Positions 1-49,062 of a DNA stretch of 49,062 nucleotides are shown here, piece by piece (position 1 is the first letter of the stretch; every line of letters starts with the position of its first letter). The stretch spans positions 1 through 49,062 of the forward strand of contig JBFEPE010000005.1 in assembly GCA_041550235.1 (NCBI GenBank), given 5' to 3'. The translations under genes and the position numbers were made by a program. The notes under the pieces were generated by a model. It was not told where the DNA came from and ran no database searches. It saw only the letters and a list, made by a program, of their open reading frames with translations. This DNA is from Minisyncoccia bacterium. GTDB lineage: Bacteria; Patescibacteriota; Minisyncoccia; UBA6257; JAAZHW01.

Positions 1-20
1 CGGATCCGCCTCTGGCTGGA
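1..20. repeat. Partial GC-rich mini-palindrome element (CGGATCCGCCTCTGGC)
   Basis: Same TCCGCCTCTGGC core as the copies at 29815-29836 and 38959-39010; the window starts inside it. Confidence 0.6.
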
Positions 21-224
21 AAAAACTCGTTTTGCCTCTATTTGAAAATCGGCAAAACTCAAACATTTGAATATATAGATCATCGCTCCCCATTCCTTAA
101 TTTGTTTCTATTTACTCTCTAGATATTCGAAATTTTGATTTCCTTTGGAGTTGTTAATATTACTTGCCCTTCCGAAATCTTGACTTTTTTTAAATATATG
201 CCATTGTTTATTATAGGAGGTATT

Positions 225-512
225 ATGAAAGTCAAATCTGAAAAAAAAGAAGAATACGAAAATGGGTGGATTTGCCGAATTAAATTTTCATCAAGCATCA
301 ATAAAATTCAAGATAGCATAAACGAATTAATTGATGATCTTGAGAGTGTGGGATATCGGATATTAGAAATCAAAATAGGATTCACTAAATCAAGGGGTGA
401 GAATAAAGATTTATTTATAGGCGTTGATGAAAAATTTTTCATCATCCAACAACTATTTTTTCATTTAGAAAGAGGAAATAAAGAAAAAAAAGGAAATTGG
501 CTTATTAAATAA
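225..512 (+). CDS. Orphan hypothetical protein (95 aa)
   Basis: ATG at 225 preceded by GGAGG (216-220) and TTGACT (180-185); followed by a hairpin and T-tract. Confidence 0.7.
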   Translation: MKVKSEKKEEYENGWICRIKFSSSINKIQDSINELIDDLESVGYRILEIKIGFTKSRGENKDLFIGVDEKFFIIQQLFFHLERGNKEKKGNWLIK

Positions 513-544
513 AATATTTGCCACCCATCATCCCACCAATCATC

Positions 545-591
545 TCGCCATCATCACCAATCTAAAAAGGTGGTGGTGGCGAATTTTTTTT
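545..591 (+). terminator. Intrinsic terminator
   Basis: TCGCCATCATCACC...GGTGGTGGTGGCGA followed by a T-run. Confidence 0.7.
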
Positions 592-815
592 AATTCAAAA
601 TCAAAGAAAGCAAATAATGAATTATTATAATATACCCAAAAAATAAATTATAAATTTTCTATAAATATATCATCAATTCCTCATCAATCCTTTCAGTGTC
701 ATTTTATATGATTTAACTAATACCAAAACCCACCACAAAACTTGACAAATTTTTTGTTTGTGTCAAAATGGAGGGGTTGTTAAATTAAAAATTAAATAAA
801 GATAGAGGAGGAAAA

Positions 816-1184
816 ATGAAAATTGATCATCCTGCAAGAATTGCCATTACCTCAATTATTTTTTCACTCAATGATGGTCCCAATTGCCTACACTGCATGA
901 GCCATAAAGGAGTTGCTGAAAAAATTAATCATGCATTAAACTCAAGATTAATGGGGCTATTGTCAGAAATTGAATTTGATAGATTGGGCAAACTACTGGC
1001 AATCAGAGATAAAGAAACATTTTTTATCCGCGATAGATCAAAAGATGATATAGAGGAAGAGCTCAAAAAGCATTCTGAGTATTTTGAAAATGAGGCATTC
1101 TTCTATTGCCGAGAAATTAAACTGCATAGACTTAACAATTGCATCAGTTTTACAGATCTTCAAGAAATTTTAGACCTTGTTTAA
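816..1184 (+). CDS. Orphan hypothetical protein (122 aa)
   Basis: TTGACA at 742-747, GGAGG at 807-811, terminator at 1204-1240. Confidence 0.75.
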   Translation: MKIDHPARIAITSIIFSLNDGPNCLHCMSHKGVAEKINHALNSRLMGLLSEIEFDRLGKLLAIRDKETFFIRDRSKDDIEEELKKHSEYFENEAFFYCREIKLHRLNNCISFTDLQEILDLV

Positions 1185-1203
1185 TTTAAAAATAGGCAAT
1201 GGT

Positions 1204-1240
1204 GAGCCGAGGAGAAATTTCTCCCGGCTCCTTTTTTATT
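1204..1240 (+). terminator. Intrinsic terminator
   Basis: GAGCCG...CGGCTC followed by CTTTTTTATT. Confidence 0.7.
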
Positions 1241-1291
1241 TCCAAAAAAACAAAAAAAGATAATGAAATAAAAACAATCACTCAGATAAAA

Positions 1292-3022
1292 CTAAATCGG
1301 GCAGCCGTTATTATTGGATGGACCAAATTGAGTAGGACACTCATCAACATCATCGGTTAATCCATCTCCATCATAATCCCCATAAGGGCAGCCATCATTG
1401 ATTCTTGGTCCGTAATCATTAGGACATGGGTCCATACTATCAATAATCCCATCTCCATCCGCATCATCAATTATTGGACAACCATTATTATTAGATGGAC
1501 CAAATTGAGTAGGGCACTCATCAACATCATCATTTAATCCATCTCCATCAGTATCAGAAATATTATGAACACAAAGACCAGTTGATTGGTCGCAATAATC
1601 AGTTGTTGTTGGATCCCCATCTTCACAATTTCTGAGAATATTTACACATTTTCCCTTGTCGCACATATCAAAAGTGCAAAGATCATCATCGCCACAAACA
1701 AAAGTGCTATAAATGCAAGAACCAGAAATAGGGTCGCATCTTTCAGTGGTACATAAATCATTATCATCGCAATCTTTGGCTATATTGCTACAAGATTTTG
1801 TTGTTGGATTATAACTATCAATAGTGCAAGGATTATCATCATCACAATAATAATCTATAGTTGTAGTAGAATCTTTTATTTGGGGGCAAGATTGACTAAT
1901 AATAGACACTTGAGATATCTCATCGGGGGAAATAATTCCAAATAGACCCATATCTATAGAATGCTCGGTGATTCTATTTTCTTTGACAGAGAAAAACTGC
2001 ATATCTGCTATGGCACTATGAATAAATCTAATGCCAACATTAAGACAATGACTCCCTTTGTTATTAAGGAATACCTTTAATTGATTATCTCTTTCATCAA
2101 AAAAGACATCTTCAATTTCTATATTTGCCATTGGACAATCTTTTAATTTATCAATTTTCTCCACACAATATCTTTCCATTTCTTCATATGAGGATTTAAT
2201 ATCTCCCGCAGAAATTGTATGTTTTATATTAGGACACTCCTTAACTGCAATAAACATTTCTGAAATTTCTTGAAAAAAGTTAAATGTTTTAATATGCCTA
2301 ATGGGAATTTTATGTTGAGTAATTTTATTAGCCAAAGCTGAGAAAAAACTAATTTCAGTTTTTCCATTATGAATAAGGTAAAAATTAATATCTAAATCTT
2401 TTTCTCCTTTGTTTTCGGTATACAAATTTATTTCTTCGGATTCGGGATTATAATACAAGCCATAAACAGAAATATCCGCCTCTGAGCAAATATCAACTTT
2501 TTTAACTTCTTCTTTTTCTTTTTCTTTTGGTGTCTCAGATTCTTTCTCTTCTTGTTCTATGGTTTCTTCTGTGGGAAATTGCTCTAATACTTTTTTACTC
2601 TCCTCTACAACCTCTACGATTTTGTCAAAAACTTCTTTAATGTTCTCTCCTTGTTTTTCTGCTTCGTCTTTTTCATTTTGGGCTAATTCTATTAGTTGCT
2701 CATATCTTTGGGTGGCTTTATTGATGGCTTCTTGTTTCTTTCTTGCAATCATTATTTTAATTTCCTCTATTTTTTCTTGGGCATATTTTAAGGCCTTTTC
2801 AGCCCTTTTCTTTTTGGAAAAAGTAAAAAACATCCCCATTCTTTCGCCAATTGTGTCCAAAAAATATATGGGGCTATCTGGGGTTAATCCTGCCTTTTTA
2901 TTTTTTGATATGGAGGAAGATTGATTGGGAGCAGAAGTTTCCCCTACATTATTTTCTTCGGCAAAAACGGAGGGTGTTAGCAAAAATGAAGAAATTAATA
3001 TTAAAAAAATAATTTTTTTCAT
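1292..3022 (-). CDS. Secreted/surface modular protein: signal peptide, DUF5667-like helical domain, two duplicated beta-rich domains, Cys-rich CDDxxxCTxDxC repeats, thrombospondin type-3-like Ca-binding repeats
   Basis: N-terminal hydrophobic signal; AGLTPDSPIYFLD motif; about four CDD..CT.D.C units; three DGDG..D..D.CP...GP...GCP units. Confidence 0.75.
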   Translation of the reverse strand: MKKIIFLILISSFLLTPSVFAEENNVGETSAPNQSSSISKNKKAGLTPDSPIYFLDTIGERMGMFFTFSKKKRAEKALKYAQEKIEEIKIMIARKKQEAINKATQRYEQLIELAQNEKDEAEKQGENIKEVFDKIVEVVEESKKVLEQFPTEETIEQEEKESETPKEKEKEEVKKVDICSEADISVYGLYYNPESEEINLYTENKGEKDLDINFYLIHNGKTEISFFSALANKITQHKIPIRHIKTFNFFQEISEMFIAVKECPNIKHTISAGDIKSSYEEMERYCVEKIDKLKDCPMANIEIEDVFFDERDNQLKVFLNNKGSHCLNVGIRFIHSAIADMQFFSVKENRITEHSIDMGLFGIISPDEISQVSIISQSCPQIKDSTTTIDYYCDDDNPCTIDSYNPTTKSCSNIAKDCDDNDLCTTERCDPISGSCIYSTFVCGDDDLCTFDMCDKGKCVNILRNCEDGDPTTTDYCDQSTGLCVHNISDTDGDGLNDDVDECPTQFGPSNNNGCPIIDDADGDGIIDSMDPCPNDYGPRINDGCPYGDYDGDGLTDDVDECPTQFGPSNNNGCPI

Positions 3023-3198
3023 ATTTTTGATTTATAAAAATCCCCGACTAAATTATCGGGGCTTTAAATCCTCTCAAATCATTTCTCTCTTTATATATTA
3101 ATTCTATATCAAAATATATTAAAAGACAATAAATGTGTTTAATAATAAAAAGAATCCCCTTAATTTATACTCGCGGGATTCTTAACGAGTTTTTTATT

Positions 3199-3537
3199 TT
3201 AAATCATATTTGGAGCATAGTTTTCTAGATCATAGAAACTGCCACCCCAAAAAACCTTCTTAAAGGAGGGCACCGTGATTGATAACAAAATCATCACGAT
3301 ACCTGTGAGTATAAGGCTAAGAGAATTCAATGCGAAGAACAGCCCCACCTTATTTCCATCAACAACTAAATTGAATAATGTGGCCGATCTAACTATCAGC
3401 AAACTGCCATTACAAAAAAGCATATCATAAGCCAAAAAGCCAGAAAAAAAGGTAAAAACAATAAGGCAAAGTCTTGTAAAAATTTTCCTTATTTTTTCAT
3501 TCTTGGTCCTCTCTCTACTAATTTCATTTGTTATCAT
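3199..3537 (-). CDS. Orphan membrane protein (about 2 TM helices)
   Basis: Hydrophobic segments; TTGACA-N16-TATAAT (3620-3593) and AGGAGG SD upstream. Confidence 0.7.
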   Translation of the reverse strand: MITNEISRERTKNEKIRKIFTRLCLIVFTFFSGFLAYDMLFCNGSLLIVRSATLFNLVVDGNKVGLFFALNSLSLILTGIVMILLSITVPSFKKVFWGGSFYDLENYAPNMI

Positions 3538-3692
3538 GATAAACCTCCTATTTTTTAATTTTACGACTCACACAGTGGTGAATTCTGCTCTCATTATATC
3601 ACAAATAAATGATTTGTCAATAGCAAAAAAATGGCTTATTTAAGCCATTTAGAATAGGTCTAATTTTTAGCAAACATGTTTTTCACATTTTT

Positions 3693-3763
3693 TGTCATTC
3701 CCGCGAAGGCGGGAATCTAAAAAATGAGAGAAACATGAGACTCCTGCCTTCGCAGGGGTGACA
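3693..3763. repeat. REPIN/dRS3-like paired palindrome element
   Basis: GTCATTCCCGCGAAGGCGGGAATC-spacer-GACTCCTGCCTTCGCAGGGGTGAC; inverted second copy at 25767-25853. Confidence 0.8.
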
Positions 3764-3806
3764 ATGAAACAATGAAGAGAGATTTCTATATAAGGGCTTA
3801 CAAACA

Positions 3807-3841
3807 ATCAAAACCCCCCGCCGAAGGCGGGGGGTTTTGAT
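3807..3841. terminator. Perfect GC-rich hairpin, probable tuf-rpsJ terminator
   Basis: ATCAAAACCCCCCGCC-GAA-GGCGGGGGGTTTTGAT. Confidence 0.7.
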
Positions 3842-3936
3842 AATGGAAAACAACAATCCAAAGAATCACAGCAATATCTCCAAAAAATCACAGCAATATC
3901 AATTAAGATAACGTCATTTAATACTTAATATCTATC

Positions 3937-4257
3937 CTACATCTTAATCTCAATATCCACACCAGCAGGAAGATTTAGATTCATCAATGCATCAACAACT
4001 TTCTGATTAGGATCCAATATATCAATTAACCTCTTATGAGCACGAAGCTCAAACTGGTCTCTTGAATCCTTATGAACAAAGGTTGCTCTATTGACAGTAT
4101 ATTTCTTAATCTCTGTTGGTAAAGGAATTGGTCCAACAATTTTAGAAACAAATCTTGAAGCAGTATCAACTATCTGCCTACAAGAATTATCCAAAACCTT
4201 ATGGTCATAAGACTTTATCTTGATTCTAATTTTTGACTTTTCTTTGGTAGTAGCCAT
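3937..4257 (-). CDS. rpsJ: 30S ribosomal protein S10
   Basis: [35 protein letters not shown] motifs. Confidence 0.98.
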
Positions 4258-4273
4258 AAATTTTTAACTAAAA

Positions 4274-5473
4274 TTACTTAATAACCTTTATCACAACTCC
4301 AGCTCCAACCGTTCTACCTCCTTCACGAATAGCAAACCTTTGTTGCTCTTCTAATGCAATTGAGGATATAAGTTTAACTGTCAACTTAACGGTGTCGCCC
4401 GGCATTACCATTTCTGTTCCCTCTGGTAATTGTGATTCACCTGTCACATCAGTAGTTCTGATGTAAAATTGAGGCTTATAACCATTGAAGAATGGGGTAT
4501 GCCTACCGCCCTCCTCTTTGGTTAGAATATAAACCTCACACTCAAACTCTGTGTGTGGAGTGATACTACCCGGAGCAGCAATAACCTGCCCTCTCTCAAT
4601 ATCCTCCTTCTTGAGACCTCTAATCAATATTCCAACATTATCTCCCGCTCTTCCTTCATCAAGTGTTTTGTTAAACATTTCTACTCCAGTAACGGTGGTC
4701 TTTTGAGTATCTCTGATTCCAACAATTTCTACTTCTTCACCAACTTTAACAATACCCCTTTCAACCCTACCAGTTGCAACAGTTCCACGACCTTCAATTG
4801 TGAATACATCCTCAATAGGCATCAAGAATGGCTTATCAATATCCCTCTTAGGTTCTGGGATATAACTATCCATTGCATCAACCAATTCATAAATTGGCTT
4901 TAATGCCTCATCGTCAGATGATGTTGCTTCTAATGCCTTTAGGGCGGAACCCTTTATCACGGGCACTTCATCGCCTGGGAACTCATATTTTGATAATAGT
5001 TCTCTAATTTCTGTTTCCACAATTTCAATCAAGTCATTATCACTCACTTGATCAACCTTGTTTAAGAAAACTATAATCCTTGGAACGCCAACTTGTCTAG
5101 CCAAAAGAATGTGCTCTCTTGTCTGTGGCATTGCTCCATCGGCCGCTGAAACAACCAATATTGCTCCATCCATTTGAGCGGCACCAGTAATCATATTCTT
5201 AATATAGTCAGCATGACCAGGAGCATCAATATGGGCATAATGCCTATTTTCTGTCATATATTCTTGATGACTCAAGGCAATAGTAATACCCCTCTCCTTT
5301 TCCTCAGGAGCATTATCAATCTGTTCTACTGCACTAGCTTTTTCAATAAGACCTTTTAATTTGAGACCGTGCATTATAGCCGCTGTCAAAGTTGTTTTTC
5401 CATGGTCAACATGTCCAATGGTTCCAATATTAACATGGGGCTTGCTTCGGTCGAATTTTGCTTTCTCTGCCAT
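4274..5473 (-). CDS. tuf: Elongation factor Tu
   Basis: [21 protein letters not shown] motifs; start trimmed to MAEKAKFDR at 5473. Confidence 0.99.
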
Positions 5474-5786
5474 TTTTCTTTTTTTGATTAAAGTCGCTAT
5501 AATCCCGCTCTCCTTCAATCAAAACATTAATAATTAATAAGACGACTATTTATATTTGACAACTCAATTATTTAGTTATGAGATAATTGATAATCATATC
5601 ATCTTCTCCCAACTTAAATTAAGTATAATCCCTAAATCACGAAATAAAGGAGATATCTAAAAATAGATTATTTTGTAATTCAAAGGTATAAGTATCTTAA
5701 TTAAAATATTATCATTGTCAATATCCTATATATTCTAACCGATTATTATAAAAAAACAATACCAGCAATTTGCTTTGTAAGAGACC

Positions 5787-5820
5787 ATACACCCCCGCCC
5801 GCAAGAGGGCGGGGGTGTAT
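5787..5820. repeat. GC-rich stand-alone hairpin
   Basis: ATACACCCCCGCCC...GGGCGGGGGTGTAT between divergent genes, no U-tail. Confidence 0.65.
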
Positions 5821-5879
5821 TTTGATTTGCTTTTAATTGGCTTATAAATTAAAATATAATTGTCGTAAATAAATAATAA

Positions 5880-5973
5880 CCCGCCTTCGCCAATGCTTCG
5901 GCAGGGCAATGCCCGCCTTCGCCAATGCTTCGGCAGGGCAATGCCCGCCTTCGCCAATGCTTCGGCGAGGCAA
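5880..5973 (+). repeat. Three tandem copies (32-nt period) of the CCCGCCTTCG...GGCRRGCAA element
   Basis: CCCGCCTTCGCCAATGCTTCGGCAGGGCAATG x2 plus a variant; ends 8 nt before ATG 5982. Confidence 0.9.
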
Positions 5974-5981
5974 AGAAAAAT

Positions 5982-6752
5982 ATGGAAAATGAGACAAAAT
6001 CAAAAAAAGATTATTTCTTGCCCATCTCAATAGTATTAGCGGCTGTGATAATCGCATTCGCGGTTCTCTATACAAGCGGAAAGCCCGCTGATGATAATAG
6101 CACCGGCATTTCAGAAGATGAAAAATCAATTTCTATCGCTGAAGGCGATTACATCTTGGGAAATGAAAATGCAGAGATAACAATGTTTGAGTTTAGCGAT
6201 TATGAATGCCCAGCATGTGCTGCATTTCATAGCCAAATAAGACCACTAATATTAAGTTCTTTTATAGAAGGAGGAAAAGTGAAATCAGTGTTCCGAGATT
6301 TAGCATATCATGAAGATAGTCTATTCTTATCAAACTCAGTTTGGTGTGCCGGAGAGCAGGATGTTTTTTGGGAAATACATGATTTCGTATTTGGAAAAGA
6401 ATACTCCGACGGAGAAGCACCAACAAAAGAAGTTTTGGTAGAAGAAATCAATAATTTAGGTCTGAGTGGACAAGAATTTTCAAAGTGTTTAGATGAGGGA
6501 AAATATAATCAAGTTGTCATTGATAAGACAAAAGAAGGAAGAGAAATGAGTATGCTAGCTACTCCCATTACAGTTGTCGTGAAGGGAGATGCTTTCTCAG
6601 CCAGTCCAAAATATGTTTATGATGAGTTAAAAAAGGTTTTGGATGGAATTAGCACAAGCCCTGTTATCCCAATTTCCAATGGAGTGCTTATTGTTGGAAT
6701 TCAGCCATTTGATGTCTTTCAGTCGGAAATTAATAATTTATTAGGCGAATAG
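5982..6752 (+). CDS. DsbA/thioredoxin-fold membrane-anchored oxidoreductase
   Basis: N-terminal TM helix, FSDYECPAC, ATP (cis-Pro loop equivalent), GIQPFDVF; start trimmed past the repeat. Confidence 0.9.
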   Translation: MENETKSKKDYFLPISIVLAAVIIAFAVLYTSGKPADDNSTGISEDEKSISIAEGDYILGNENAEITMFEFSDYECPACAAFHSQIRPLILSSFIEGGKVKSVFRDLAYHEDSLFLSNSVWCAGEQDVFWEIHDFVFGKEYSDGEAPTKEVLVEEINNLGLSGQEFSKCLDEGKYNQVVIDKTKEGREMSMLATPITVVVKGDAFSASPKYVYDELKKVLDGISTSPVIPISNGVLIVGIQPFDVFQSEINNLLGE

Positions 6753-6773
6753 CACTTGCTTAATCATAATATT

Positions 6774-7013
6774 ATGGCTGACAAAAAAATAAAATTATAT
6801 TCATCTCCCGGTTGTCAATATTGTATTTTAGCTGAGGAATTTCTTAGGGGCAAAGGAGTTGATTTCGAGAAAATAGATATTTCCCAAAATCCTGAAATGG
6901 CTCAAGAGATGATTCAGAAAACAGGACAAATGGGTGTGCCGGTAATAGAAATGCCAACGGGAGAAATAATGGTCGGCTTCGATCAATTAGAATTGGAAAA
7001 GTTTTTTAGTTAA
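6774..7013 (+). CDS. Glutaredoxin-like protein (NrdH/YruB type)
   Basis: YSSPGCQYC, GQMGVPVI, VGFD motifs. Confidence 0.9.
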   Translation: MADKKIKLYSSPGCQYCILAEEFLRGKGVDFEKIDISQNPEMAQEMIQKTGQMGVPVIEMPTGEIMVGFDQLELEKFFS

Positions 7014-7054
7014 TTCAGTTTATAATTTAATGAATTGATGGTGAGATGAACACC

Positions 7055-7086
7055 AAAAAGCAGGCGAATATTCCCGCCTGCTTTTT
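7055..7086. terminator. Bidirectional terminator
   Basis: AAAAAGCAGGCG...CGCCTGCTTTTT between convergent genes. Confidence 0.8.
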
Positions 7087-7154
7087 GTATCTAATCTATA
7101 TACTACTTTTAAAAATTTACTAAAAAATATAATGTATTTAAAATATAAATCTAA

Positions 7155-8150
7155 TTATTTTTTGAAAATATGCTCGCGATGATACTTGAGATATCCTCTT
7201 CTTTTTTCAATTTGAGGAATAACAAATTTTTTACCATGTGCCAAATTTAATTTCTTTATGTTGAGAGGTGAAATATATGGGGAAATTAAAATAGACCCAT
7301 CATTTTCAAATGTAATAAATCCTTGATCAAAAAGTTTGTCATAGGTAGGAGTTAAAATAATTCCATTATTATGATCAATTTTTTCCTTATCGCTTGATAC
7401 ACTCCATGGCTTAATATGACTCGCCATAAGAATTCGCTCATCATTAACTCTTGTAATAATGCACTCCGAAGACTCTTCAAGTAATCTTTGCCTATATCCA
7501 CCCTGCCCAATTCTTGCCTTAACCAATTGCTCTTTTTCTTGTTTTGACAATTTTTTTTCTTCAATAGATTTTTCAATCTGCCTTTCTTTTGCCGGATGGT
7601 AATATGGATTAAATGAATAACTTAATAATGGTCTAAAAAGAAAATAAATATTATTGCTGGTATTTTTTATCTTTAAAATTGAGACATTAGAAATAATTGG
7701 GAGCATAATATTTCTGAAATATTCCCTGAAAATATCATCATATGAACGAATAAAATATCGCGATTTATCTTTTTCGCCAATAGCCCTTTCAAAAGAAAAA
7801 TATTCTCTATTTGATAAATTTTGAAGTTCAGAATAATAACCCCGCCAGTCACCTGATATATCTTTTTGATATTTCTGCTCCTGCTGTTCATATTCAAATT
7901 TTGAGTCATTAAGATAATTTTCTAAATCTTTTTTTAAGAAAAACCCCTCACTTTTAAAATCATTGAAAAAATCATCGAAATCCATAGTCTTTTGAGACCC
8001 AACATACAAACGAGCCTCACCACTACCACGACCAATTTTATTTTTCTTAACAAACGAATCAACGATTGGGATATTATCAATCTCATCAATTACTTCAAAT
8101 ATTTCATTATCAATCTCTATTAAATTTTTTGTGTCATCAGCCATATTCAT
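7155..8150 (-). CDS. HNH endonuclease (putative restriction enzyme)
   Basis: C-terminal RIGQG...C.IT...ASHIKPW...NGIILTPTYDKLFD HNH signature; adjacent to a methyltransferase. Confidence 0.85.
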   Translation of the reverse strand: MNMADDTKNLIEIDNEIFEVIDEIDNIPIVDSFVKKNKIGRGSGEARLYVGSQKTMDFDDFFNDFKSEGFFLKKDLENYLNDSKFEYEQQEQKYQKDISGDWRGYYSELQNLSNREYFSFERAIGEKDKSRYFIRSYDDIFREYFRNIMLPIISNVSILKIKNTSNNIYFLFRPLLSYSFNPYYHPAKERQIEKSIEEKKLSKQEKEQLVKARIGQGGYRQRLLEESSECIITRVNDERILMASHIKPWSVSSDKEKIDHNNGIILTPTYDKLFDQGFITFENDGSILISPYISPLNIKKLNLAHGKKFVIPQIEKRRGYLKYHREHIFKK

Positions 8151-8161
8151 AAATAATATAA

Positions 8162-9232
8162 TTATTTAATACCCATGCTTCTTAAAATAGCCATAAAAAC
8201 ATTAACGACAATACTATTGCCCGCTTGTTTATACATCTGAGTGTCGCTCACAACAATTTTGAATCTATCATCAAAACCCATCAATCGTAAGCACTCACGA
8301 GGAGTTAATTTTCTTATTTTGCTTTTTCTTGTTATATAATTATCTACCCCAGCACGATGCATCTTTGCCATTGTCGCAAGAAGTGGGCGAGCAACAGCAA
8401 GATCTGTTTCGGGCTTACTATGAAAATTTTTTGTTCCGCTTGATAAAACATATCTCTCAACCTTATTTGATAAAAAATATTTTTCATCTACTCGTCCAGT
8501 CGGCTCAAAAACAAAATCACCATGCCAATTAAATTGCTGATTTGCTTTTTGGCAAAGCGCAATCTGCCCGTTAATTTGTGTGTATTTTTTATCTAAATTT
8601 TTTTGGCTAGTCACAAATTTTATTCCCTTTTCCGGAAGATAATATTTATTTTCAATAGCATCCTCTAATAAATCATGCATATCAATCTTCAATTCAACAG
8701 GGTCTGGAAATTTAAAATTTTTTTTATTCCTAAATCCAACCACAAAAAGACGTTCTCTATTTTGTGGTATCCCATAATCTTTCGCATTTAATATCTTATG
8801 AAAATAATTATAGCCTAATTCTTTAAATTTTTTTTCAATAGCACCCCATGTATTCCCACTATCATGACTTAATAATCCCTTTACATTTTCAAAAATGAAT
8901 ATCTTCGGTCTTATCTCATCAATAAGCCTAGCAAATTCATAAAACAAAGTGCCTCGAGAATCTTTAAACCCTCGTCTTTTCCCCACCATTGAAAATGACT
9001 GACAGGGTGTTCCGCCAACAAATAAATCAATCTTACCTTTAAACTTCTTGCCATCTATATCCTGAACCAAATCAAACCAACGAGAATCATCGATGTCATA
9101 ATTGGCGAAAAAACTTTTTTTTACATGTGGATCGTTGTCGCAAGCAAAAATCAACTTGTGCTCAACCTTCATCCTCTTTAAAGCATGCTCTATTGCCCCG
9201 ATTCCACTAAATGCCGTTGCTAATTTCAACAT
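8162..9232 (-). CDS. DNA (cytosine-5)-methyltransferase
   Basis: FSGIG, GGTPCQSFS, ENVKG, QNRER, GNS motifs. Confidence 0.97.
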   Translation of the reverse strand: MLKLATAFSGIGAIEHALKRMKVEHKLIFACDNDPHVKKSFFANYDIDDSRWFDLVQDIDGKKFKGKIDLFVGGTPCQSFSMVGKRRGFKDSRGTLFYEFARLIDEIRPKIFIFENVKGLLSHDSGNTWGAIEKKFKELGYNYFHKILNAKDYGIPQNRERLFVVGFRNKKNFKFPDPVELKIDMHDLLEDAIENKYYLPEKGIKFVTSQKNLDKKYTQINGQIALCQKANQQFNWHGDFVFEPTGRVDEKYFLSNKVERYVLSSGTKNFHSKPETDLAVARPLLATMAKMHRAGVDNYITRKSKIRKLTPRECLRLMGFDDRFKIVVSDTQMYKQAGNSIVVNVFMAILRSMGIK

Positions 9233-9283
9233 AATAAATTTATTATATTTTCATTTATGAAATAAAATAATTTTCCCTTACTT

Positions 9284-9346
9284 TGCTATTTTATCACACC
9301 CCCAATACCTAAACTTGACTAATTTATTTGATTATGATAATCTAAT
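9284..9346. promoter_or_regulatory. Bidirectional promoter module duplicated at 13222-13284
   Basis: 26-bp exact match AAACTTGACTAATTTATTTGATTATG plus TATCACACCC, gapless at offset 3938. Confidence 0.7.
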
Positions 9347-9403
9347 GTTAGGTTTGGGGGAACAAATACCCCGATGATACAAACAAAAATAGGAGGTGTT
9401 ATT

Positions 9404-10900
9404 ATGACCAATAAAGAGGCATTGAAAAAATTTCTTGAAGCAGTTAATAAGGACAATTGTTTTGAGGCGAAAGAACTATCATTAAAAATACCAGTTAATA
9501 ATCTCGATTGTGAAGTTTTGATTGGGTTCCTAGAATCGGATAACCCAATAATACGCGATATGGTGAAAGAACTTCTTTCAAAAATACCAGTTAATAATCT
9601 CGATTGTGAAGTTTTGATTGGGTTCCTAGAATCGGACAACCTAATAATCTGCGATATGATGAGAGAACTTCTCCTAATCCATTTCCCTGAAAAACTGAAT
9701 ATTGAAACCTTAATCAGTTTTATAGAATCAAACGATTCGAATATTCGCGATAAGGCAAGTGGGCTTCTGTTAAAAATTCCGTCTAAAGAACTGAATCCTG
9801 AAACCTTAATCAGTTTTCTAAAATCAGACAATGCAAGAATCTGCGATATGATGAGAGAACTTCTTTCAAAAATACCAGTTAATAATCTTGATTGTGAGGT
9901 TTTGATTGGATTCCTAGAATCGGATAATTCAGGAATTTATGTTATGGCGAGACATCTCATTCATAAAGTAGTTAAAAAACTTAATTTTGAAACTTTGATT
10001 AATCATCTTAAATCAAGTAATCAAAGAGTTTGCAACAATATCAGAGTACTTCTTTCAAACCATTTTCCTGAAAAACTTGGTCTTGAAACCTTAATCAGTT
10101 TTCTAGAAGAATCAAGCGATTCAGATGTTCTTGATAAGGCAGTGGAAATTATTAAAAAGATCCCGCCTAAAAAACTTGATCCTGAGAAATTAATCAATTT
10201 TCTAAAATCGAGTTATTTAATAGTTTTCGGCATAACAGAGGAACTCCTTTTAAAAGTCCCGCCTAAAAAACTTGATCCTGAGAAATTAATCAATTTTATA
10301 AAGTTAAACGATTCAAATGTTTGTGATGTAGTTAAGGAGATTCTTTTAAACCATTTCCCTGAAAAACTGGATATTGAAACCTTAATCAGTTTTCTAAAAT
10401 CAGATGATTCGGATGTTCGCGATAAAACTAGGTGTATTCTTTTAAATAATTTCCCTGAAAAACTGGATGTTGAAACTTTAATCAGTTTTCTAGAGTCAAG
10501 CAATTCGGGCATTCAGGATAAGGCAAGAGGGCTTCTCTTAAAGATTCCATCTGAAAAACTGGATGTTGAAACTTTAATCAGTTTTCTAAAATCAGATAAT
10601 GCAAGAATCTGCGATATGATGAGAGAACTTCTCCTAATCCATTTTCCTGAAAAACTGGATATTGAAACTTTAATCAGTTTTCTAGAGTCAAGCAATTCGG
10701 GTATTCAAGATAAGGCAAGAAGACTTCTCTTAAAGATTCCGTCTAAAAAACTGAATCCTGAAACCTTAATCAGTTTTCTAAAATCAGAAAATTCAAAAGT
10801 TCGCGATACGGTGAAAGAACTTTTGAAAAAAATTAAAAAAAAGACTGATTTAGAAAAAATGTTTAAGAAATGCTTCCCCTATACATATACAAAAAATTGA
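9404..10900 (+). CDS. Tandem-repeat alpha-solenoid (HEAT-like) protein, 14 units of about 32 aa
   Basis: KIP/HFPxKLxxETLISFLxSxxxxIxDxxxxLL units with 96-bp DNA periodicity; AGGAGG SD before ATG 9404. Confidence 0.85.
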   Translation: MTNKEALKKFLEAVNKDNCFEAKELSLKIPVNNLDCEVLIGFLESDNPIIRDMVKELLSKIPVNNLDCEVLIGFLESDNLIICDMMRELLLIHFPEKLNIETLISFIESNDSNIRDKASGLLLKIPSKELNPETLISFLKSDNARICDMMRELLSKIPVNNLDCEVLIGFLESDNSGIYVMARHLIHKVVKKLNFETLINHLKSSNQRVCNNIRVLLSNHFPEKLGLETLISFLEESSDSDVLDKAVEIIKKIPPKKLDPEKLINFLKSSYLIVFGITEELLLKVPPKKLDPEKLINFIKLNDSNVCDVVKEILLNHFPEKLDIETLISFLKSDDSDVRDKTRCILLNNFPEKLDVETLISFLESSNSGIQDKARGLLLKIPSEKLDVETLISFLKSDNARICDMMRELLLIHFPEKLDIETLISFLESSNSGIQDKARRLLLKIPSKKLNPETLISFLKSENSKVRDTVKELLKKIKKKTDLEKMFKKCFPYTYTKN

Positions 10901-10914
10901 AATCAAACAACGAC

Positions 10915-10955
10915 GGGCAAAGGTTGTCACAAAAACCTTTGCCCATTTTTTATTT
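10915..10955 (+). terminator. Intrinsic terminator
   Basis: GGGCAAAGG...CCTTTGCCC followed by ATTTTTTTATT. Confidence 0.75.
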
Positions 10956-10977
10956 CAAAAAATCCTAAATTAAAAAA

Positions 10978-13215
10978 TTACTCTAATCTCAATGAGACTG
11001 CTTTTGAGACACCCTCATCAGTCATTGTTACTCCATAAAGTGCCTCAGCGGATTCCATCGTTGCTCTATTGTGAGTGATGATAATAAATTGAGTTTCTTT
11101 TGATAACTCCTCCAAAATCTTAGCAACTTTTTTAGCATTCGCCTCATCTAATGCAGCATCAACCTCATCCAAAACAACAAATGGTGGCTTCACGGCCGAG
11201 ACAATAGCAAATAGAGCAGCAATTGAAACAAGTGTTCTTTCTCCGCCTGATAAGACTTCCAAACTATTAACTTTTTTCTTTGGCAACTCCAAATAAAATT
11301 CAATTCCCGTTTCTCCTACTGATAAGTCATCGCTATCAGATTCAGATGGCAACTCATCTTCTTTTTCAGAATCATCACTCTTCTTTATTTTTTTTAATAT
11401 AGAAACAATGCCCAATCTCGCCCTGCCACCACCAAACATCAATCTAAAGTATTTATTAAATTCATCATTGATATTTTTTAATGTAGAGGAAAATAATTTA
11501 TCAATTTTCTCACTTAATTCTTTTTCCATCGCCTCTAAATCAATTTTTGCTTTTTCTAAATCGTCTAATTCGGTCGATAAGAAATTATGCCTCTCCTCTG
11601 TCTCTTTTGCTTCCGCTACCAATAATTCATCAACCTCTCCAATTGAAGAAAGTTCTCTGCGAAGACGAAAAATGCTACCCTCCACCTGATTAACATCAAT
11701 TTCTTTATCAGGAGTAAAATTTTTTAATTCATCTTCAGAAAATCTATCTCTATTCAATCCCAATTCTCTTATCTTTTCCTCTAAATCATTTTGGCGGATA
11801 GATATTCTTTCTTTTTTAATTTCAAGTGAATTGATTTTTTCCCGCCAATTACTTATCTCCCTTCTCTTCTGCTCTAATTTATTCAATACTTCACGAAATT
11901 CTCTTCCTGCCAATTCATCCTTTTCTCTCAGAGAAACCATTTCTGAATTTATTTTTTCTTCTTTTTCATCTAATTTTTTAATTGAGTCTAACAACTCATC
12001 CTTATTTTTCTCTAATTCTAAAATATACGATTTCTCTTTTTCACTTTCTTTTTTATTTTCTTGTGGCTTATCTTCTTCTTTATTTTTTTCCTGCTTTTTA
12101 TTTATTTGAGAAAATATCTCATTAAATTCATCCCTGAATTTTTCTAAATTATCCCCTGCTAATGATTTTTCTAATAATTGTTTTATTCTTTCTAATATTT
12201 TTTTTAATTCGCCAAAAGAGAATGGGAAATCATAATCATCACTACTACTCTCAACTTTTTCGGGCAATCTTTTCAATCCTTCTAATTGACCCTCTAAATG
12301 ACCTACCCTCCTTAATATCTCCCCTTTTTCTTTTTCTATCTCTCCCCTTTTCTTTCTTAGATCGCCAAACTCTTGCGAAAAGTCTGGCTTATTTTTTTCT
12401 AATTCCTTAAATTTTTCCTCCAATAATTCTTCTTCCTTTTTCATTTCATCAAAATATTTCTTTGTTTCGGCGAAATCTTTTTCTATTTTTTCTTTGTCCA
12501 AAAATATCCCTTGAAATTGGGTGCTGAAATATGATTTTTCTAAGCCTGCTAATTTATTTATAATATCCTCTCTCTTTTCCCATCTACCTACTTGCCTTCT
12601 CAATGATCTCAAATGAGGTAATATTTCATCAATTAATAATCTTGTTTGCTCTAAATTTTCACTGGTAGAAATTATTTTTCTTTTGGCTGATTCTTTTTTT
12701 AACTGAAATTCTTTTAGTCCAAGATTTTCCTCAATCATCAATCTTCTTTCTTTTGGTGAGGCGGAAAGAATGGCATCTGCAGAGCCTTGATTGACGATGC
12801 TGATTCCCGAATATCCGATTTTGGCTTTTGCTAATAATTCTATTATATCTTTAAGTCGCACTGGTGATTTATTTATTTTATAGACTGATTCGCCCGCTCT
12901 ATTTATTTTTCTTGTGATTATTATTTCGTCAAAATCAAAATCCAATTCCTTTGAGGAATTGTCTAATGATAATTCTACCTCTGCCAATGATAATCTTGAT
13001 TTTTTTGGTGTCCCTCCAAATATTATATCTTCTGATTTTGATACTCTTAATCCTCTAAAGTCTCTCTCGCCTAATGCCCATCTTATGGCATCGGCGACAT
13101 TTGATTTTCCGCTTCCATTTGGTCCGACAACTGCTGTTGAGTTTGATGGAAAGAGAAGTTTTGTTTTATTAGCAAAAGATTTGAATCCTATTATTTCCAA
13201 TGATTTTAATCGCAT
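10978..13215 (-). CDS. smc: Short SMC-family chromosome segregation ATPase
   Basis: GFKSF, Walker A GPNGSGKSN, LSGGE signature, LDEVDAALD, ITH; start at 13215 or 13227. Confidence 0.9.
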   Translation of the reverse strand: MRLKSLEIIGFKSFANKTKLLFPSNSTAVVGPNGSGKSNVADAIRWALGERDFRGLRVSKSEDIIFGGTPKKSRLSLAEVELSLDNSSKELDFDFDEIIITRKINRAGESVYKINKSPVRLKDIIELLAKAKIGYSGISIVNQGSADAILSASPKERRLMIEENLGLKEFQLKKESAKRKIISTSENLEQTRLLIDEILPHLRSLRRQVGRWEKREDIINKLAGLEKSYFSTQFQGIFLDKEKIEKDFAETKKYFDEMKKEEELLEEKFKELEKNKPDFSQEFGDLRKKRGEIEKEKGEILRRVGHLEGQLEGLKRLPEKVESSSDDYDFPFSFGELKKILERIKQLLEKSLAGDNLEKFRDEFNEIFSQINKKQEKNKEEDKPQENKKESEKEKSYILELEKNKDELLDSIKKLDEKEEKINSEMVSLREKDELAGREFREVLNKLEQKRREISNWREKINSLEIKKERISIRQNDLEEKIRELGLNRDRFSEDELKNFTPDKEIDVNQVEGSIFRLRRELSSIGEVDELLVAEAKETEERHNFLSTELDDLEKAKIDLEAMEKELSEKIDKLFSSTLKNINDEFNKYFRLMFGGGRARLGIVSILKKIKKSDDSEKEDELPSESDSDDLSVGETGIEFYLELPKKKVNSLEVLSGGERTLVSIAALFAIVSAVKPPFVVLDEVDAALDEANAKKVAKILEELSKETQFIIITHNRATMESAEALYGVTMTDEGVSKAVSLRLE

Positions 13216-13346
13216 AATATCTGCCATTCTATCACACCCAAAATCCCAAAACTTGACTAATTTATTTGATTATGGTGATTTAATACCGATTTCTTATTTT
13301 TTATCATAGATTTGACAAAAGAGTGATTTATGTTTTTTTGAAAGAC

Positions 13347-13496
13347 TTATCCACAGCAAATCCACTGAATTGATGTTTGGTAAATTTGTTGGTTTTGTAT
13401 TATTATATGTATGATAATACCGATTTTTATTTGAAATTATTGAATTATTTAATTGATGTGTGAATATCTTTATTGTTTGGAATAAGTTGTGGATTA
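13347..13496. promoter_or_regulatory. DnaA-box cluster (upstream part of probable oriC)
   Basis: Perfect TTATCCACA at 13347-13355, TGTGGATTA at 13488-13496, degenerate boxes between; non-coding and upstream of dnaA. Confidence 0.65.
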
Positions 13497-13587
13497 TTGT
13501 TTTTGGTTGTTGAAAAATCAATAAAAAAACAGCCCCACCACTTAGATAATGGGTGGGGGGGTTGAATAAATGATGGCCAATGATCTA

Positions 13588-13815
13588 TTAATTATTTTTT
13601 GATTTGAGTTTAAAATCCAAACCAATAAAAAAAATTGAAATACCAATAATTATCGTTATTAAAACAATTACCGAATCTTTGGTTTGACTAATTTTGTTTA
13701 AAAAATCATATAATTCCTTTATTATAAAATGGTAACTAATAACCAATAATCCAATAATCATCAAAAACCATCCTAAAAATCCATTGATTTTGTTTTGTTT
13801 TTCGCTTTTTTTCAT
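13588..13815 (-). CDS. Small orphan 2-TM membrane protein
   Basis: Two hydrophobic helices; TTGACT promoter and AGGAGG SD; terminator-like hairpin at 13523-13561. Confidence 0.7.
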   Translation of the reverse strand: MKKSEKQNKINGFLGWFLMIIGLLVISYHFIIKELYDFLNKISQTKDSVIVLITIIIGISIFFIGLDFKLKSKNN

Positions 13816-13912
13816 GATATCCTCCTATAATAAATAATAACACAAGATTAAAAAAAGTCAATACTTACTTTTTTCTTGGGACGGAGTATAATTATAAAAT
13901 ATATAAATTATT

Positions 13913-15301
13913 ATGGAATTAAATGAACTTTGGAAATTAGTGTTGGGTGAATTAGAGCTTGAAATATCCAAGCCTAATTTTCAAACATGGTTAAAAAATA
14001 CAATAATATTAGATCAAAAAGATGATGAATTAATCATCGGAGTAGAAAGTGTATTCGCAAAAGAATGGGTATCAAATAAATACCATAAAACAATATTAAA
14101 AATAATAAGAAATTTCAGTCCAGAAATAAAAAGTTTAGAATACCAAATCCATCAATTAGACAAACAACCATCTAAAAAAAGCATTTTCACATCAAGAAAT
14201 AGAGAAAAATTAGAAGAGACAAAATCATTAGACTTATCAGAATACTCAATAGATTTAAAAACAGGTTTAAATTCAAAATACTTATTGGATAATTTTATAG
14301 TGGGACCAAATAATGAATTAGCATATTCAGCTGCTATGGCCGTAATTGATGGTCCGGGAAAAAAATATAACCCATTATTTATATATGGAGGAGTTGGATT
14401 AGGAAAAACACACCTTATCCAAGGAGTTGGAAATAAAATAAAGGCAGTAAGTAAAAATAAATATAGTATAAAATATTTAAGCGCAGAAATGTTTGTAAAT
14501 GAGACGATTGAAAGCATAAGAACAAACAAAATGACTGATTTTAAAAATAAATATAGGAAAGTGGATGTTTTGATAGTTGATGATATTCAATTTATTAGCG
14601 GAAAGGAAAAAACACAGGAAGAATTTTTTCATACATTCAACACCCTTTATCAAGAAAATAAACAAATAATCATCTCGTCCGATAGATCCCCTTATTTATT
14701 GGCAAATTTAGAAGAAAGAATAAAATCAAGATTTGAGGGTGGAATGGTGGCAGACATCACATACCCCGATTTTGAAACAAGAATAGCAATTTTAAAGAAT
14801 AAGTTAATAAATCAAAAGAATGAAATTGATTTAGGAAATGATATAATAGAAGAGGTTGCAAGGATGTTTCCTCATAATGTGAGAGAGTTGGAAGGAGCAT
14901 TATCAAGATTGATTGGAATATTAAAAATAAGGAAAGTGCCGCCTGTGTTAAATGTGTGTAAAAAAATATTAGAAGAAATAAATATTCAAAAGATAAGATT
15001 AGTCTCAGTGGATACAATAATAAGAAAATCAGCAGAATTTTATAATATTTCAGAAAAAGAATTATTAAGTCATTCAAGAAAAAAGGAATTAGTTAAGCCA
15101 AGACAAATAGTAATGTATTTATTAAGAGAAGATTTAAAGTATTCATTTCCTACTATCGCTCAAAAATTAGGAGGAAGAGACCATACAACCGTTCTTCATG
15201 CTTGTAAGAAAATATCAAGGGATATAATAAATGACAAATCATTATCGCAAGAGATAAATATGATAAAAGATAGGGTATATAATAATGGGGCTGGAAAATA
15301 A
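13913..15301 (+). CDS. dnaA: Chromosomal replication initiator DnaA
   Basis: YNPLFIYGGVGLGKTHL, VDDIQF, NVRELEGAL, GGRDHTTV. Confidence 0.99.
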   Translation: MELNELWKLVLGELELEISKPNFQTWLKNTIILDQKDDELIIGVESVFAKEWVSNKYHKTILKIIRNFSPEIKSLEYQIHQLDKQPSKKSIFTSRNREKLEETKSLDLSEYSIDLKTGLNSKYLLDNFIVGPNNELAYSAAMAVIDGPGKKYNPLFIYGGVGLGKTHLIQGVGNKIKAVSKNKYSIKYLSAEMFVNETIESIRTNKMTDFKNKYRKVDVLIVDDIQFISGKEKTQEEFFHTFNTLYQENKQIIISSDRSPYLLANLEERIKSRFEGGMVADITYPDFETRIAILKNKLINQKNEIDLGNDIIEEVARMFPHNVRELEGALSRLIGILKIRKVPPVLNVCKKILEEINIQKIRLVSVDTIIRKSAEFYNISEKELLSHSRKKELVKPRQIVMYLLREDLKYSFPTIAQKLGGRDHTTVLHACKKISRDIINDKSLSQEINMIKDRVYNNGAGK

Positions 15302-15313
15302 AATTAAAAATAT

Positions 15314-15470
15314 TTTTTCACATGAAATCAAAAGGTTAATCAGATGATATTCATATCTTTTCCAAAGGTTATCCAAAGAAAATTTATCTTAAATAAAGGG
15401 TTTCTACGAGAGTTATTGGCTTAAAATGATTCCCCTACTGCTACTACTATCTATATATATTAATTAAATT
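15314..15470. promoter_or_regulatory. Putative oriC unwinding element: degenerate DnaA boxes, CCCC, DnaA-trios, AT-rich tract
   Basis: TTTTTCACA 15314, TTATCCAAA 15369, CTA-CTG-CTA-CTA-CTA 15435-15449, then TATATATTAATTAAATT. Confidence 0.6.
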
Positions 15471-15516
15471 TAGTAGAATAAGTTTGGGGATAAGAAGTTG
15501 TAATAAAAACAAAAAT

Positions 15517-16626
15517 ATGAAAATAACAATAATAAAAGAAAATTTAAAAAAGGCGATTGGTAGTGTGGAAAGGGCGACTGGAAGTGGTTCTGTTTTGCCA
15601 ATATTAAAAAATATATTAGTTAAAACAGAGGATAATAGAATTAGAATATCTGCCACTGATTTGGAGATGGGTATAAATTATTTTATCAATGGAAAAATAG
15701 AGGAGGAGGGTGGAATAACTATTCCATCATCAGTTCTTGGCTCTGTATTGAATAATATCTCTGAAAGTAAGTTGAGTATAACAACAGAGGGGCAGAAAAT
15801 AAAGATTAATACAGGTAATTCATTTAATACAATTTCCGGATTAAAGGAGTCTGATTTTCCTATCATCCCCAAGGTTGAAGCGGATGATAGTATTGAAATA
15901 AAAAGTGCTTATCTAAAAGCTGCACTTATAAATACATCTATTGCGGCCGCTCCTGCTGGTAGGAGGCCTGAATTAAATGGGGTTCTTTTTTGGATTGAGG
16001 GTGGTGAGTTTAGAATCACTGCGACTGATGGATTTCGTTTGGCAGAAAAAATAATAAAGAGCGATCAATTTAAATCAAATATTGATAGTTTGAGGGTTAT
16101 TATTCCATTGAAGACAATTCAGGAAGTTATAAAACTTTTAGATATTAGTTCAAATGTTAAAATTTTTGTTAACAATCATCAAATTCTTTTTGATTTTGGT
16201 GATGCTGAACTTATTTCAAGAATTGTTGAGGGTAATTTTCCTGAATATAAGGAAAGGATTCCTGAGAATCATCAAACATCTACCACTATAAATAGAGATG
16301 AGTTGATTGATGCTGTGAAATTGGCTTCTGTCTTTGTTGGTAAGATTAATGACATTAAATTAAGGAGTGATAGTGATGATGGATTGATTGAGGTTTCTGG
16401 GAATGATGCTGTGATTGGTGAGAATGTCTCTAAAATAAAGGTGGGTGTTTCTGGTGATAATCAGAATTTGGTTTTGAATTGGAGATATTTATTAGATGGA
16501 TTAAGGATTATTGATGATAAGGAATTATCTATTGGTCTTAATAGTGAATCGGAGCCAGTTGTTATAAGGTCACCAAAGGATAATTCATATTTCTATATGG
16601 TAATGCCTATCCGAAGCGGAAGTTAG
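15517..16626 (+). CDS. dnaN: DNA polymerase III beta sliding clamp
   Basis: LPILKNI, ATDLE, ATDGFRLA, VMPI; directly after dnaA. Confidence 0.98.
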   Translation: MKITIIKENLKKAIGSVERATGSGSVLPILKNILVKTEDNRIRISATDLEMGINYFINGKIEEEGGITIPSSVLGSVLNNISESKLSITTEGQKIKINTGNSFNTISGLKESDFPIIPKVEADDSIEIKSAYLKAALINTSIAAAPAGRRPELNGVLFWIEGGEFRITATDGFRLAEKIIKSDQFKSNIDSLRVIIPLKTIQEVIKLLDISSNVKIFVNNHQILFDFGDAELISRIVEGNFPEYKERIPENHQTSTTINRDELIDAVKLASVFVGKINDIKLRSDSDDGLIEVSGNDAVIGENVSKIKVGVSGDNQNLVLNWRYLLDGLRIIDDKELSIGLNSESEPVVIRSPKDNSYFYMVMPIRSGS

Positions 16627-16692
16627 TTTTTCCTCCACTCACCCCTTGACTTTTTATTTGTTTTGTAGTAGTTTAATAGCGGAGGTGTTAAA

Positions 16693-17058
16693 ATGAAAAA
16701 CAACTTTTTTAAATGGTTGATTTATTTAATATGTGTGGTAATTTTATCATTCATAATAACAGAAATTGAACAATGTCAATTTGATAATTCAACAAACAAA
16801 GTGGGAGAAGAAGTAGGGATACAGGAACAAGAAAAGGAATGGGAGGGGGTTGATGATAAAGAACTAAACAACACTAATAACATCAATAAAACTAATAACA
16901 CCAAAGAAGATTTTTTTTATAATTTTCTTTGCAAGCAAGAAAAAGAATTGAAAGATAGTAGTGATATGTGGATAATTATAATCATTGTTTTAGTTGTAAT
17001 TTTAATTTCATTATTTATAATTTTAATCTATTTCATCAGAAATAGAGATAAAAATTAA
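16693..17058 (+). CDS. Orphan membrane protein with N- and C-terminal TM segments
   Basis: TTGACT at 16646, GGAGG at 16681, terminator at 17073-17129. Confidence 0.7.
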   Translation: MKNNFFKWLIYLICVVILSFIITEIEQCQFDNSTNKVGEEVGIQEQEKEWEGVDDKELNNTNNINKTNNTKEDFFYNFLCKQEKELKDSSDMWIIIIIVLVVILISLFIILIYFIRNRDKN

Positions 17059-17072
17059 TAAATTAATTAAAA

Positions 17073-17129
17073 TGGTTTGTATCCAAAGAGATAATCTCTC
17101 TTGTAATGGATACAAACCACTTTTTTATT
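17073..17129. terminator. Long hairpin terminator
   Basis: TGGTTTGTATCCA...TGGATACAAACCA followed by CTTTTTTATT. Confidence 0.75.
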
Positions 17130-17154
17130 TTAAGATAATTTTATAAACACAAAA

Positions 17155-18621
17155 TTATTTTTTTGGCCTCATTAGGGGAAAAATTTGTGTTTCCCTCATC
17201 GGCTTATCCATTAAAAAACTAAAAAATCTCTCAGACATTCCAAATCCACAAGTCGGCGGCATACCATACTCTATCGCCTCAATAAAATCCTCATCAAACA
17301 TTTGTGCCTCCTCATCGCCAGCATCTCTCATTTTTTGTTGCTCCTCAAATCTCCCTTTTTGATCTATGGGGTCATTCAACTCACTATAACCATTACCCAA
17401 CTCACTACCAGCAATAATTACTTGAAATTTTTGCGAAATCATTTGATTATTCTCATTTCTTTTTGCTAACGGGGAAATGATAATAGGTGTATTTATTAAA
17501 AATCCCGGACCAGCAATTTGTCGGCGACAATATTTCCAAAGGTTATCTATTGCTCTATTTAAATTAAATCCCTTTTTATCATACTTGATATTTAACTCAA
17601 CTAATTTTTTTTCAACCTCTTTTTTATTAGTGTTTAAAACATCAATTCCAGTTTTTTCTAATATAATCCCAACAAAATCATACCTCTCCCATTTTTTACC
17701 TAAATCAATATCAAAATCCTTAATTTTGAATTTTAATTTTCCAAATGTTTCCATTGCGACATATTTATACATTTCTTCCACCAACTCCATTCCTTTCTCG
17801 TCATCAGAATAAGCCCAATAAAATTCCATTTGGGTATAATCTTGAAGATGTTCAGCATCCATTCCTTCATTTCTAAACTGCCTCCCTAATTCAAATATTT
17901 TTTCAAAACCAGCAACTATTAATCTTTTCTGCCAAAGCTCACCCATTGATATTCTTAAATATAAATTCATATCTAAGGCATTATGATGAGTGATGAATGG
18001 CCTGGCATCAGCTCCACCTGTATTTACTTCTAAAATAGGTGTCTCTACTTCTAAAAACCCCCTTTCTTTTAAAAAATTTCTCACAGAATCCCAGAATTTT
18101 GCCTTCTTATAAATCATATCTTTAACATCTGGGTTGCACAAAATATCTAAATATCTTTTTCTGAGCCGTTCCTCTGGGTCAATAAGTCCGCACCACTTAT
18201 CAGGGAGGGGTCTAATTGCTTTTGATAATATTTTCCACTTTCTTGTGCGAATTGTTGGCTCACCTTTTTTTGTTTTAAAACAAATTCCCTCAACTTCCAA
18301 AAAATCTCCAACATCAACAAAATCTCCAAGAAGATTATAATCGCCATTCTCTAATTCATCTTTAAAAAATGCTATTTGAATTCTGCCACTCCCATCTTCT
18401 ATTTGGGCAAAGGTTAGGCCACCATGTTCTCTCCGACTTCTTATTCTGCCTGCCAAAATAAATCTTTCTTCTTCTTTTTCTAATTTTTCAAAATCACTTA
18501 AAATATCGCCAATAATAATATTGCGATTTGTTTTTGAGGGATAGGGATTAATCCCCACCTCCCTCATTTTTTTTAATTTTACTAAGCGATCTTCCCGCTC
18601 ATCATTAGCCTTTTTCTTCAT
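17155..18621 (-). CDS. lysS: Lysine--tRNA ligase (class II)
   Basis: OB-fold N-terminus, GGADARPF, FRNEG, YGMPPTCGFG; start trimmed to 18621. Confidence 0.97.
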   Translation of the reverse strand: MKKKANDEREDRLVKLKKMREVGINPYPSKTNRNIIIGDILSDFEKLEKEEERFILAGRIRSRREHGGLTFAQIEDGSGRIQIAFFKDELENGDYNLLGDFVDVGDFLEVEGICFKTKKGEPTIRTRKWKILSKAIRPLPDKWCGLIDPEERLRKRYLDILCNPDVKDMIYKKAKFWDSVRNFLKERGFLEVETPILEVNTGGADARPFITHHNALDMNLYLRISMGELWQKRLIVAGFEKIFELGRQFRNEGMDAEHLQDYTQMEFYWAYSDDEKGMELVEEMYKYVAMETFGKLKFKIKDFDIDLGKKWERYDFVGIILEKTGIDVLNTNKKEVEKKLVELNIKYDKKGFNLNRAIDNLWKYCRRQIAGPGFLINTPIIISPLAKRNENNQMISQKFQVIIAGSELGNGYSELNDPIDQKGRFEEQQKMRDAGDEEAQMFDEDFIEAIEYGMPPTCGFGMSERFFSFLMDKPMRETQIFPLMRPKK

Positions 18622-18636
18622 ATTAAATATTTGATT

Positions 18637-18671
18637 ATATCCCTCCCGCCCCGAGGGGGCGGGAGGGATAT
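18637..18671. repeat. GC-rich hairpin between greA and lysS
   Basis: ATATCCCTCCCGCCCC-GAG-GGGGCGGGAGGGATAT. Confidence 0.7.
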
Positions 18672-18697
18672 TGAGTTGTTTTTTTACAACCAAAAAA

Positions 18698-19162
18698 CTA
18701 ATTAACCTCTAAAATCTGATACTTTCTCTTGTCGCCGTTCGGCAACTCAAACTCAATCTCTTCGCCGGCTGACCTACCAATAAATGCCTGTCCTAATGGA
18801 GAGGTGTTTGAAATTAAATTTTTTGATGGGTCGCCATCATGAGCACCAACAATAGTGAAATTTTTTATTTCACCCTTCTCTGTCTTTGCCTTTATTTTAC
18901 ATCCAATACTCACGGACGAGCATTTTTCACCACTGCCATCCATAATTTTAGCTGATTTTAAGATATTTGCTAATTCTGATATTCTCTTTTCATTCATCGC
19001 TAAGTCTTCTTTGGCAGCTGAATAATCGGCATTTTCTGACAAGTCACCAAGTTCTTTGGCTATCCTTAATCTCTCGCCAATATCCGCCCTTATCTTAATT
19101 TTTCTTTCTTCCAATTCCTTTTTTAATTGTTCAAATTTTTCCTTTGATATATATGTTGTCAT
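18698..19162 (-). CDS. greA: Transcription elongation factor GreA
   Basis: GDLSENADYSAAK, ISNTSPLGQA. Confidence 0.97.
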   Translation of the reverse strand: MTTYISKEKFEQLKKELEERKIKIRADIGERLRIAKELGDLSENADYSAAKEDLAMNEKRISELANILKSAKIMDGSGEKCSSVSIGCKIKAKTEKGEIKNFTIVGAHDGDPSKNLISNTSPLGQAFIGRSAGEEIEFELPNGDKRKYQILEVN

Positions 19163-19170
19163 ATTTTTCC

Positions 19171-19200
19171 TTCGCCCGCCGAAGTTTTAACGAAGGCGGG
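19171..19200 (-). repeat. CCCGCCTTCG element upstream of greA
   Basis: Sense strand CCCGCCTTCGTTAAAACTTCGGCGGGCGAA, then GGAAAAAT-ATG. Confidence 0.85.
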
Positions 19201-19233
19201 TCCTATTAAGAGCCATGTTTTAAAAAATACCAT

Positions 19234-19542
19234 CACACCTCCTCCCCGCGAAGCGGGGAGGAGGTGTGTGCTTCTAATTTTTATTTCCTTAATATTTTTA
19301 TACCATTATTATAATAAATAAGCAATTATAATTCAAAGTCTCTCGGCACTTTGAATTAGTAATTTTGAAATGATGAGATATCCCCCCTCGCCGTAGGCGA
19401 GGGGGGATATCGTAATATTCCACATCAGTGCTTTGAATTAGCGATTATTGAGGTGATACGATCCCCCCTCGCCGTAGGGCGAGGGGGGATAATTGATGGT
19501 GCTATAATCAAAATCCTGCCACCTGCAGATGGTGGCAGGATT
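19234..19542. repeat. Cluster of hairpins including a degenerate ~80-bp tandem duplication
   Basis: Hairpins at about 19234, 19330, 19378, 19461, 19512; CTTTGAATTAG...ATCCCCCCTCGCCGTAG occurs twice. Confidence 0.75.
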
Positions 19543-19556
19543 GTTAATCATCTCAA

Positions 19557-20048
19557 CTAAAACTGAACACAATAATATCCATTATCTTCATCACTGCAAT
19601 CAACTCCATAAATATCGGTATCATCAATATCATTAACTAAAATATTATTTCCTAAATCTTCTAATTGGGCCCTCAAAACATAGCTTTGGCAATCACTTGA
19701 TGATGGTGTGGCATATCCATAAGAATGCGATTCTCCTAATGGATCTTGTGGAACTTGCCTAATGCCAATACCACTTGTTGTGAGTTCGCTTGTTAGATTT
19801 GACCAACTACTTAAGTCGCCAGAATATGCATTGCAAGGATATTCTAAATTCTTTGTATAATAAACCTCTAATCCATTTTGGACTTGTTTCAAGTCAGCAA
19901 CCCTCCGGGCATCCCTTCCTCTTGTCCTAAATGATGCCAACCCAACTAGTATTAGAGATGCCAATAGTCCGATAATAGCGACTACGATAAGCAATTCCAA
20001 TAATGTAAATCCCTTTTTGTTTGTATTTTTTGTTTGTATTTTTTTCAT
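19557..20048 (-). CDS. Type IV pilin / GspG-like prepilin
   Basis: KKG|FTLLELLIVVAII cleavage motif, RDARRVADL, PQDP, C-terminal cysteines. Confidence 0.93.
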   Translation of the reverse strand: MKKIQTKNTNKKGFTLLELLIVVAIIGLLASLILVGLASFRTRGRDARRVADLKQVQNGLEVYYTKNLEYPCNAYSGDLSSWSNLTSELTTSGIGIRQVPQDPLGESHSYGYATPSSSDCQSYVLRAQLEDLGNNILVNDIDDTDIYGVDCSDEDNGYYCVQF

Positions 20049-20212
20049 ATTTTTATTTTTATATAATTTGAATTGTAAGATAGTAATCACTCTATCCCCC
20101 CCGCCTTCGGCGGGGAGGGATATTGATTTTTTCTTAACCCAAAATATATAATTTATTATTAATAATTATACAACACAATTATATTTTATCATAATAATTC
20201 AATAATCAAAAA

Positions 20213-21421
20213 TTAAAATACCTGTGCGAGATTATATATTGGGATGAGGACGGCGGCGATGAAGAGACCGATGAAAAGACCCAAAAATACAATCAATGCC
20301 GGCTGTATCAATTCCACAACACCAGTGATAGCAGCTTGAACCTCCTCATTATAGAAAGCAGAAATCTTATCTAAAAGATCCTCCAACTTTCCTGATGTTT
20401 CGCCAACAGAAATCATTTGAACTACCAATGGAGGAAAATATTCAGGATATTTTGCAAAACTTGATGAAATACTTCCCCCTTTTCTGATATTATCAGCTGA
20501 CTCATCCAAAATTCTGCGATAAAGATTATTTGTCACAACTCTACCGGATATTTCAAGTGAGTTGGCAATCGGAATTCCTCCCCTCATCAAAACATTTGTC
20601 GCGGTTGCAAATCTTGTGATAGCAATTCTTTTTGATAATTCGCCAACAACTGGAATGCCCAATATCAACTCATCCCAAACCGCCCTGCCTTCCCTTGATC
20701 TGAAATATCTCACAGCAAAATATATTATTGCTGCTAATATGATAAGAATAATCCATCCCCACGATGTCGCAATGTCGCCAAGAGACAAGAGGACTTTTGT
20801 TATCCACGGCAATTTAACATCTGTTTCGGTGAATATAGAGCGAAGCTGAGGAATAACCACCGTTAAGACAACTGCGATGACGACGACAAAAACAACAACA
20901 ACAAAAACAGGATAAATCATTGCATTTCTTATCTTATTTCTTAATTGATTTTCTCTTTCTAAATAATCTGCTAAGAAATTCAATGTCTCTTCTAATTGAC
21001 CTGATGCCTCGGCTGAACGAATCATATTCACAAAGAATTCTGAAAATATGTTTTCATGCTTAGCGAGTGCTTGTGATAAATACAATCCGCCATCCACATC
21101 AGTATAAACATCAAAGACTGCATCCTTTAAGACGGGACTTGTTAATTGCTTATGAAGTGTTCTTAATGCTTCAGAAATTGAAACCTCGGCACCAACAAGA
21201 GTGCTTAATTGTCTTGTGAAAATCATTATATCCTTTGTTTTTGCCTTTCTTAAAAATGGAAATATTCCCTCCAAAAAACCTTTTTTCTCAGCGGATTCTA
21301 ATGATAAGATATATAATTTATTATCCTGCAAGATTTTAATGGCTAAATCTCGGCTAGCTGCCTCAACGACACCTGCCTGAACTTCGCCCGATTCATTTCT
21401 TGCAGTATATTTATATTTCAT
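20213..21421 (-). CDS. pilC: Type IV pilus platform protein PilC/GspF
   Basis: FTRQLSTL, AEASGQL, AMIYP, VGETSGKL; start trimmed to MKYKY. Confidence 0.93.
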   Translation of the reverse strand: MKYKYTARNESGEVQAGVVEAASRDLAIKILQDNKLYILSLESAEKKGFLEGIFPFLRKAKTKDIMIFTRQLSTLVGAEVSISEALRTLHKQLTSPVLKDAVFDVYTDVDGGLYLSQALAKHENIFSEFFVNMIRSAEASGQLEETLNFLADYLERENQLRNKIRNAMIYPVFVVVVFVVVIAVVLTVVIPQLRSIFTETDVKLPWITKVLLSLGDIATSWGWIILIILAAIIYFAVRYFRSREGRAVWDELILGIPVVGELSKRIAITRFATATNVLMRGGIPIANSLEISGRVVTNNLYRRILDESADNIRKGGSISSSFAKYPEYFPPLVVQMISVGETSGKLEDLLDKISAFYNEEVQAAITGVVELIQPALIVFLGLFIGLFIAAVLIPIYNLAQVF

Positions 21422-21511
21422 ATTATTAATATAATTATACAACAAAATATATAAAAATAAAAAGTAAATAAAACTTTGACAGATATTTAATTTATTATAT
21501 ACTAAAAATAT

Positions 21512-22696
21512 ATGGAAATTAGAAATAGCGGGCAAAAATATAAAATCATATATGGCGGATGGAGTCAAAGAACCTCTCTTCACTTGAAAGAAATATACGA
21601 ATTTTTTAAATTGGGTGAGACGGAATTAAATTTGAATAGAGACGACTTAAAGAAATATTGGCGGGCATTGAAAATAAAAGAAGTAAAAAAAGGAAGTGAT
21701 TATTTTGACTTCGTTGAGGCAAAGACAACGGAAAATATAAATATAAAATATTTTGAGGACGGACTTTACTTATTGGAAATAGAATCAGGCAACCCAATTT
21801 CTGCTAAAAAGATATTGATGGATTATTACAACGACCGACTTAATCTCGCCATTTCATTTATATTTTCTTTAGGTGCTCCGACAACAAATAAATTAACAGA
21901 ATCAAGAATTCACCCATCTGTTTTTTTGACAACCTCGCAATCTCCGGAAAATATATTAATTCCCGAAGAGATGGGGCAACCAATAGAAAAGACGGGCGAT
22001 TCAAATTTATTAAATTACAACACTAATTTTGGTCATCTCATCGTGATGAAAGAGGGTGGCGAGAATGAGAAAGTGGCAAATGATTTGGCAGAAATTCAAG
22101 TATTTTTATCAGAGTTTCAATATCAACTCAGAGCATATCTAAACCTCCATCGTAAAATTTGGGAGGATATTTCTGAAATTAAGAGCAAGAAGAAGATTCG
22201 CGGGACAGAGGTAGATGATATAAGAAATCAACTTGATAATTACCAAAGAATTGTTAATGTTATAAATAATAGAATTGATCAAATGGATATATTTATTACC
22301 AGCCGAAAAAATATGGCTGAATATCTTAATTTGACTGAAAAAGTTAAAAATTATTTTGGATTTAAATTTGATGGGACACTTGATACGTTGAAATATCTTC
22401 AAAAAATTTGGAAAATGACTGATAATTATTTACAAACGGCAATTGATAATGTTGTGGAAATCAAGAGTCAAAGTGCCACTCGGGGAATTGAATCATTGCA
22501 ATTAATAACTAGCATTGGGGTTATCTCTGGAATTATTGGATATCTCACACAAGAAGAAGTTCCTCAATTTACCACGAGAAGTATTTTGTATTTTGTGCTA
22601 ATAGTTGCTATTACATGGTTAATAAATATAATTATCAATAAGTTCTATCGTTCGCGGAAATATAGTTTATCAAAAAACCGCAAAATAAATATTTAA
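21512..22696 (+). CDS. Hypothetical membrane protein with coiled stalk and two C-terminal TM helices (CorA-like architecture)
   Basis: Long amphipathic helices then two hydrophobic segments; no GMN motif. Confidence 0.55.
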   Translation: MEIRNSGQKYKIIYGGWSQRTSLHLKEIYEFFKLGETELNLNRDDLKKYWRALKIKEVKKGSDYFDFVEAKTTENINIKYFEDGLYLLEIESGNPISAKKILMDYYNDRLNLAISFIFSLGAPTTNKLTESRIHPSVFLTTSQSPENILIPEEMGQPIEKTGDSNLLNYNTNFGHLIVMKEGGENEKVANDLAEIQVFLSEFQYQLRAYLNLHRKIWEDISEIKSKKKIRGTEVDDIRNQLDNYQRIVNVINNRIDQMDIFITSRKNMAEYLNLTEKVKNYFGFKFDGTLDTLKYLQKIWKMTDNYLQTAIDNVVEIKSQSATRGIESLQLITSIGVISGIIGYLTQEEVPQFTTRSILYFVLIVAITWLINIIINKFYRSRKYSLSKNRKINI

Positions 22697-22701
22697 CAAA
22701 A

Positions 22702-23535
22702 ATGGGTATTGAAAATGGAAAATTTGAAAAGAGGGAGCCAAGAGGAATAGAAGCAATTTCTAAGTTTTTTTCTCAAAAAGCAAGAGAATTAATGTCAGAA
22801 AGTGAGGGTGGTTTGAAAATAAAAGAAAATAATTTAAGAATTGATATGTCAGGTCATTCCAATATTTATAATAGTAAAAAAATAGAGAAAGATAAGGAAT
22901 ATGTTGAAAGTATGAAGAAAAATTTTAAAGCGAGAATGGAGGGAGAGTCAAACGAGAGGAAAAAGGAGAGAGAGATTAGGGGGAAAGAAAAAAATGCGAT
23001 GCTAGAGGCGATAAAAACAGCATTATTCAATAAATATTTAGGAGGGCAATTTATTGTCGTGAGGACAAGTGAGAGAGATGACTATCACAAAGGTGTAGAT
23101 AATTTAATAATAGAAAGAAAAACAGGAAATATCGTCTCTGCTTTTGATGAGGCAAGAGAAACATCACTGGAAGATAAAAGAGATGAGATTAGAAGAAAAA
23201 ATGTTGTAGAGGGGGGGGCAAAGGTAGAATATGGCATAAAAATAGACGAGGATTCAAAAAAAATAGTTCCTTCTGGCAAGATACACTCTCTTCCTATTTT
23301 CTACCTATCATTAAGCGACCAAGATATTGAAGATGGAATAAATAATTTTTCAATAAATTCAGAAAGTGAGCTTGAGAAAAGACTGATGAGAGAATTTTTA
23401 AATGAGATTGATATACAAATAAGAGATTTAGGAGAAGAAAGATTAGAAGATGGCATTAGAGAGAGGGTTGATGACTTTAAGGATTCAATGTTAGAAATAC
23501 CCAAAAAAATTTGGGAAAGTAGTTTTGAGAAATAA
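22702..23535 (+). CDS. Hypothetical protein, paralog A (possible PD-(D/E)xK-like fold)
   Basis: FNKYLGGQFIVVRTSERDDYHKGVDNLII...AFDE, similar to the next ORF. Confidence 0.7.
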   Translation: MGIENGKFEKREPRGIEAISKFFSQKARELMSESEGGLKIKENNLRIDMSGHSNIYNSKKIEKDKEYVESMKKNFKARMEGESNERKKEREIRGKEKNAMLEAIKTALFNKYLGGQFIVVRTSERDDYHKGVDNLIIERKTGNIVSAFDEARETSLEDKRDEIRRKNVVEGGAKVEYGIKIDEDSKKIVPSGKIHSLPIFYLSLSDQDIEDGINNFSINSESELEKRLMREFLNEIDIQIRDLGEERLEDGIRERVDDFKDSMLEIPKKIWESSFEK

Positions 23536-24433
23536 AATATTAAAAAATATGAGGAGAGAAAAATTTAGTTATGACCCCCCACCATTTGGGAAGAAATCAT
23601 GGGAAATTGAGGTAGGGGGCGATGAGAAAGGCAGGGAAAAAGAAAAAAGTAGGGGGGAAAAATTATTGGATGAGCAATTAAGACAAACCCAAGAGTTGAT
23701 AAAATCAAAGGGGATTAGTTTTGTTGATGAAGATTGTCGATTGGATTTGGAGGAATATAAGAGGGGGGGTGCCTATACTCAGAGTGAAATTATGGCTGAC
23801 GAAAGAAGGATTGAGGAATATAAGAGGGGGCATGAGAAAATAAATGAAAGGAGAAGTGAAAAAGAAAAAGAACAAACAAAAGATGGGGAAAGATTTGAGA
23901 AATTAAAAACAATAATATTTAATAAATTTTTAGGAGAAAATTTTGTCACAGTAAGAACATCAATGATTGATGATATTGATAATGGAATAGACAACATAAT
24001 TATCAATAAAGAAACAAATGAAATAGTTGGGGCGCTTGACGAGGTTTGTTCTGATGGAAGCCCATCAAAGAAAAGAAAGAAATTAAATAAAAAAATGAGG
24101 GAGGATGAAGGGGGCGAGTTGAAATATGGATTAAAGTTTGGGGGGAATAAAATTGTTCCCTCTGAAGAAATAAGGGGTTTGCCAATATTTTATTTACAGA
24201 TAAATCACAAGTATTTAAAATATGCAATGAATGAATTAAGTGATGATATAAACGAAAAAACAGAAGCAGAAGAAAAAATTTTCAAGAGATTGATAAATAG
24301 TATGTATAGGCAGTCACATAAATGGAAAGAGGATGAATTGATTAATCCTAATTTACAAAACAATTTTAGCTCCATCTATAAAACAATAAAAAAAGATAGA
24401 TACCTCTCATCTCTTTTAGAAAAAGATAACTAG
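23525..24433 (+). CDS. Hypothetical protein, paralog B (start may be 23549)
   Basis: FNKFLGENFVTVRTSMIDDIDNGIDNIII...ALDE. Confidence 0.7.
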   Translation: MRNKILKNMRREKFSYDPPPFGKKSWEIEVGGDEKGREKEKSRGEKLLDEQLRQTQELIKSKGISFVDEDCRLDLEEYKRGGAYTQSEIMADERRIEEYKRGHEKINERRSEKEKEQTKDGERFEKLKTIIFNKFLGENFVTVRTSMIDDIDNGIDNIIINKETNEIVGALDEVCSDGSPSKKRKKLNKKMREDEGGELKYGLKFGGNKIVPSEEIRGLPIFYLQINHKYLKYAMNELSDDINEKTEAEEKIFKRLINSMYRQSHKWKEDELINPNLQNNFSSIYKTIKKDRYLSSLLEKDN

Positions 24434-24452
24434 AAAAACAATAATCAGACAG

Positions 24453-24493
24453 AAAACCCCCGCACCTTGCGGAAGCAAGGTGCGGGGGGTTTT
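24453..24493. terminator. Bidirectional terminator
   Basis: AAAACCCCCGCACCTTGC-GGAA-GCAAGGTGCGGGGGGTTTT between convergent genes. Confidence 0.8.
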
Positions 24494-24504
24494 ATTCTAA
24501 AAAC

Positions 24505-25665
24505 TTATGATAAGCCAACTAATTTTCTTACTTCTCTCATTGTCTCTTGAGCAATAACCCTTGCCTTCTCTGCTCCTTCTTCATATATTCTCATAACTGC
24601 TTGCTTATCCCTCATCAATTCATTTCTCTTCTCTCTCATCGGAGCAAAATAATTTATAATTGATTCCGCTAAAATATTTTTTATCTCACTATATTTATAT
24701 TTCAATTTTTTCAAATCAATATATGGAATATCCCCCCATCCCAATTCTTTTGGAGATATAAAAGTTATTTCATCAAATTTTTCTTTATTAAATTCTCCCA
24801 AAAGTCTAAAAATATTTTCTAGCCCTGATTCCATTTTACTGATTTCTAATTGCTTGTCTTTCGTTATTTCTTTATTTTTTCTCAATAAGTTGTCAATATC
24901 TTCTTTTTTAATTTTTTTCATCTTCCAAATAGAAGAATTATTATTGAAATCCATATAAATTTTTTCTACACCATTCTTTATTAAAAAATCATTATCCGCC
25001 GAGACGGCTGACCTTATTTTTTTTCTAATATCATCTGGCTCATCAAAAATTCCAATATATGAATTTAGGTCTGATTTTGACATTTTCTTCAATGGATTAT
25101 TTAAACTCATCAATTTTGGAACTCTTGAGATTCTTTGCTTTGGCTCTTTGAAAAATTCTCCGTATCGGCGATTAAATCTCCGAGCAGTTTCCCTCGCTAA
25201 TTCTAAATGCTGAAGTTGGTCTTCGCCTACTGGCACCATCTCTGCTTGATATAGCAATATATCGGCCGCTTGTAGAATTGGGTATGTAAATAGTCCGGCA
25301 TTAGAAACCATATCTTGCCTTTTACTCTTATCCTTAAATTGAGTCATTCTTTCTAATTCTCCCATTGGGGTGAGGCAATTAAATATCCATGCTAATTCTA
25401 ATACTTCAGGGATGTGCGATTGAATTGCTAATATTGATTTTTCTGGGTCTAATCCTACTGCTAATAAATCAACGGCTAATTGCTCTATTTGATTTCTTTT
25501 TTCTTTTGCAGAAACAGGATTGGCTGTGAGGGAGTGATAATCAACAATGAAAAAAAGACGAGAGAAATTATCATCCTCTTGTAGTTTTTTCCATTGCTTT
25601 ATTGCCCCCAAGTAATTTCCAATATGGATATCACCTGTTGGCTGTATTCCACTAAATACTATCAT
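24505..25665 (-). CDS. trpS: Tryptophan--tRNA ligase
   Basis: SGIQPTG.HIGN, YPILQAADIL, VPVGEDQ, KMSKS. Confidence 0.97.
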   Translation of the reverse strand: MIVFSGIQPTGDIHIGNYLGAIKQWKKLQEDDNFSRLFFIVDYHSLTANPVSAKEKRNQIEQLAVDLLAVGLDPEKSILAIQSHIPEVLELAWIFNCLTPMGELERMTQFKDKSKRQDMVSNAGLFTYPILQAADILLYQAEMVPVGEDQLQHLELARETARRFNRRYGEFFKEPKQRISRVPKLMSLNNPLKKMSKSDLNSYIGIFDEPDDIRKKIRSAVSADNDFLIKNGVEKIYMDFNNNSSIWKMKKIKKEDIDNLLRKNKEITKDKQLEISKMESGLENIFRLLGEFNKEKFDEITFISPKELGWGDIPYIDLKKLKYKYSEIKNILAESIINYFAPMREKRNELMRDKQAVMRIYEEGAEKARVIAQETMREVRKLVGLS

Positions 25666-25766
25666 TTTTCTATTCTATCAGATATCTTTCTTATTTCAAT
25701 ATAATTTGATTAGCAAAGATGATGTCTTATTCTCATCTGTCATCTCATCATGTTTTTCGCACCTTC

Positions 25767-25853
25767 TGTCACCCCTGCGAAGGCAGGGGTCTAAAGAGAT
25801 GGCAAGCGAATGATAGTAGTGGGATTGAGATTCCCGCCTTCGCGGGAATGACA
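25767..25853. repeat. REPIN/dRS3-like paired palindrome element (copy 2, inverted)
   Basis: GTCACCCCTGCGAAGGCAGGGGTC-spacer-GATTCCCGCCTTCGCGGGAATGAC. Confidence 0.8.
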
Positions 25854-25867
25854 AGAAAAAACCATTT

Positions 25868-27070
25868 CTACTGAAACCAGCGGATGAATCTTCGCAATGA
25901 CTTATTTAATTCTGTATGGGTTTGAGTAGGAACAAATCTATCAACCAAAGCCATCCTCATTCCTAGACCAAGATAATCCATCATCCCCTTCTCATCATCA
26001 ATATCAATTCCCAAATCCCCAAAAACATCATCCTTTGGATAAATAGAAACTTTTGGCTTTTTAGGGAAAATCTTTCTACCCCAAGAAAGTTTTGGCAACA
26101 CCCCACCTATTTTTTTCAAAAAAGAATCTTCTCCCTCCAAAAAAATTTCTCCATCAATCTTTTCTCTCTTAAATGTCGTGAGGGATAATATAATCCCCTG
26201 TTGAAGCATCTTTATTTCCTGCAAAAAAATCTTATCAAACCACTTACTCGCTTTTTCACTCATTCCTCCTTTTAAATATAAATCCTTTATGACTTCCGCT
26301 TGCTCATTAGATAATGATGTCACCTTTTTGATTTCTCTTGTGATAATTTCAAAACCCCAATCAAAAGCGATTGAATATCTTAATGATTCCCCGAGGATTG
26401 AGATAATTGTTTCTTCTGCTCCTATCTCCACTAAAACCCCACTTTTTTTCAAAAAATTATTAGCAGCATCTGAAATAATTTCCTTTTGGCAAAAACTAAT
26501 CAAGCCGCTATTTTTATTTTTTATTATCTCGCCCAACTCCTCCCAAAACGATTCCACTGTATAATTATTTTTAAAATTGATTTCAATTCTTCTTCCGGGA
26601 AATCCGATTGGATTTATTACCTTATTTGAATCTATTTTAGGGCTATGAGCAAAAGTCTTTGCTAATATTGGACTTTCCTCATTAAAAAATCTGCTCATTA
26701 TCGGCAATTCTCTTTCCTTCATCTTGATAACTGCATCTGATATTGTGTTTTCTAATTCTTCTTGCGAAATAAATGAGGCGGGGTTTTCTCTTATTGTTGA
26801 AAATCTGAAATTTGTTGATTTTATAAGAGATTTATCGGCGAAAAAAATAATGTTTTTGCTTTTTGGTTTTGATACGATGGCCGAACTCAATATCTCTAAT
26901 ATTTTACTTGGGCTGATTGATTTTTTTCTTTCAAAATAAAACAAGTCCCTGATTTTTATTTTTTTATCAGTTAGATTTATGTCGGCCTTCATTGCTCCTA
27001 TTTTTTTTGGCTCTACTTGGAAAAATAAGAATTTTTGCCACTTTTTTGAGAATAGGTTTATTCCGAACAT
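25868..27070 (-). CDS. Divergent FtsA-like (actin-fold) protein
   Basis: ID..KVINPIGF.G, VLVEIGAEETII, WG...ITREI, AEVIK motifs; nucleotide-binding loops look degenerate. Confidence 0.55.
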   Translation of the reverse strand: MFGINLFSKKWQKFLFFQVEPKKIGAMKADINLTDKKIKIRDLFYFERKKSISPSKILEILSSAIVSKPKSKNIIFFADKSLIKSTNFRFSTIRENPASFISQEELENTISDAVIKMKERELPIMSRFFNEESPILAKTFAHSPKIDSNKVINPIGFPGRRIEINFKNNYTVESFWEELGEIIKNKNSGLISFCQKEIISDAANNFLKKSGVLVEIGAEETIISILGESLRYSIAFDWGFEIITREIKKVTSLSNEQAEVIKDLYLKGGMSEKASKWFDKIFLQEIKMLQQGIILSLTTFKREKIDGEIFLEGEDSFLKKIGGVLPKLSWGRKIFPKKPKVSIYPKDDVFGDLGIDIDDEKGMMDYLGLGMRMALVDRFVPTQTHTELNKSLRRFIRWFQ

Positions 27071-27187
27071 TATGATAATTTTACACCATTTCCCCTTTTT
27101 TAGAAAATGAATCACCACATTAGAATTAAAAAAAGCCAAGATTTGTTATATTTTGTTCGGGATACGAAAAATAGAGTTAATATATCT

Positions 27188-27280
27188 CCCCGCCCGCCTT
27201 TGGCGGATCTTATAATCTCCCTCTAATAGAGGGGTGGCTCGCCTCTTGGCGAGACGGGGTGTTTATTCCGCCGAAGGTAG
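27188..27280. repeat. Cluster of short GC palindromes
   Basis: CCGCCTTTGGCGG, CCCTCTAATAGAGGG, CTCGCCTCTTGGCGAG. Confidence 0.55.
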
Positions 27281-27391
27281 CACAATCACCTCAATATTAA
27301 GTATAAACAATAAGAGCAATAATCAAAATCTCTCTCCTTCCTAATTTGACAAATTAAATAATATTTGGCAATATGATGGTGGAGGTAAATT

Positions 27392-27775
27392 ATGAAAAAA
27401 CTAAAAATTTTAATCGTAGATGACGATGAGGTATGTATTGGTCTTTTAAAATCAATACTTGAAAATCATTTCCAATTAGATTGTAGTATCGAGACTGCCG
27501 AAAATGGAGAAGTTGGATTAGAAAGTGTGCAAAATGCAATAGAAAATAATAATCCATTTGATATAACAATAACTGATGACAGAATGCCAAAGACGTCGGG
27601 AACAGAGATGGTAGAAAAAATAAGAATGATTGATAAGAACGTTAAAATAATAATGGTAACAGCGACAATAAATGATGTAAACGTTGGTTTAAAGGAAAAA
27701 ATAGATTGCTTGCTAATAAAGCCATTCTTTGCAGATGAGATGATTAAGAAAATAGAAGAACTAATAGCTAGATAA
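27392..27775 (+). CDS. Single-domain response regulator (receiver)
   Basis: ILIVDDD, DITITD..MP, VTA, KPF; TTGACA and GGAGG upstream. Confidence 0.9.
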   Translation: MKKLKILIVDDDEVCIGLLKSILENHFQLDCSIETAENGEVGLESVQNAIENNNPFDITITDDRMPKTSGTEMVEKIRMIDKNVKIIMVTATINDVNVGLKEKIDCLLIKPFFADEMIKKIEELIAR

Positions 27776-27967
27776 AAAAGAATCTCTAAAAAGAGTAATC
27801 CCGGCACTATGCAATTATGCAGTGAAGTGCCGGTATTCTTTTAAAAATTGCACTTCAAAATAAGTTTTTCATAAAAATAAAAAAGCGGGGAGGCGCTTTT
27901 TTATTTTTTTCTTAATTATCTTTCACTAAATTTATTCTTTCTTAATAATCTCTATACCACCAAACAA

Positions 27968-29035
27968 CTAATCAGCCAAGGCATACTTCCTATTATCCAA
28001 CCTCTTAAACAATCTCTTGTCTTGGAGGTTAATAAGAATTGTTGCATCTTTCACATTTCTTTGCTTTTGAACAATATCCACTAACTGCTCAAAAGTTTTA
28101 CTTCCCTTATTTAATGCCTTCACCAATAATTCCTTAACTGTTCCCTCTTCAAAGCCCCAATTCTTTAAGGCATAAACACCCCTTCCTACCAAAACAAACT
28201 CCGGCATTTTAATTAACTCATTATGAGTGGTGGATGCTTGCGCTTTTTTATTATCCTCAAAATTAACCTCGTTTATTGCATCGGCAATTTTAGAAAAGTG
28301 CATTGGCTTTCCTTTTTTTTCCAAAACCAAATATGCCTTATCGCCAACATTTGTTGGGGATATCTTAGACCAATTACTCAAACCAAATTCATAAAATGGA
28401 TTAAAAGCAAAATCTTTTGAAACATCTAAGTAAGAAGTAACCGCCTGCTCATTCTTTATTGAAAGAGTTTTCATTATTTTTCTCAATAATTCTTGATACT
28501 CATCCAACTTAAGAGGCCTGTTCGCCTTCTTCAATTCCTTATGGCACATCTTGTGAACAGAGTCCATCTTTCTTACCGAGTCCTTATCGCTATACCATGC
28601 AGAATGTCTATTTGGCTTCTCAAAAAGATAATTGAAATATGGTGCTAAAGACAAAACAAAAACAAGATGGCTTTTAACTGTCTCTTTGTCAGCATCCTTT
28701 TTCAAGGACTGAATAGGATCATCAACAAATGAATGGGTTGCCTCTTCTAAAAGCAATGACTCTCTTCTTAAACCACCCAAAACTTCTATTTGACCCTTCA
28801 ATTTGTTTACAAGATCATTTAGATCTTTGATATTTTTTCTTAAAACATCTAATGCTCCCGCCTCAATTTGTCTTATTCTTTCTCGGGTAACTCCATTTTG
28901 ACGACCGATAGCCTCCAGTGTGAGAGGCTTATCACCTGTCAATCCAAATCTTTTCTCAACAACATTCTTCTGTTTCTCTGACAGAATATCGATGAAATCA
29001 TTTAATGTTCTAATTAAGCTTTCTTGGTTAATCAT
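27968..29035 (-). CDS. Sigma70 region-4 HTH plus HARE-HTH (RNAP delta-like) domain protein
   Basis: TLEAIG...VTRERIRQIE; KPMHFSKIA...HNELIK...FVLVGRGVYAL. Confidence 0.8.
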   Translation of the reverse strand: MINQESLIRTLNDFIDILSEKQKNVVEKRFGLTGDKPLTLEAIGRQNGVTRERIRQIEAGALDVLRKNIKDLNDLVNKLKGQIEVLGGLRRESLLLEEATHSFVDDPIQSLKKDADKETVKSHLVFVLSLAPYFNYLFEKPNRHSAWYSDKDSVRKMDSVHKMCHKELKKANRPLKLDEYQELLRKIMKTLSIKNEQAVTSYLDVSKDFAFNPFYEFGLSNWSKISPTNVGDKAYLVLEKKGKPMHFSKIADAINEVNFEDNKKAQASTTHNELIKMPEFVLVGRGVYALKNWGFEEGTVKELLVKALNKGSKTFEQLVDIVQKQRNVKDATILINLQDKRLFKRLDNRKYALAD

Positions 29036-29116
29036 ATTTTTATAATTTTTATAAGTTTAACAAAAATAAATAATTATGTCAAGGGGGTAAAAACCCTTTA
29101 ATAATCAGGGTTAAAA

Positions 29117-29398
29117 TTATGAGACCCTTGCCCTCTTTGGATTCCGAAGGAGTTTTTTGATGTTGGCTAAATCCTCTCCCCCCTTTAATATACCAGCCCT
29201 TCTTAATTGTTTTATCTGCTCTCGCATTTTTAATTTATAAACGGCTGATTTCTTTAATTGATTTTTGCTTGGCTTTTTCTTTAAAAATCTTTGAGACTTA
29301 GATTCCTTTAATACCCCGCTTTGGATAACGGACCTATTAAATCTATAGATGAATGATTGTAGTGGCTCATCTTTTTTTCTTTTTACCTGTATTGGCAT
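29117..29398 (-). CDS. rpsU: 30S ribosomal protein S21
   Basis: VKRKKDE...RF.R.V..SGVLKE....F..KPS; next to a HIT gene; start trimmed past the repeat. Confidence 0.8.
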   Translation of the reverse strand: MPIQVKRKKDEPLQSFIYRFNRSVIQSGVLKESKSQRFLKKKPSKNQLKKSAVYKLKMREQIKQLRRAGILKGGEDLANIKKLLRNPKRARVS

Positions 29399-29406
29399 AT
29401 TTTTCT

Positions 29407-29467
29407 TTGCCCGCCATAGTCTTGACGAAGGCGGGATTCGCCTCGCCATAGTCTTGACGAAGGCGGG
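29407..29467 (-). repeat. Two tandem CCCGCCTTCG elements upstream of rpsU
   Basis: CCCGCCTTCGTCAAGACTATGGCG(A)GGC x2, then AGAAAAAT-ATG. Confidence 0.88.
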
Positions 29468-29475
29468 TTCTAATT

Positions 29476-29793
29476 CTAATTGCTTGTGATGTGTAGGTGG
29501 ATATGAAAAACTTCTTGACCACCACCCCTTCCGACATTAAATTGAAGTTTATAACCTTTTTGATAAAAATTCAAGTCCCTTGCTGTTTTTGCTGCGACAA
29601 GTATTAACTTGCCAATCAATTCTACATCATTTTTTTCTAAGTCGTCTATCGTAGCGATGTGTTTTTTGGGAACAACCAATAAGTGAATTTTTGCTTTTGG
29701 GTTGGCATCTTTAAAGATAATCAAATCGTCATCTTCAAAAATAATTTCAGATGGAATTTCCTTATTTATTATTTTACAAAATACACACTCCAT
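29476..29793 (-). CDS. HIT-family (Hint) nucleotide hydrolase
   Basis: CVFCKI, HLLVVPKKH, GQEVFHIHLH. Confidence 0.95.
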   Translation of the reverse strand: MECVFCKIINKEIPSEIIFEDDDLIIFKDANPKAKIHLLVVPKKHIATIDDLEKNDVELIGKLILVAAKTARDLNFYQKGYKLQFNVGRGGGQEVFHIHLHITSN

Positions 29794-29801
29794 TTTTTAC
29801 T

Positions 29802-29890
29802 TTGCCCGCCATAGCCCGCCAGAGGCGGATATTCTACCTTGGCGAAGGCGGGTTATTTATTTTCCTGCCCGCCCGCCTTTGGCGGGCGAA
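29802..29890 (-). repeat. CCCGCCTTCG element with a nested 22-nt insertion, plus an adjacent palindrome
   Basis: CCCGCCTTCGCCAAGG[TAGAATATCCGCCTCTGGCGGG]CTATGGCGGGCAA then AGTAAAAA-ATG. Confidence 0.8.
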
Positions 29891-30078
29891 TAGAATACTT
29901 CTTTGATTACAACATCGCCACTCCTCCGACAAAGTCGGAGGAGTATAAAATTAATTTATTATTAATATAGCATATATTTTTATTTCAGTAAAGAACGGGA
30001 AGGCGACACACCCCCATGGAGTGGGGGAGTGTGATGAGCATTATTTGGCAAAGAGCAAGCATTGACAAAAAAATCCCC

Positions 30079-31524
30079 TCACGGGAGTGAGGGGATTTTG
30101 ATGGTGAATTTTGTTCCTGATGAATCGCTACTCTCTACAAATATTTTGCCCTTAAAATCTTTTTCTATAATTCCCTTCACAATAGCCAATCCAATACCAA
30201 TTCCATCTTTATAATTTTTTGTAGAGAAAAATGGATTGAAAATATTTTTCAAATTTTCCTTACTTATTCCAATGCCGTTGTCTTTAACTGATATTACCAC
30301 ATCTCCATTATCACGAGTTAATCTCACAATTATTTTCTTATCAAAATCATTTGCCACCCTCATATCGCGATACGAATCAATGGCATTGCTTATCAGATTA
30401 GCCATCACTTGACTAAACTTTACCGGATTTCCAATAATACTAATTTTCTCATCACTCAAAAAATCAACTTCTATTTCAAATTTTCTAATCTTATAACTCA
30501 ATATTTCTATTACTTGAGAAATTTCTTTGTTCAAAGAAAATTTTCTCTTAATTTCTTTTTGGCTAATTTGTTTCTTTACTGCCAAAACAAAACCTTCTAT
30601 TCTTTTTGTCGTAGAGACTGCTCTATCTAAATAAAATTTTGCCTCACTGAAACTATTTGAATTATCTTCTTTCAATTTTTGAATATTTAAAGAAAGGGCA
30701 GTGAGCGGATTTATTAAATCATGAAATAATCCAGCAGATATTTTTCCTAATTCTGAAAATCTATAAAGTTGGCTCATCTGTTTCATTTGTGCTTCTCGCA
30801 ATTCTCTTGTTCTCTCCTCAACCCTTCTTTCCAAAGATGCCTTTTCTTTCCTCAATGCTTTTTCCGACCGCCTCGCCCTTTTCAATGATTTCTTTATCTC
30901 CCGATTAGACAGCCACGAGATTATTGTGATAATAGATAGAATAATTATATAAATTATTATATCACTATTATCTAAAGATTTATTTTTCCATGAATCATCA
31001 AAAATTATTAAATTTTTTACCTGCAAATAATTTATTACATACATCAAGAGCGAGGTGGCCATTAAGAAAACAAATGCGAGGCGAGAACTAATCAAAATGC
31101 TTGCCATAACAATCACTAATGAATAAAAGATTAAAACTGCTGGCAAGTCTGTTCCCCAATGATAATTTGCATAACCCACCAACAAGAAAAAGAAAGAAAT
31201 AAAAAGATAAGAAGAAATTTTTGCCAAACCGAATCTCGATAATAAATATATGACGACAAAGAATAAGAAAATAGAGCCGAATAAAAGCAAAGAAAATCCC
31301 GTGTATTCATCAGGTGTCGTTGATTTTTCAATAACAGCCCCTATAAACCCAACTCCATAAAGAATAATAATCCCCAACAACAAAATATTTAAAATAAATT
31401 CTCTTCGGGCGGAATCCTCATTTCTTAATCTTGGTCTTATTAATTTTTCAAACAAAAAACGAGCACTTCCCAAGAGTGTCTTTTTAAATTTCAAAAAAAT
31501 TTCTTCTCTTGGGAAGTTGCTCAT
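30079..31524 (-). CDS. Membrane-bound sensor histidine kinase
   Basis: About six TM helices, H-box FHDLINP, N-box NAID, DNGIG, F-box, GIGL. Confidence 0.93.
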   Translation of the reverse strand: MSNFPREEIFLKFKKTLLGSARFLFEKLIRPRLRNEDSARREFILNILLLGIIILYGVGFIGAVIEKSTTPDEYTGFSLLLFGSIFLFFVVIYLLSRFGLAKISSYLFISFFFLLVGYANYHWGTDLPAVLIFYSLVIVMASILISSRLAFVFLMATSLLMYVINYLQVKNLIIFDDSWKNKSLDNSDIIIYIIILSIITIISWLSNREIKKSLKRARRSEKALRKEKASLERRVEERTRELREAQMKQMSQLYRFSELGKISAGLFHDLINPLTALSLNIQKLKEDNSNSFSEAKFYLDRAVSTTKRIEGFVLAVKKQISQKEIKRKFSLNKEISQVIEILSYKIRKFEIEVDFLSDEKISIIGNPVKFSQVMANLISNAIDSYRDMRVANDFDKKIIVRLTRDNGDVVISVKDNGIGISKENLKNIFNPFFSTKNYKDGIGIGLAIVKGIIEKDFKGKIFVESSDSSGTKFTIKIPSLP

Positions 31525-31734
31525 TTTAAATTAATGCCAAGGCATAAATAAATCAGAGGTCGTGCCTAGAATCAAAGGCAAAAACGAAACTTTTCGAACA
31601 GACTTGCTGGTAAGGATTTTTTTAATAATCTCCTTCATATTCAATTTTCTGATTGAAATTAATCAATCATGGGTTTTTAATTTTCGACTTTTTTGCCTCT
31701 GATAAGGGCATCAAAATAGCCTTTTACTGGAAAA

Positions 31735-32406
31735 TTAATTTCCATCTATCTTATAACCTCTTCCCGGCACCGTTTTTATTAATTTTGTCTTCTTATTGCC
31801 ATCAATCTTTTTCCTAAGATTGAGTATATGCATTCCAATAACTCCCGAATTCTTTTTCAAATTTTTCCCCCAAATTCTCTCAGTAATCATTGCGCGGGAT
31901 ACCATTTTTCCTTCATTCTCCATCAAATATTCTAATAAATAAAATTCTTTTTGCGTGAGGGATATTTCCTTGTCGCCCCTCTTTACCGAGCATGCATCCC
32001 TGTCTAATAATAAATCGCCAACTAAAATCTTATTACCCTTCATTTCACTTGACCTGCGAATCAGAGCATTTATTCTTGCCAATAATTCTTTGAAAGAAAA
32101 TGGTTTTGTTAAATAATCATCTGCTCCAGCCGAAAGAAGGTCTATCTTGTCGCTCACCCCCGATTTAACTGATAGCATTATAATTGGCACCGTTCTGCCG
32201 GATTGTCTTGTTTGTTGGCAAACCCATTTGCCATCTTTCTTTGGCATTGAGTAATCCAATACAACTAAATCATAATGATTATTCATTATCATTTGGATTC
32301 CCTTTTCTCCATTGTCGGCGACATCTACTAAAAAACCTTCGGCTTCTAAGCTAATTGATAAGAATTCTAAGATTCCTACTTCGTCATCAATCAATAATAT
32401 TTTCAT
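31735..32406 (-). CDS. OmpR/PhoB-family response regulator
   Basis: Receiver (IDDE, LD, GADDYLTKPF) plus winged helix (TVPGRGY). Confidence 0.96.
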   Translation of the reverse strand: MKILLIDDEVGILEFLSISLEAEGFLVDVADNGEKGIQMIMNNHYDLVVLDYSMPKKDGKWVCQQTRQSGRTVPIIMLSVKSGVSDKIDLLSAGADDYLTKPFSFKELLARINALIRRSSEMKGNKILVGDLLLDRDACSVKRGDKEISLTQKEFYLLEYLMENEGKMVSRAMITERIWGKNLKKNSGVIGMHILNLRKKIDGNKKTKLIKTVPGRGYKIDGN

Positions 32407-32568
32407 ATTTAATATTGAAGTTTAAATTATGAATATGGGATATTGAGAAAGTTTGATATTATCCCTTCTCAATATTTTGTGTGACTTAAAAATATTTTTT
32501 TGATATTAAATTCTAAATAAATAAAACATCCTTATTATTAAAGCATATTTTTCCCCTTTTTTAAATGG

Positions 32569-32577
32569 TGTGGATAA
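32569..32577 (-). promoter_or_regulatory. Perfect DnaA box upstream of polA
   Basis: TGTGGATAA about 50 bp upstream of the extended -10 TGCTATAAT (32624-32632). Confidence 0.5.
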
Positions 32578-32639
32578 TTTATAAATAAAAAAATCCCTCT
32601 GCTTTTATGATTAAATTAAATAATGCTATAATTTAAATA

Positions 32640-35246
32640 ATGAAAGAGACAAAAAAATTGGTTATTATTGATGCTCATGCTCTAATCCACCGCTCCTTCC
32701 ATGCCCTACCACCATTCACATCACCCGAAGGCAAGCCAATTGGAGCAGTTTTTGGCACGGCTAGAATTTTAATAAAATTGATTAAAGATTTAAATCCGGA
32801 CTATATGGCCGCCTGCTTTGATTTGGCAGACCCAACATTTCGTCATCAAGAATTTGAAGATTATAAGGGAAAAAGAGAGAAAGCACATGACGATTTAATT
32901 GCTCAATTTGAACCAGCAAGAGAATTATTTGAGACAATGGGAATACCCCAATTTGAAAAACCGGGATTTGAGGCCGATGATTTAATTGGCTTTTTAGTGA
33001 AAAAATTTAAAAATGTCACTGATAAAATAATAATTGCTACAGGCGACTTAGACACACTTCAATTAGTTGATAATGATAAAGTTATTGTTTATACCCCCAA
33101 GAAGGGGCTTCAAGAAACAATGTTCTATGATGAAAAAGCAGTATTTGAAAGATATGAACTTTTGCCATCCCAAATGAATGACTTTAAGGGATTGAAGGGC
33201 GATCCATCCGACAATATTCCCGGAGTGATTGGAATTGGCGAAAAAGGAGCAATCAAAATTTTGAAAAAATTTAATAATTTAGAAAATTTATATAAAGAAA
33301 TAGAATCGCCGAATTTTAAAACAGATAAAATCATCACAGATAAAATAAAGGAAAAACTTTTGAGTCAGAAAGAGCAAGCAATGTTTAGTAAATATTTAGC
33401 GACAATAGAAACAAATATTGACATTGAGGCAAATTTGGAAGATTTAAAATTTGAATTTCCATCAAAAGAAAAAATATTACCCCAATTAGAAAAATGGGGA
33501 TTTAATAGTCTTATAAAGCAATTAGAAAATAGTTTTTTTAACTCAGAAAGCAATAAAGAATCATCTGCTCAACAAAAAGAAGTTGAAGAATTTATTATTT
33601 CAGAAAAAATTGACGAATTATTAAATTTAATATCAGAGGAAAAAAATTTAGTTATTTATTTTGATGACGAAAAAAAAGAGATTAGCATTCTTTTGAAAAA
33701 TAAAGATAAGAGATTTTTGATTTCTGCCAATAAAGATAATCTAAAAAAATTAGAGCCAATTTTATCAGATAAAGAAATATCGAAGGTTGGATATGACTTG
33801 AAGGAATTGATTAAATATCTTTTGAATTTTGATATAAAAATCAGCGGGATAAAAAATGATATCAAAATTTCTCAATGGCTAATAGGGTCTGATGTTAAAA
33901 AATATTCTTTGGAAGAAATTGCTCAAAAAAATGGAGTATCAATTTCTTCTTTTGTTCCCGATGGAATAAACAAAATTCATCAAAGGCAATTATCTAAAAT
34001 AAAAGATATGGGATTGGAAAATGTTTTGGGGAATATTGAAATTCCCTTGATTTCTGTTCTTTCAAGAATGGAAAAGGACGGCATTAGCATTGATGAGGAA
34101 TATTTTAAAAAGTTAAGCGAAGAAATAACTGATGAAATAATTCAATTAGAAAGGGATATTTTTAAATTATCTGGAAAAGAATTTAATATCTCATCGCCGA
34201 AGCAATTATCAGAAATTCTTTTTGAGCATCTAAAAATATCATCTAAGGGAATAAAGAAAACACCCGGCGGAGCAATTTCCACCCGAGAAAGTGAGTTGGA
34301 AAAAATGGAATCATCCCATCCTGTTATAAGGCATATTTTAAAATTTCGGGAATTATCTAAGCTGAAAAATACATACATTGATTCATTGCCCAATAATATT
34401 GATCCTAAAACAGGCCGAATACACACTACATTTAATCAGGTTGGCACTGCCACGGGAAGATTATCGTCCGAGGAACCAAATCTTCAAAACTTACCTGCCC
34501 GAAGTGATTGGGGAAAAAGAATACGGTCAGGATTTGTTTCCGGTAAAAATAAATTATTTTTAAGTTTAGATTATTCTCAAATTGAACTTCGTGTCGCCGC
34601 CTCCCTATCAAATGATAAGAAAATGATTGAGGCATTTCGAAATGGGCAGGACATTCATACCATCACGGCTTCCGAAATAAATAATGTTGAGGTGGATAAG
34701 GTAACAAAAAAAATGAGACGAGATGCAAAAACATTGAATTTTGGAATTCTTTATGGAATGGGAGCAAGAGCATTTTCTCAAACTGCTGGGGTTTCAGTTT
34801 CCGAGGCAAAAAAATTTATAGAAGAGTATTTTAAAAATTTTGAGGCGATAAAGGTTTGGCAAGAGGAGATATTAAATTTTGCTAGAAAAAATGGATTTGT
34901 GGAGACTATTTCAGGTAGAAAGAGGTGGTTGGATGACATCACTTCGTCTAATCAAAGAGTTAGGGCAATGGCGGAAAGAATGGCAATAAATTTTCCCGCT
35001 CAGGGGCTATCGGCCGATATTATCAAAACGGCAATGATTGAGATTAGTGATTTTATTATTGATAATAATTTATCTAATAATATATCTATGCTTCTTCAAG
35101 TTCATGATGAGTTGGTCTTTGAGGTTGATGAGGGTATTATTGATAAGGCGGAAAATGATTTAAAAAAAATAATGGAATCCGCCTTTTCTCTCGAGAATGT
35201 CTCTCTCAAGGCGGACTCCAAATTTGGTCAAAATTTAGGATTTTAG
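32640..35246 (+). CDS. polA: DNA polymerase I
   Basis: 5'-3' exonuclease (EADD, GDPSDNIPGV) and polymerase A motifs DYSQIELR, K..NFGILYG, QVHDE. Confidence 0.98.
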   Translation: MKETKKLVIIDAHALIHRSFHALPPFTSPEGKPIGAVFGTARILIKLIKDLNPDYMAACFDLADPTFRHQEFEDYKGKREKAHDDLIAQFEPARELFETMGIPQFEKPGFEADDLIGFLVKKFKNVTDKIIIATGDLDTLQLVDNDKVIVYTPKKGLQETMFYDEKAVFERYELLPSQMNDFKGLKGDPSDNIPGVIGIGEKGAIKILKKFNNLENLYKEIESPNFKTDKIITDKIKEKLLSQKEQAMFSKYLATIETNIDIEANLEDLKFEFPSKEKILPQLEKWGFNSLIKQLENSFFNSESNKESSAQQKEVEEFIISEKIDELLNLISEEKNLVIYFDDEKKEISILLKNKDKRFLISANKDNLKKLEPILSDKEISKVGYDLKELIKYLLNFDIKISGIKNDIKISQWLIGSDVKKYSLEEIAQKNGVSISSFVPDGINKIHQRQLSKIKDMGLENVLGNIEIPLISVLSRMEKDGISIDEEYFKKLSEEITDEIIQLERDIFKLSGKEFNISSPKQLSEILFEHLKISSKGIKKTPGGAISTRESELEKMESSHPVIRHILKFRELSKLKNTYIDSLPNNIDPKTGRIHTTFNQVGTATGRLSSEEPNLQNLPARSDWGKRIRSGFVSGKNKLFLSLDYSQIELRVAASLSNDKKMIEAFRNGQDIHTITASEINNVEVDKVTKKMRRDAKTLNFGILYGMGARAFSQTAGVSVSEAKKFIEEYFKNFEAIKVWQEEILNFARKNGFVETISGRKRWLDDITSSNQRVRAMAERMAINFPAQGLSADIIKTAMIEISDFIIDNNLSNNISMLLQVHDELVFEVDEGIIDKAENDLKKIMESAFSLENVSLKADSKFGQNLGF

Positions 35247-35291
35247 GTTTTTGAGATTTGTGTTATAAATATAAAATAAAGATAAATAAAT

Positions 35292-35364
35292 GGGCATGTA
35301 GCTCAGGTGGTAGAGCATTTCGTTGACATCGAAAAGGTCAGAGGTTCAAGTCCTCTCATGCCCA
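35292..35364 (+). tRNA. tRNA-Val(GAC)
   Basis: Cloverleaf: GGGCATG/CATGCCC acceptor, TTTCG-TTGACAT-CGAAA anticodon arm, GTTCAAG T-loop. Confidence 0.95.
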
Positions 35365-35372
35365 CTCCCTCC

Positions 35373-36422
35373 CTACCTTCTTAAATACTTATTTCTTGCT
35401 AAATTATGTTGCTCTAATGTTGCAGAGAAAATTGTTTTTCTTGTCTTTGGGTCGGAAATATAATACCAATATGAACTATCCTCTGAATTGATAGTTGCTC
35501 TAATTGCAGAAATACCAGGGTTGCCAATTGGACCAACGGGCAATCCTAATCTCGTATAAGTATTATAGGGGGAATCTTTTTTCAAATCACTATTCTTTAA
35601 GCTTCTACATCCGTAACCCTCATTCTCAATGAAGCACTTATAATAAACAATCGTTGCATCAATTTGTAGCGGCCAATTGTTCCCCAATCTCTTGTGAATA
35701 ATATCACTCACCAAAACTCTATCTTCAAAAAATGGTGCCTCTGCCTCAATTAGAGAAGCAATGATTATTGATTTTAGCAATGAGAAATTTTCTTTGTCGC
35801 TAGCTTCTTTAAAATTTGAAAAGAATTTGTCTTCAAAATTTTCTAAGAATTTTATTGCAATATCTCTTGATAGGGAATTTGTTTCAAATTCATAAGTGTC
35901 AGGGAATAAAAGCCCTTCCAAATTATTTTCCTGAGGAAATTCCCTCAAGAAACTAAACTTATCAGAAAAATCGCCGATTTTTAATTCGGTGAGTTTTCTG
36001 CCGGTGATAACTCCTTTCTCTGAGAGTTTGTTCTCAACCATTTGTATTGTCCATCCTTCAGGGATAGTAATTTTTACATTTTCTTGATTTCCTCTTTTGG
36101 TAATAATATTAGCAATTTCTCGGCTGTTGCCTCCGAATAGCAAATCATATACCCCCGGATTTATTTTTGATATCCTTCCCTTAACCAGCAAATAAAGTTT
36201 GAATGCTGATGATGACCTTATCAAGCCACTATCCTCCAACCTTTCGGCAACAGAAGAAGCTCCCTCGCCTTCCTTTATAACAAAGAGACCGTTATTGTCG
36301 GTATTTATTAGGTTGCTATCTATATTTGCTGATACAGGGCTTAATTGATAATAGAAAAATAGCCCGTAACAGGAGAATACAAATAAATAAAGTAATATTA
36401 TTAGTGAAAATAATTTTTGCAT
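35373..36422 (-). CDS. mltG: Endolytic transglycosylase MltG
   Basis: TIPEG, LEGLLFPDTY, ASLIEAE, LQIDAT, SPYNTY..GLP.GPI.NPG. Confidence 0.95.
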   Translation of the reverse strand: MQKLFSLIILLYLFVFSCYGLFFYYQLSPVSANIDSNLINTDNNGLFVIKEGEGASSVAERLEDSGLIRSSSAFKLYLLVKGRISKINPGVYDLLFGGNSREIANIITKRGNQENVKITIPEGWTIQMVENKLSEKGVITGRKLTELKIGDFSDKFSFLREFPQENNLEGLLFPDTYEFETNSLSRDIAIKFLENFEDKFFSNFKEASDKENFSLLKSIIIASLIEAEAPFFEDRVLVSDIIHKRLGNNWPLQIDATIVYYKCFIENEGYGCRSLKNSDLKKDSPYNTYTRLGLPVGPIGNPGISAIRATINSEDSSYWYYISDPKTRKTIFSATLEQHNLARNKYLRR

Positions 36423-36461
36423 ATTTTTTTGATATTAACACAATTTAAATAAAATGTCAAA

Positions 36462-37514
36462 TTATAGGAATTTGTCAATAAAGAATATCACTAATCCAAT
36501 AGAGCAGAAAATAGCAGATAAAATCCAAAATCTCATTGTGATTTGTGTTTCTGGCCAGCCCAGTGCTTCAAGATGATGGTGGATTGGGGCAGAAATAAAA
36601 ACCTTCTTTTTTCTTATTTTTTTACTTGCAATTTGAATAACGGTGGATAGTGCTTCTATTATTAAAATAAATCCAAAGAAGGGCAAGAGAAGTGAAGTGT
36701 CGGTTATCATTATTATAATTCCCAGAGTAATTCCTAATGACATTGCTCCTGTGTCACCCATAAAGAATTTTGCTGGGTATATATTGAACCAAAGAAAGGC
36801 GGCTAATCCCCCCGAGATAATTGCAGTGAGGGCGGCTAAATCATATTTTCCTTGGACGAAGGCAACTGCTCCTAATGATAAGTAAGAAAAGAGAATAGTT
36901 CCTCCTGCTAATCCATCTAATCCATCTGTTTGATTTGTGGCAAATGCGACAGCAATAATAACGGCCATAAAAAATGGGATATACCAAAATCCTAATTCTA
37001 AATCTCCTAATAGGGGAATGTGAATGCTACTCCAATCTAATTTAAAGAAAAACCAAACTGCTCCTACTAATGCGATAGCAGAGAATAGAATTATTTTGTG
37101 AGAAACTTTTAGCCCTCCTCCGCTCGGCCCTATTTTTAATATTCCTAATATATCATCAAAAAGTCCGATAAGGGCTGCGATAATCAAAGCGAATAGGGGA
37201 AGATATGTTTCTGGCCTGCTGATAAAATTTAAATATTCAAATACTCCATCAAAAAAATATGATAATATCCAAAAGATAAGTGCTAAAATTGCTGTGGTGA
37301 GCCAAATTATTATTCCTCCCATTGTTGGGGTGCCTTCTTTCTTAGAGTGGAGTTTTGTGAATATTGGTGTATCTCCATCTCCTCTTATTTGCTTGCCTAC
37401 CTTCATTTTTTTTAGAAATTTAATAAGAATAGGAGCAGAGATAATTGCTACTACAAATGATAATGTTGATAAGATTAGAATCCTTGTTAATTCACCTAAT
37501 ATTTCAAATTCCAT
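36462..37514 (-). CDS. mraY: Phospho-N-acetylmuramoyl-pentapeptide transferase
   Basis: K.GTPTMGG, DD, NQTDGLDGL, FMGDTG, APIHHH. Confidence 0.97.
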   Translation of the reverse strand: MEFEILGELTRILILSTLSFVVAIISAPILIKFLKKMKVGKQIRGDGDTPIFTKLHSKKEGTPTMGGIIIWLTTAILALIFWILSYFFDGVFEYLNFISRPETYLPLFALIIAALIGLFDDILGILKIGPSGGGLKVSHKIILFSAIALVGAVWFFFKLDWSSIHIPLLGDLELGFWYIPFFMAVIIAVAFATNQTDGLDGLAGGTILFSYLSLGAVAFVQGKYDLAALTAIISGGLAAFLWFNIYPAKFFMGDTGAMSLGITLGIIIMITDTSLLLPFFGFILIIEALSTVIQIASKKIRKKKVFISAPIHHHLEALGWPETQITMRFWILSAIFCSIGLVIFFIDKFL

Positions 37515-37520
37515 ATTTCT

Positions 37521-37550
37521 TTGCCTCGCCGAAGTTTTAACGAAGGCGGG
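37521..37550 (-). repeat. CCCGCCTTCG element upstream of mraY
   Basis: CCCGCCTTCGTTAAAACTTCGGCGAGGCAA then AGAAAT-ATG. Confidence 0.85.
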
Positions 37551-37823
37551 TTTTATTCCCGACATATAATATATTACACTATATTATTTTTTTTTGAAGG
37601 GAAAGTTTTTTGATATTAAATTTTTAAGGCATTTTGCATTCATAATACATATAAAAAAATATAGTGATTGCAAAAAGAAAAAAAGAGTAAAATCTCCCCC
37701 GCCTTAATTTCTATTTTTTAAAAATATATGTTAAAATAAAAACAAGTTGTCGCTGAATTGTGATGGGACATTCACTTCTCAGCGAAGAAAGGTCGTTTAG
37801 AAACATTAAATTAAAAACAAACT

Positions 37824-38522
37824 ATGGTTATTCAATCTTGGGCTGATGTTTTAGTGGGCTCATTTCAGGCACTTTGGGGTGGATTCGTTGGCTTTTTGCC
37901 AAACCTCATTGGTGCTTTAATTGTTTTTATTGTTGGTTTGATTATTGCTAATGGATTAGGAGTTTTAGCAAGAAAGATAATAGAAGCAATAAAGCTAGAT
38001 AAGGTATTAGAGAAAGCAGGCTTATCTAAATTCTTTGAAAGAGCTGGGTGGAGGATTAAGTCGGGTGTTTTTATTGGTGCTTTAGTTCAATGGTTCATCG
38101 TCATTGTTTTTCTTTTGGCGGCAACCGATATTTTGAAACTATACGGACTTACTAGCTTCTTGCAAGCCATACTCTTATATATCCCTAATATTATTATCGC
38201 CGTTCTTGTTATGCTCGCTGCAGTAGTTGTTGGTAATTTCTTAAGAGGATTAGTTTTGGGAGCAGTCAAGAGTGCCAAACTTCAATCAGCAAATTTTTTG
38301 GCTTCACTCACTTGGTGGACCATTTTAATTTTTGGCTTTTTTGCTGCCCTTCTTCAGTTGGGAGTAGCAGTTGCAATTGTTAATACAGTTATCACTGGAT
38401 TTATTGCTATGCTCGCTCTTGCTGGAGGAATTGCCTTTGGTATTGGTGGTCAAAAATATGCTTCTGATTTGATTGGCAGACTTCAAGGAAGATTAGAGGA
38501 TAGGAATAGGCAAAATGATTAA
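37824..38522 (+). CDS. TM-helix repeat membrane protein (CmpX / MscS N-terminal-like)
   Basis: Duplicated (F/Y).PN.I.A TM units; GIAFGIGG C-terminus. Confidence 0.8.
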   Translation: MVIQSWADVLVGSFQALWGGFVGFLPNLIGALIVFIVGLIIANGLGVLARKIIEAIKLDKVLEKAGLSKFFERAGWRIKSGVFIGALVQWFIVIVFLLAATDILKLYGLTSFLQAILLYIPNIIIAVLVMLAAVVVGNFLRGLVLGAVKSAKLQSANFLASLTWWTILIFGFFAALLQLGVAVAIVNTVITGFIAMLALAGGIAFGIGGQKYASDLIGRLQGRLEDRNRQND

Positions 38523-38551
38523 GGAGATATTATTTTCTTAATTTTTCAAAC

Positions 38552-38578
38552 CAAAGCCCCTATTTCATAGGGGCTTTG
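38552..38578. terminator. Intrinsic terminator
   Basis: CAAAGCCCCTAT-TTC-ATAGGGGCTTTG. Confidence 0.7.
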
Positions 38579-38738
38579 TTGATACCTGCAATCTGATAAT
38601 CAAACAAGACTTGGTCTTGTTTGATAATTTCATCATCACCCCTCGCTCCGCGAGGGGTGATGTATTCTTCCTTGATTTGATAATCAAACAAGACCCCCAC
38701 TTGTTTAAAAATAAATTATAATTAAAATAATAAATAAT

Positions 38739-38811
38739 GGGCACTTAGCTCAATTGGTAGAGCATCTCGTTTACACCGAGCAGGTTGGGGGTTCGAGTCC
38801 CTCAGTGCCCA
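38739..38811 (+). tRNA. tRNA-Val(TAC)
   Basis: GGGCACT/AGTGCCC acceptor, TTTACAC anticodon loop. Confidence 0.95.
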
Positions 38812-38833
38812 CTAGATTTTATAAATCTTATAT

Positions 38834-38905
38834 GCCTCGGTAGCTCAGTGGTAGAGCGAGGGCCTGAAGAGCCCTGCGTCGGGGGTTCAATTCCCTCTCG
38901 AGGCA
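38834..38905 (+). tRNA. tRNA-Phe(GAA)
   Basis: GCCTCGG/TCGAGGC acceptor, AGGGC-CTGAAGA-GCCCT arm. Confidence 0.95.
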
Positions 38906-38951
38906 CAAAGTCCCGTTCAAATCTCAATCCCCTCAAAGGTTGTGAGTACTG

Positions 38952-39070
38952 GGGGGTTTCCGCCAAAGGCGGACCCGCCTCCAGCGGGCAGTATGTCCGC
39001 CTCAGGCGGGCAATTCCCTCTCGAGGCACAAAGTCCCGTTCAAATCTCAATCCCCTCAAAGGTTGTGAGT
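38952..39070 (+). repeat. Duplicated tRNA-Phe 3' half plus trailer, interrupted by a 52-nt palindromic insertion
   Basis: 38888-38947 equals 39011-39070 (60 bp); GGGGGTT at 38952-38958 matches the T-arm start. Confidence 0.88.
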
Positions 39071-39103
39071 GCTAGGGCAACCCCCTTTTTAAAATCATAA
39101 CTT

Positions 39104-39176
39104 GCGGTAGTAGTTCAGTTGGTAGAACATCTCCTTGCCAAGGAGAAGGTCGCCGGTTCGACCCCGGTCTACCGCT
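39104..39176 (+). tRNA. tRNA-Gly(GCC)
   Basis: GCGGTAG/CTACCGC acceptor, TCTCC-TTGCCAA-GGAGA arm. Confidence 0.95.
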
Positions 39177-39291
39177 CCCTCATTATGAAATATATCACAA
39201 AATATTATTAATATTTGCCCCTCCCCGCCCTTGGCGGGGAGGGGCAGGCAACTTCTTGATTTTAAAAATAATATTAAAATATTATTTAATT

Positions 39292-40482
39292 ATGAAATAT
39301 TTCACAAAAAAAGATTTAAAAAATAAAAAAATAATAATGCGGGTTGATTTTAATGTCAAAATCAATGACGAAGGAATAATAATGAATGATTATAAGATAA
39401 GAAAAGTGCTTTTTACAATAAAGACAATATTATCATCCAATATCAAGAGTTTGATTTTAATAAGCCATATGGGCAGGCCAAAGGGAAGAAGAGTGAAAGA
39501 ATTGAGTCTGACACCCCTAATCCCTTATTTGGAGAGTAAATTAAATATAAAAATAAATTTTGTTTCTGATTTAGAAAAGAAAAATATTGAAAAAATAAAA
39601 TCAGCAAACGAGGGAGAAGTTTTCTTATTAGAGAATATAAGATTTTGGTCAGAGGAAGAAAAAAATGATAAATTATTTTCAAAAAAATTATCCCAGATGG
39701 GTAATGTTTTTGTAAATGATGCTTTTTCAGTGAGTCATCGAGAGCATTCTTCAATTGTAGGTATTACAAATTTCCTGCCAAGTTTTGGTGGAATTTTAAT
39801 GAAGAAGGAAATTGAGAATTTAAAATTAGCAAAGGAGAGAGATAATAGGCCATTTTCTTTAGTATTAGGCGGTAAAAAAATATCTGATAAATTGCCCTTG
39901 GTAAAATTTTTTAGAAAGAAAATTGATTTTTTATTATTAGGTGGGGCAGTGGCGAATACTATTTTAAAAACAATGGATTTTGAGGTCGGCAAGTCATTGA
40001 TTGATGAATCTGTTGATATGAAAATGGTGGGTAAATATTTTGGCAATAAAAAGAATGGTCAAATGAATTTAATGATGCCCGGTGACTTATTAGTTGCCTC
40101 TTCAAAGAATGATAACTTAGGCATAGAAAGGCATTACACCAAAGTATTGAAAGATGATATTATTTTAGATATCGGTCTTCATACAAGAATTTGTTTTGAG
40201 AATATACTTAATCAATCAAAAACAATTATTTGGAATGGCCCAATGGGTTATTGTGAGAATGAGAATTTCACTCAGGGGACTGAAGTAGTTGCGAGAGCTA
40301 TTGCCAATTCGCCTGCTTTTAGTGTAGTTGGCGGGGGAGACACCATTTCAGCAATAGAGAAGTTTGGATTATTGGATAAGTTTGATTTTGTTTCTACTGG
40401 TGGCGGAGCAATGCTTGAGTTTCTTTCAGGCAATAAGTTGCCCGGCCTCGTTGCTTTGGAGAAGAATTCGGAAGAGAAATAG
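39292..40482 (+). CDS. pgk: Phosphoglycerate kinase
   Basis: RVDFNV, SHMGRP, LENIRF, WNGPMG, GGGDT, STGGGA. Confidence 0.97.
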   Translation: MKYFTKKDLKNKKIIMRVDFNVKINDEGIIMNDYKIRKVLFTIKTILSSNIKSLILISHMGRPKGRRVKELSLTPLIPYLESKLNIKINFVSDLEKKNIEKIKSANEGEVFLLENIRFWSEEEKNDKLFSKKLSQMGNVFVNDAFSVSHREHSSIVGITNFLPSFGGILMKKEIENLKLAKERDNRPFSLVLGGKKISDKLPLVKFFRKKIDFLLLGGAVANTILKTMDFEVGKSLIDESVDMKMVGKYFGNKKNGQMNLMMPGDLLVASSKNDNLGIERHYTKVLKDDIILDIGLHTRICFENILNQSKTIIWNGPMGYCENENFTQGTEVVARAIANSPAFSVVGGGDTISAIEKFGLLDKFDFVSTGGGAMLEFLSGNKLPGLVALEKNSEEK

Positions 40483-40579
40483 AAAGTTTGTTAATTTTTT
40501 AGATTCATTTAATTATCAATAGAGTTTTCTATTGACTTATGAGATTGATTAAGCGAGAATATATGTGGAGGTGATTAAG

Positions 40580-41005
40580 ATGAGCAATAAAGATGGCAAG
40601 AAAGATAAGAAAGTTGATGTTAATAAAAATGGTGGCAAAGGCATTAAGGGTGCTGGTGTTAAAAAAGATGGCGAGAAGCCGGGCGGATTAACTCCGGCTA
40701 ATATAAAAAAAATAAAAAGAGAGTTGGATAAAGCAATAAAAGAATCAAGAAATAAACCATTTGTAATAAAGGGGGGGGGAATTGAAGAATGGGTGGGGGA
40801 AATTGAGGACACTGGTTTTAATTGTTCTTATTGTGAAAAAGAACACGGAACTAAAGAAAGAATAGTAAGAGAGGAAGAGAAAAAAGATGTGAAAATAAAT
40901 CTTTATGGAGGAGAACCAAAGTCTGAAATAATCCTTGGTCACCCGCACTGTATAAGGTGCGGCACAGTTTTTCATTTAAAAACATTGGAAAGAAGGAAAA
41001 AATAA
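40580..41005 (+). CDS. Orphan protein with Lys/Gly-rich N-terminus and CxxC...CxxC zinc ribbon
   Basis: CSYC and CIRC; GGAGGTGAT SD, TTGACT at 40532, terminator at 41031-41064. Confidence 0.7.
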   Translation: MSNKDGKKDKKVDVNKNGGKGIKGAGVKKDGEKPGGLTPANIKKIKRELDKAIKESRNKPFVIKGGGIEEWVGEIEDTGFNCSYCEKEHGTKERIVREEEKKDVKINLYGGEPKSEIILGHPHCIRCGTVFHLKTLERRKK

Positions 41006-41106
41006 GGATAATAAATCATGAAGGGATTTTGGGGGAAGGAGTAATCCTTCCCCCCTATTTTTTTAAGAAACAAAAACTTGACTTATGCTATTATTATATT
41101 AAACTA

Positions 41107-41133
41107 TTAGCACTCTATCTAATCGAGTGCTAA
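41107..41133. promoter_or_regulatory. CIRCE operator (HrcA binding site)
   Basis: Perfect TTAGCACTC-N9-GAGTGCTAA just downstream of TTGACT-N16-TAAACT. Confidence 0.95.
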
Positions 41134-41197
41134 TAGTTATAAATAGCAAAAGATTAGATTATCGGTCGACTTTAATTATAAAAAATAAATAAAAAAT

Positions 41198-41485
41198 ATG
41201 GAAATTAAACCATTATCAAATAATGTCGTAATTGAGCCGATTGAAGAGGCAACAACAACGGCATCAGGCATCGTCTTGCCTGACACAGCAGAAAAAGACA
41301 AGCCCCAAAAAGGAAAAATAGTTTCTGTTGGTCCCGGAAAAATGAGCGATGGACAAAGAATTCCTATGGAAATAAAGGTTGGGGATAAGGTAATTTTTGA
41401 AAGATATAGTCCTTCAAAAATAAAGATTAATGGCGATGAATATTTGCTAATTTCAGAAAGCGATATTCTTGCGATAATTGATTAG
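41198..41485 (+). CDS. groES: Co-chaperonin GroES
   Basis: IKPL, TASGIVLPDTA, VGPGK, ESDILA. Confidence 0.98.
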   Translation: MEIKPLSNNVVIEPIEEATTTASGIVLPDTAEKDKPQKGKIVSVGPGKMSDGQRIPMEIKVGDKVIFERYSPSKIKINGDEYLLISESDILAIID

Positions 41486-41617
41486 TTATTTTGTTTATAA
41501 GATTAGGTTGGGTAATAATAATTAAAATAAAAAAATCCCACCTCGCTCCGAAGGAGCGAGGGGCGAGATATTAATCAATTGCTAATTATCTCTCTAAGTC
41601 GAAAAAATATTAATTAA

Positions 41618-43309
<1,692 letters not shown>

Positions 43310-43319
43310 TTACCTTCTT

Positions 43320-43350
43320 TAAACTCCTGATTTCATTCAGGAGTTTTTGT
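43320..43350 (+). terminator. groESL terminator
   Basis: AAACTCCTGA-TTTCAT-TCAGGAGTTTTT. Confidence 0.75.
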
Positions 43351-43461
43351 TTGTTTTGAAATAATTTGTTTTGAAATGATAAATGGAAATAAAAAGGAAG
43401 CACAGCGATTTTTTGTTATCGTCGCCATGCCCCATAAAATAAAAAATATATAATGCCTTCG

Positions 43462-43725
43462 TCAATAACCCTCTCCATGGAAATAATCATTATTTAAAAA
43501 TTTTGCAAATTTAGTTATTTTTAAGTGGGCAATATTTAATTTGGAGTGTTTTTTTATTTTCCCCAATAAATTATCTGCCCCCTCTTTTGATAAGAAAATT
43601 TTGATTTCTTCAATGTTGGTTATATTCTTAATAAATAGCACAAAAGAAATTACTTTTCCTTTATATCCAGCAAAAACTAATTTTGTTTTTGTGTCTATAA
43701 TAATAAATTCTGTTTTTCCTGCCAT
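43462..43725 (-). CDS. Orphan hypothetical protein (87 aa)
   Basis: AGGAGG SD before ATG 43725; promoter shares an 18-bp core with its neighbours. Confidence 0.65.
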   Translation of the reverse strand: MAGKTEFIIIDTKTKLVFAGYKGKVISFVLFIKNITNIEEIKIFLSKEGADNLLGKIKKHSKLNIAHLKITKFAKFLNNDYFHGEGY

Positions 43726-43936
43726 AATCCCTCCTGATATTTTATTTTTCAATATTAAAAATCTTTTGACTGCGAATTATCTTATAATACCAACCAAGAC
43801 TTGTCAATATTTTAGTCTTATCCAATACAAGATAAGTGCGATATCTGGGGGATGTTTGATGTGCTTAATCAAGATAATCCTCGCAATGAATTGTGGCGAT
43901 TTATTGCATGGAAATTTAGTGCGGGGGAATTTGGTA

Positions 43937-44002
43937 ATTAGAAATAAAAAAATACTCCCCAACAAGACATTTCGCAATATCTTGTTGGGGGCTTTATGCT
44001 GA
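43937..44002 (-). terminator. Cassette terminator module, copy 1
   Basis: Near-identical to 45169-45233; long hairpin followed on the minus strand by TTTTTTTATT. Confidence 0.8.
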
Positions 44003-44003
44003 T

Positions 44004-44654
44004 TTACTTTTTCTCTTCTTCTTTTTTTTTCAAAGACATCCAAGTTTTTTCGGCATTACAATTGATGCCCTTCAAAGATAAGTATCTTTTAAATACTCTT
44101 TTTCTAACGATTGCCTTATTGTCATGATGATGATAGTCCGGGAGAATTTCAATGCGGAGAAAAACATCTTCTATTTTTTCATCATCAACCCCCATGTCTT
44201 CTATTGAGGATGTAGGGATAAGATCATAAATTCTTCTTGCGAATATCGGATCAAATATACTCGTGCTTTCTAAAGACATGCGGGACAAATCTTTTATTTT
44301 TAATTTGCCGAGAGCATCATCCTTACAAAGTAGATGGTATCCTTTATCTAATAAGGCATCATGTATGTCTCCTTTCTCAGATTTTCCGAATCTGTAATGC
44401 CCGCATTTTTTTTCTTGGAAAACATCAACAAAAGTATTCCAATCTTGAATATCTTCAATTTCCTTTAAGATATTCTTCTTGATTTTTTCCTCAGCCTCTG
44501 TCCATGCGAGGAAAAACATAAAAAGATTTTCAATCTTATTGTTTTCTGCTAAAAAAGATTCCATCGAGTTTTCGATGCCCGTTCTTAGAGAGTATAGATC
44601 TTTGGATGACAAATTTTCTGTCATTTTTCTTAAATCTTGTTCAAATACTTTCAT
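44004..44654 (-). CDS. Orphan hypothetical protein (216 aa)
   Basis: AGGAGGTTTAAA-ATG; flanked by the shared promoter and terminator modules. Confidence 0.75.
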   Translation of the reverse strand: MKVFEQDLRKMTENLSSKDLYSLRTGIENSMESFLAENNKIENLFMFFLAWTEAEEKIKKNILKEIEDIQDWNTFVDVFQEKKCGHYRFGKSEKGDIHDALLDKGYHLLCKDDALGKLKIKDLSRMSLESTSIFDPIFARRIYDLIPTSSIEDMGVDDEKIEDVFLRIEILPDYHHHDNKAIVRKRVFKRYLSLKGINCNAEKTWMSLKKKEEEKK

Positions 44655-44760
44655 TTTAAACCTCCTTTTTTCTTATTTTAATGATTTTTTAAATTTTTAA
44701 ATTTGGATAATTCCGATTTTTACATTATCACGATAATCAAGACTTGTCAATATTTATGGT

Positions 44761-44790
44761 TTATAAATAAATATCTTTGCGGTTGCCTAT
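44761..44790 (-). pseudogene. Possible C-terminal relic of a RelE-like toxin (IGNRKDIYL*)
   Basis: Reads I-G-N-R-K-D-I-Y-L-stop overlapping the stop of the antitoxin-like ORF. Confidence 0.4.
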
Positions 44791-45002
44791 TTTGATAGTC
44801 TTAATAATTTCAAAAAATCTTTGCTATTAGTAAAGGCATAATCTCCCTTTTGTTTTGATGCCTTTGCCACATCTCTAATGAATTTAGGATTATATTCTCC
44901 TTCACTATCTTTTTCTATCGCCATACTTAATAATAGAGACCTTAAATTAACAACCTCTTTTGTTAATATATTTAATTTTTTTTCCACTGCTTTTATAGAC
45001 AT
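44787..45002 (-). CDS. Small putative antitoxin-like protein
   Basis: 71 aa; D.EGEY.P.F motif and F....DFLK.L tail resembling small type II antitoxins; no SD. Confidence 0.5.
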   Translation of the reverse strand: MSIKAVEKKLNILTKEVVNLRSLLLSMAIEKDSEGEYNPKFIRDVAKASKQKGDYAFTNSKDFLKLLRLSK

Positions 45003-45027
45003 AATTTTTTTAATAATAGGTGTCGCT

Positions 45028-45111
45028 ATCCCCCGCCTCGCCCTTGGCGAGGCGGGGGATTTAAAATAATATCATTACTATCCCTACCCCGCCTTCGGCG
45101 GGGTGGGGATA
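45028..45111. repeat. Two GC-rich hairpins
   Basis: ATCCCCCGCCTCGCC-CTT-GGCGAGGCGGGGGAT and ATCCCTACCCCGCC-TTC-GGCGGGGTGGGGAT. Confidence 0.7.
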
Positions 45112-45168
45112 CCTTGTAGTTTAGCTTATTGAGTGTATTATAACCTAATCAAAAAATATCTCAAAGTG

Positions 45169-45233
45169 ATTAGAAATAAAAAAATACTCCCCAGCAGGAC
45201 ACTTCGCAATGTCTTGTTGGGGGGTTTTGCTGA
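45169..45233 (-). terminator. Cassette terminator module, copy 2
   Basis: Near-identical to 43937-44002. Confidence 0.8.
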
Positions 45234-45249
45234 ATAATCATTTTGACTT

Positions 45250-46005
45250 TCATTTTACAAGAAAGTGAAGAAAGTGATTGATTATTTTGAAATATGGCTT
45301 CAGGGGCATTATTCTTTTCTTGATACCAATCTCTTTCTTGCCCTCTTTTGTTTGGAGGTATTTGAGTCTTTCGCTCGTTTCTTTTTTCTGTCTTTCAACA
45401 AGAGAAAGAGAAATACTCGCTATTTTAGTTGTATTAAATCTATCCGGAAATCTTTCGCTGTTATGAATTCTCCTACCATCAAGATAAAACCATTCATAAT
45501 CTCGAATATTTATGGCATCAAAAAATAATAAAACTCCTTGATTTCCTTCAGGGTCAATGTAGAAAAAACCATTCTCTTCATGAAACTTTTTTTCATCTCC
45601 TCTACAATATCTACAAGTATGAATCTTGGGGCAATTCTGTTCTTCCCCTATCTTTCTCAACTCATTGGTTATTTCTTCTACATCCTTTCTTGGAATGTCA
45701 TTATTTGACTGATGGTGTTCAAAATTCGACAAGAGGGCGATTGAGAAATTCCTCTTCTCTCTTTCTAATAAAAGAGTTTTTAAAAGATTCAAGCCGTTAA
45801 AAGAACTTGGTTTTTGCCCTTTATAAAAGGGGATTTCCAAGTCTATAATCACAATATCCGGATGTGATTCCTTAAATTTTTTCAAACATCCAGAGCCATT
45901 TGAGGAATAAATGACATTGGCATTAGTTAAACTCCTTAATTCCCATTTTGTATGACTTCTTTGGATAAGGGAATCGTCGCATATCAAAATTGTTACATCT
46001 TTCAT
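45250..46005 (-). CDS. Atypical response-regulator receiver protein with a large insertion or unknown C-terminal region
   Basis: ILICDDS, PDIVIIDLEIP, LLS; a KP motif appears only near the C-terminus. Confidence 0.7.
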   Translation of the reverse strand: MKDVTILICDDSLIQRSHTKWELRSLTNANVIYSSNGSGCLKKFKESHPDIVIIDLEIPFYKGQKPSSFNGLNLLKTLLLEREKRNFSIALLSNFEHHQSNNDIPRKDVEEITNELRKIGEEQNCPKIHTCRYCRGDEKKFHEENGFFYIDPEGNQGVLLFFDAINIRDYEWFYLDGRRIHNSERFPDRFNTTKIASISLSLVERQKKETSERLKYLQTKEGKKEIGIKKRIMPLKPYFKIINHFLHFLVK

Positions 46006-46088
46006 TTTAAACCTCCTATTTTTTATTTTTAAATTTGGATAATTTCCGCCCTTATTATATCACGATAATCAAGACTTGTCAATATTTA
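46006..46088 (-). promoter_or_regulatory. Cassette promoter/5'UTR module shared with 44655-44756 and 43795-43812
   Basis: 30-bp exact match 46059-46088 = 44727-44756 containing TTGACA; shared AATTATCCAAATTTAAAAA and GGAGGTTTAAAATGAA. Confidence 0.8.
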
Positions 46089-46118
46089 CAATTTATATTA
46101 TAAATATATGATATAGAT

Positions 46119-48806
46119 ATGTATAATAAATTTACAATGAAAGCACAGGAGGCGATACAGAATGCACAAGATATCGCTTCCTCAAAAAATCAAGGAGAAT
46201 TGAAATCAGTTCATCTTCTTTTTTCATTGATAACACAGGGAGACGGAATGATTCCCCAAATATTATCAGAAATGAATATAGACATTGCTAAATTATCAGC
46301 TGACTTGGAGGTAGAAATAAATCGCCAACCAAGACTATTTGTCGCCAGTGCCAATATAGGGCAACTTTACTTATCAGCAGAATTGATAAAGATATTAGAC
46401 AATGCAACAAAGGAATCAGCCAGACTAAAAGACGAATATATTTCTTGCGAGCACCTATTTTTAGCAATTGTTTCTCATTCAGATGATTTAAGCCAGATAA
46501 TAAAGAGACATAATATCAAGAGAGACGAGGTTTTCAAAAAAATAGAGAAAATGAGAGGTGGACAAAGAATAGTAGATGAAACACCGGAGGCAAAGTTTAG
46601 AGTACTGGAAAAATATAGCCATAATTTAACAAACAAGGCGAAGGATAAAAAATTAGATCCAGTTATTGGCAGGGACGAGGAATTAAGAAGAGTAATTCAA
46701 ATAATATCAAGAAGAACAAAAAATAACCCAATTCTTATTGGGGAGCCGGGAACAGGGAAGACGGCGATTGTTGAGGGATTAGCACAAAAAATTGTTTCAG
46801 GAGATGTGCCAGAATCATTAAAAGACAAAGAAGTCCTCTCACTTGATTTGGCAGGTATGGTTGCAGGAACAAAATTCAGAGGAGAATTTGAGGACCGCTT
46901 GAAATCATTTATTAAAGAAATACAAAAAGCAGAAGGAAAATATATTTTGTTCATTGATGAAATTCATACCATTATTGGAGCAGGTAGTGCCGAAGGGGCA
47001 ATTGATGCCGCCAATGTCTTGAAGCCGGCATTAGCAAGGGGAGAATTGAAAGCCATCGGGGCAACAACTTTGAAAGAATATCAAAAATATTTAGAAAGGG
47101 ATATGGCATTGGAAAGAAGATTCCAACCAGTTTTAGTTGAGGAGCCAACACCAAAGCATGCTATAGCAATTCTTAGGGGATTGAAAGAAAGATATGAAAA
47201 TCATCATGGAATAAGAATTTCCGATAGCGCAATTGTAGCGGCCGTTTCTTTGTCGTCGCGATATATTTCAGATAGGTTTTTGCCCGACAAGGCGGTTGAT
47301 TTAATAGACGAGGCCGCATCAGCGATGAGATTAGAAATGGATAGTTTGCCCGCCGATTTAGAGGAGGCAAAGCAGAATATTTTGAATTTAGAAATAGAAA
47401 AAGAAGCCATCAAAAAAGAAAAGAGTGAAATGGCAAAAAATCGATTGATAGAAATTGAAAGAGATTTGAAGGTTTTGAAATTGAACCAAGAAAAGGAAAT
47501 GAAAAAAAGAAATAAAGCAAAAGAAAAGGTTCAAGCAATTTATGATTTTAAAAAGGAAATAGAAGAGTTAAAGGCCAAGGCGGAAAAAGCGCAATTTGAT
47601 GGGGAATTAGAATTGGCGAGCAAATTGCTTTATGGTCAAATTCCAGAGAAAGAATCATTACTCAAAAAAGCCGAGCAGAAATTGAGTAAGGGCAAAAAAG
47701 ATAAGGCAATGATGAGCGAGGAAGTGGGTGAAGAAGAAATTGCAAAAATTGTTTCAAGATGGACGGGCATCCCTGTTTCTAAAATGCTTCAAAGCGAGGC
47801 AGAAAAACTATCAAATATGGAGGATATTCTGTCTAATAGGGTGATAGGGCAGAAGACTGCAATATCTGCTGTGAGTGATGCCGTTCGTCGTGCAAGGGCG
47901 GGCATATCAGAGGATGATAGACCAATTGGATCATTTATGTTTTTAGGTCCTACGGGAGTAGGAAAAACTGAATTAGCCAAAGCAATGGCAGTTCATTTAT
48001 TCAATGATGAGAAGGCAATTATTAGAATTGATATGTCGGAATATATGGAGCAGCACTCTGTTTCAAAGATGATTGGCTCGCCTCCGGGTTATGTTGGGTA
48101 TGATGAGGGAGGGCAACTCACTGAAATGGTGAGGCATAGACCATATAGTTTGGTTTTGTTTGATGAGATAGAGAAGGCCCATCCGGAGGTGTTCAATGTT
48201 TTGTTACAAATTTTGGATGAGGGGCAATTAAAAGATGCCAAGGGGCGAAAGGTTAATTTCAGAAATACGATAATTATTATGACATCAAATGCGGGAAGTG
48301 AGTATATTAAGGAAATGTCTGATTTGGGATTTAGAAATTATAAGAATGATAGCGAGAAATTTGAGATTGAATCAAGTAATACAAAGGGCAAGATAATGGA
48401 TGCTTTGAAGGATAATTTCAAGCCAGAATTTTTGAATAGAATTGATGAGATTATTATATTTAATCCTCTAAGCAAGGATGATATATCATTGATTTGTGAA
48501 AATCAGTTTGATTTGATTAAGGAAAGATTGTTAAAGAAGGGAATTGAGATAGAATTGAGCAATGAGGCGAAAAAATATTTCTCTGAGAATGGATATAGTC
48601 AGGAATATGGGGCAAGAGAATTAAAGAGGTTGATGCAGAGAGAGATATTGAATCCTTTGGCTCAAAAGATTGTTTCAAATGAGTTGAGGGCGAGTGATAG
48701 TATTTTAGTTTCCGTGAGGAATAATAAGATTGTTTTGGATAAGAATAGGGCTTCTTCAAGGTCTAATAAGAGTAGCGACAAAATCGCCTCTCCCGTTTCT
48801 GTTTAG
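46119..48806 (+). CDS. clpB: ATP-dependent chaperone ClpB
   Basis: Two AAA+ modules ([16 protein letters not shown]), long middle coiled coil, GSPPGYVGY. Confidence 0.95.
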
Positions 48807-48837
48807 TGCATATTTAACTACTGAATATATTACTGAA

Positions 48838-48866
48838 TAAACTGCTGAATATTTTCAGCAGTTTTT
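48838..48866 (+). terminator. clpB terminator
   Basis: AAACTGCTGAA-TAT-TTTCAGCAGTTTTT. Confidence 0.7.
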
Positions 48867-49062
48867 GGGAATAAAAAATGAAGGAGCCCCGCATAAGCGA
48901 AGCCCCTTGGTAACATAATAATGGGATGTATTTCAAAATAGCAGTTCATGAGTCAATACGATCCCCAATTTAAGAATAGTAATAAATATTTAATTTGTTG
49001 CCATTCTCAAGTTGATGATATTTGATACTGCTCGGAATATATATGAGTAGTTTTCCCTTCTA

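Follow-up and report, generated by a model that had tools for sequence, protein, structure and literature searches.

Self-contained one-gene units lie between core genes

The window analysed here is the whole 49,062-nucleotide stretch at the start of contig JBFEPE010000005.1 of a Minisyncoccia bacterium (assembly GCA_041550235.1), whose genome of about 0.76 Mb and 33% GC is assembled in 41 contigs with a contamination of 0.27%. Scattered along this window are eleven non-core genes, each of which has TTGAC(A/T) 45-96 nt upstream and GGAGG 4-8 nt 5' of its ATG; the preliminary description of this DNA had listed the same signals, and they are present at all eleven starts. Ten of the eleven units also end in a terminator, taken as a hairpin with a dG of -7 kcal/mol or lower and at least four T within 110 nt, bearing out the earlier impression that nearly all carry a hairpin of their own; the exception is the gene starting at 27392. 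Each unit is self-contained, holds a single gene and stands alone among core genes, again as first described. The sequence was found in no RNA run; promoters, transcript ends and translation of the cassettes are predictions, and are so meant in the following list, which ends with the start of one core gene as an example.

1..184, no strand: dispersed repeat of about 165 nt, adjoining the -35 box of cassette 1
180..589, + strand: cassette 1; -35 TTGACT 180-185; GGAGG 216-220; hairpin and T-run to about 589; ORF 225-512, 95 aa, without Pfam family
742..1239, + strand: cassette 2; -35 742-747; GGAGG 807-811; terminator to about 1239; ORF 816-1184, 122 aa, orphan
3145..3620, - strand: cassette 3; -35 3615-3620; GGAGG 3544-3548; terminator 3145-3198; ORF 3199-3537, 112 aa, orphan
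9315..10951, + strand: cassette 4; -35 9315-9320; GGAGG 9392-9396; terminator to about 10951; ORF 9404-10900, 498 aa, HEAT repeats
13511..13861, - strand: cassette 5; -35 13856-13861; GGAGG 13821-13825; terminator 13511-13587; ORF 13588-13815, 75 aa, hydrophobic
16646..17126, + strand: cassette 6, in the dnaN-lysS slot; -35 16646-16651; GGAGG 16681-16685; long hairpin terminator to about 17126; ORF 16693-17058, 121 aa
27346..27775, + strand: cassette 7; -35 27346-27351; GGAGG 27381-27385; no terminator by the criterion above; ORF 27392-27775, 127 aa, stand-alone receiver domain
40532..41063, + strand: cassette 8, in the pgk-groES slot; -35 40532-40537; GGAGG 40567-40571; terminator to about 41063; ORF 40580-41005, 141 aa, Lys/Gly-rich N-terminus
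43390..43807, - strand: cassette 9; -35 43802-43807; GGAGG 43730-43734; terminator 43390-43461; ORF 43462-43725, 87 aa, orphan
43947..44750, - strand: cassette 10; -35 44745-44750; GGAGG 44661-44665; terminator 43947-44003; ORF 44004-44654, 216 aa
45179..46082, - strand: cassette 11; -35 46077-46082; GGAGG 46012-46016; terminator 45179-45249; ORF 45250-46005, 251 aa, weak receiver domain
32627..32642, + strand: polA start, leaderless-type, with TATAAT 13 nt 5' of the ATG and no GGAGG

At least 12 copies of the repeat at 1..184 occur genome-wide, several of them at contig ends. No recombinase gene was found in the window, and its cassettes have no integrase or att-like site next to them.

Core genes have A-rich or leaderless-type starts. 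The conserved genes named in the preliminary description had been said to do without a Shine-Dalgarno (SD) sequence, and inspection of dnaA, dnaN, tuf, rpsJ, lysS, polA, pgk, groES, groEL and clpB confirms this, as none of these ten carries GGAGG, GGAG or GAGG 4-10 nt 5' of its start (NCBIfam assigns DnaA, DnaN, EF-Tu, LysS, PolA, Pgk, GroES, GroEL and ClpB; Pfam assigns uS10). Across the genome, about 86% of genes lack both the -35 box and GGAGG; T-run terminators are rare in this majority class, its A-rich start context consists of A at -3, A at -2 and T at -1, and its leaderless-type starts stand right after a -10 box. A leaderless gene would have its -10 box end about 6-7 nt 5' of the start codon and would have no 5' UTR; among 427 operon-head genes, for which transcript ends are predicted only, TATAAT is most frequent at -12 (27 genes) and -13 (13 genes), and TAnnnT falls at -14 to -11 in 130 of 435 cases as against 85 in a control window. 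Upstream of lysS, a GGAGG does occur about 19 nt from the start, which is too distant.

GGAGG, promoter and terminator define a gene class genome-wide

Genes were called with a simple dicodon caller of our own rather than a published tool, and those with a perfect GGAGG are referred to here as class II. Such a GGAGG precedes the start by 4-9 nt (mode 5-6) in 107 of 766 called genes (about 14%), compared with 0.76% of internal ATGs, a count made with a start choice that gave GGAGG a bonus. Four-letter partial matches (37 genes) stay at the chance rate of 5.3%. TTGAC lies within 150 nt upstream in 93 of the 107 GGAGG genes versus 92 of 659 others (odds ratio 41, p 1e-51), and in the smaller subset of genes with an unambiguous start (n=240), which served as a control for the start-choice bias, the same association is found in 29/32 versus 29/208 (odds ratio 60, p 5e-18). 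The promoter logo of GGAGG genes reads TTGACA-N17-TGnTAnnnT and shows a G where transcription is predicted to start.

The 3' ends follow suit: a hairpin and T-run lie downstream of 87/105 GGAGG genes versus 182/643 others, and TTTTTTAT follows 53/107 versus 66/659. The hairpins themselves belong to several unrelated families, with T-runs after them, and the upstream regions of 40 of the 107 genes have no detectable relative inside the genome. Cassettes are spread over all large contigs and do not cluster (12 adjacent pairs versus 14.1 expected). Their GC content of 0.32-0.34 equals that of the core, whereas their dicodon coding score per codon is lower (0.23-0.27 versus 0.32-0.37); membrane-segment content is 28% in class II and 27% in other genes. 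GGAGG use proved strongly tied to low conservation, rather than unrelated to it, which the preliminary description had named as the outcome that would speak against its reading.

Cassette proteins are mostly orphans

Pfam families scored above the curated cut-off in 4 of 20 randomly drawn class II proteins, as against 15 of 20 length-matched controls. The 216-aa protein of cassette 10 matched only itself among 5.8e9 and 1.84e9 proteins. The description of the window genes as orphans holds for most of them and fails for three of the eleven, two receiver-domain proteins and one with HEAT repeats; elsewhere in the genome, class II includes Tmk, a methyltransferase, an amidohydrolase and an HD-domain protein. 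No cassette matched phage DNA. When ten window cassette proteins were scanned against PHROG, none of the eight without receiver domains matched, and PADLOC families likewise gave no matches apart from the receiver-domain ones. Judging by a dN/dS of 0.20 for gene 816 (cassette 2) and by the domains in some of the proteins, the cassette genes are real. As far as sequence comparison can define it, class II is the flexible genome: its predicted proteins are strain-variable, short and mostly family-less.

Flanks are stable while the ORFs between them change

Comparison with the single same-genus genome available to us (G001), which is fragmented into about 140 contigs, found a good ortholog for only one of the eleven window cassette genes (cassette 2, 88% aa), whereas all 33 other window genes match, 31 of them at 85% aa identity or more. 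The remaining cassettes depart from G001 in several ways. At cassette 3 (3135-3689, 555 nt), about 45 nt stand there instead; cassette 4 has a partial ortholog with a dN/dS of 0.70; around cassette 5 the flanks are 94-95% identical and the ORF is far more diverged. Cassette 7 has only a 40% aa homolog, at a different slot, and cassette 8 a 35% aa homolog at the same slot. The slot of cassette 9 holds a different ORF between conserved flanks both in another metagenome and in G001 (34% aa), and the entire cassette 10 is absent from G001 and from two other metagenomes. Five cassette proteins were also searched against the whole genomes of 30 relatives: three, including that of cassette 1, had no match at all, one, that of cassette 9, matched only at 34% identity at the same slot, and one gave only weak receiver-domain matches.

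The reverse comparison gives the same picture. Of the TTGAC-type cassette ORFs at G001 loci, 15/21 have no tblastn match in the present genome. Twenty complete G001 cassettes were also compared with it: the 130 nt upstream match in all 20, the 110 nt downstream in 16 and the ORF DNA in 4, and in 12 both flanks but not the ORF are conserved. Where this genome has a single cassette in the dnaN-lysS slot, G001 has three different ones, parted by the same terminator-promoter-leader linker. Had these ORFs been stable inhabitants of their slots, the preliminary proposal of exchange would have lost its ground; dnaN-lysS and other slots instead hold differing ORFs.

Within the genome, 60 pairs of class II genes resemble each other in their upstream DNA, and in 59 of these pairs the proteins are non-homologous. 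Cassettes 10 and 11 exemplify this arrangement, having homologous promoters, leaders and terminators around unrelated proteins (BLASTP E = 4.5). Over 60-130 nt, the linkers and leaders next to unrelated ORFs agree at 81-99% identity.

Junctions fall within shared promoter and leader modules

Metagenome contigs from runs of three studies, matched at 85% likeness or more, revealed skips and replacements whose joints can also stem from relatives or from assembly at repeats, the same repeats at which the G001 contigs often break. A skip of 943 nt occurs in two runs (43794 to 44738 and 43799 to 44743), with its junction in 13-18 letters common to two promoters; another of 1332 nt (44703 to 46036) has its junction between two homologous leaders; and in another metagenome the cassette 9 ORF is replaced, from 43450 to 43723, by 259 other letters. 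These junctions are located in promoter and leader homology and not in the 3' hairpins. That deletion and replacement junctions lie inside shared modules is what had been suspected when swapping through conserved ends was first proposed. ComEC is present in the genome, three tyrosine recombinase genes are found on other contigs (C1, C3), and no specific site of recombination came to light. These comparisons lend good support to a pool of cassettes exchanged through homologous recombination, the recombination itself being what we infer from the junctions.

GGAGG occurs without a matching 16S rRNA tail

The 3' tail of the 16S rRNA reads GGAUCAUCUAAAGA, the Rfam consensus being GGAUcACCUCCUUu. 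CCTCC is found neither in the 16S gene nor in the 450 nt downstream of it, and CCUCC is absent from all 23 relatives of the order with readable 16S 3' ends (18 + 5). GGAGG therefore cannot be a canonical SD sequence here, and the claim that the cassettes possess a translation mode of their own, for which the preliminary description had looked to CCUCC at the 16S end, is not borne out by this check.

The motif nevertheless behaves as a selected one. Among 107 genes defined by their promoter, GGAGG is perfect in 67, one letter off in 10, two off in 3 and lower in 27; this is an all-or-none distribution and not the graded spectrum of partial matches of canonical SD genes. From the 67 perfect against 10 one-off cases, GGAGG looks to be under selection. 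In 104 of 120 relatives of the order, TTGAC...GGAGG...ATG exceeds its reversed control (1001 versus 195 matches). Because the only clear thymidylate kinase gene belongs to class II, the signals must function in this cell.

As to what might read GGAGG, CsrA was not found and no adaptor RNA was seen. An RRM protein was also considered and set aside, its distribution not tracking the pattern. One tentative possibility, which we regard as somewhat doubtful, is that bacteria lacking the anti-SD keep GGAGG as an initiation signal independent of the 16S tail, which would be read by a ribosomal or accessory component or used for processing leadered mRNAs into a translatable form; tied to -35 promoters and T-run terminators and confined to exchangeable genes, it would provide a second expression channel whose standard ends serve as recombination handles. 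Loss of the anti-SD is described for a Parcubacteria subgroup (PMC9297842), to which the present genome probably belongs, and the portion of that text consulted here makes no mention of residual GGAGG genes.

Discussion

The genome probably uses two expression grammars, the autonomous one-gene units forming a flexible pool whose modules act as recombination arms and whose GGAGG, maintained by selection, has a reader that is not the 16S tail. Each unit would be driven by a near-consensus promoter (TTGACA, 17 nt, TGnTAnnnT), and its transcript is predicted to begin right at GGAGG or 30-70 nt before it and to end at a strong hairpin and T-run. GGAGG would mark the start codon of these leadered mRNAs for a reader other than the canonical 16S tail. 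The promoter-leader and terminator modules, together with flanking core genes, would supply the homology for RecA-type recombination, probably preceded by DNA uptake given the presence of ComEC, and no dedicated integrase would be needed for cassettes to be gained, lost or swapped.

An ordinary accessory genome is an unlikely, though not a negligible, alternative. Leadered, strongly expressed, non-essential genes would then have converged on one signal consensus and turned over by generic insertion and deletion, recombination at look-alike promoters being incidental, and to speak of a system may overstate what is ordinary accessory-genome turnover. Dispersed and unclustered cassettes, the lack of an integrase or att-like site beside them in the window, the 40/107 upstream regions without a detectable paralog and junction repeats of only 13-18 nt are all compatible with this view. 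It accounts poorly, however, for linkers and leaders of 60-130 nt that remain 81-99% identical well past the consensus boxes and for exact ORF replacement between conserved flanks, and independent convergence does not predict that the -35 box and GGAGG almost never occur apart.

That the cassettes are recent foreign DNA from SD-using donors (bacteria, phages or plasmids), with signals that are unselected relics, is in our judgement very unlikely. Signals canonical for SD-using bacteria but with no known reader here, genes that vary between strains and dicodon scores below the core are what such an origin would leave, yet cassette GC equals core GC, the one protein tested deeply has no homologs among 5.8e9 or 1.84e9 proteins, and neither phage DNA nor, receiver domains aside, PHROG and PADLOC yield a match. 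The modules are, moreover, common to this genome and its congener, the pattern extends across an order in which every readable 16S lacks CCUCC, and perfect and one-off GGAGG stand at 67:10 despite the 33% GC.

The genes of T-DNA carry the signals of their recipient, and by the same logic the cassettes might have been built for another cell, to be expressed in the bacterial host of a putative symbiont after DNA or RNA transfer. Signals seemingly useless to a ribosome without anti-SD are ideal for typical bacteria, and the proteins resemble many effectors in being orphan, fast-changing and strain-specific. We nonetheless hold this to be highly improbable: the units lie dispersed across all large contigs with no transferable block, the class holds housekeeping-like enzymes, among them the genome's sole clear thymidylate kinase, membrane-segment content equals that of other genes, and there is no known transfer mechanism. 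An artefact of gene or start calling, or of a chimeric bin mixing two organisms, deserves scarcely any credence, since despite a start picker that rewarded GGAGG and an assembly in 41 contigs, the unbiased subset gives the same fraction (31/231) and the same coupling, cassettes are flanked by core genes on the same contigs, ORFs of 75-498 codons rarely arise by chance at 33% GC (by our own base-composition estimate), and contamination is 0.27%.

The exchangeable one-gene units proposed here resemble several known systems in part. Integron cassettes are promoterless, are arrayed next to an integrase and attI, and recombine at attC. The present units likewise form a pool of single-ORF, often orphan, exchangeable genes with a structured 3' element, but each has its own promoter, they are dispersed, and their 3' hairpins are terminator-like with T-runs. 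Minimal mobile elements of Neisseria, as defined in the relevant part of PMC3082526, which cites Saunders and Snyder, offer a further parallel. With what that part describes, our cassettes share whole genes that differ across strains between conserved flanks (dnaN-lysS; 43462-43725; 3135-3689) and a DNA-uptake machinery (here ComEC), and incorporation by homologous recombination without mobility genes of their own would be a further likeness; they differ from it in that among the arms are short, standardised modules of promoter-leader and terminator sequence recurring at many loci, that each cassette is a single ORF with full expression signals, and that its expression grammar is not that of the core genome.

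Phage morons are independent promoter-ORF-terminator units that sit between unrelated genes and spread horizontally, according to the excerpted account in "The moron comes of age" (PMC3594210). The cassettes match this account as predicted autonomous units of promoter, ORF and terminator, but their neighbours are cellular core genes (dnaN-lysS, pgk-groES, groEL-clpB) and no prophage.

In genomes of mixed leaderless and SD type, and in the SD-poor Bacteroidota, the 16S retains CCUCC and few genes have a strong SD. The present genome is similar in that most genes are SD-less (A-rich or leaderless-type) and a minority carry a strong SD motif; it differs in that CCUCC is gone across the whole order as sampled here. 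The excerpts of PMC10783764 on which we draw partly echo this picture of mixed or SD-poor genomes. The possible separate translation mode of the cassettes is an interesting paradox.

If the two-grammar account is true, ultra-small, probably symbiotic bacteria would keep a large, fast-turning, strain-specific gene pool without integrases or transposons, and standardised promoter, leader and terminator modules would be the homology arms. They would also maintain a perfect, apparently selected GGAGG at canonical spacing despite a ribosome without a matching sequence, a case that bears on the long-standing question of Shine-Dalgarno roles beyond 16S rRNA pairing. Gene prediction in such genomes is affected as well: a program that trains a single start model for the whole genome will mis-call one class or the other.

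A discrete class of GGAGG-led genes carries its own predicted promoter and terminator

The genome under study, whose contig C5 is the window, comprises 759,907 bases in 41 contigs (97% complete, 0.27% contamination, 33% GC), and translation table 11 fits it, as few long ORFs are gained when TGA or TAG is read as sense; a purpose-written, dicodon-based caller identified 766 genes. The preliminary description had pointed to eleven non-core genes in the window that start behind a GGAGG Shine-Dalgarno (SD) motif. All 11 starts indeed have GGAGG 4-8 nt before the ATG and TTGAC(A/T) 45-96 nt upstream, and the observation extends genome-wide: after start refinement, perfect GGAGG lies 4-9 nt before the ATG (mode 5-6) in 107 of the 766 genes, referred to here as class II. 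Among genes with unambiguous starts, 31/231 have a perfect GGAGG. Four-letter partial matches occur in 37 genes, which equals the chance rate at internal ATGs (5.3%), and perfect GGAGG precedes 0.76% of internal ATGs; the class is all-or-none.

The accompanying promoter follows the same division. TTGAC is found within 150 nt upstream of 93/107 class II genes vs 92/659 others (odds ratio 41, p 1e-51), the latter rate being near chance expectation, and an unbiased start subset gives 29/32 GGAGG genes vs 29/208 others. The class II promoter logo reads TTGACA, 17 nt, TGnTAnnnT, with a G at the predicted transcription start. In 28 class II genes the -35 box sits 45-53 nt before the ATG, such that the predicted transcript would start at GGAGG itself; in another 65 the box is more distant, and many of these leaders contain a stem-loop at the 5' end as well as an A-rich stretch. 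Within these long leaders, a common stem-loop directly follows the predicted transcription start and a TTAAAAA-type run precedes GGAGG. Of the class II promoters, 34% have a C-rich stretch (CC.CC or CCCC) in the 30 nt that precede the -35 box, vs 12% of all TTGAC sites.

Cassette features of the window
3199-3537, minus strand: ORF of cassette 3
16630-16645: C-rich stretch upstream of a -35 box
27392-27775, plus strand: ORF of cassette 7 (receiver domain)
43462-43725, minus strand: ORF of cassette 9
44004-44654, minus strand: ORF of cassette 10
44655-44745, minus strand: long class II leader
45250-46005, minus strand: ORF of cassette 11
46006-46075, minus strand: long class II leader

A terminator of its own, also claimed for nearly every cassette, is present at 10 of the 11 (within 110 nt, a hairpin with a free energy between -11 and -25 kcal/mol and then a T-run), the exception being the gene starting at 27392. 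Hairpin and T-run terminators follow 87/105 class II genes vs 182/643 others, and TTTTTTAT lies downstream of 53/107 vs 66/659. These promoter, transcript and terminator assignments are predictions from sequence. The genome encodes two full sigma-70 family genes, on contigs C3 and C24, and the class II promoter agrees with the primary-sigma consensus, a match that may speak against a separate sigma factor for class II. A 355-aa protein adjoining cassette 7 (27968-29035, minus strand) has a sigma-70 region 4 match only.

Core genes start in an A-rich context

Database searches (NCBIfam, Pfam) bore out all core genes named in the preliminary description except trpS (DnaA, DnaN, EF-Tu, LysS, PolA, Pgk, GroES, GroEL, ClpB and uS10), as well as their lack of an SD: none has a GGAGG-type motif at 4-10 nt. 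The 231 unambiguous-start genes have an A-rich leader, with A at -3 (0.75), A at -2 (0.69) and T at -1 (0.66), and no G enrichment around -10; the A(-3) A(-2) T(-1) start context is Kozak-like genome-wide. Among 427 operon-head genes, TATAAT peaks at 12-13 nt before the ATG (27 and 13 genes), and a looser TAnnnT precedes 130/435 starts vs 85 in a control window. The TATAAT position is a signature of what are predicted to be leaderless transcripts in operon-head core genes.

A further 102 upstream regions cluster by a GC-rich hairpin repeat whose terminal A-rich run directly precedes the ATG, with 19 matching a strict pattern; the repeat may be a leader, stabiliser or processing element standard to core genes. 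It is often in tandem, and it precedes many SD-less genes, including those for GreA and a bS21-like protein. One window protein, of 93 aa, has only a weak Ribosomal_S21 match (21.3 bits vs a cut-off of 27). In other bacteria, bS21 touches the anti-SD region.

Core-gene features of the window
5982, plus strand: gene start preceded by the GC-rich hairpin repeat (which is also on many other contigs)
19162, 29398, 29793 and 37514, minus strand: further gene starts preceded by the repeat
29117-29398, minus strand: 93-aa protein with the weak Ribosomal_S21 match
32627-32632: TATAAT before polA, an example of a core start

Cassette ORFs turn over between conserved flanks

We compared the window with G001, a fragmented genome of the same genus (about 140 contigs) whose core genes are 90-99% identical in DNA to those here. 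All 33 of the other window genes match G001, 31 at 85% amino-acid identity or more. The preliminary description had named stable inheritance of the cassette ORFs in the same slots across relatives as a finding that would speak against exchange; the ORFs proved not to be stable. Among G001 loci pulled by DNA similarity, a good ortholog exists for one of the 11; a second is truncated at a contig end, two more have homologs at 35-40%, and the remaining seven lack any match. Whole-genome protein searches of 30 relatives with five cassettes returned no match for three, weak receiver-domain matches only for one, and for another a 34% match that occupies the corresponding slot in G001. When TTGAC-type cassette ORFs from G001 loci served as queries instead, 15 of the 21 lacked a tblastn match anywhere in the present genome.

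Flanking signals behave differently from the ORFs they enclose: for 20 complete G001 cassettes, this genome has a match to the upstream 130 nt in all 20 cases and to the downstream 110 nt in 16, but to the DNA of the ORF in 4. The dnaN-lysS slot holds one cassette here and three in G001, with unrelated ORFs and the same linker between those of G001 (a hairpin terminator of 60 nt, followed by a C-rich segment and by the promoter and leader, which run to the ATG). Other genera of the family have a conserved 183-184-aa gene after dnaN (8/9 loci readable), and this cassette slot is therefore genus-specific. Cassette 3 (terminator, ORF, GGAGG and promoter; 555 nt) is replaced in G001 by about 45 nt. 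At another G001 locus (L104), an inserted cassette of about 750 nt sits 3 nt away from the start of a 1057-aa gene that runs divergently; read on the opposite strand, the ATGTCAA with which this gene starts supplies the cassette's -35 TTGACA (C16:11745-11753 in the present genome).

Junctions fall within shared modules

The upstream regions of 67/107 class II genes resemble another upstream region in the genome, and in 59 of 60 class II pairs with similar upstream regions the proteins are non-homologous. Cassettes 9, 10 and 11 have a common promoter; in 10 and 11 the similarity takes in the leader and the terminator as well, while the encoded proteins are unrelated. We compared positions 40000-46200 with contigs from four other sequencing runs in three studies (one run from the presumed source's study, and runs from two others); parts of the stretch lack contig cover in these runs, and only joints were used as evidence. 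No RNA run was among those listed for these positions. In two runs, cassette 10 is removed by a 943-nt skip whose junction lies in a stretch of 13-18 letters that the promoters of cassettes 9 and 10 share. Another skip, of 1332 nt, joins the leaders of cassettes 10 and 11, which are homologous. From its terminator to its ATG, ORF 9 has been replaced with 259 different letters. Homologous recombination between standard modules would be expected to produce junctions of this kind.

The genome codes for ComEC and, on contigs other than the window's, for three tyrosine recombinases. A dispersed repeat of about 165 nt occupies window positions 1-184, continuing into the cassette 1 -35 box; at least 12 copies exist at 96-100% identity, several at contig ends (others are on C2, C3, C4, C8, C10, C19, C21, C22, C31 and C34). 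It has more than 25 matches in G001 and breaks assemblies.

Comparison with one congener and with contigs of other metagenomes thus supports the earlier proposal of an exchangeable pool of standardised one-gene cassettes, which we consider well supported as a reading of the sequences. The cassettes would work like the minimal mobile elements of Neisseria. They look like phage morons, yet fall outside the moron definition, and they also fall outside that of integron cassettes.

Class II products are short and largely orphan

Class II proteins are short (median 128 vs 224 aa), and their genes equal others in GC content with a lower dicodon score. Both neighbours are antiparallel more commonly in class II (34/91 vs 71/599). 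The genes do not cluster (12 adjacent pairs observed vs 14.1 expected), are weakly enriched at contig ends (16 of 76 terminal genes, p 0.095), and show no surface or secreted bias, membrane segments not being enriched.

The orphan status originally ascribed to the cassettes largely held, the exceptions being three of the 11 window cassettes with a Pfam family above the curated cut-off (HEAT repeats and two receiver domains). Elsewhere, 4 of 20 random class II proteins have such a family (HD-CE, methyltransferase, thymidylate kinase and amidohydrolase) vs 15 of 20 length-matched others. The 216-aa protein of 44004-44654 matched itself alone, both among 5.8 billion proteins in a word-based search and among 1.84 billion representatives with phmmer; the protein of 816-1184 matched only itself and one 88% ortholog. 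AlphaFold2 models of two orphans have mean pLDDT of 44 and 33, and the best score in a protein atlas search was 0.78, below the useful range. A phage or defence origin was rejected, with no phage DNA match and receiver-domain matches only in PHROGs and PADLOC.

The cassette genes are genuine: dN/dS for gene 816 is 0.20 (core median near 0.06). The genome's only clear thymidylate kinase belongs to class II, and class II signals must therefore function in this cell.

Cassette signals recur across the order

We searched for TTGAC, 22-52 nt, GGAGG, 4-9 nt and ATG, using the reversed pattern as a control. With 47 matches vs 1 for the control, the present genome ranks first among the 121 sampled from the order; the pattern exceeds control in 104 of 120 relatives (1001 vs 195 matches in total), and a few genomes have zero matches. 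Direct counts found such genes in fetched stretches of G005, G009 and G027, and few or none in the parts read of G002, G007, G012, G019 and G024. In G084, G122 and G034, a recurring AGTT...TT.AAA motif surrounds the predicted transcription starts of the promoter-GGAGG units.

GGAGG is retained in a lineage without an anti-SD

The preliminary description credited the cassettes with their own translation mode and proposed looking for CCUCC at the 16S rRNA 3' end. That mode was not borne out, the canonical reader of GGAGG being absent: the single 16S gene, on contig C30, has GGAUCAUCUAAAGA at its end in place of the GGAUcACCUCCUUu of the Rfam consensus, and CCTCC is missing from the whole gene and from 450 nt downstream. 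The missing CCTCC is not a binning error: G001 has an identical 16S tail. We examined the 16S 3' ends of 21 relatives in the order, leaving out three in which the conserved helix-45 region was not visible; CCTCC is absent in 18/18 with a cleanly aligned end, and also in five more cassette-rich genomes (5/6 ends; the sixth alignment was off). No 23S gene lies in the 450 nt between the 16S gene and the contig end (locus L001), and the 16S trailer has a hairpin and, after it, a TAGGTCGG-like motif that recurs in the trailers of relatives.

Anti-SD loss in a Parcubacteria subgroup has been published (PMC9297842), and we infer that this genome falls within that subgroup. The passages of that paper on anti-SD loss make no mention of GGAGG-led genes, and the portions available to us of the literature on the anti-SD, leaderless genes and ribosome binding sites contain no description of GGAGG-led cassettes in CPR, Parcubacteria or Patescibacteria; the accessible parts of PMC6851277, PMC10582724, PMC12641178 and PMC10783764 have no bearing on them.

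Several other readers were considered and rejected. An RRM-domain protein (RRM_1, 92 aa, C10:8331-8609), a domain uncommon in bacteria, occurs in 71 of 121 order genomes, unlinked to the cassette pattern, and is absent from the pattern-rich G005, G003, G009, G037, G084 and G086. An adaptor RNA pairing with both the 16S tail and GGAGG yielded no convincing candidate, and CsrA, as a GGA reader, was not found in this 97%-complete genome. A relocated anti-SD is contradicted by the CCTCC-less 16S gene, which has just two conserved pyrimidine pentamers, at internal positions. Elsewhere the genome contains no canonical 16S tail, the matches being coding DNA or reverse strands of GGAGG leaders.

GGAGG itself nonetheless appears to be maintained. 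Among 107 genes defined by promoter, it matches at 5/5 positions in 67, 4/5 in 10, 3/5 in 3 and fewer in 27; since neutral decay at 33% GC would yield many one-off variants, this distribution suggests selection. The motif is still present in diverged G001 homologs (35-63% amino-acid identity) and stands at the canonical distance from the ATG; it and the A-rich core-gene context are mutually exclusive. Placement and exclusivity point to a probable role at initiation. In place of the translation mode first proposed, a sharper puzzle emerges: an anti-SD-less lineage whose GGAGG is perfectly placed and seemingly under selection.

Follow-up and report, generated by a model that had tools for sequence, protein, structure and literature searches.

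The DNA analyzed here (the window) is a 49,062-nt stretch, contig JBFEPE010000005.1 of assembly GCA_041550235.1, from a Minisyncoccia bacterium (GTDB lineage Bacteria; Patescibacteriota; Minisyncoccia; UBA6257; JAAZHW01) whose genome, G000, is 97% complete. We compared it with G001, the second genome of the genus, from a sister species (120 of 140 contigs). Directly before five genes of the window lie units of a GC-rich, 32-nt repeat, which on the sense strand runs from CCCGCCTTCG through a six-nucleotide loop (N6 = TTAAAA, TCAAGA, or CCAATG) to CT(TC/AT)GGCG(A)GGC(G/A)AAG, an A-rich linker, and the ATG. An earlier note had listed eight copies at these five loci; all lie where it placed them, in sense orientation, and by its way of counting the gaps from ..GGC(G)AA to the ATG are indeed 8, 8, 8, 8, and 6 nt. 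The genes and units are as follows.

5880–5975, + strand: array before the dsbA-like gene, three tandem 32-nt units (5880–5911, 5912–5943, 5944–5975), the last ending ..GGCGAGGCAAAG; linker AAAAAT at 5976–5981, ATG at 5982
5982–6752, + strand: thioredoxin/DsbA-like gene (Rcas_1661-family thioredoxin-like model, E = 3e-33, below cut-off; DsbG weak)
18698–19162, − strand: greA (TIGR01462, residues 4–154 on model positions 1–151)
19170–19200, − strand: greA unit, a single CCCGCCTTCGTTAAAACTTCGGCGGGCGAAG; linker GAAAAAT at 19163–19169, ATG at 19162
29117–29398, − strand: S21-like gene, 93 aa (PF01165, E = 2.2e-4, 21.3 bits, cut-off 27, residues 4–52)
29405–29467, − strand: array before the S21-like gene, two tandem units (29436–29467, 29405–29435); linker AAAAAT, ATG at 29398
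29476–29793, − strand: HIT-family gene (HinT models, residues 2–103)
29800–29852, − strand: HIT unit, whose loop contains another hairpin, TAGAATATCCGCCTCTGGCGGG; linker TAAAAA, ATG at 29793
36462–37514, − strand: mraY (TIGR00445, above cut-off, residues 25–343)
37519–37550, − strand: mraY unit, a single CCCGCCTTCGTTAAAACTTCGGCGAGGCAAAG; linker AAAT, ATG at 37514

The unit had been described as palindromic; the palindrome is an imperfect one, with arms CCCGCC and GGCG(A)GG enclosing an inner G-xy-AA-y'x'-C, and its 3′ end, in sense relative to the gene, reads ..GGCG(A)GGC-RAAG. The S21-like gene is the one earlier named rpsU: its alignment to the S21 model begins at residue 4 and scores below the Pfam cut-off, and an NCBIfam search of the gene gave no match. 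The two units before this gene occupy the whole gap from the HIT stop codon to its ATG. All three units of the dsbA-like array carry the loop CCAATG, and G001 has three units with the loop CCAAGG at the equivalent place; one in-frame AATG within the array is incidental. Allowing at most one mismatch, CCCGCCTTCG matches the window 17 times compared to 0.42 expected matches, and nine of the 17 belong to other hairpin classes away from start codons, namely simple terminator-like hairpins and NTS-like modules.

We measured the distance from genome copies to start codons and compared it with a random expectation, a check that the earlier note had proposed. In G000, 34 of 87 element-type 3′ ends lie 4–13 nt before the ATG of an ORF 50 aa or longer (mode, 6–7 nt), and in G001 30 of 84 lie 4–13 nt before an ORF-opening ATG, whereas only 2.9% of random intergenic positions put through the same test fell at 4–13 nt and 0.5% at 6–7 nt. 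Across both genomes, element-to-ATG spacings of 6 nt (n = 24) and 7 nt (n = 20) were the most frequent, with 4 nt (n = 6), 8 nt (n = 5), and others making up the rest. With a crude gene set for the statistics (ORFs of 100 aa or more, each taken from its first ATG), a co-oriented downstream gene is faced by 61 of 71 copies, co-oriented gaps hold 26 sense versus 3 antisense copies, and the copies are distributed over divergent (31), co-oriented (29), and convergent (5) gaps. The element-flanked ATGs are the true starts, as judged from protein domains that begin at residues 1–9 (GreA, HIT, L13, L9, S13, L18, RpoC, NusA, GrpE, and Adk; Pfam and NCBIfam) and from similarity between the two species that begins at the ATG of the carrier genes. 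An A-rich target alone is an insufficient explanation for this arrangement, because few element-free occurrences of the A-rich motifs precede starts (78 of 1794 intergenic cases for AAAAAT and 4 of 96 for RAAGWAAAA). Approximately 34 housekeeping genes in G000 carry a start-adjacent unit. Most are heavily used, among them those for five ribosomal proteins, the S21-like protein, RpoB, RpoC, EF-Ts, NusA, GreA, and GrpE, and units precede consecutive cistrons in two cases (rplM and rpsI; rpoB and rpoC).

Alignment of orthologous loci with and without the element, also proposed earlier, gave clean empty and filled sites in G000 and G001. Of the start-adjacent cases in G000 (n = 35), G001 shares 14 and lacks 14, and 7 are uninformative; among 30 such cases in G001, 13 are common to G000 and 16 are absent there. 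These comparisons amount to 30 presence/absence differences at start-adjacent sites, and the coding 5′ ends of the carrier genes are mostly 90–100% identical between the two species. Because the comparison involves two species without an outgroup, each difference could reflect either the gain of a copy or its precise loss. Filled and empty alleles share the ATG together with the proximal linker. The native suffix before the ATG ranges from 0 to 13 nt, so that the 3′ junction falls at no single fixed base, and measures merely 3–4 nt at C3 48688 and C8 7980. Direct repeats of 4–7 nt occur at some sites, within low-complexity A-rich flanks (AAGGAAA in the alignment at greA; AGGA, AAGA, and AAGAAA, read by eye, elsewhere), and no direct repeat was visible in the G000/G001 alignment at others, such as HIT.

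Several of these apparent insertions are multi-module blocks whose non-unit parts are unique, and such blocks may represent several events summed or deletions between short repeats. At greA, a 118-bp block (19166–19283, − strand) in which a spacer separates a terminator-like hairpin from the unit is absent at the orthologous G001 site, and paralogues exist for the unit only. The block is bounded by the direct repeat AAGGAAA, which makes its placement ambiguous by 7 nt. The empty greA allele also occurs in other samples, in which contigs (runs X2 and X3) pass straight from 19165 to 19284, 7 letters at the junction fitting both sides. At HIT, a block of ~147 bp (29802–29948, − strand) comprising two other hairpins and the unit is absent in G001; it lies between a conserved promoter-like TATATT (promoter-like site 29992–29964) and the HIT leader, and an X3 contig skips from 29798 to 30023 at this locus. 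At mraY, G001 has the unit, a further 58-nt insert separating it from the ATG, and another module upstream. Units also nest inside one another's loops, and at orthologous sites hairpin types are swapped before an identical 3′ arm. Between the HIT and S21-like genes lie two units in G000 but three in G001, where the loops differ and the first unit abuts the HIT stop codon. Tandem copies had been taken as a sign of repeated insertion at one target; they instead point mostly to local duplication, as loops are identical in 14 of 20 pairs of neighboring array units versus ~15% of random pairs.

Within the genus, one genome has 46 matches to the unit pattern and the other 49; among 39 other relatives, it is absent in 37 and present once each in 2. 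Many other CPR lineages contain the exact 32-nt pattern in single copies, at 22 loci in all. The element is amplified to ~50 units in the genus and has a low copy number across CPR bacteria. In these outside lineages, it occupies many types of place, including coding regions and positions beside tRNAs, with in-frame copies within TrmD and Fpg domains (at least 2 lineages), and at 3–4 of the 22 loci it lies directly 5′ of an SD-like AAGGAGG, AAGGGGGG, or GGGGTGA.

Candidate partner enzymes were sought in G000. RAYT and HUH partners, suggested earlier, were not found: PF01797 (RAYT, IS200/IS605-like Y1) had no match in G000, with control matches in 6 of 14 genomes, and neither a RAYT nor a reverse transcriptase nor a DUF559 gene was found. 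The GIY-YIG alternative fared better, with four small GIY-YIG ORFs in G000. One of these forms a cassette at C8:19116, of a kind that inserts at tRNA 3′ ends. Like its four closest homologues (70–82% identity by tblastn; all four from other families of the order), it follows a tRNA 3′ end, and four of these five cassettes are in turn followed by a duplicated tRNA 3′ end. All five open with the hairpin (A)ATCCTTCGCTAAAGCT(A/T/G)CGGAAT, of which an inverted copy closes the opposite end, in full in two cassettes and visible in part in three. The nearest solved relative of the GIY-YIG protein is the UPF0213 protein 1zg2 (E = 3e-4). As for ends shared with an autonomous element, as in MITEs, the unit and the cassette hairpins have the same 18-nt core in the one cassette family examined, but the arms differ (ATCC/GGAAT in the cassette versus CCCGCC/GGCGAGG in the unit).

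The reading that we favor, with a probability of about 0.5, is that the element is a short, non-autonomous, hairpin-type mobile DNA repeat, similar to REP, MITE, or RPE repeats, that lands strand-specifically in the A-rich tract preceding start codons, where it is tolerated. The earlier note had offered two options, insertion machinery that targets translation-initiation regions and a structured substitute or regulator of ribosome loading. The mobile-element option is well supported at the level of sequence by the 30 differences between sister species, the nesting, the spread over lineages, and the core shared with the GIY-YIG cassette; targeting as such is indistinguishable from random insertion with subsequent selection. 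Under the favored reading, a GIY-YIG nuclease or another single-stranded-DNA enzyme would move the hairpins, inserting them strand-specifically into the purine- or A-rich tract before the starts of genes that lack a Shine-Dalgarno site; the last 3–13 native bases of the A-rich leader are retained. Because the 16S rRNA has no anti-SD, initiation on the carrier genes would never have depended on an SD. Start-adjacent copies would persist because they neither terminate transcription nor pair with the start region. The element would then be co-transcribed within the leader or intercistronic gap, probably with a small effect on expression.

It is rather unlikely that the element is instead a functional leader RNA, in which the hairpin and the RAAG-A-rich linker form a portable 5′-UTR or intercistronic module that aids the downstream gene and mobility is merely the means of spreading. 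Such a module could protect the 5′ end of an mRNA or a processed cistron from nucleases, hold the start open, or serve as a standby or loading site without SD/anti-SD pairing. The strict sense orientation, the narrow spacing, and the carriage by consecutive cistrons agree with such a role, and the predominance among carriers of highly used transcription, translation, and cell-envelope genes is what a beneficial role would likewise predict. The 16S gene also lacks an anti-Shine-Dalgarno tail (no CCUCC), a loss already published for part of the Parcubacteria (PMC9297842, excerpted text). The organism had been called SD-poor, which the 16S gene bears out, but GGAGG is present at −13 to −8 in 63 of 614 other genes. 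In predictions, the linker and ATG are unpaired and there is slightly less pairing around the start than in other genes, with a mean unpaired probability at −10 to +10 of 0.66 for 35 element genes versus 0.54 for 144 others. However, sense RNA folding is modest (−9 to −14 kcal/mol; z −1 to −2) and 2.1–3.4 kcal/mol weaker than that of the antisense strand, and predicted structures vary among copies. Paired changes in the loop (TT..AA, TC..GA, CC..GG, and CT..AG) also agree with such a role, but they leave only a 2-nt loop and equally fit a DNA palindrome. No family's gathering score was reached by the units in an Rfam 15 scan of the window, which returned only four tRNAs, and the element sequence also lies in coding regions and beside tRNAs of other lineages. 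Approximately half of the sites differ between sister species despite the similar coding 5′ ends, and thus no given gene depends on the element; the empty alleles at orthologous sites show that it did not replace an SD. The suggestion of a structured SD substitute finds no support, and a ribosome-binding device is less likely than a small mobile DNA element, which the element most likely is.

Random insertion followed by a filter is likewise rather unlikely. On this view the hairpins insert irrespective of genes, and in a compact genome the survivors are those that disrupt neither promoters nor coding sequence and keep the start A-rich and unpaired. The 3′ end of the present subfamily would supply such a start by chance, so that the pile-up is survivorship. 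Other module classes of the genome are also mobile, yet lie away from starts; element locations in other lineages are varied; G+C is low at −30 to −1 of 614 other genes; and the RAAG/linker seems partly element-borne at C3 48688 and C8 7980. However, DNA behind genes or upstream of promoters should be no less permissive, yet convergent gaps hold 5 copies compared to 31 in divergent gaps. The 26:3 orientation bias is also unexplained by a filter on hairpin position alone; within an A-rich tract, a near-palindrome makes a terminator neither forward nor backward. That 30 species-specific, presumably young copies are already start-adjacent also speaks against a filter but carries little weight, as these copies were selected for being so. 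A terminator or attenuator that ends or pauses upstream transcription or gates read-through is very improbable: the units are intergenic GC-rich hairpins and some blocks, such as that at greA, contain true terminator-like hairpins with T-runs, but the units themselves are followed in sense by an A-run rather than a T-run, gave no terminator-like call where scanned, lie within ribosomal-protein and rpoBC operons, and seldom occupy convergent gaps.

Among known systems, REP/BIME repeats, including CGTC-tagged REPs, have been proposed to move as single-stranded hairpins. The present units resemble them as short, GC-rich, imperfect palindromes that number tens per genome, form mosaic or nested clusters, and turn over rapidly between relatives. 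Unlike these repeats, they occur in a genome (G000) without a RAYT/Y1 transposase gene. The main unit starts (A)CCCGCCTTCG, without a GTAG or CGTC tag; the CGTC tag is confined to variants (CCCGTCTTCG, C17) and another hairpin class, CGTCCCAGCCACGT... REPs lie mostly behind genes or in convergent gaps, whereas the units are 5′ of genes, in sense, and adjoining starts, with five convergent copies. Rickettsia palindromic elements are said to be selfish repeats of ~100–150 bp in a reduced genome that may sit in frame within genes; the in-frame TrmD and Fpg copies of other CPR lineages are similar, but the units are 32 nt long and the copies in the genus precede genes instead of lying within them.

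The MIRUs of mycobacteria, as described in the excerpted text of PMC3184786 (Supply et al., 1997), are gene-oriented, GC-rich repeats of 40–100 bp inside operons, with strain-variable tandem number, empty and filled sites with short direct repeats, and ends that touch stop and start codons. The units likewise lie between cistrons, are gene-oriented, and vary in tandem number (2 vs 3 between the HIT and S21-like genes). Unlike MIRUs as portrayed in that excerpt, which contain small ORFs overlapping neighboring genes, they have no such ORF, keep a 4–13-nt native linker to the ATG, are unrelated in sequence, nest, and sit inside genes in other lineages. The same excerpt describes Neisseria REP2 and a Borrelia plasmid IR as repeats of 120–180 bp that bring a promoter, ribosome-binding site, and ATG. 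Like the units, these families directly precede many genes in sense orientation and form the leader up to the start; the 32-nt unit, however, carries no promoter (no −10 box recurs at a constant position in the left flank of the units), and the ATG and the last 3–13 nt are native. A parallel to the GIY-YIG cassettes, as far as the excerpted text of PMC11893778 goes, is the set of NTS/Ssn-related motifs associated with the GIY-YIG single-stranded-DNA nuclease SsnA, in which oriented hairpins flank the nuclease gene (Chenal et al., 2025). Unit-like hairpins similarly stand on both sides of the GIY-YIG gene at C8:19116 and in its four homologues, in an IS-like layout. Using the Ssn-related motif as given in that excerpt, HGTCWYN(0-2)YYVSBRHN(0-5)WNVSBRGN(0-2)RNCYNB, we found that 0 of 53 start-codon units overlap a match; the genome contains seven matches, all in other modules, one of which reads TGTCATTCCCGCGAAGGCGGGAATCT.

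All eight copies that the earlier note had reported at five loci of the window (three before a dsbA-like gene, two before an S21-like gene and one each before greA, HIT and mraY) were located, each on the coding strand of the gene behind it. Read on that strand, the unit consists of CCCGCCTTCG, six bases (TTAAAA, TCAAGA or CCAATG in the window copies), CTTCGG or CTATGG, CG(A)GGC and (G/A)AAG, and an A-rich linker (AAAAAT, GAAAAAT, TAAAAA or AAAT) joins it to the ATG; units in arrays are 32 nt long. Changes among the six loop bases are paired (TT..AA, TC..GA, CC..GG, CT..AG), which extends the palindrome to G-xy-AA-y'x'-C. Units can also be nested in one another's loops, several loops hold a small TGTC-tagged hairpin, and the HIT copy has a second small hairpin in its loop. 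With at most one mismatch, CCCGCCTTCG has 17 matches in the window compared to 0.42 expected, 9 of which belong to other hairpin classes away from start codons.

We mapped element-type 3' ends (a stem-closing tetramer, then GGC(GAGG/GGG/AGGG/GGGG)Y-R-A-N-N) against start codons in the source genome (G000; 759,907 bp, 33% G+C, 41 contigs, of which the window is C5) and in a sister species of the same genus (G001), for which the comparison covered 120 of 140 contigs (723,107 bp; C121–C140, ~35 kb, left out).

Element-type 3' ends by what follows them (G000; G001)
Total: 87; 84
ATG 4–13 nt on, opening an ORF of at least 50 aa: 34; 30
Next tandem unit: 13; 13
Second module class: 8; 7
Other: 32; 34

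The position bias proposed from the window thus holds genome-wide: 34 of 87 and 30 of 84 ends are start-adjacent, whereas 2.9% of random intergenic positions pass the same test (20,000 draws) and 0.5% do so at 6–7 nt. Among the 64 start-adjacent cases, the spacing to the ATG is 6 nt in 24, 7 nt in 20, 4 nt in 6, 8 nt in 5, 9 nt in 3, 10 nt in 2, 13 nt in 2, and 5 and 11 nt in one each. Starts stand behind 78 of 1794 intergenic AAAAAT tracts and 4 of 96 RAAGWAAAA tracts that lack an element. A crude gene set, consisting of 637 ORFs that are read from their first ATG and span at least 100 aa, underlies the intergenic, SD, promoter-box and orientation statistics alike. On this set, 61 of the 74 non-internal 3' ends in G000 have a co-oriented gene next downstream, 10 have an opposed one, and for 3 the orientation is unknown. 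Between co-oriented genes there are 26 sense and 3 antisense copies; divergent gaps hold 31 copies and convergent gaps 5. Small palindromic repeats have mostly been described behind genes; this family, in contrast, accumulates in a single orientation less than a helical turn from start codons of essential genes, in an organism without an anti-SD, and turns over between sister species.

Many of the "other" ends belong to a distinct composite that joins a unit ending in GGCAGGGCAATG to CCCGTCYCGCC..GGCGAGCCACCCCTCTATTAGAGGG; this composite has many copies, and they do not lie next to start codons. Separately, one unit with the usual GAAG-AAAAAT tail has no ATG behind it, and the sequence that follows (..CCCGTTTCTGCACATTGCTTGTTGCTTTGTGCAAAAA) is kept in both species. 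An Rfam search of this G000 locus (L041) gave no match for an RNA gene; the conserved sequence may represent a small RNA that has escaped annotation, or the remains of a gene.

Repeats away from start codons
Window 27186–27275; G000 C1:1473, C2:14583, C16:16626 and others: composite element
G000 C2:31690–31760 (element at C2:31701); G001 L070:9950–10010: unit with the usual tail and no ATG

The start codons behind the units are real, as judged by domain alignments and by similarity between the two genomes, which sets in at the carrier ATGs. For GreA the alignment pairs residue 4 with model position 1, the HIT alignment begins at residue 2, residue 25 of MraY aligns to model position 3, and the domains of L13, L9, S13, L18, RpoC, NusA, GrpE and Adk, all carriers elsewhere in G000, start at residues 1–9. 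The gene that had been called rpsU does match S21 from residue 4, but weakly (E = 2.2e-4, under Pfam's cut-off), and we call it S21-like. Successive cistrons can each have a unit (rplM and rpsI; rpoB and rpoC), and many copies therefore lie inside operons. Mechanically called ORFs extend upstream into the repeats through ATGs inside units (window 29117–29449, 36462–37565 and 5925–6752), so gene callers should be warned that automatic starts in such genomes may be too long.

Genes carrying a start-adjacent unit in G000 (n = 34)
Ribosomal proteins: L13, S9, L9, L18, S13, S21-like
Transcription and translation factors: RpoB, RpoC, EF-Ts, NusA, GreA
Chaperones: GrpE, Hsp20
Other enzymes: class II aminoacyl-tRNA synthetase, RNase III, adenylate kinase, HIT, DsbA-like, ferredoxin
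Envelope and membrane: MurA-like enzyme, Mur ligase, MraY, FtsX, MacB-like permease, Na/Ca exchanger
Remaining: others, among them a TrwB-like protein

Copies of the pattern CCCGCCTTCG-N6-7-CTWYGGCR number 46 in G000 and 49 in G001; among 39 other relatives in the family and order, two have one copy each and 37 have none. Individual leaders differ between the two species. At greA, a 118-bp block of G000 with AAGGAAA on both flanks is absent from G001, and the greA leaders of 18 further relatives contain no such element. At HIT, G001 lacks ~147 bp of G000 sequence, which follow a conserved promoter-like TATATT and precede the leader AGTAAAAAAATG. The S21-like gene has two units in G000 and three, with different loops, in G001, where the first adjoins the HIT stop codon; mraY has a unit in both, with an extra 58 nt between unit and ATG in G001. 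Across all start-adjacent cases, presence and absence are symmetrical between the species.

Start-adjacent units checked in the other species (G000 cases sought in G001; G001 cases sought in G000)
Total: 35; 30
Shared: 14; 13
Absent, AT-rich leader: 12; 14
Absent, other GC block: 2; 2
Uninformative: 7; 1

When orthologous leaders with and without the unit were aligned, the common stretch was confined to the last 0–13 nt before the ATG (mode 6). This stretch includes odd bases common to both alleles (e.g. GAAGTAATAAAT, AATCCAAT, AAC), and the proximal linker is therefore native; none of the AT-rich empty leaders has an SD. In contigs from two other samples, position 19165 is followed by 19284, so that the greA block is missing (7 letters at the junction are ambiguous), and one contig skips 29798–30023, but these contigs are not independent of G001, since they possibly come from a G001-like population. 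Without an outgroup carrying the family, each species difference could be either a precise loss or a gain. Recombination copying from another locus was rejected as the source of the multi-module greA and HIT blocks, as only the unit itself has paralogues. At two orthologous sites a CCCGCC.. hairpin in one species is matched by a CGTC-tagged hairpin (GCCACGT..ACGTGGC) in the other, and GGCGAGGC-RAAG, linker and ATG follow behind either hairpin. The earlier note had read tandem copies as repeated insertion at one target; adjacent array units, however, have identical loops in 14 of 20 pairs (9/11 in G000, 5/9 in G001) compared to ~15% of random pairs, and arrays therefore grow mainly by local duplication or conversion, with a second insertion only sometimes.

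Outside the genus, the exact pattern CCCGCCTTCG-N6-CTTCGGCGAGGCRAAG occurs at 39 loci in a one-genome-per-species collection, 17 in one Paceibacteria assembly and 22 as single copies. The record titles of the latter (one each unless bracketed) are Collier-, Roizman- (3), Staskawicz-, Wildermuth-, Yanofsky-, Magasanikii- and Saccharibacteria, Minisyncoccia, Paceibacterota (2), "Patescibacteria group" (5), Gammaproteobacteria (2), Pseudomonadales, Pacearchaeota and "bacterium". At 3 of these 22 loci the entire 272 nt are open in the sense frame, which crosses a TrmD domain in L237, the H2TH domain of Fpg in L234 and, in L252, a weak match to Mur ligase under Pfam's cut-off; further copies in other coding regions were found by eye. 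In frame, the 32-nt unit adds ~11 residues (PAFAKASARRR or PPSLKLRRGKV), much as Rickettsia palindromic elements insert residues. Elsewhere an SD-like AAGGAGG, AAGGGGGG or GGGGTGA directly follows the unit (L232, L258, L240 and perhaps L253), a unit adjoins a tRNA (L269), or it sits in the loop of another hairpin (L235). Such spread is the conduct of a selfish mobile sequence and would not be expected of a lineage-specific regulator. A phage origin was rejected, as the exact pattern has no match in viral contigs. We found no description of such repeats in CPR bacteria in the open-access literature.

The search for a mobilizing partner that the earlier note had proposed gave no RAYT (Y1 transposase) match in G000, and four small GIY-YIG ORFs in G000 and two in G001. 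DUF559 (PF04480) gave no match, and reverse-transcriptase-based spread was rejected, neither genome of the genus matching PF00078. One GIY-YIG cassette lies behind a tRNA gene whose last 13 nt are repeated behind it; the same tRNA in G001 has no cassette. Its ends are inverted hairpins, ATCCTTCGCTAAAGCTACGGAAT on the left and TATCCTTCGTTAAAACTTCGGAATA, on the other strand, on the right. Of 201 genomes in the order, 137 have homologues, frequently more than one and frequently interrupted by stop codons; many copies are decayed. The four closest (70–82% identity by tblastn, other, distant families of the order) lie behind the 3' ends of different tRNAs and start with the same hairpin; the inverted far-end copy is complete in one and partial in three, and three have the duplicated tRNA end. 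The cassette inserts at tRNA 3' ends, with the last 13–15 nt of the tRNA repeated behind. The nearest solved relative of the protein is a UPF0213 protein. Drawing on the core CCTTCGCTAAAGCTACGG, which is identical in unit variants such as CCCGCCTTCGCTAAAGCTACGGCAGGGC, we infer that the units may be solo derivatives of the cassette ends or fellow substrates with them; hairpin and small GIY-YIG nuclease would then be a candidate system for moving DNA in CPR bacteria. The units differ from the hairpin repeats tied to the GIY-YIG ssDNA nuclease SsnA, whose motif, as given in PMC11893778, fits 0 of 53 units and 7 other modules of G000. Separately, hairpins such as TGTCATTCCCGCGAAGGCGGGAATCT are a near-exact fit to Neisseria NTS/dRS3 and to that motif.

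Cassette and NTS/dRS3-like features
G000 C8:19050–19470 (L185; cassette C8:19116): GIY-YIG cassette, closest homologues L186–L189
Window 3697–3722, 3739–3762, 25765–25790 and 25829–25852: NTS/dRS3-like hairpins

Together, the data are consistent with a small hairpin that is mobile, inserts in a single orientation into the A-rich sequence immediately upstream of start codons and is tolerated at that position; the pile-up could stem either from targeting or from survival. Positional analogues in print include MIRUs, Neisseria REP2 and Borrelia IR repeats (PMC3184786). A transcribed hairpin that helps its gene would fit the heavy use of core genes as carriers and the strict orientation, and this functional reading is kept alive, but a required role sits poorly with rapid turnover, with copies inside genes in other lineages and with a weak sense fold. 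With the linker and ATG included, the sense folding energies of single units are −9.1, −11.7 and −14.3 kcal/mol (z = −1.8, −1.0 and −1.9), and the antisense energies are −11.2, −15.1 and −16.9 kcal/mol; predicted structures over −60..+40 vary between copies, and no terminator-like call falls on units at 29000–38000. The mean unpaired probability at −10..+10 is 0.66 for 35 carrier leaders and 0.54 for 144 other genes. Co-option would make the mobile hairpin a portable module for SD-independent initiation and stability, hairpin-RAAG-A-run 6–7 nt before the AUG marking or protecting core-gene starts in an anti-SD-less Parcubacteria lineage; we consider this unlikely, with a probability of roughly 0.15. 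If true, ongoing spread would be remodelling the leaders of genes for the ribosome, RNA polymerase and the cell envelope. The family also offers a natural experiment on how SD-less leaders tolerate structure.

A further alternative, in which a −10 box abuts the element and the unit forms the whole 5' UTR, was rejected: the left flank of 21 first units is merely A-rich, TATAAT-like hexamers stand at no fixed distance, and units occur inside operons.

The description of the organism as SD-poor holds in part. The 16S gene (G000 C30:457–2021, minus strand) lacks the anti-SD, its end reading ..GGAUCA and then UCUAAAGAUGA rather than GGAUCACCUCCUU (tail GGAUCA + UCUAAAGAUGAAUUAG), and the carrier genes fall in the SD-less class; but GGAGG is sharply enriched at −13..−8, in 63 of 614 genes without the element. 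CCUCC is absent from the canonical place after GGAUCA in all 17 readable tails of the order (L215–L231, G000 and G001 included), one of which (G024) has a lone CCTCC ~100 nt further on. Published work describes anti-SD loss in some of the Parcubacteria (PMC9297842). No complementarity between the leader and the 16S tail was seen for GGAUCAUCUAAAGAUGA; judged by base complementarity, a pyrimidine tract ~70 nt further downstream, perhaps outside mature 16S, could pair with AAAGAAA and, by wobble, with GGAGG. TATAAT-like hexamers ending 6–8 nt before the ATG number 104 over 496 SD-less genes, a peak suggesting that a large share of genes, the G001 empty alleles for example, are leaderless or have very short leaders.

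By eye, the 16S tail starts with a small hairpin, whose changes between genera are paired (CAUCU-AAA-GAUG, AUCUU-UAA-AGGAU, AUUCU-AAA-AGGAAU). The GGAGG sites of G000 are SD-like and have no known partner. GGAGG genes often have a TTTAAAAATTWAAAA-like motif 5–15 nt upstream of GGAGG (window 815, 3537, 27391 and many others), a candidate promoter element, processing site or enhancer.

Follow-up and report, generated by a model that had tools for sequence, protein, structure and literature searches.

The 49-kb stretch of DNA analysed here (the window, 49,062 nucleotides) is core chromosome carrying dnaA, dnaN, tuf, polA, pgk, groESL, and clpB, and it belongs to a tiny uncultured Paceibacteria genome (G000; 760 kb in 41 contigs, 97% complete). 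The gap between groEL and clpB holds three genes framed by regulatory modules, ORF96, ORF216, and ORF251, all on the minus strand, as the initial annotation of this DNA had already noticed (Table 1). A promoter core is common to the three, and the units of ORF216 (216 aa) and ORF251 (251 aa) additionally have a leader, a ribosome binding site (RBS), and an intrinsic terminator in common. For groES, groEL, and clpB the names come from the translations of these genes; the Pfam scan omitted the spurious frame 43541-43999. The ATG of clpB has no Shine-Dalgarno sequence, and a plus-strand TTTACA-16-TATGAT site ends at 46112. Pfam scans of the 34 window ORFs up to 40479 and of the ORFs of the locus found no recombinase or integrase gene, in agreement with the earlier statement that the window lacks an integrase, and no known RNA family reached its gathering score in 43200-46300.

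Table 1. Features of the groEL-clpB region (positions in the window; promoters and terminators are predictions)
Feature	Position	Strand	Remarks
groES	41198-41485		CIRCE element ahead at 41107-41133 (CIRCE scan)
groEL (550 aa)	41657-43309	+	left conserved flank; ORF list; an X3 contig runs from groEL into ORF96
Predicted groEL intrinsic terminator	43321-43346	+	terminator scan
Slot 1 conserved 3' flank	43359-43461	-	96/103 identical to G001
ORF96, slot 1 cargo	43462-43752	-	no known family
Predicted promoter module, copy 1 (ORF96)	43753-43821	-	TTGACA-17-TAAGAT; core at 43795-43812
943-bp present/absent unit	43795-44737	-	spacer, terminator, ORF216, leader, promoter
Spacer in the 943-bp unit	43822-43933		no repeat elsewhere in the genome
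Predicted terminator, copy 1 (ends ORF216)	43934-44003	-	15-17-bp stem and U-run
ORF216, slot 2 cargo	44004-44654	-	orphan gene
Predicted promoter/leader/RBS module, copy 2 (ORF216)	44655-44775	-	repeat search, BLAST
ORF71	44787-45002	-	small conserved gene outside the shared frames
Two GC-rich REP-like hairpins, ORF71 leader	45028-45111		second (45079-45111) absent in G001
Promoter-like site for ORF71	45137-45164	-	TTGAGA-16-TATAAT, 11/12; directly behind terminator copy 2
Predicted terminator, copy 2 (ends ORF251)	45166-45236	-	kept in G001 (L011, 8500-8563)
ORF251, slot 3 cargo	45250-46005	-	receiver (REC) domain, PF00072, E 5e-7
Predicted promoter/leader/RBS module, copy 3 (ORF251)	46006-46108	-	back to back with the clpB start
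clpB (895 aa)	46119-48806	+	right conserved flank

The locus was compared with a genome of the same genus (G001), a fragmented MAG of 140 contigs (G000 is likewise a MAG), and with the source sequencing run (X1) and three further runs (X2-X4), all searched as Logan contigs. Each event discussed below is covered by only one or two comparisons, given one congeneric genome and short Logan contigs.

The promoters of ORF216 and ORF251 are identical over 31/31 positions (44726-44756 and 46058-46088; BLAST against the whole 760-kb genome, E 1.1e-11), one more than first reported, and their leaders contain a 20/20 identical block (44693-44712 and 46025-46044), previously given as 19 bp. The identity across the start was borne out as well, RBS and start codon being the same AGGAGGTTTAAAATGAAAG in both units (19/19 nt). 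Within 7 nt of the start codon the similarity of the two units drops from 100% to nothing, and likewise at the stop codon. A third copy of the 18-bp core, CAAGACTTGTCAATATTT, lies ahead of ORF96, where it had been pointed out (43795-43812; E 6.5e-4 against the genome). On the minus strand, the ORF251 promoter reads TTGACA-17-TATAAT with a TG extension and matches the consensus at 12/12 positions, that of ORF96 at 10/12; the ORF216 copy has the same -35 and a weaker -10 (GATAAT/TAATGT) and is absent from the promoter-scan listing.

The shared terminator of the initial annotation is also real, with 92.7% identity over 55 nt (51/55; 43937-43991 versus 45169-45223; BLAST E 1.8e-16), or 90% over 62 nt. 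Each copy folds into a hairpin with a U-run behind it, at -25.4 kcal/mol (z -6.1) for one and -18.7 kcal/mol (z -3.2) for the other. Consensus matches and folds suggest that the modules are active promoters and terminators. The two terminators differ mutually at 5 of 58 core columns and from the G001 copy at 5 and 6, respectively; as they are as diverged from each other as from the congener, a recent duplication of the ORF251 frame is not the source of the ORF216 frame. Candidate histories are an array of long standing in which deletions recurred, and acquisition from a less closely related donor.

The proteins enclosed by these two frames are dissimilar, as claimed before: BLASTP gives a best E of 4.5, hhalign of the single sequences a probability of 0.5%, and the coding parts have no colinear nucleotide match. 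ORF216 matched only itself among 5.8 billion clustered proteins (word-indexed search) and among 1.84 billion representatives (exhaustive phmmer), its best score in the ESM Atlas was 0.78, below the useful range, and no Pfam, NCBIfam or PADLOC family was assigned to it. Its GC content is 0.327 (range 0.327-0.331), similar to the genome value of about 0.33. ORF251 has one homolog (P0003, 80% identity) and was not found at full length in 20 relatives; the part C-terminal to its receiver domain contains CxxC and has no assigned domain.

Three kinds of difference were found between relatives at this locus. The first is the presence or absence of the 943-bp unit of slot 2, at whose two ends the 18-bp core forms a direct repeat. 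G001 is without the unit and has instead a single chimeric promoter, made of the -10 side of the ORF96 promoter and the upstream side of the ORF216 promoter. A 796-nt contig of X3, from a different study, also lacks it, joining 43794 to 44738 with 18 letters that fit both sides; this contig also carries groEL, and its ORF96 allele is the same (over 717 nt, 23 letters differ and 18 are gaps). The mapped junction lies inside the promoter core, about 140 nt from the hairpin. A piece of the spacer (43849-43921) is present in X4, where another contig joins an ORF216-type leader to the clpB-side promoter (44703 to 46036), forming a mosaic frame. The X2-X4 contigs do not cover the ORF216 coding part, which is not evidence of its absence, and no alternative joints were seen among the contigs of X1, an assembly form that drops rare variants.

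In slot 3 the cargo is replaced. The place of ORF251 is taken in G001 by a gene for a 551-aa MORC-like GHKL ATPase (HATPase_c_3, E 1.7e-20; Morc6_S5, E 1.4e-6) on the opposite strand, and the frame is retained on both sides, with 89% identity over 64 nt for the terminator module and 56/56 identical positions for the promoter next to clpB (46058-46113). Homology to the G000 frame reaches into the leader, with the TATAAT of the minus-strand promoter deleted, and the breakpoints are in the leader and just beyond the terminator. On its left, the G001 locus is bordered by a PilB-like ATPase gene and not by groEL, and the contig ends inside a promoter module. The protein of ORF71 is 96% identical in G001 and has distant homologs in two other members of the order; its match to DUF2683 is weak and below the cut-off.

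In slot 1 the frame is kept around a strongly diverged gene. Promoter and leader are identical at 83/88 positions between G000 and G001, and the 3' flank at 96/103, which makes 93-94% for the two flanks of ORF96 (other DNA shared by both genomes, 87-99%), whereas the coding part agrees with the G001 gene in the same frame at only 167/287 nt (58%), with 42% amino acid identity over 50 aa. The likely start of ORF96 is the ATG at 43725 (87 aa), behind AGGAGGG, rather than the TTG at 43752. Its conserved 3' flank contains a weak hairpin with a U-run (-15.1 kcal/mol, z -1.2, not significant), possibly a terminator. With all three slots differing between the two genomes and the frames retained, the earlier suggestion of a fixed frame in which one coding part takes the place of another gains support.

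No further promoter or terminator module of this kind (family A) was found in the G000 assembly outside the groEL-clpB locus; same-locus copies occur in G001, and a second frame family (B) was identified on two other contigs. Its promoters, C1:62289-62339 and C7:4815-4865, agree at 98% of 51 nt. The family B terminator, GGCGGTTGG..AATCCAGCCGTC followed by a U-run, has only two copies in the genome at up to 4 edits, both directly behind the two family B genes and with computed folds. The cargo is again unrelated, a 96-aa protein and a 308-aa membrane protein, neither with an assigned family. Both cassettes have no match in G001, their flanks matching at 93-99%, and the G001 loci are rearranged rather than clean indels. 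The scan of species-representative genomes for the modules returned only the G001 record and one 20-nt match in an unrelated bacterium, and the metagenome scan returned three loci, two of which lie inside coding regions (chance). A phage origin was rejected, since none of three module patterns (promoter A, promoter B, and terminator A) had a match among the viral contigs scanned.

The explanation that we favour, and consider fairly probable, is that each gene forms an expression cassette of its own and that homologous recombination within the common regulatory frames, which appear to act as sockets for accessory-gene exchange, brings about the gain, loss, and replacement of these cassettes. 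The groEL-clpB gap would then be a strain-variable array of slots for accessory genes, each cassette consisting of a sigma-70-type promoter, a short leader, a strong RBS, an ORF, and an intrinsic terminator in a nearly common frame. Being repeated and conserved, the frames could provide both homology arms and direct repeats. An exchange between two promoters would delete a whole cassette and the reverse reaction would insert one, and recombination at the promoter or leader on one side and at the terminator on the other would swap the cargo for DNA of a related strain. The frame would allow the newcomer to be transcribed, translated, and terminated without disturbing groEL or clpB. The recombination would be RecA-dependent and probably fed by natural transformation, and whether a given difference is a gain, a loss or a swap is likewise our reading of the comparisons. 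G000 encodes ComEC, DprA, and RecA, and in Saccharibacteria, another group of Patescibacteria, natural competence with homologous recombination has been demonstrated (PMC10633639).

An alternative, which we regard as unlikely, is that the shared promoter is an operator, for example of a stress regulator also acting on clpB, so that a regulon signal is selected and the cargo changes by ordinary island turnover. The position of the module back to back with clpB and the complete conservation of this promoter in G001 would fit, as would the spacer AAGTYTTGAT next to the -35, with its 9-bp palindrome CAAGnCTTG, which is common to families A and B. The third metagenome locus (L015), from a different organism with a GC content of 38%, also has a 34/37-identical look-alike promoter between unrelated genes. 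Co-regulation nevertheless leaves the shared terminators, leaders, and RBS and the breakpoints in the frames unexplained, the core (up to 2 mismatches) is not found ahead of other chaperone genes, and a hairpin insert of about 115-130 nt parts the module from clpB in G001 and in X2. The region of the -35 and the spacer has what we take to be a resemblance to a CtsR-like direct repeat. A CtsR-type stress operator was rejected: no CtsR domain is encoded in the genome, the known heat-shock signal CIRCE, with HrcA, accounts for groESL and dnaK and occurs only before groES and hrcA-dnaK, and TATTGACAAGTYTTGAT is present in just 2 of 301 genomes of the order, both of the host genus.

It is also conceivable, though quite improbable, that a recombinase encoded elsewhere acts on the promoter core or on the hairpin in a site-specific system with circular cassettes. 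The exact indel with the identical 18-bp repeat at its bounds, leaving one chimeric site, and the co-orientation of the array are what such a system would produce. Identical repeats of 18-31 bp are already sufficient for RecA-dependent or slippage deletion, and the core is no more than the -35 part of a promoter. Against site-specific exchange speak also the absence of a recombinase gene in the 49-kb window, the swap in slot 3 of G001, which has no single site at its two breakpoints and an inverted new gene, and family B, with a different terminator and a variant promoter.

Highly improbable, in our estimate, is an old tandem duplication of one ancestral unit, whose coding parts drifted and whose regulatory parts were kept by selection or gene conversion. 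The units are indeed tandem and co-oriented, the 7-10% divergence of the terminator copies shows that a duplication would not be recent, and the ORF96 coding part evolves very fast compared with its flanks. The coding parts, however, have neither protein nor nucleotide similarity, their lengths and domain content differ (the REC domain is in ORF251 only), and similarity ends abruptly at start and stop codons; the MORC-like gene in slot 3 of G001 and the dispersed family B cassettes would remain unexplained. The combination of diverged paralogs and modules confined to one place, which the initial annotation had set against its own reading, was not found: paralogy is undetectable at the level of the sequence.

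We give almost no credence to an assembly artefact, in which repeats produce chimeric joins in MAG contigs and presence or absence reflects misassembly: the X1 Logan contigs do break exactly at the 31-bp repeat and the G001 contig ends in the module, both genomes being MAGs, but the same deletion junction occurs independently in G001 and X3, from different studies, the X1 contigs tile the order of the window with zero differences and similar depth (24-26), and the replaced segments are unique on both sides of each junction.

CPR bacteria, or Patescibacteria, have tiny streamlined genomes and many strain-specific orphan genes, the entry, expression, and turnover of which are poorly understood. 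It may be speculated, with considerable doubt, that the chromosomes of Paceibacteria, and perhaps those of other CPR bacteria, contain dedicated expression sockets, small families of conserved promoter-leader-RBS and terminator modules. Their main role would be the capture, expression, and population-wide exchange of orphan genes that evolve fast, without an integrase and by homologous recombination after DNA uptake. Such sockets would be a functional counterpart of integrons and a cellular equivalent of the PeSL (promoter-early stem-loop) system of T4-type phages, and the groEL-clpB array and family B would both exemplify a general way in which ultra-small bacteria turn over their accessory genomes. 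Short modules doubling as expression signals and recombination arms would mean that a dropped-in gene is expressed at once and essential neighbours are unharmed. Were this general, it would account for the movement of accessory genes where classical mobile elements are scarce, and would extend a mechanism of T4-type phages to cellular chromosomes. The modules and sites might also offer native promoter and terminator parts and neutral insertion sites for Patescibacteria genetics. Among the papers listed by a limited literature search, none dealt with such cassettes in Patescibacteria, and the pattern may still have been published.

Among known systems, integrons come to mind first, and the array had been called integron-like. 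The term holds loosely, in that exchangeable units of one gene each are lined up in a single orientation at one place in the chromosome. The groEL-clpB array is not an integron: neither an intI gene or IntI protein nor an attC was found, the units are not promoterless but each carry a promoter in place of a common Pc, the hairpins with U-runs are intrinsic terminators rather than attC sites, and the junction lies in the promoter core. Phage morons are autonomous promoter-ORF-terminator units between genes that are adjacent in related phages; they are located in phages or prophages and have an atypical base composition, and shared frames are no part of their definition. ORF216 resembles a moron in having a promoter and a terminator to itself and in lying between units that are adjacent in G001 and X3, but there is no prophage here, its base composition is that of the genome, and the frames are shared.

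Saunders and Snyder reportedly described, in 2002, minimal mobile elements of Neisseria as different genes between conserved flanking genes, without mobility genes. Homologous recombination in those flanks is the presumed means of exchange, in a lineage with competence genes. The present locus likewise has differing genes between the same flanks and no mobility genes, although the groEL-side flank of G001 is not groEL, and the competence genes of G000 would make transformation a putative route. The homology arms, in contrast, would be regulatory modules of 60-120 bp that express the cargo, and not conserved genes. Minimal mobile elements of Neisseria are also mentioned in another paper (PMC1538595).

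Putative mobile promoters (Nijveen, Matus-Garcia and van Passel, 2012; PMC3575422) are highly similar upstream regions before non-homologous genes of one genome; the threshold is an identity of 80% or more across 50 nt or more in the interval from -150 to -50. Family B qualifies (98% over 51 nt, located at about -116 to -66 in one copy and -97 to -47 in the other) and family A is borderline (82% over 79 ungapped nt, with about 49/61 positions inside -50 to -111). That survey covered only -150 to -50 and reported no matched terminators, leader or RBS, or presence and absence of the downstream gene (PMC3575422), whereas here the whole frame is common and the cargo varies among relatives.

The PeSL elements differ from the present modules in that the latter are located in a core cellular chromosome, with no match among viral contigs, form small families (three promoters and two terminators; two and two), and have promoter and terminator as separate modules at opposite ends of the gene. 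Comeau et al. are said to have described PeSLs in 2014 as mobile regulatory cassettes of T4-type phages. They are intergenic repeats in which a strong sigma-70-like promoter is combined with a terminator stem-loop and with a Shine-Dalgarno sequence, and they flank orphan ORFs in variable regions at about 50 copies per lytic phage genome (Arbiol et al., 2010; PMC2839356). An ORFan between two motifs corresponds there to a single chimeric motif in a relative, recombination between motifs is the proposed cause, mini-circles formed between neighbouring motifs were shown, and a newly arriving gene either carries expression signals or meets them at its destination (PMC2839356). Several features are common to both: an intergenic sigma-70-like promoter, a stem-loop terminator, and a Shine-Dalgarno sequence are repeated, a promoter-like site (45164-45137) comes immediately after terminator copy 2, the cargo is orphan or rare (no homolog for ORF216, one for ORF251, no family for the B cargo) and differs throughout from G001, and an indel between two motifs corresponds to a single chimeric motif in G001 and X3.

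The gap between groEL and clpB holds genes whose products are, as far as sequence can tell, unrelated, set within shared modules of predicted promoter, leader, ribosome-binding site and terminator (hereafter frames). The surrounding genome is a 760-kb assembly of 41 contigs with 33% GC and 97% completeness, and the window, which is the whole of contig C5, encodes the core-chromosome genes dnaA, dnaN, tuf, rpsJ, polA, pgk, groES/groEL and clpB. Window positions 1-182 are one copy of a repeat, about 150-390 nt long, that recurs at many contig ends (for example C2:68776-69166, C3:47985-48402, C8:1-374, C34, C31:3139-3413, C21:2022-2347, C10:5521-5777, C19:1-281 and C4:50659-50850), which probably breaks the assembly. 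Also in the window are an HNH endonuclease gene adjoining a C-5 cytosine methyltransferase gene (7158-9232), likely a restriction-modification pair, and a HEAT/Armadillo-repeat gene (9374-10897) with strong internal tandem DNA repeats (self-matches within 9466-10834 at 68-87%).

Positions of the groEL-clpB gap, its genes and the genes of the second frame family
Feature	Position	Strand	Remarks
groEL-clpB gap	between groEL end (43309) and clpB start (46119)	minus (all ORFs)	2.8 kb; four ORFs
ORF96	43462-43752	minus	ATG at 43725 is the likelier start, giving 87 aa
ORF216	44004-44654	minus	gap ORF
ORF71	44787-45002	minus	not driven by the shared promoter
ORF251	45250-46005	minus	gap ORF
Family B gene 1	contig C1, 62405-62695		96-aa ORF
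Family B gene 2	contig C7, 4912-5838		308-aa membrane protein

Searching the whole genome with the modules by BLAST confirmed the repeats that the initial annotation had described around unrelated genes. The promoter repeat (44726-44756 = 46058-46088) was identical at 31/31 positions (E 1.1e-11) and the leader block (44693-44712 = 46025-46044) at 20/20, and the terminators (43937-43991 and 45169-45223) shared 92.7% identity over 55 nt (E 1.8e-16). In gene orientation the promoter module reads AAATATTGACAAGTCTTGATTATCGTGATATAAT; its 18-bp core, TATTGACAAGTCTTGAT, has a further copy at 43795-43812, and the ORF251 promoter is a perfect TTGACA-17-TATAAT with TG extension (12/12 consensus match). 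When the frames were aligned, similarity on the 5' side began some 25 nt before the -35 element and continued across the leader to AGGAGGTTTAAAATGAAAG; on the 3' side it took in the stop-codon region, the hairpin and its U-run and reached TCTAAT. Into the coding parts it extended no more than 7 nt past the start codon, and at the other end it ceased at the stop codon. Good folds were predicted for both terminator hairpins (-25.4 and -18.7 kcal/mol; z -6.1 and -3.2). The absence of similarity reported for the enclosed 216-aa and 251-aa proteins also held (BLASTP E 4.5; hhalign probability 0.5%; no colinear nucleotide match). ORF216 matched no family in Pfam, NCBIfam or PADLOC, and searches of 5.8 billion clustered proteins and, with phmmer, of 1.84 billion representatives returned only itself; the N-terminal receiver domain of ORF251 (PF00072, E 5e-7) is barely above the cut-off.

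Other features border these genes. A lysine-rich 146-aa ORF with CxxC motifs and no confident family (40565-41005) immediately precedes the groES promoter, and GC-rich REP-like hairpins occupy the ORF71 leader (45028-45111), the second of them missing from the related genome described below. clpB lacks a Shine-Dalgarno sequence, and a plus-strand TTTACA-16-TATGAT ends 7 nt before its ATG (46085-46121), hence its mRNA may be leaderless or nearly so.

The gap was compared with G001, the sole same-genus relative in the species-representative collection and, among 60 relatives searched at the DNA level, the only one with long matches; at E <= 0.001 any match occurred in 6 of 61 genomes including the source, those beyond this pair being short and leader-like. 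On G001 contig C22 all three slots under the shared promoter differ from the source genome. In slot 2, an ORF96 homolog is followed by one promoter and then directly by ORF71, the 943 bp between two core copies of the source (spacer, terminator, ORF216, leader and promoter) being absent. That single promoter is chimeric, its -10 side resembling the ORF96 promoter and its upstream side the ORF216 promoter. G001 retains ORF71 (96% protein identity) together with the first GC hairpin and the terminator module, all within a stretch matching at 87% over 493 nt. In slot 3, the place of ORF251 is taken by an oppositely oriented 551-aa gene, whose HATPase_c_3 and Morc6_S5 domains predict a MORC-like GHKL ATPase; homology to the source frame extends into the leader, the minus-strand promoter has lost its TATAAT, and the clpB-side promoter module is identical at 56/56 positions up to the end of the G001 contig. 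In slot 1 the 3' flank (96/103) and the leader plus promoter (83/88) are well kept, whereas the coding part is identical at 167/287 positions (58%) and the ORF96 proteins at 42%, aligned over 50 residues only; the remaining shared DNA of the two genomes has 87-99% identity.

Contigs from sequencing runs gave independent support. A 796-nt contig from another study (run X3) covers groEL through ORF96, and over 717 nt it differs from the window at 23 letters, with a further 18 gap letters. It then connects 43794 directly to 44738, and 18 letters at the joint are compatible with either side. Its population is much closer to the source genome than G001 is, and it shares with G001 the 943-bp ORF216-unit difference. 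In run X4, an ORF216-type leader (to 44703) is joined to the clpB-side promoter (from 46036), forming a mosaic frame. Run X2 contains pieces of an ORF251 homolog of roughly 90% identity and, immediately ahead of the clpB start, 130 nt of inserted DNA; in G001 the corresponding place is occupied by an inserted hairpin of about 115-130 nt (contig C84, 1-125). Contigs of the source run (X1) cover the window with zero differences and end at the 31-bp repeat, the usual effect of a repeat on assembly; they show no joint, which carries little weight, since contigs drop rare forms.

The modules of the groEL-clpB locus (family A) had no copy elsewhere in the assembled genome by BLAST and pattern search; the cassette pattern nevertheless recurs beyond this locus. 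Two genes on contigs C1 and C7 have promoters of a second kind (family B; C1:62289-62339 = C7:4815-4865, 98% over 51 nt), with the same leader block and ribosome-binding site as at the groEL-clpB locus and a distinct terminator with a predicted fold, GGCGGTTGG..AATCCAGCCGTC plus a U-run. At up to 4 edits this terminator occurs just twice in the genome, each time directly behind one family B gene, and the two proteins are mutually unrelated and belong to no family. A search of G001, which is 92% complete, yielded neither the family B cassettes nor their promoter and terminator patterns; DNA flanking the cassettes matches there at 93-99%, in loci that are rearranged rather than altered by simple indels. 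On contig C7 (4165-4808) a 177-aa NYN-domain gene and its upstream region have a second, internally deleted copy at C3:6672-6928, the two segments that it keeps being 99% and 93.5% identical.

Most likely, the shared frames double as expression signals and as stretches of homology. Recombination between two promoter copies would remove the intervening cassette and leave one chimeric promoter (compare G001 and X3), and a cassette would be inserted if a donor molecule, circular or linear, recombined in the opposite sense. The cargo would be exchanged by a pair of crossovers, one in the leader or promoter and the other close to the terminator; slot 3 would be an example and slot 1 perhaps another. 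ComEC, DprA and RecA are encoded in the genome, and Saccharibacteria have been shown to be naturally competent and to recombine DNA by homology (PMC10633639). The terminator copies differ at 5 of 58 core columns from each other and at 5 and 6 from the G001 copy; being about as diverged mutually as from G001, they indicate that the ORF216 frame is not a fresh copy of the ORF251 frame. The history could be either that of an old array in which deletion between repeats removed the cassette on two occasions, or that of an import from a more distant donor with the same kind of frame.

A stress-regulon operator within the shared promoter is made attractive by the chaperone neighbours and a CAAGnCTTG palindrome at the -35 element, but is unlikely. 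The heat-shock signal here is CIRCE, which at up to 1 mismatch per arm occurs only twice in the genome, before groES (41107-41133) and before the hrcA-dnaK region (C4:47779-47805); HrcA is encoded and CtsR is not. Among 301 genomes searched across the order, the extended motif turned up in 2, which both belong to this genus, and an operator leaves the shared terminators and the breakpoints unexplained. A promoter identical at 34/37 positions to that of ORF216 also lies on a metagenome contig from a different organism (38% GC; 5984-6020), between unrelated divergent genes for a 145-aa protein without known identity and a Gmad2-domain protein; shared ancestry, transfer or chance may account for this likeness. 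A site-specific, truly integron-like system is improbable, as domain scans of the ORFs found no recombinase gene in the window and there is no single defined junction; the integron-like label of the initial annotation fits just in a loose sense, that of arrayed units that can be exchanged. Old tandem duplication of one unit is improbable, the coding parts lacking any similarity and the replacement in G001 being unaccounted for, and misassembly is unlikely because the same junction occurs in two independent data sets.

One part of the first reading in that annotation is supported by the relatives (G001, X3), cargo varying inside kept frames, but the array is not an integron. The units fit the layout of morons, whereas their setting and base composition do not. 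The locus behaves like the minimal mobile elements defined in Neisseria. Family B falls within the operational definition of putative mobile promoters, and family A nearly does (PMC3575422). The closest described system is PeSL of T4-type phages, where repeated promoter and stem-loop motifs lie beside orphan ORFs in hyperplastic regions, and an RB49 ORFan between two PeSLs corresponds to a single chimeric PeSL in phi1, for which recombination between the motifs was proposed (PMC2839356). Of five PeSL features considered, three are present here; the phage setting is not, and the fifth is mini-circles. By analogy, the groEL-clpB array appears to be a case of modular shuffling of the PeSL or moron type, here in the chromosome of a cellular CPR organism.
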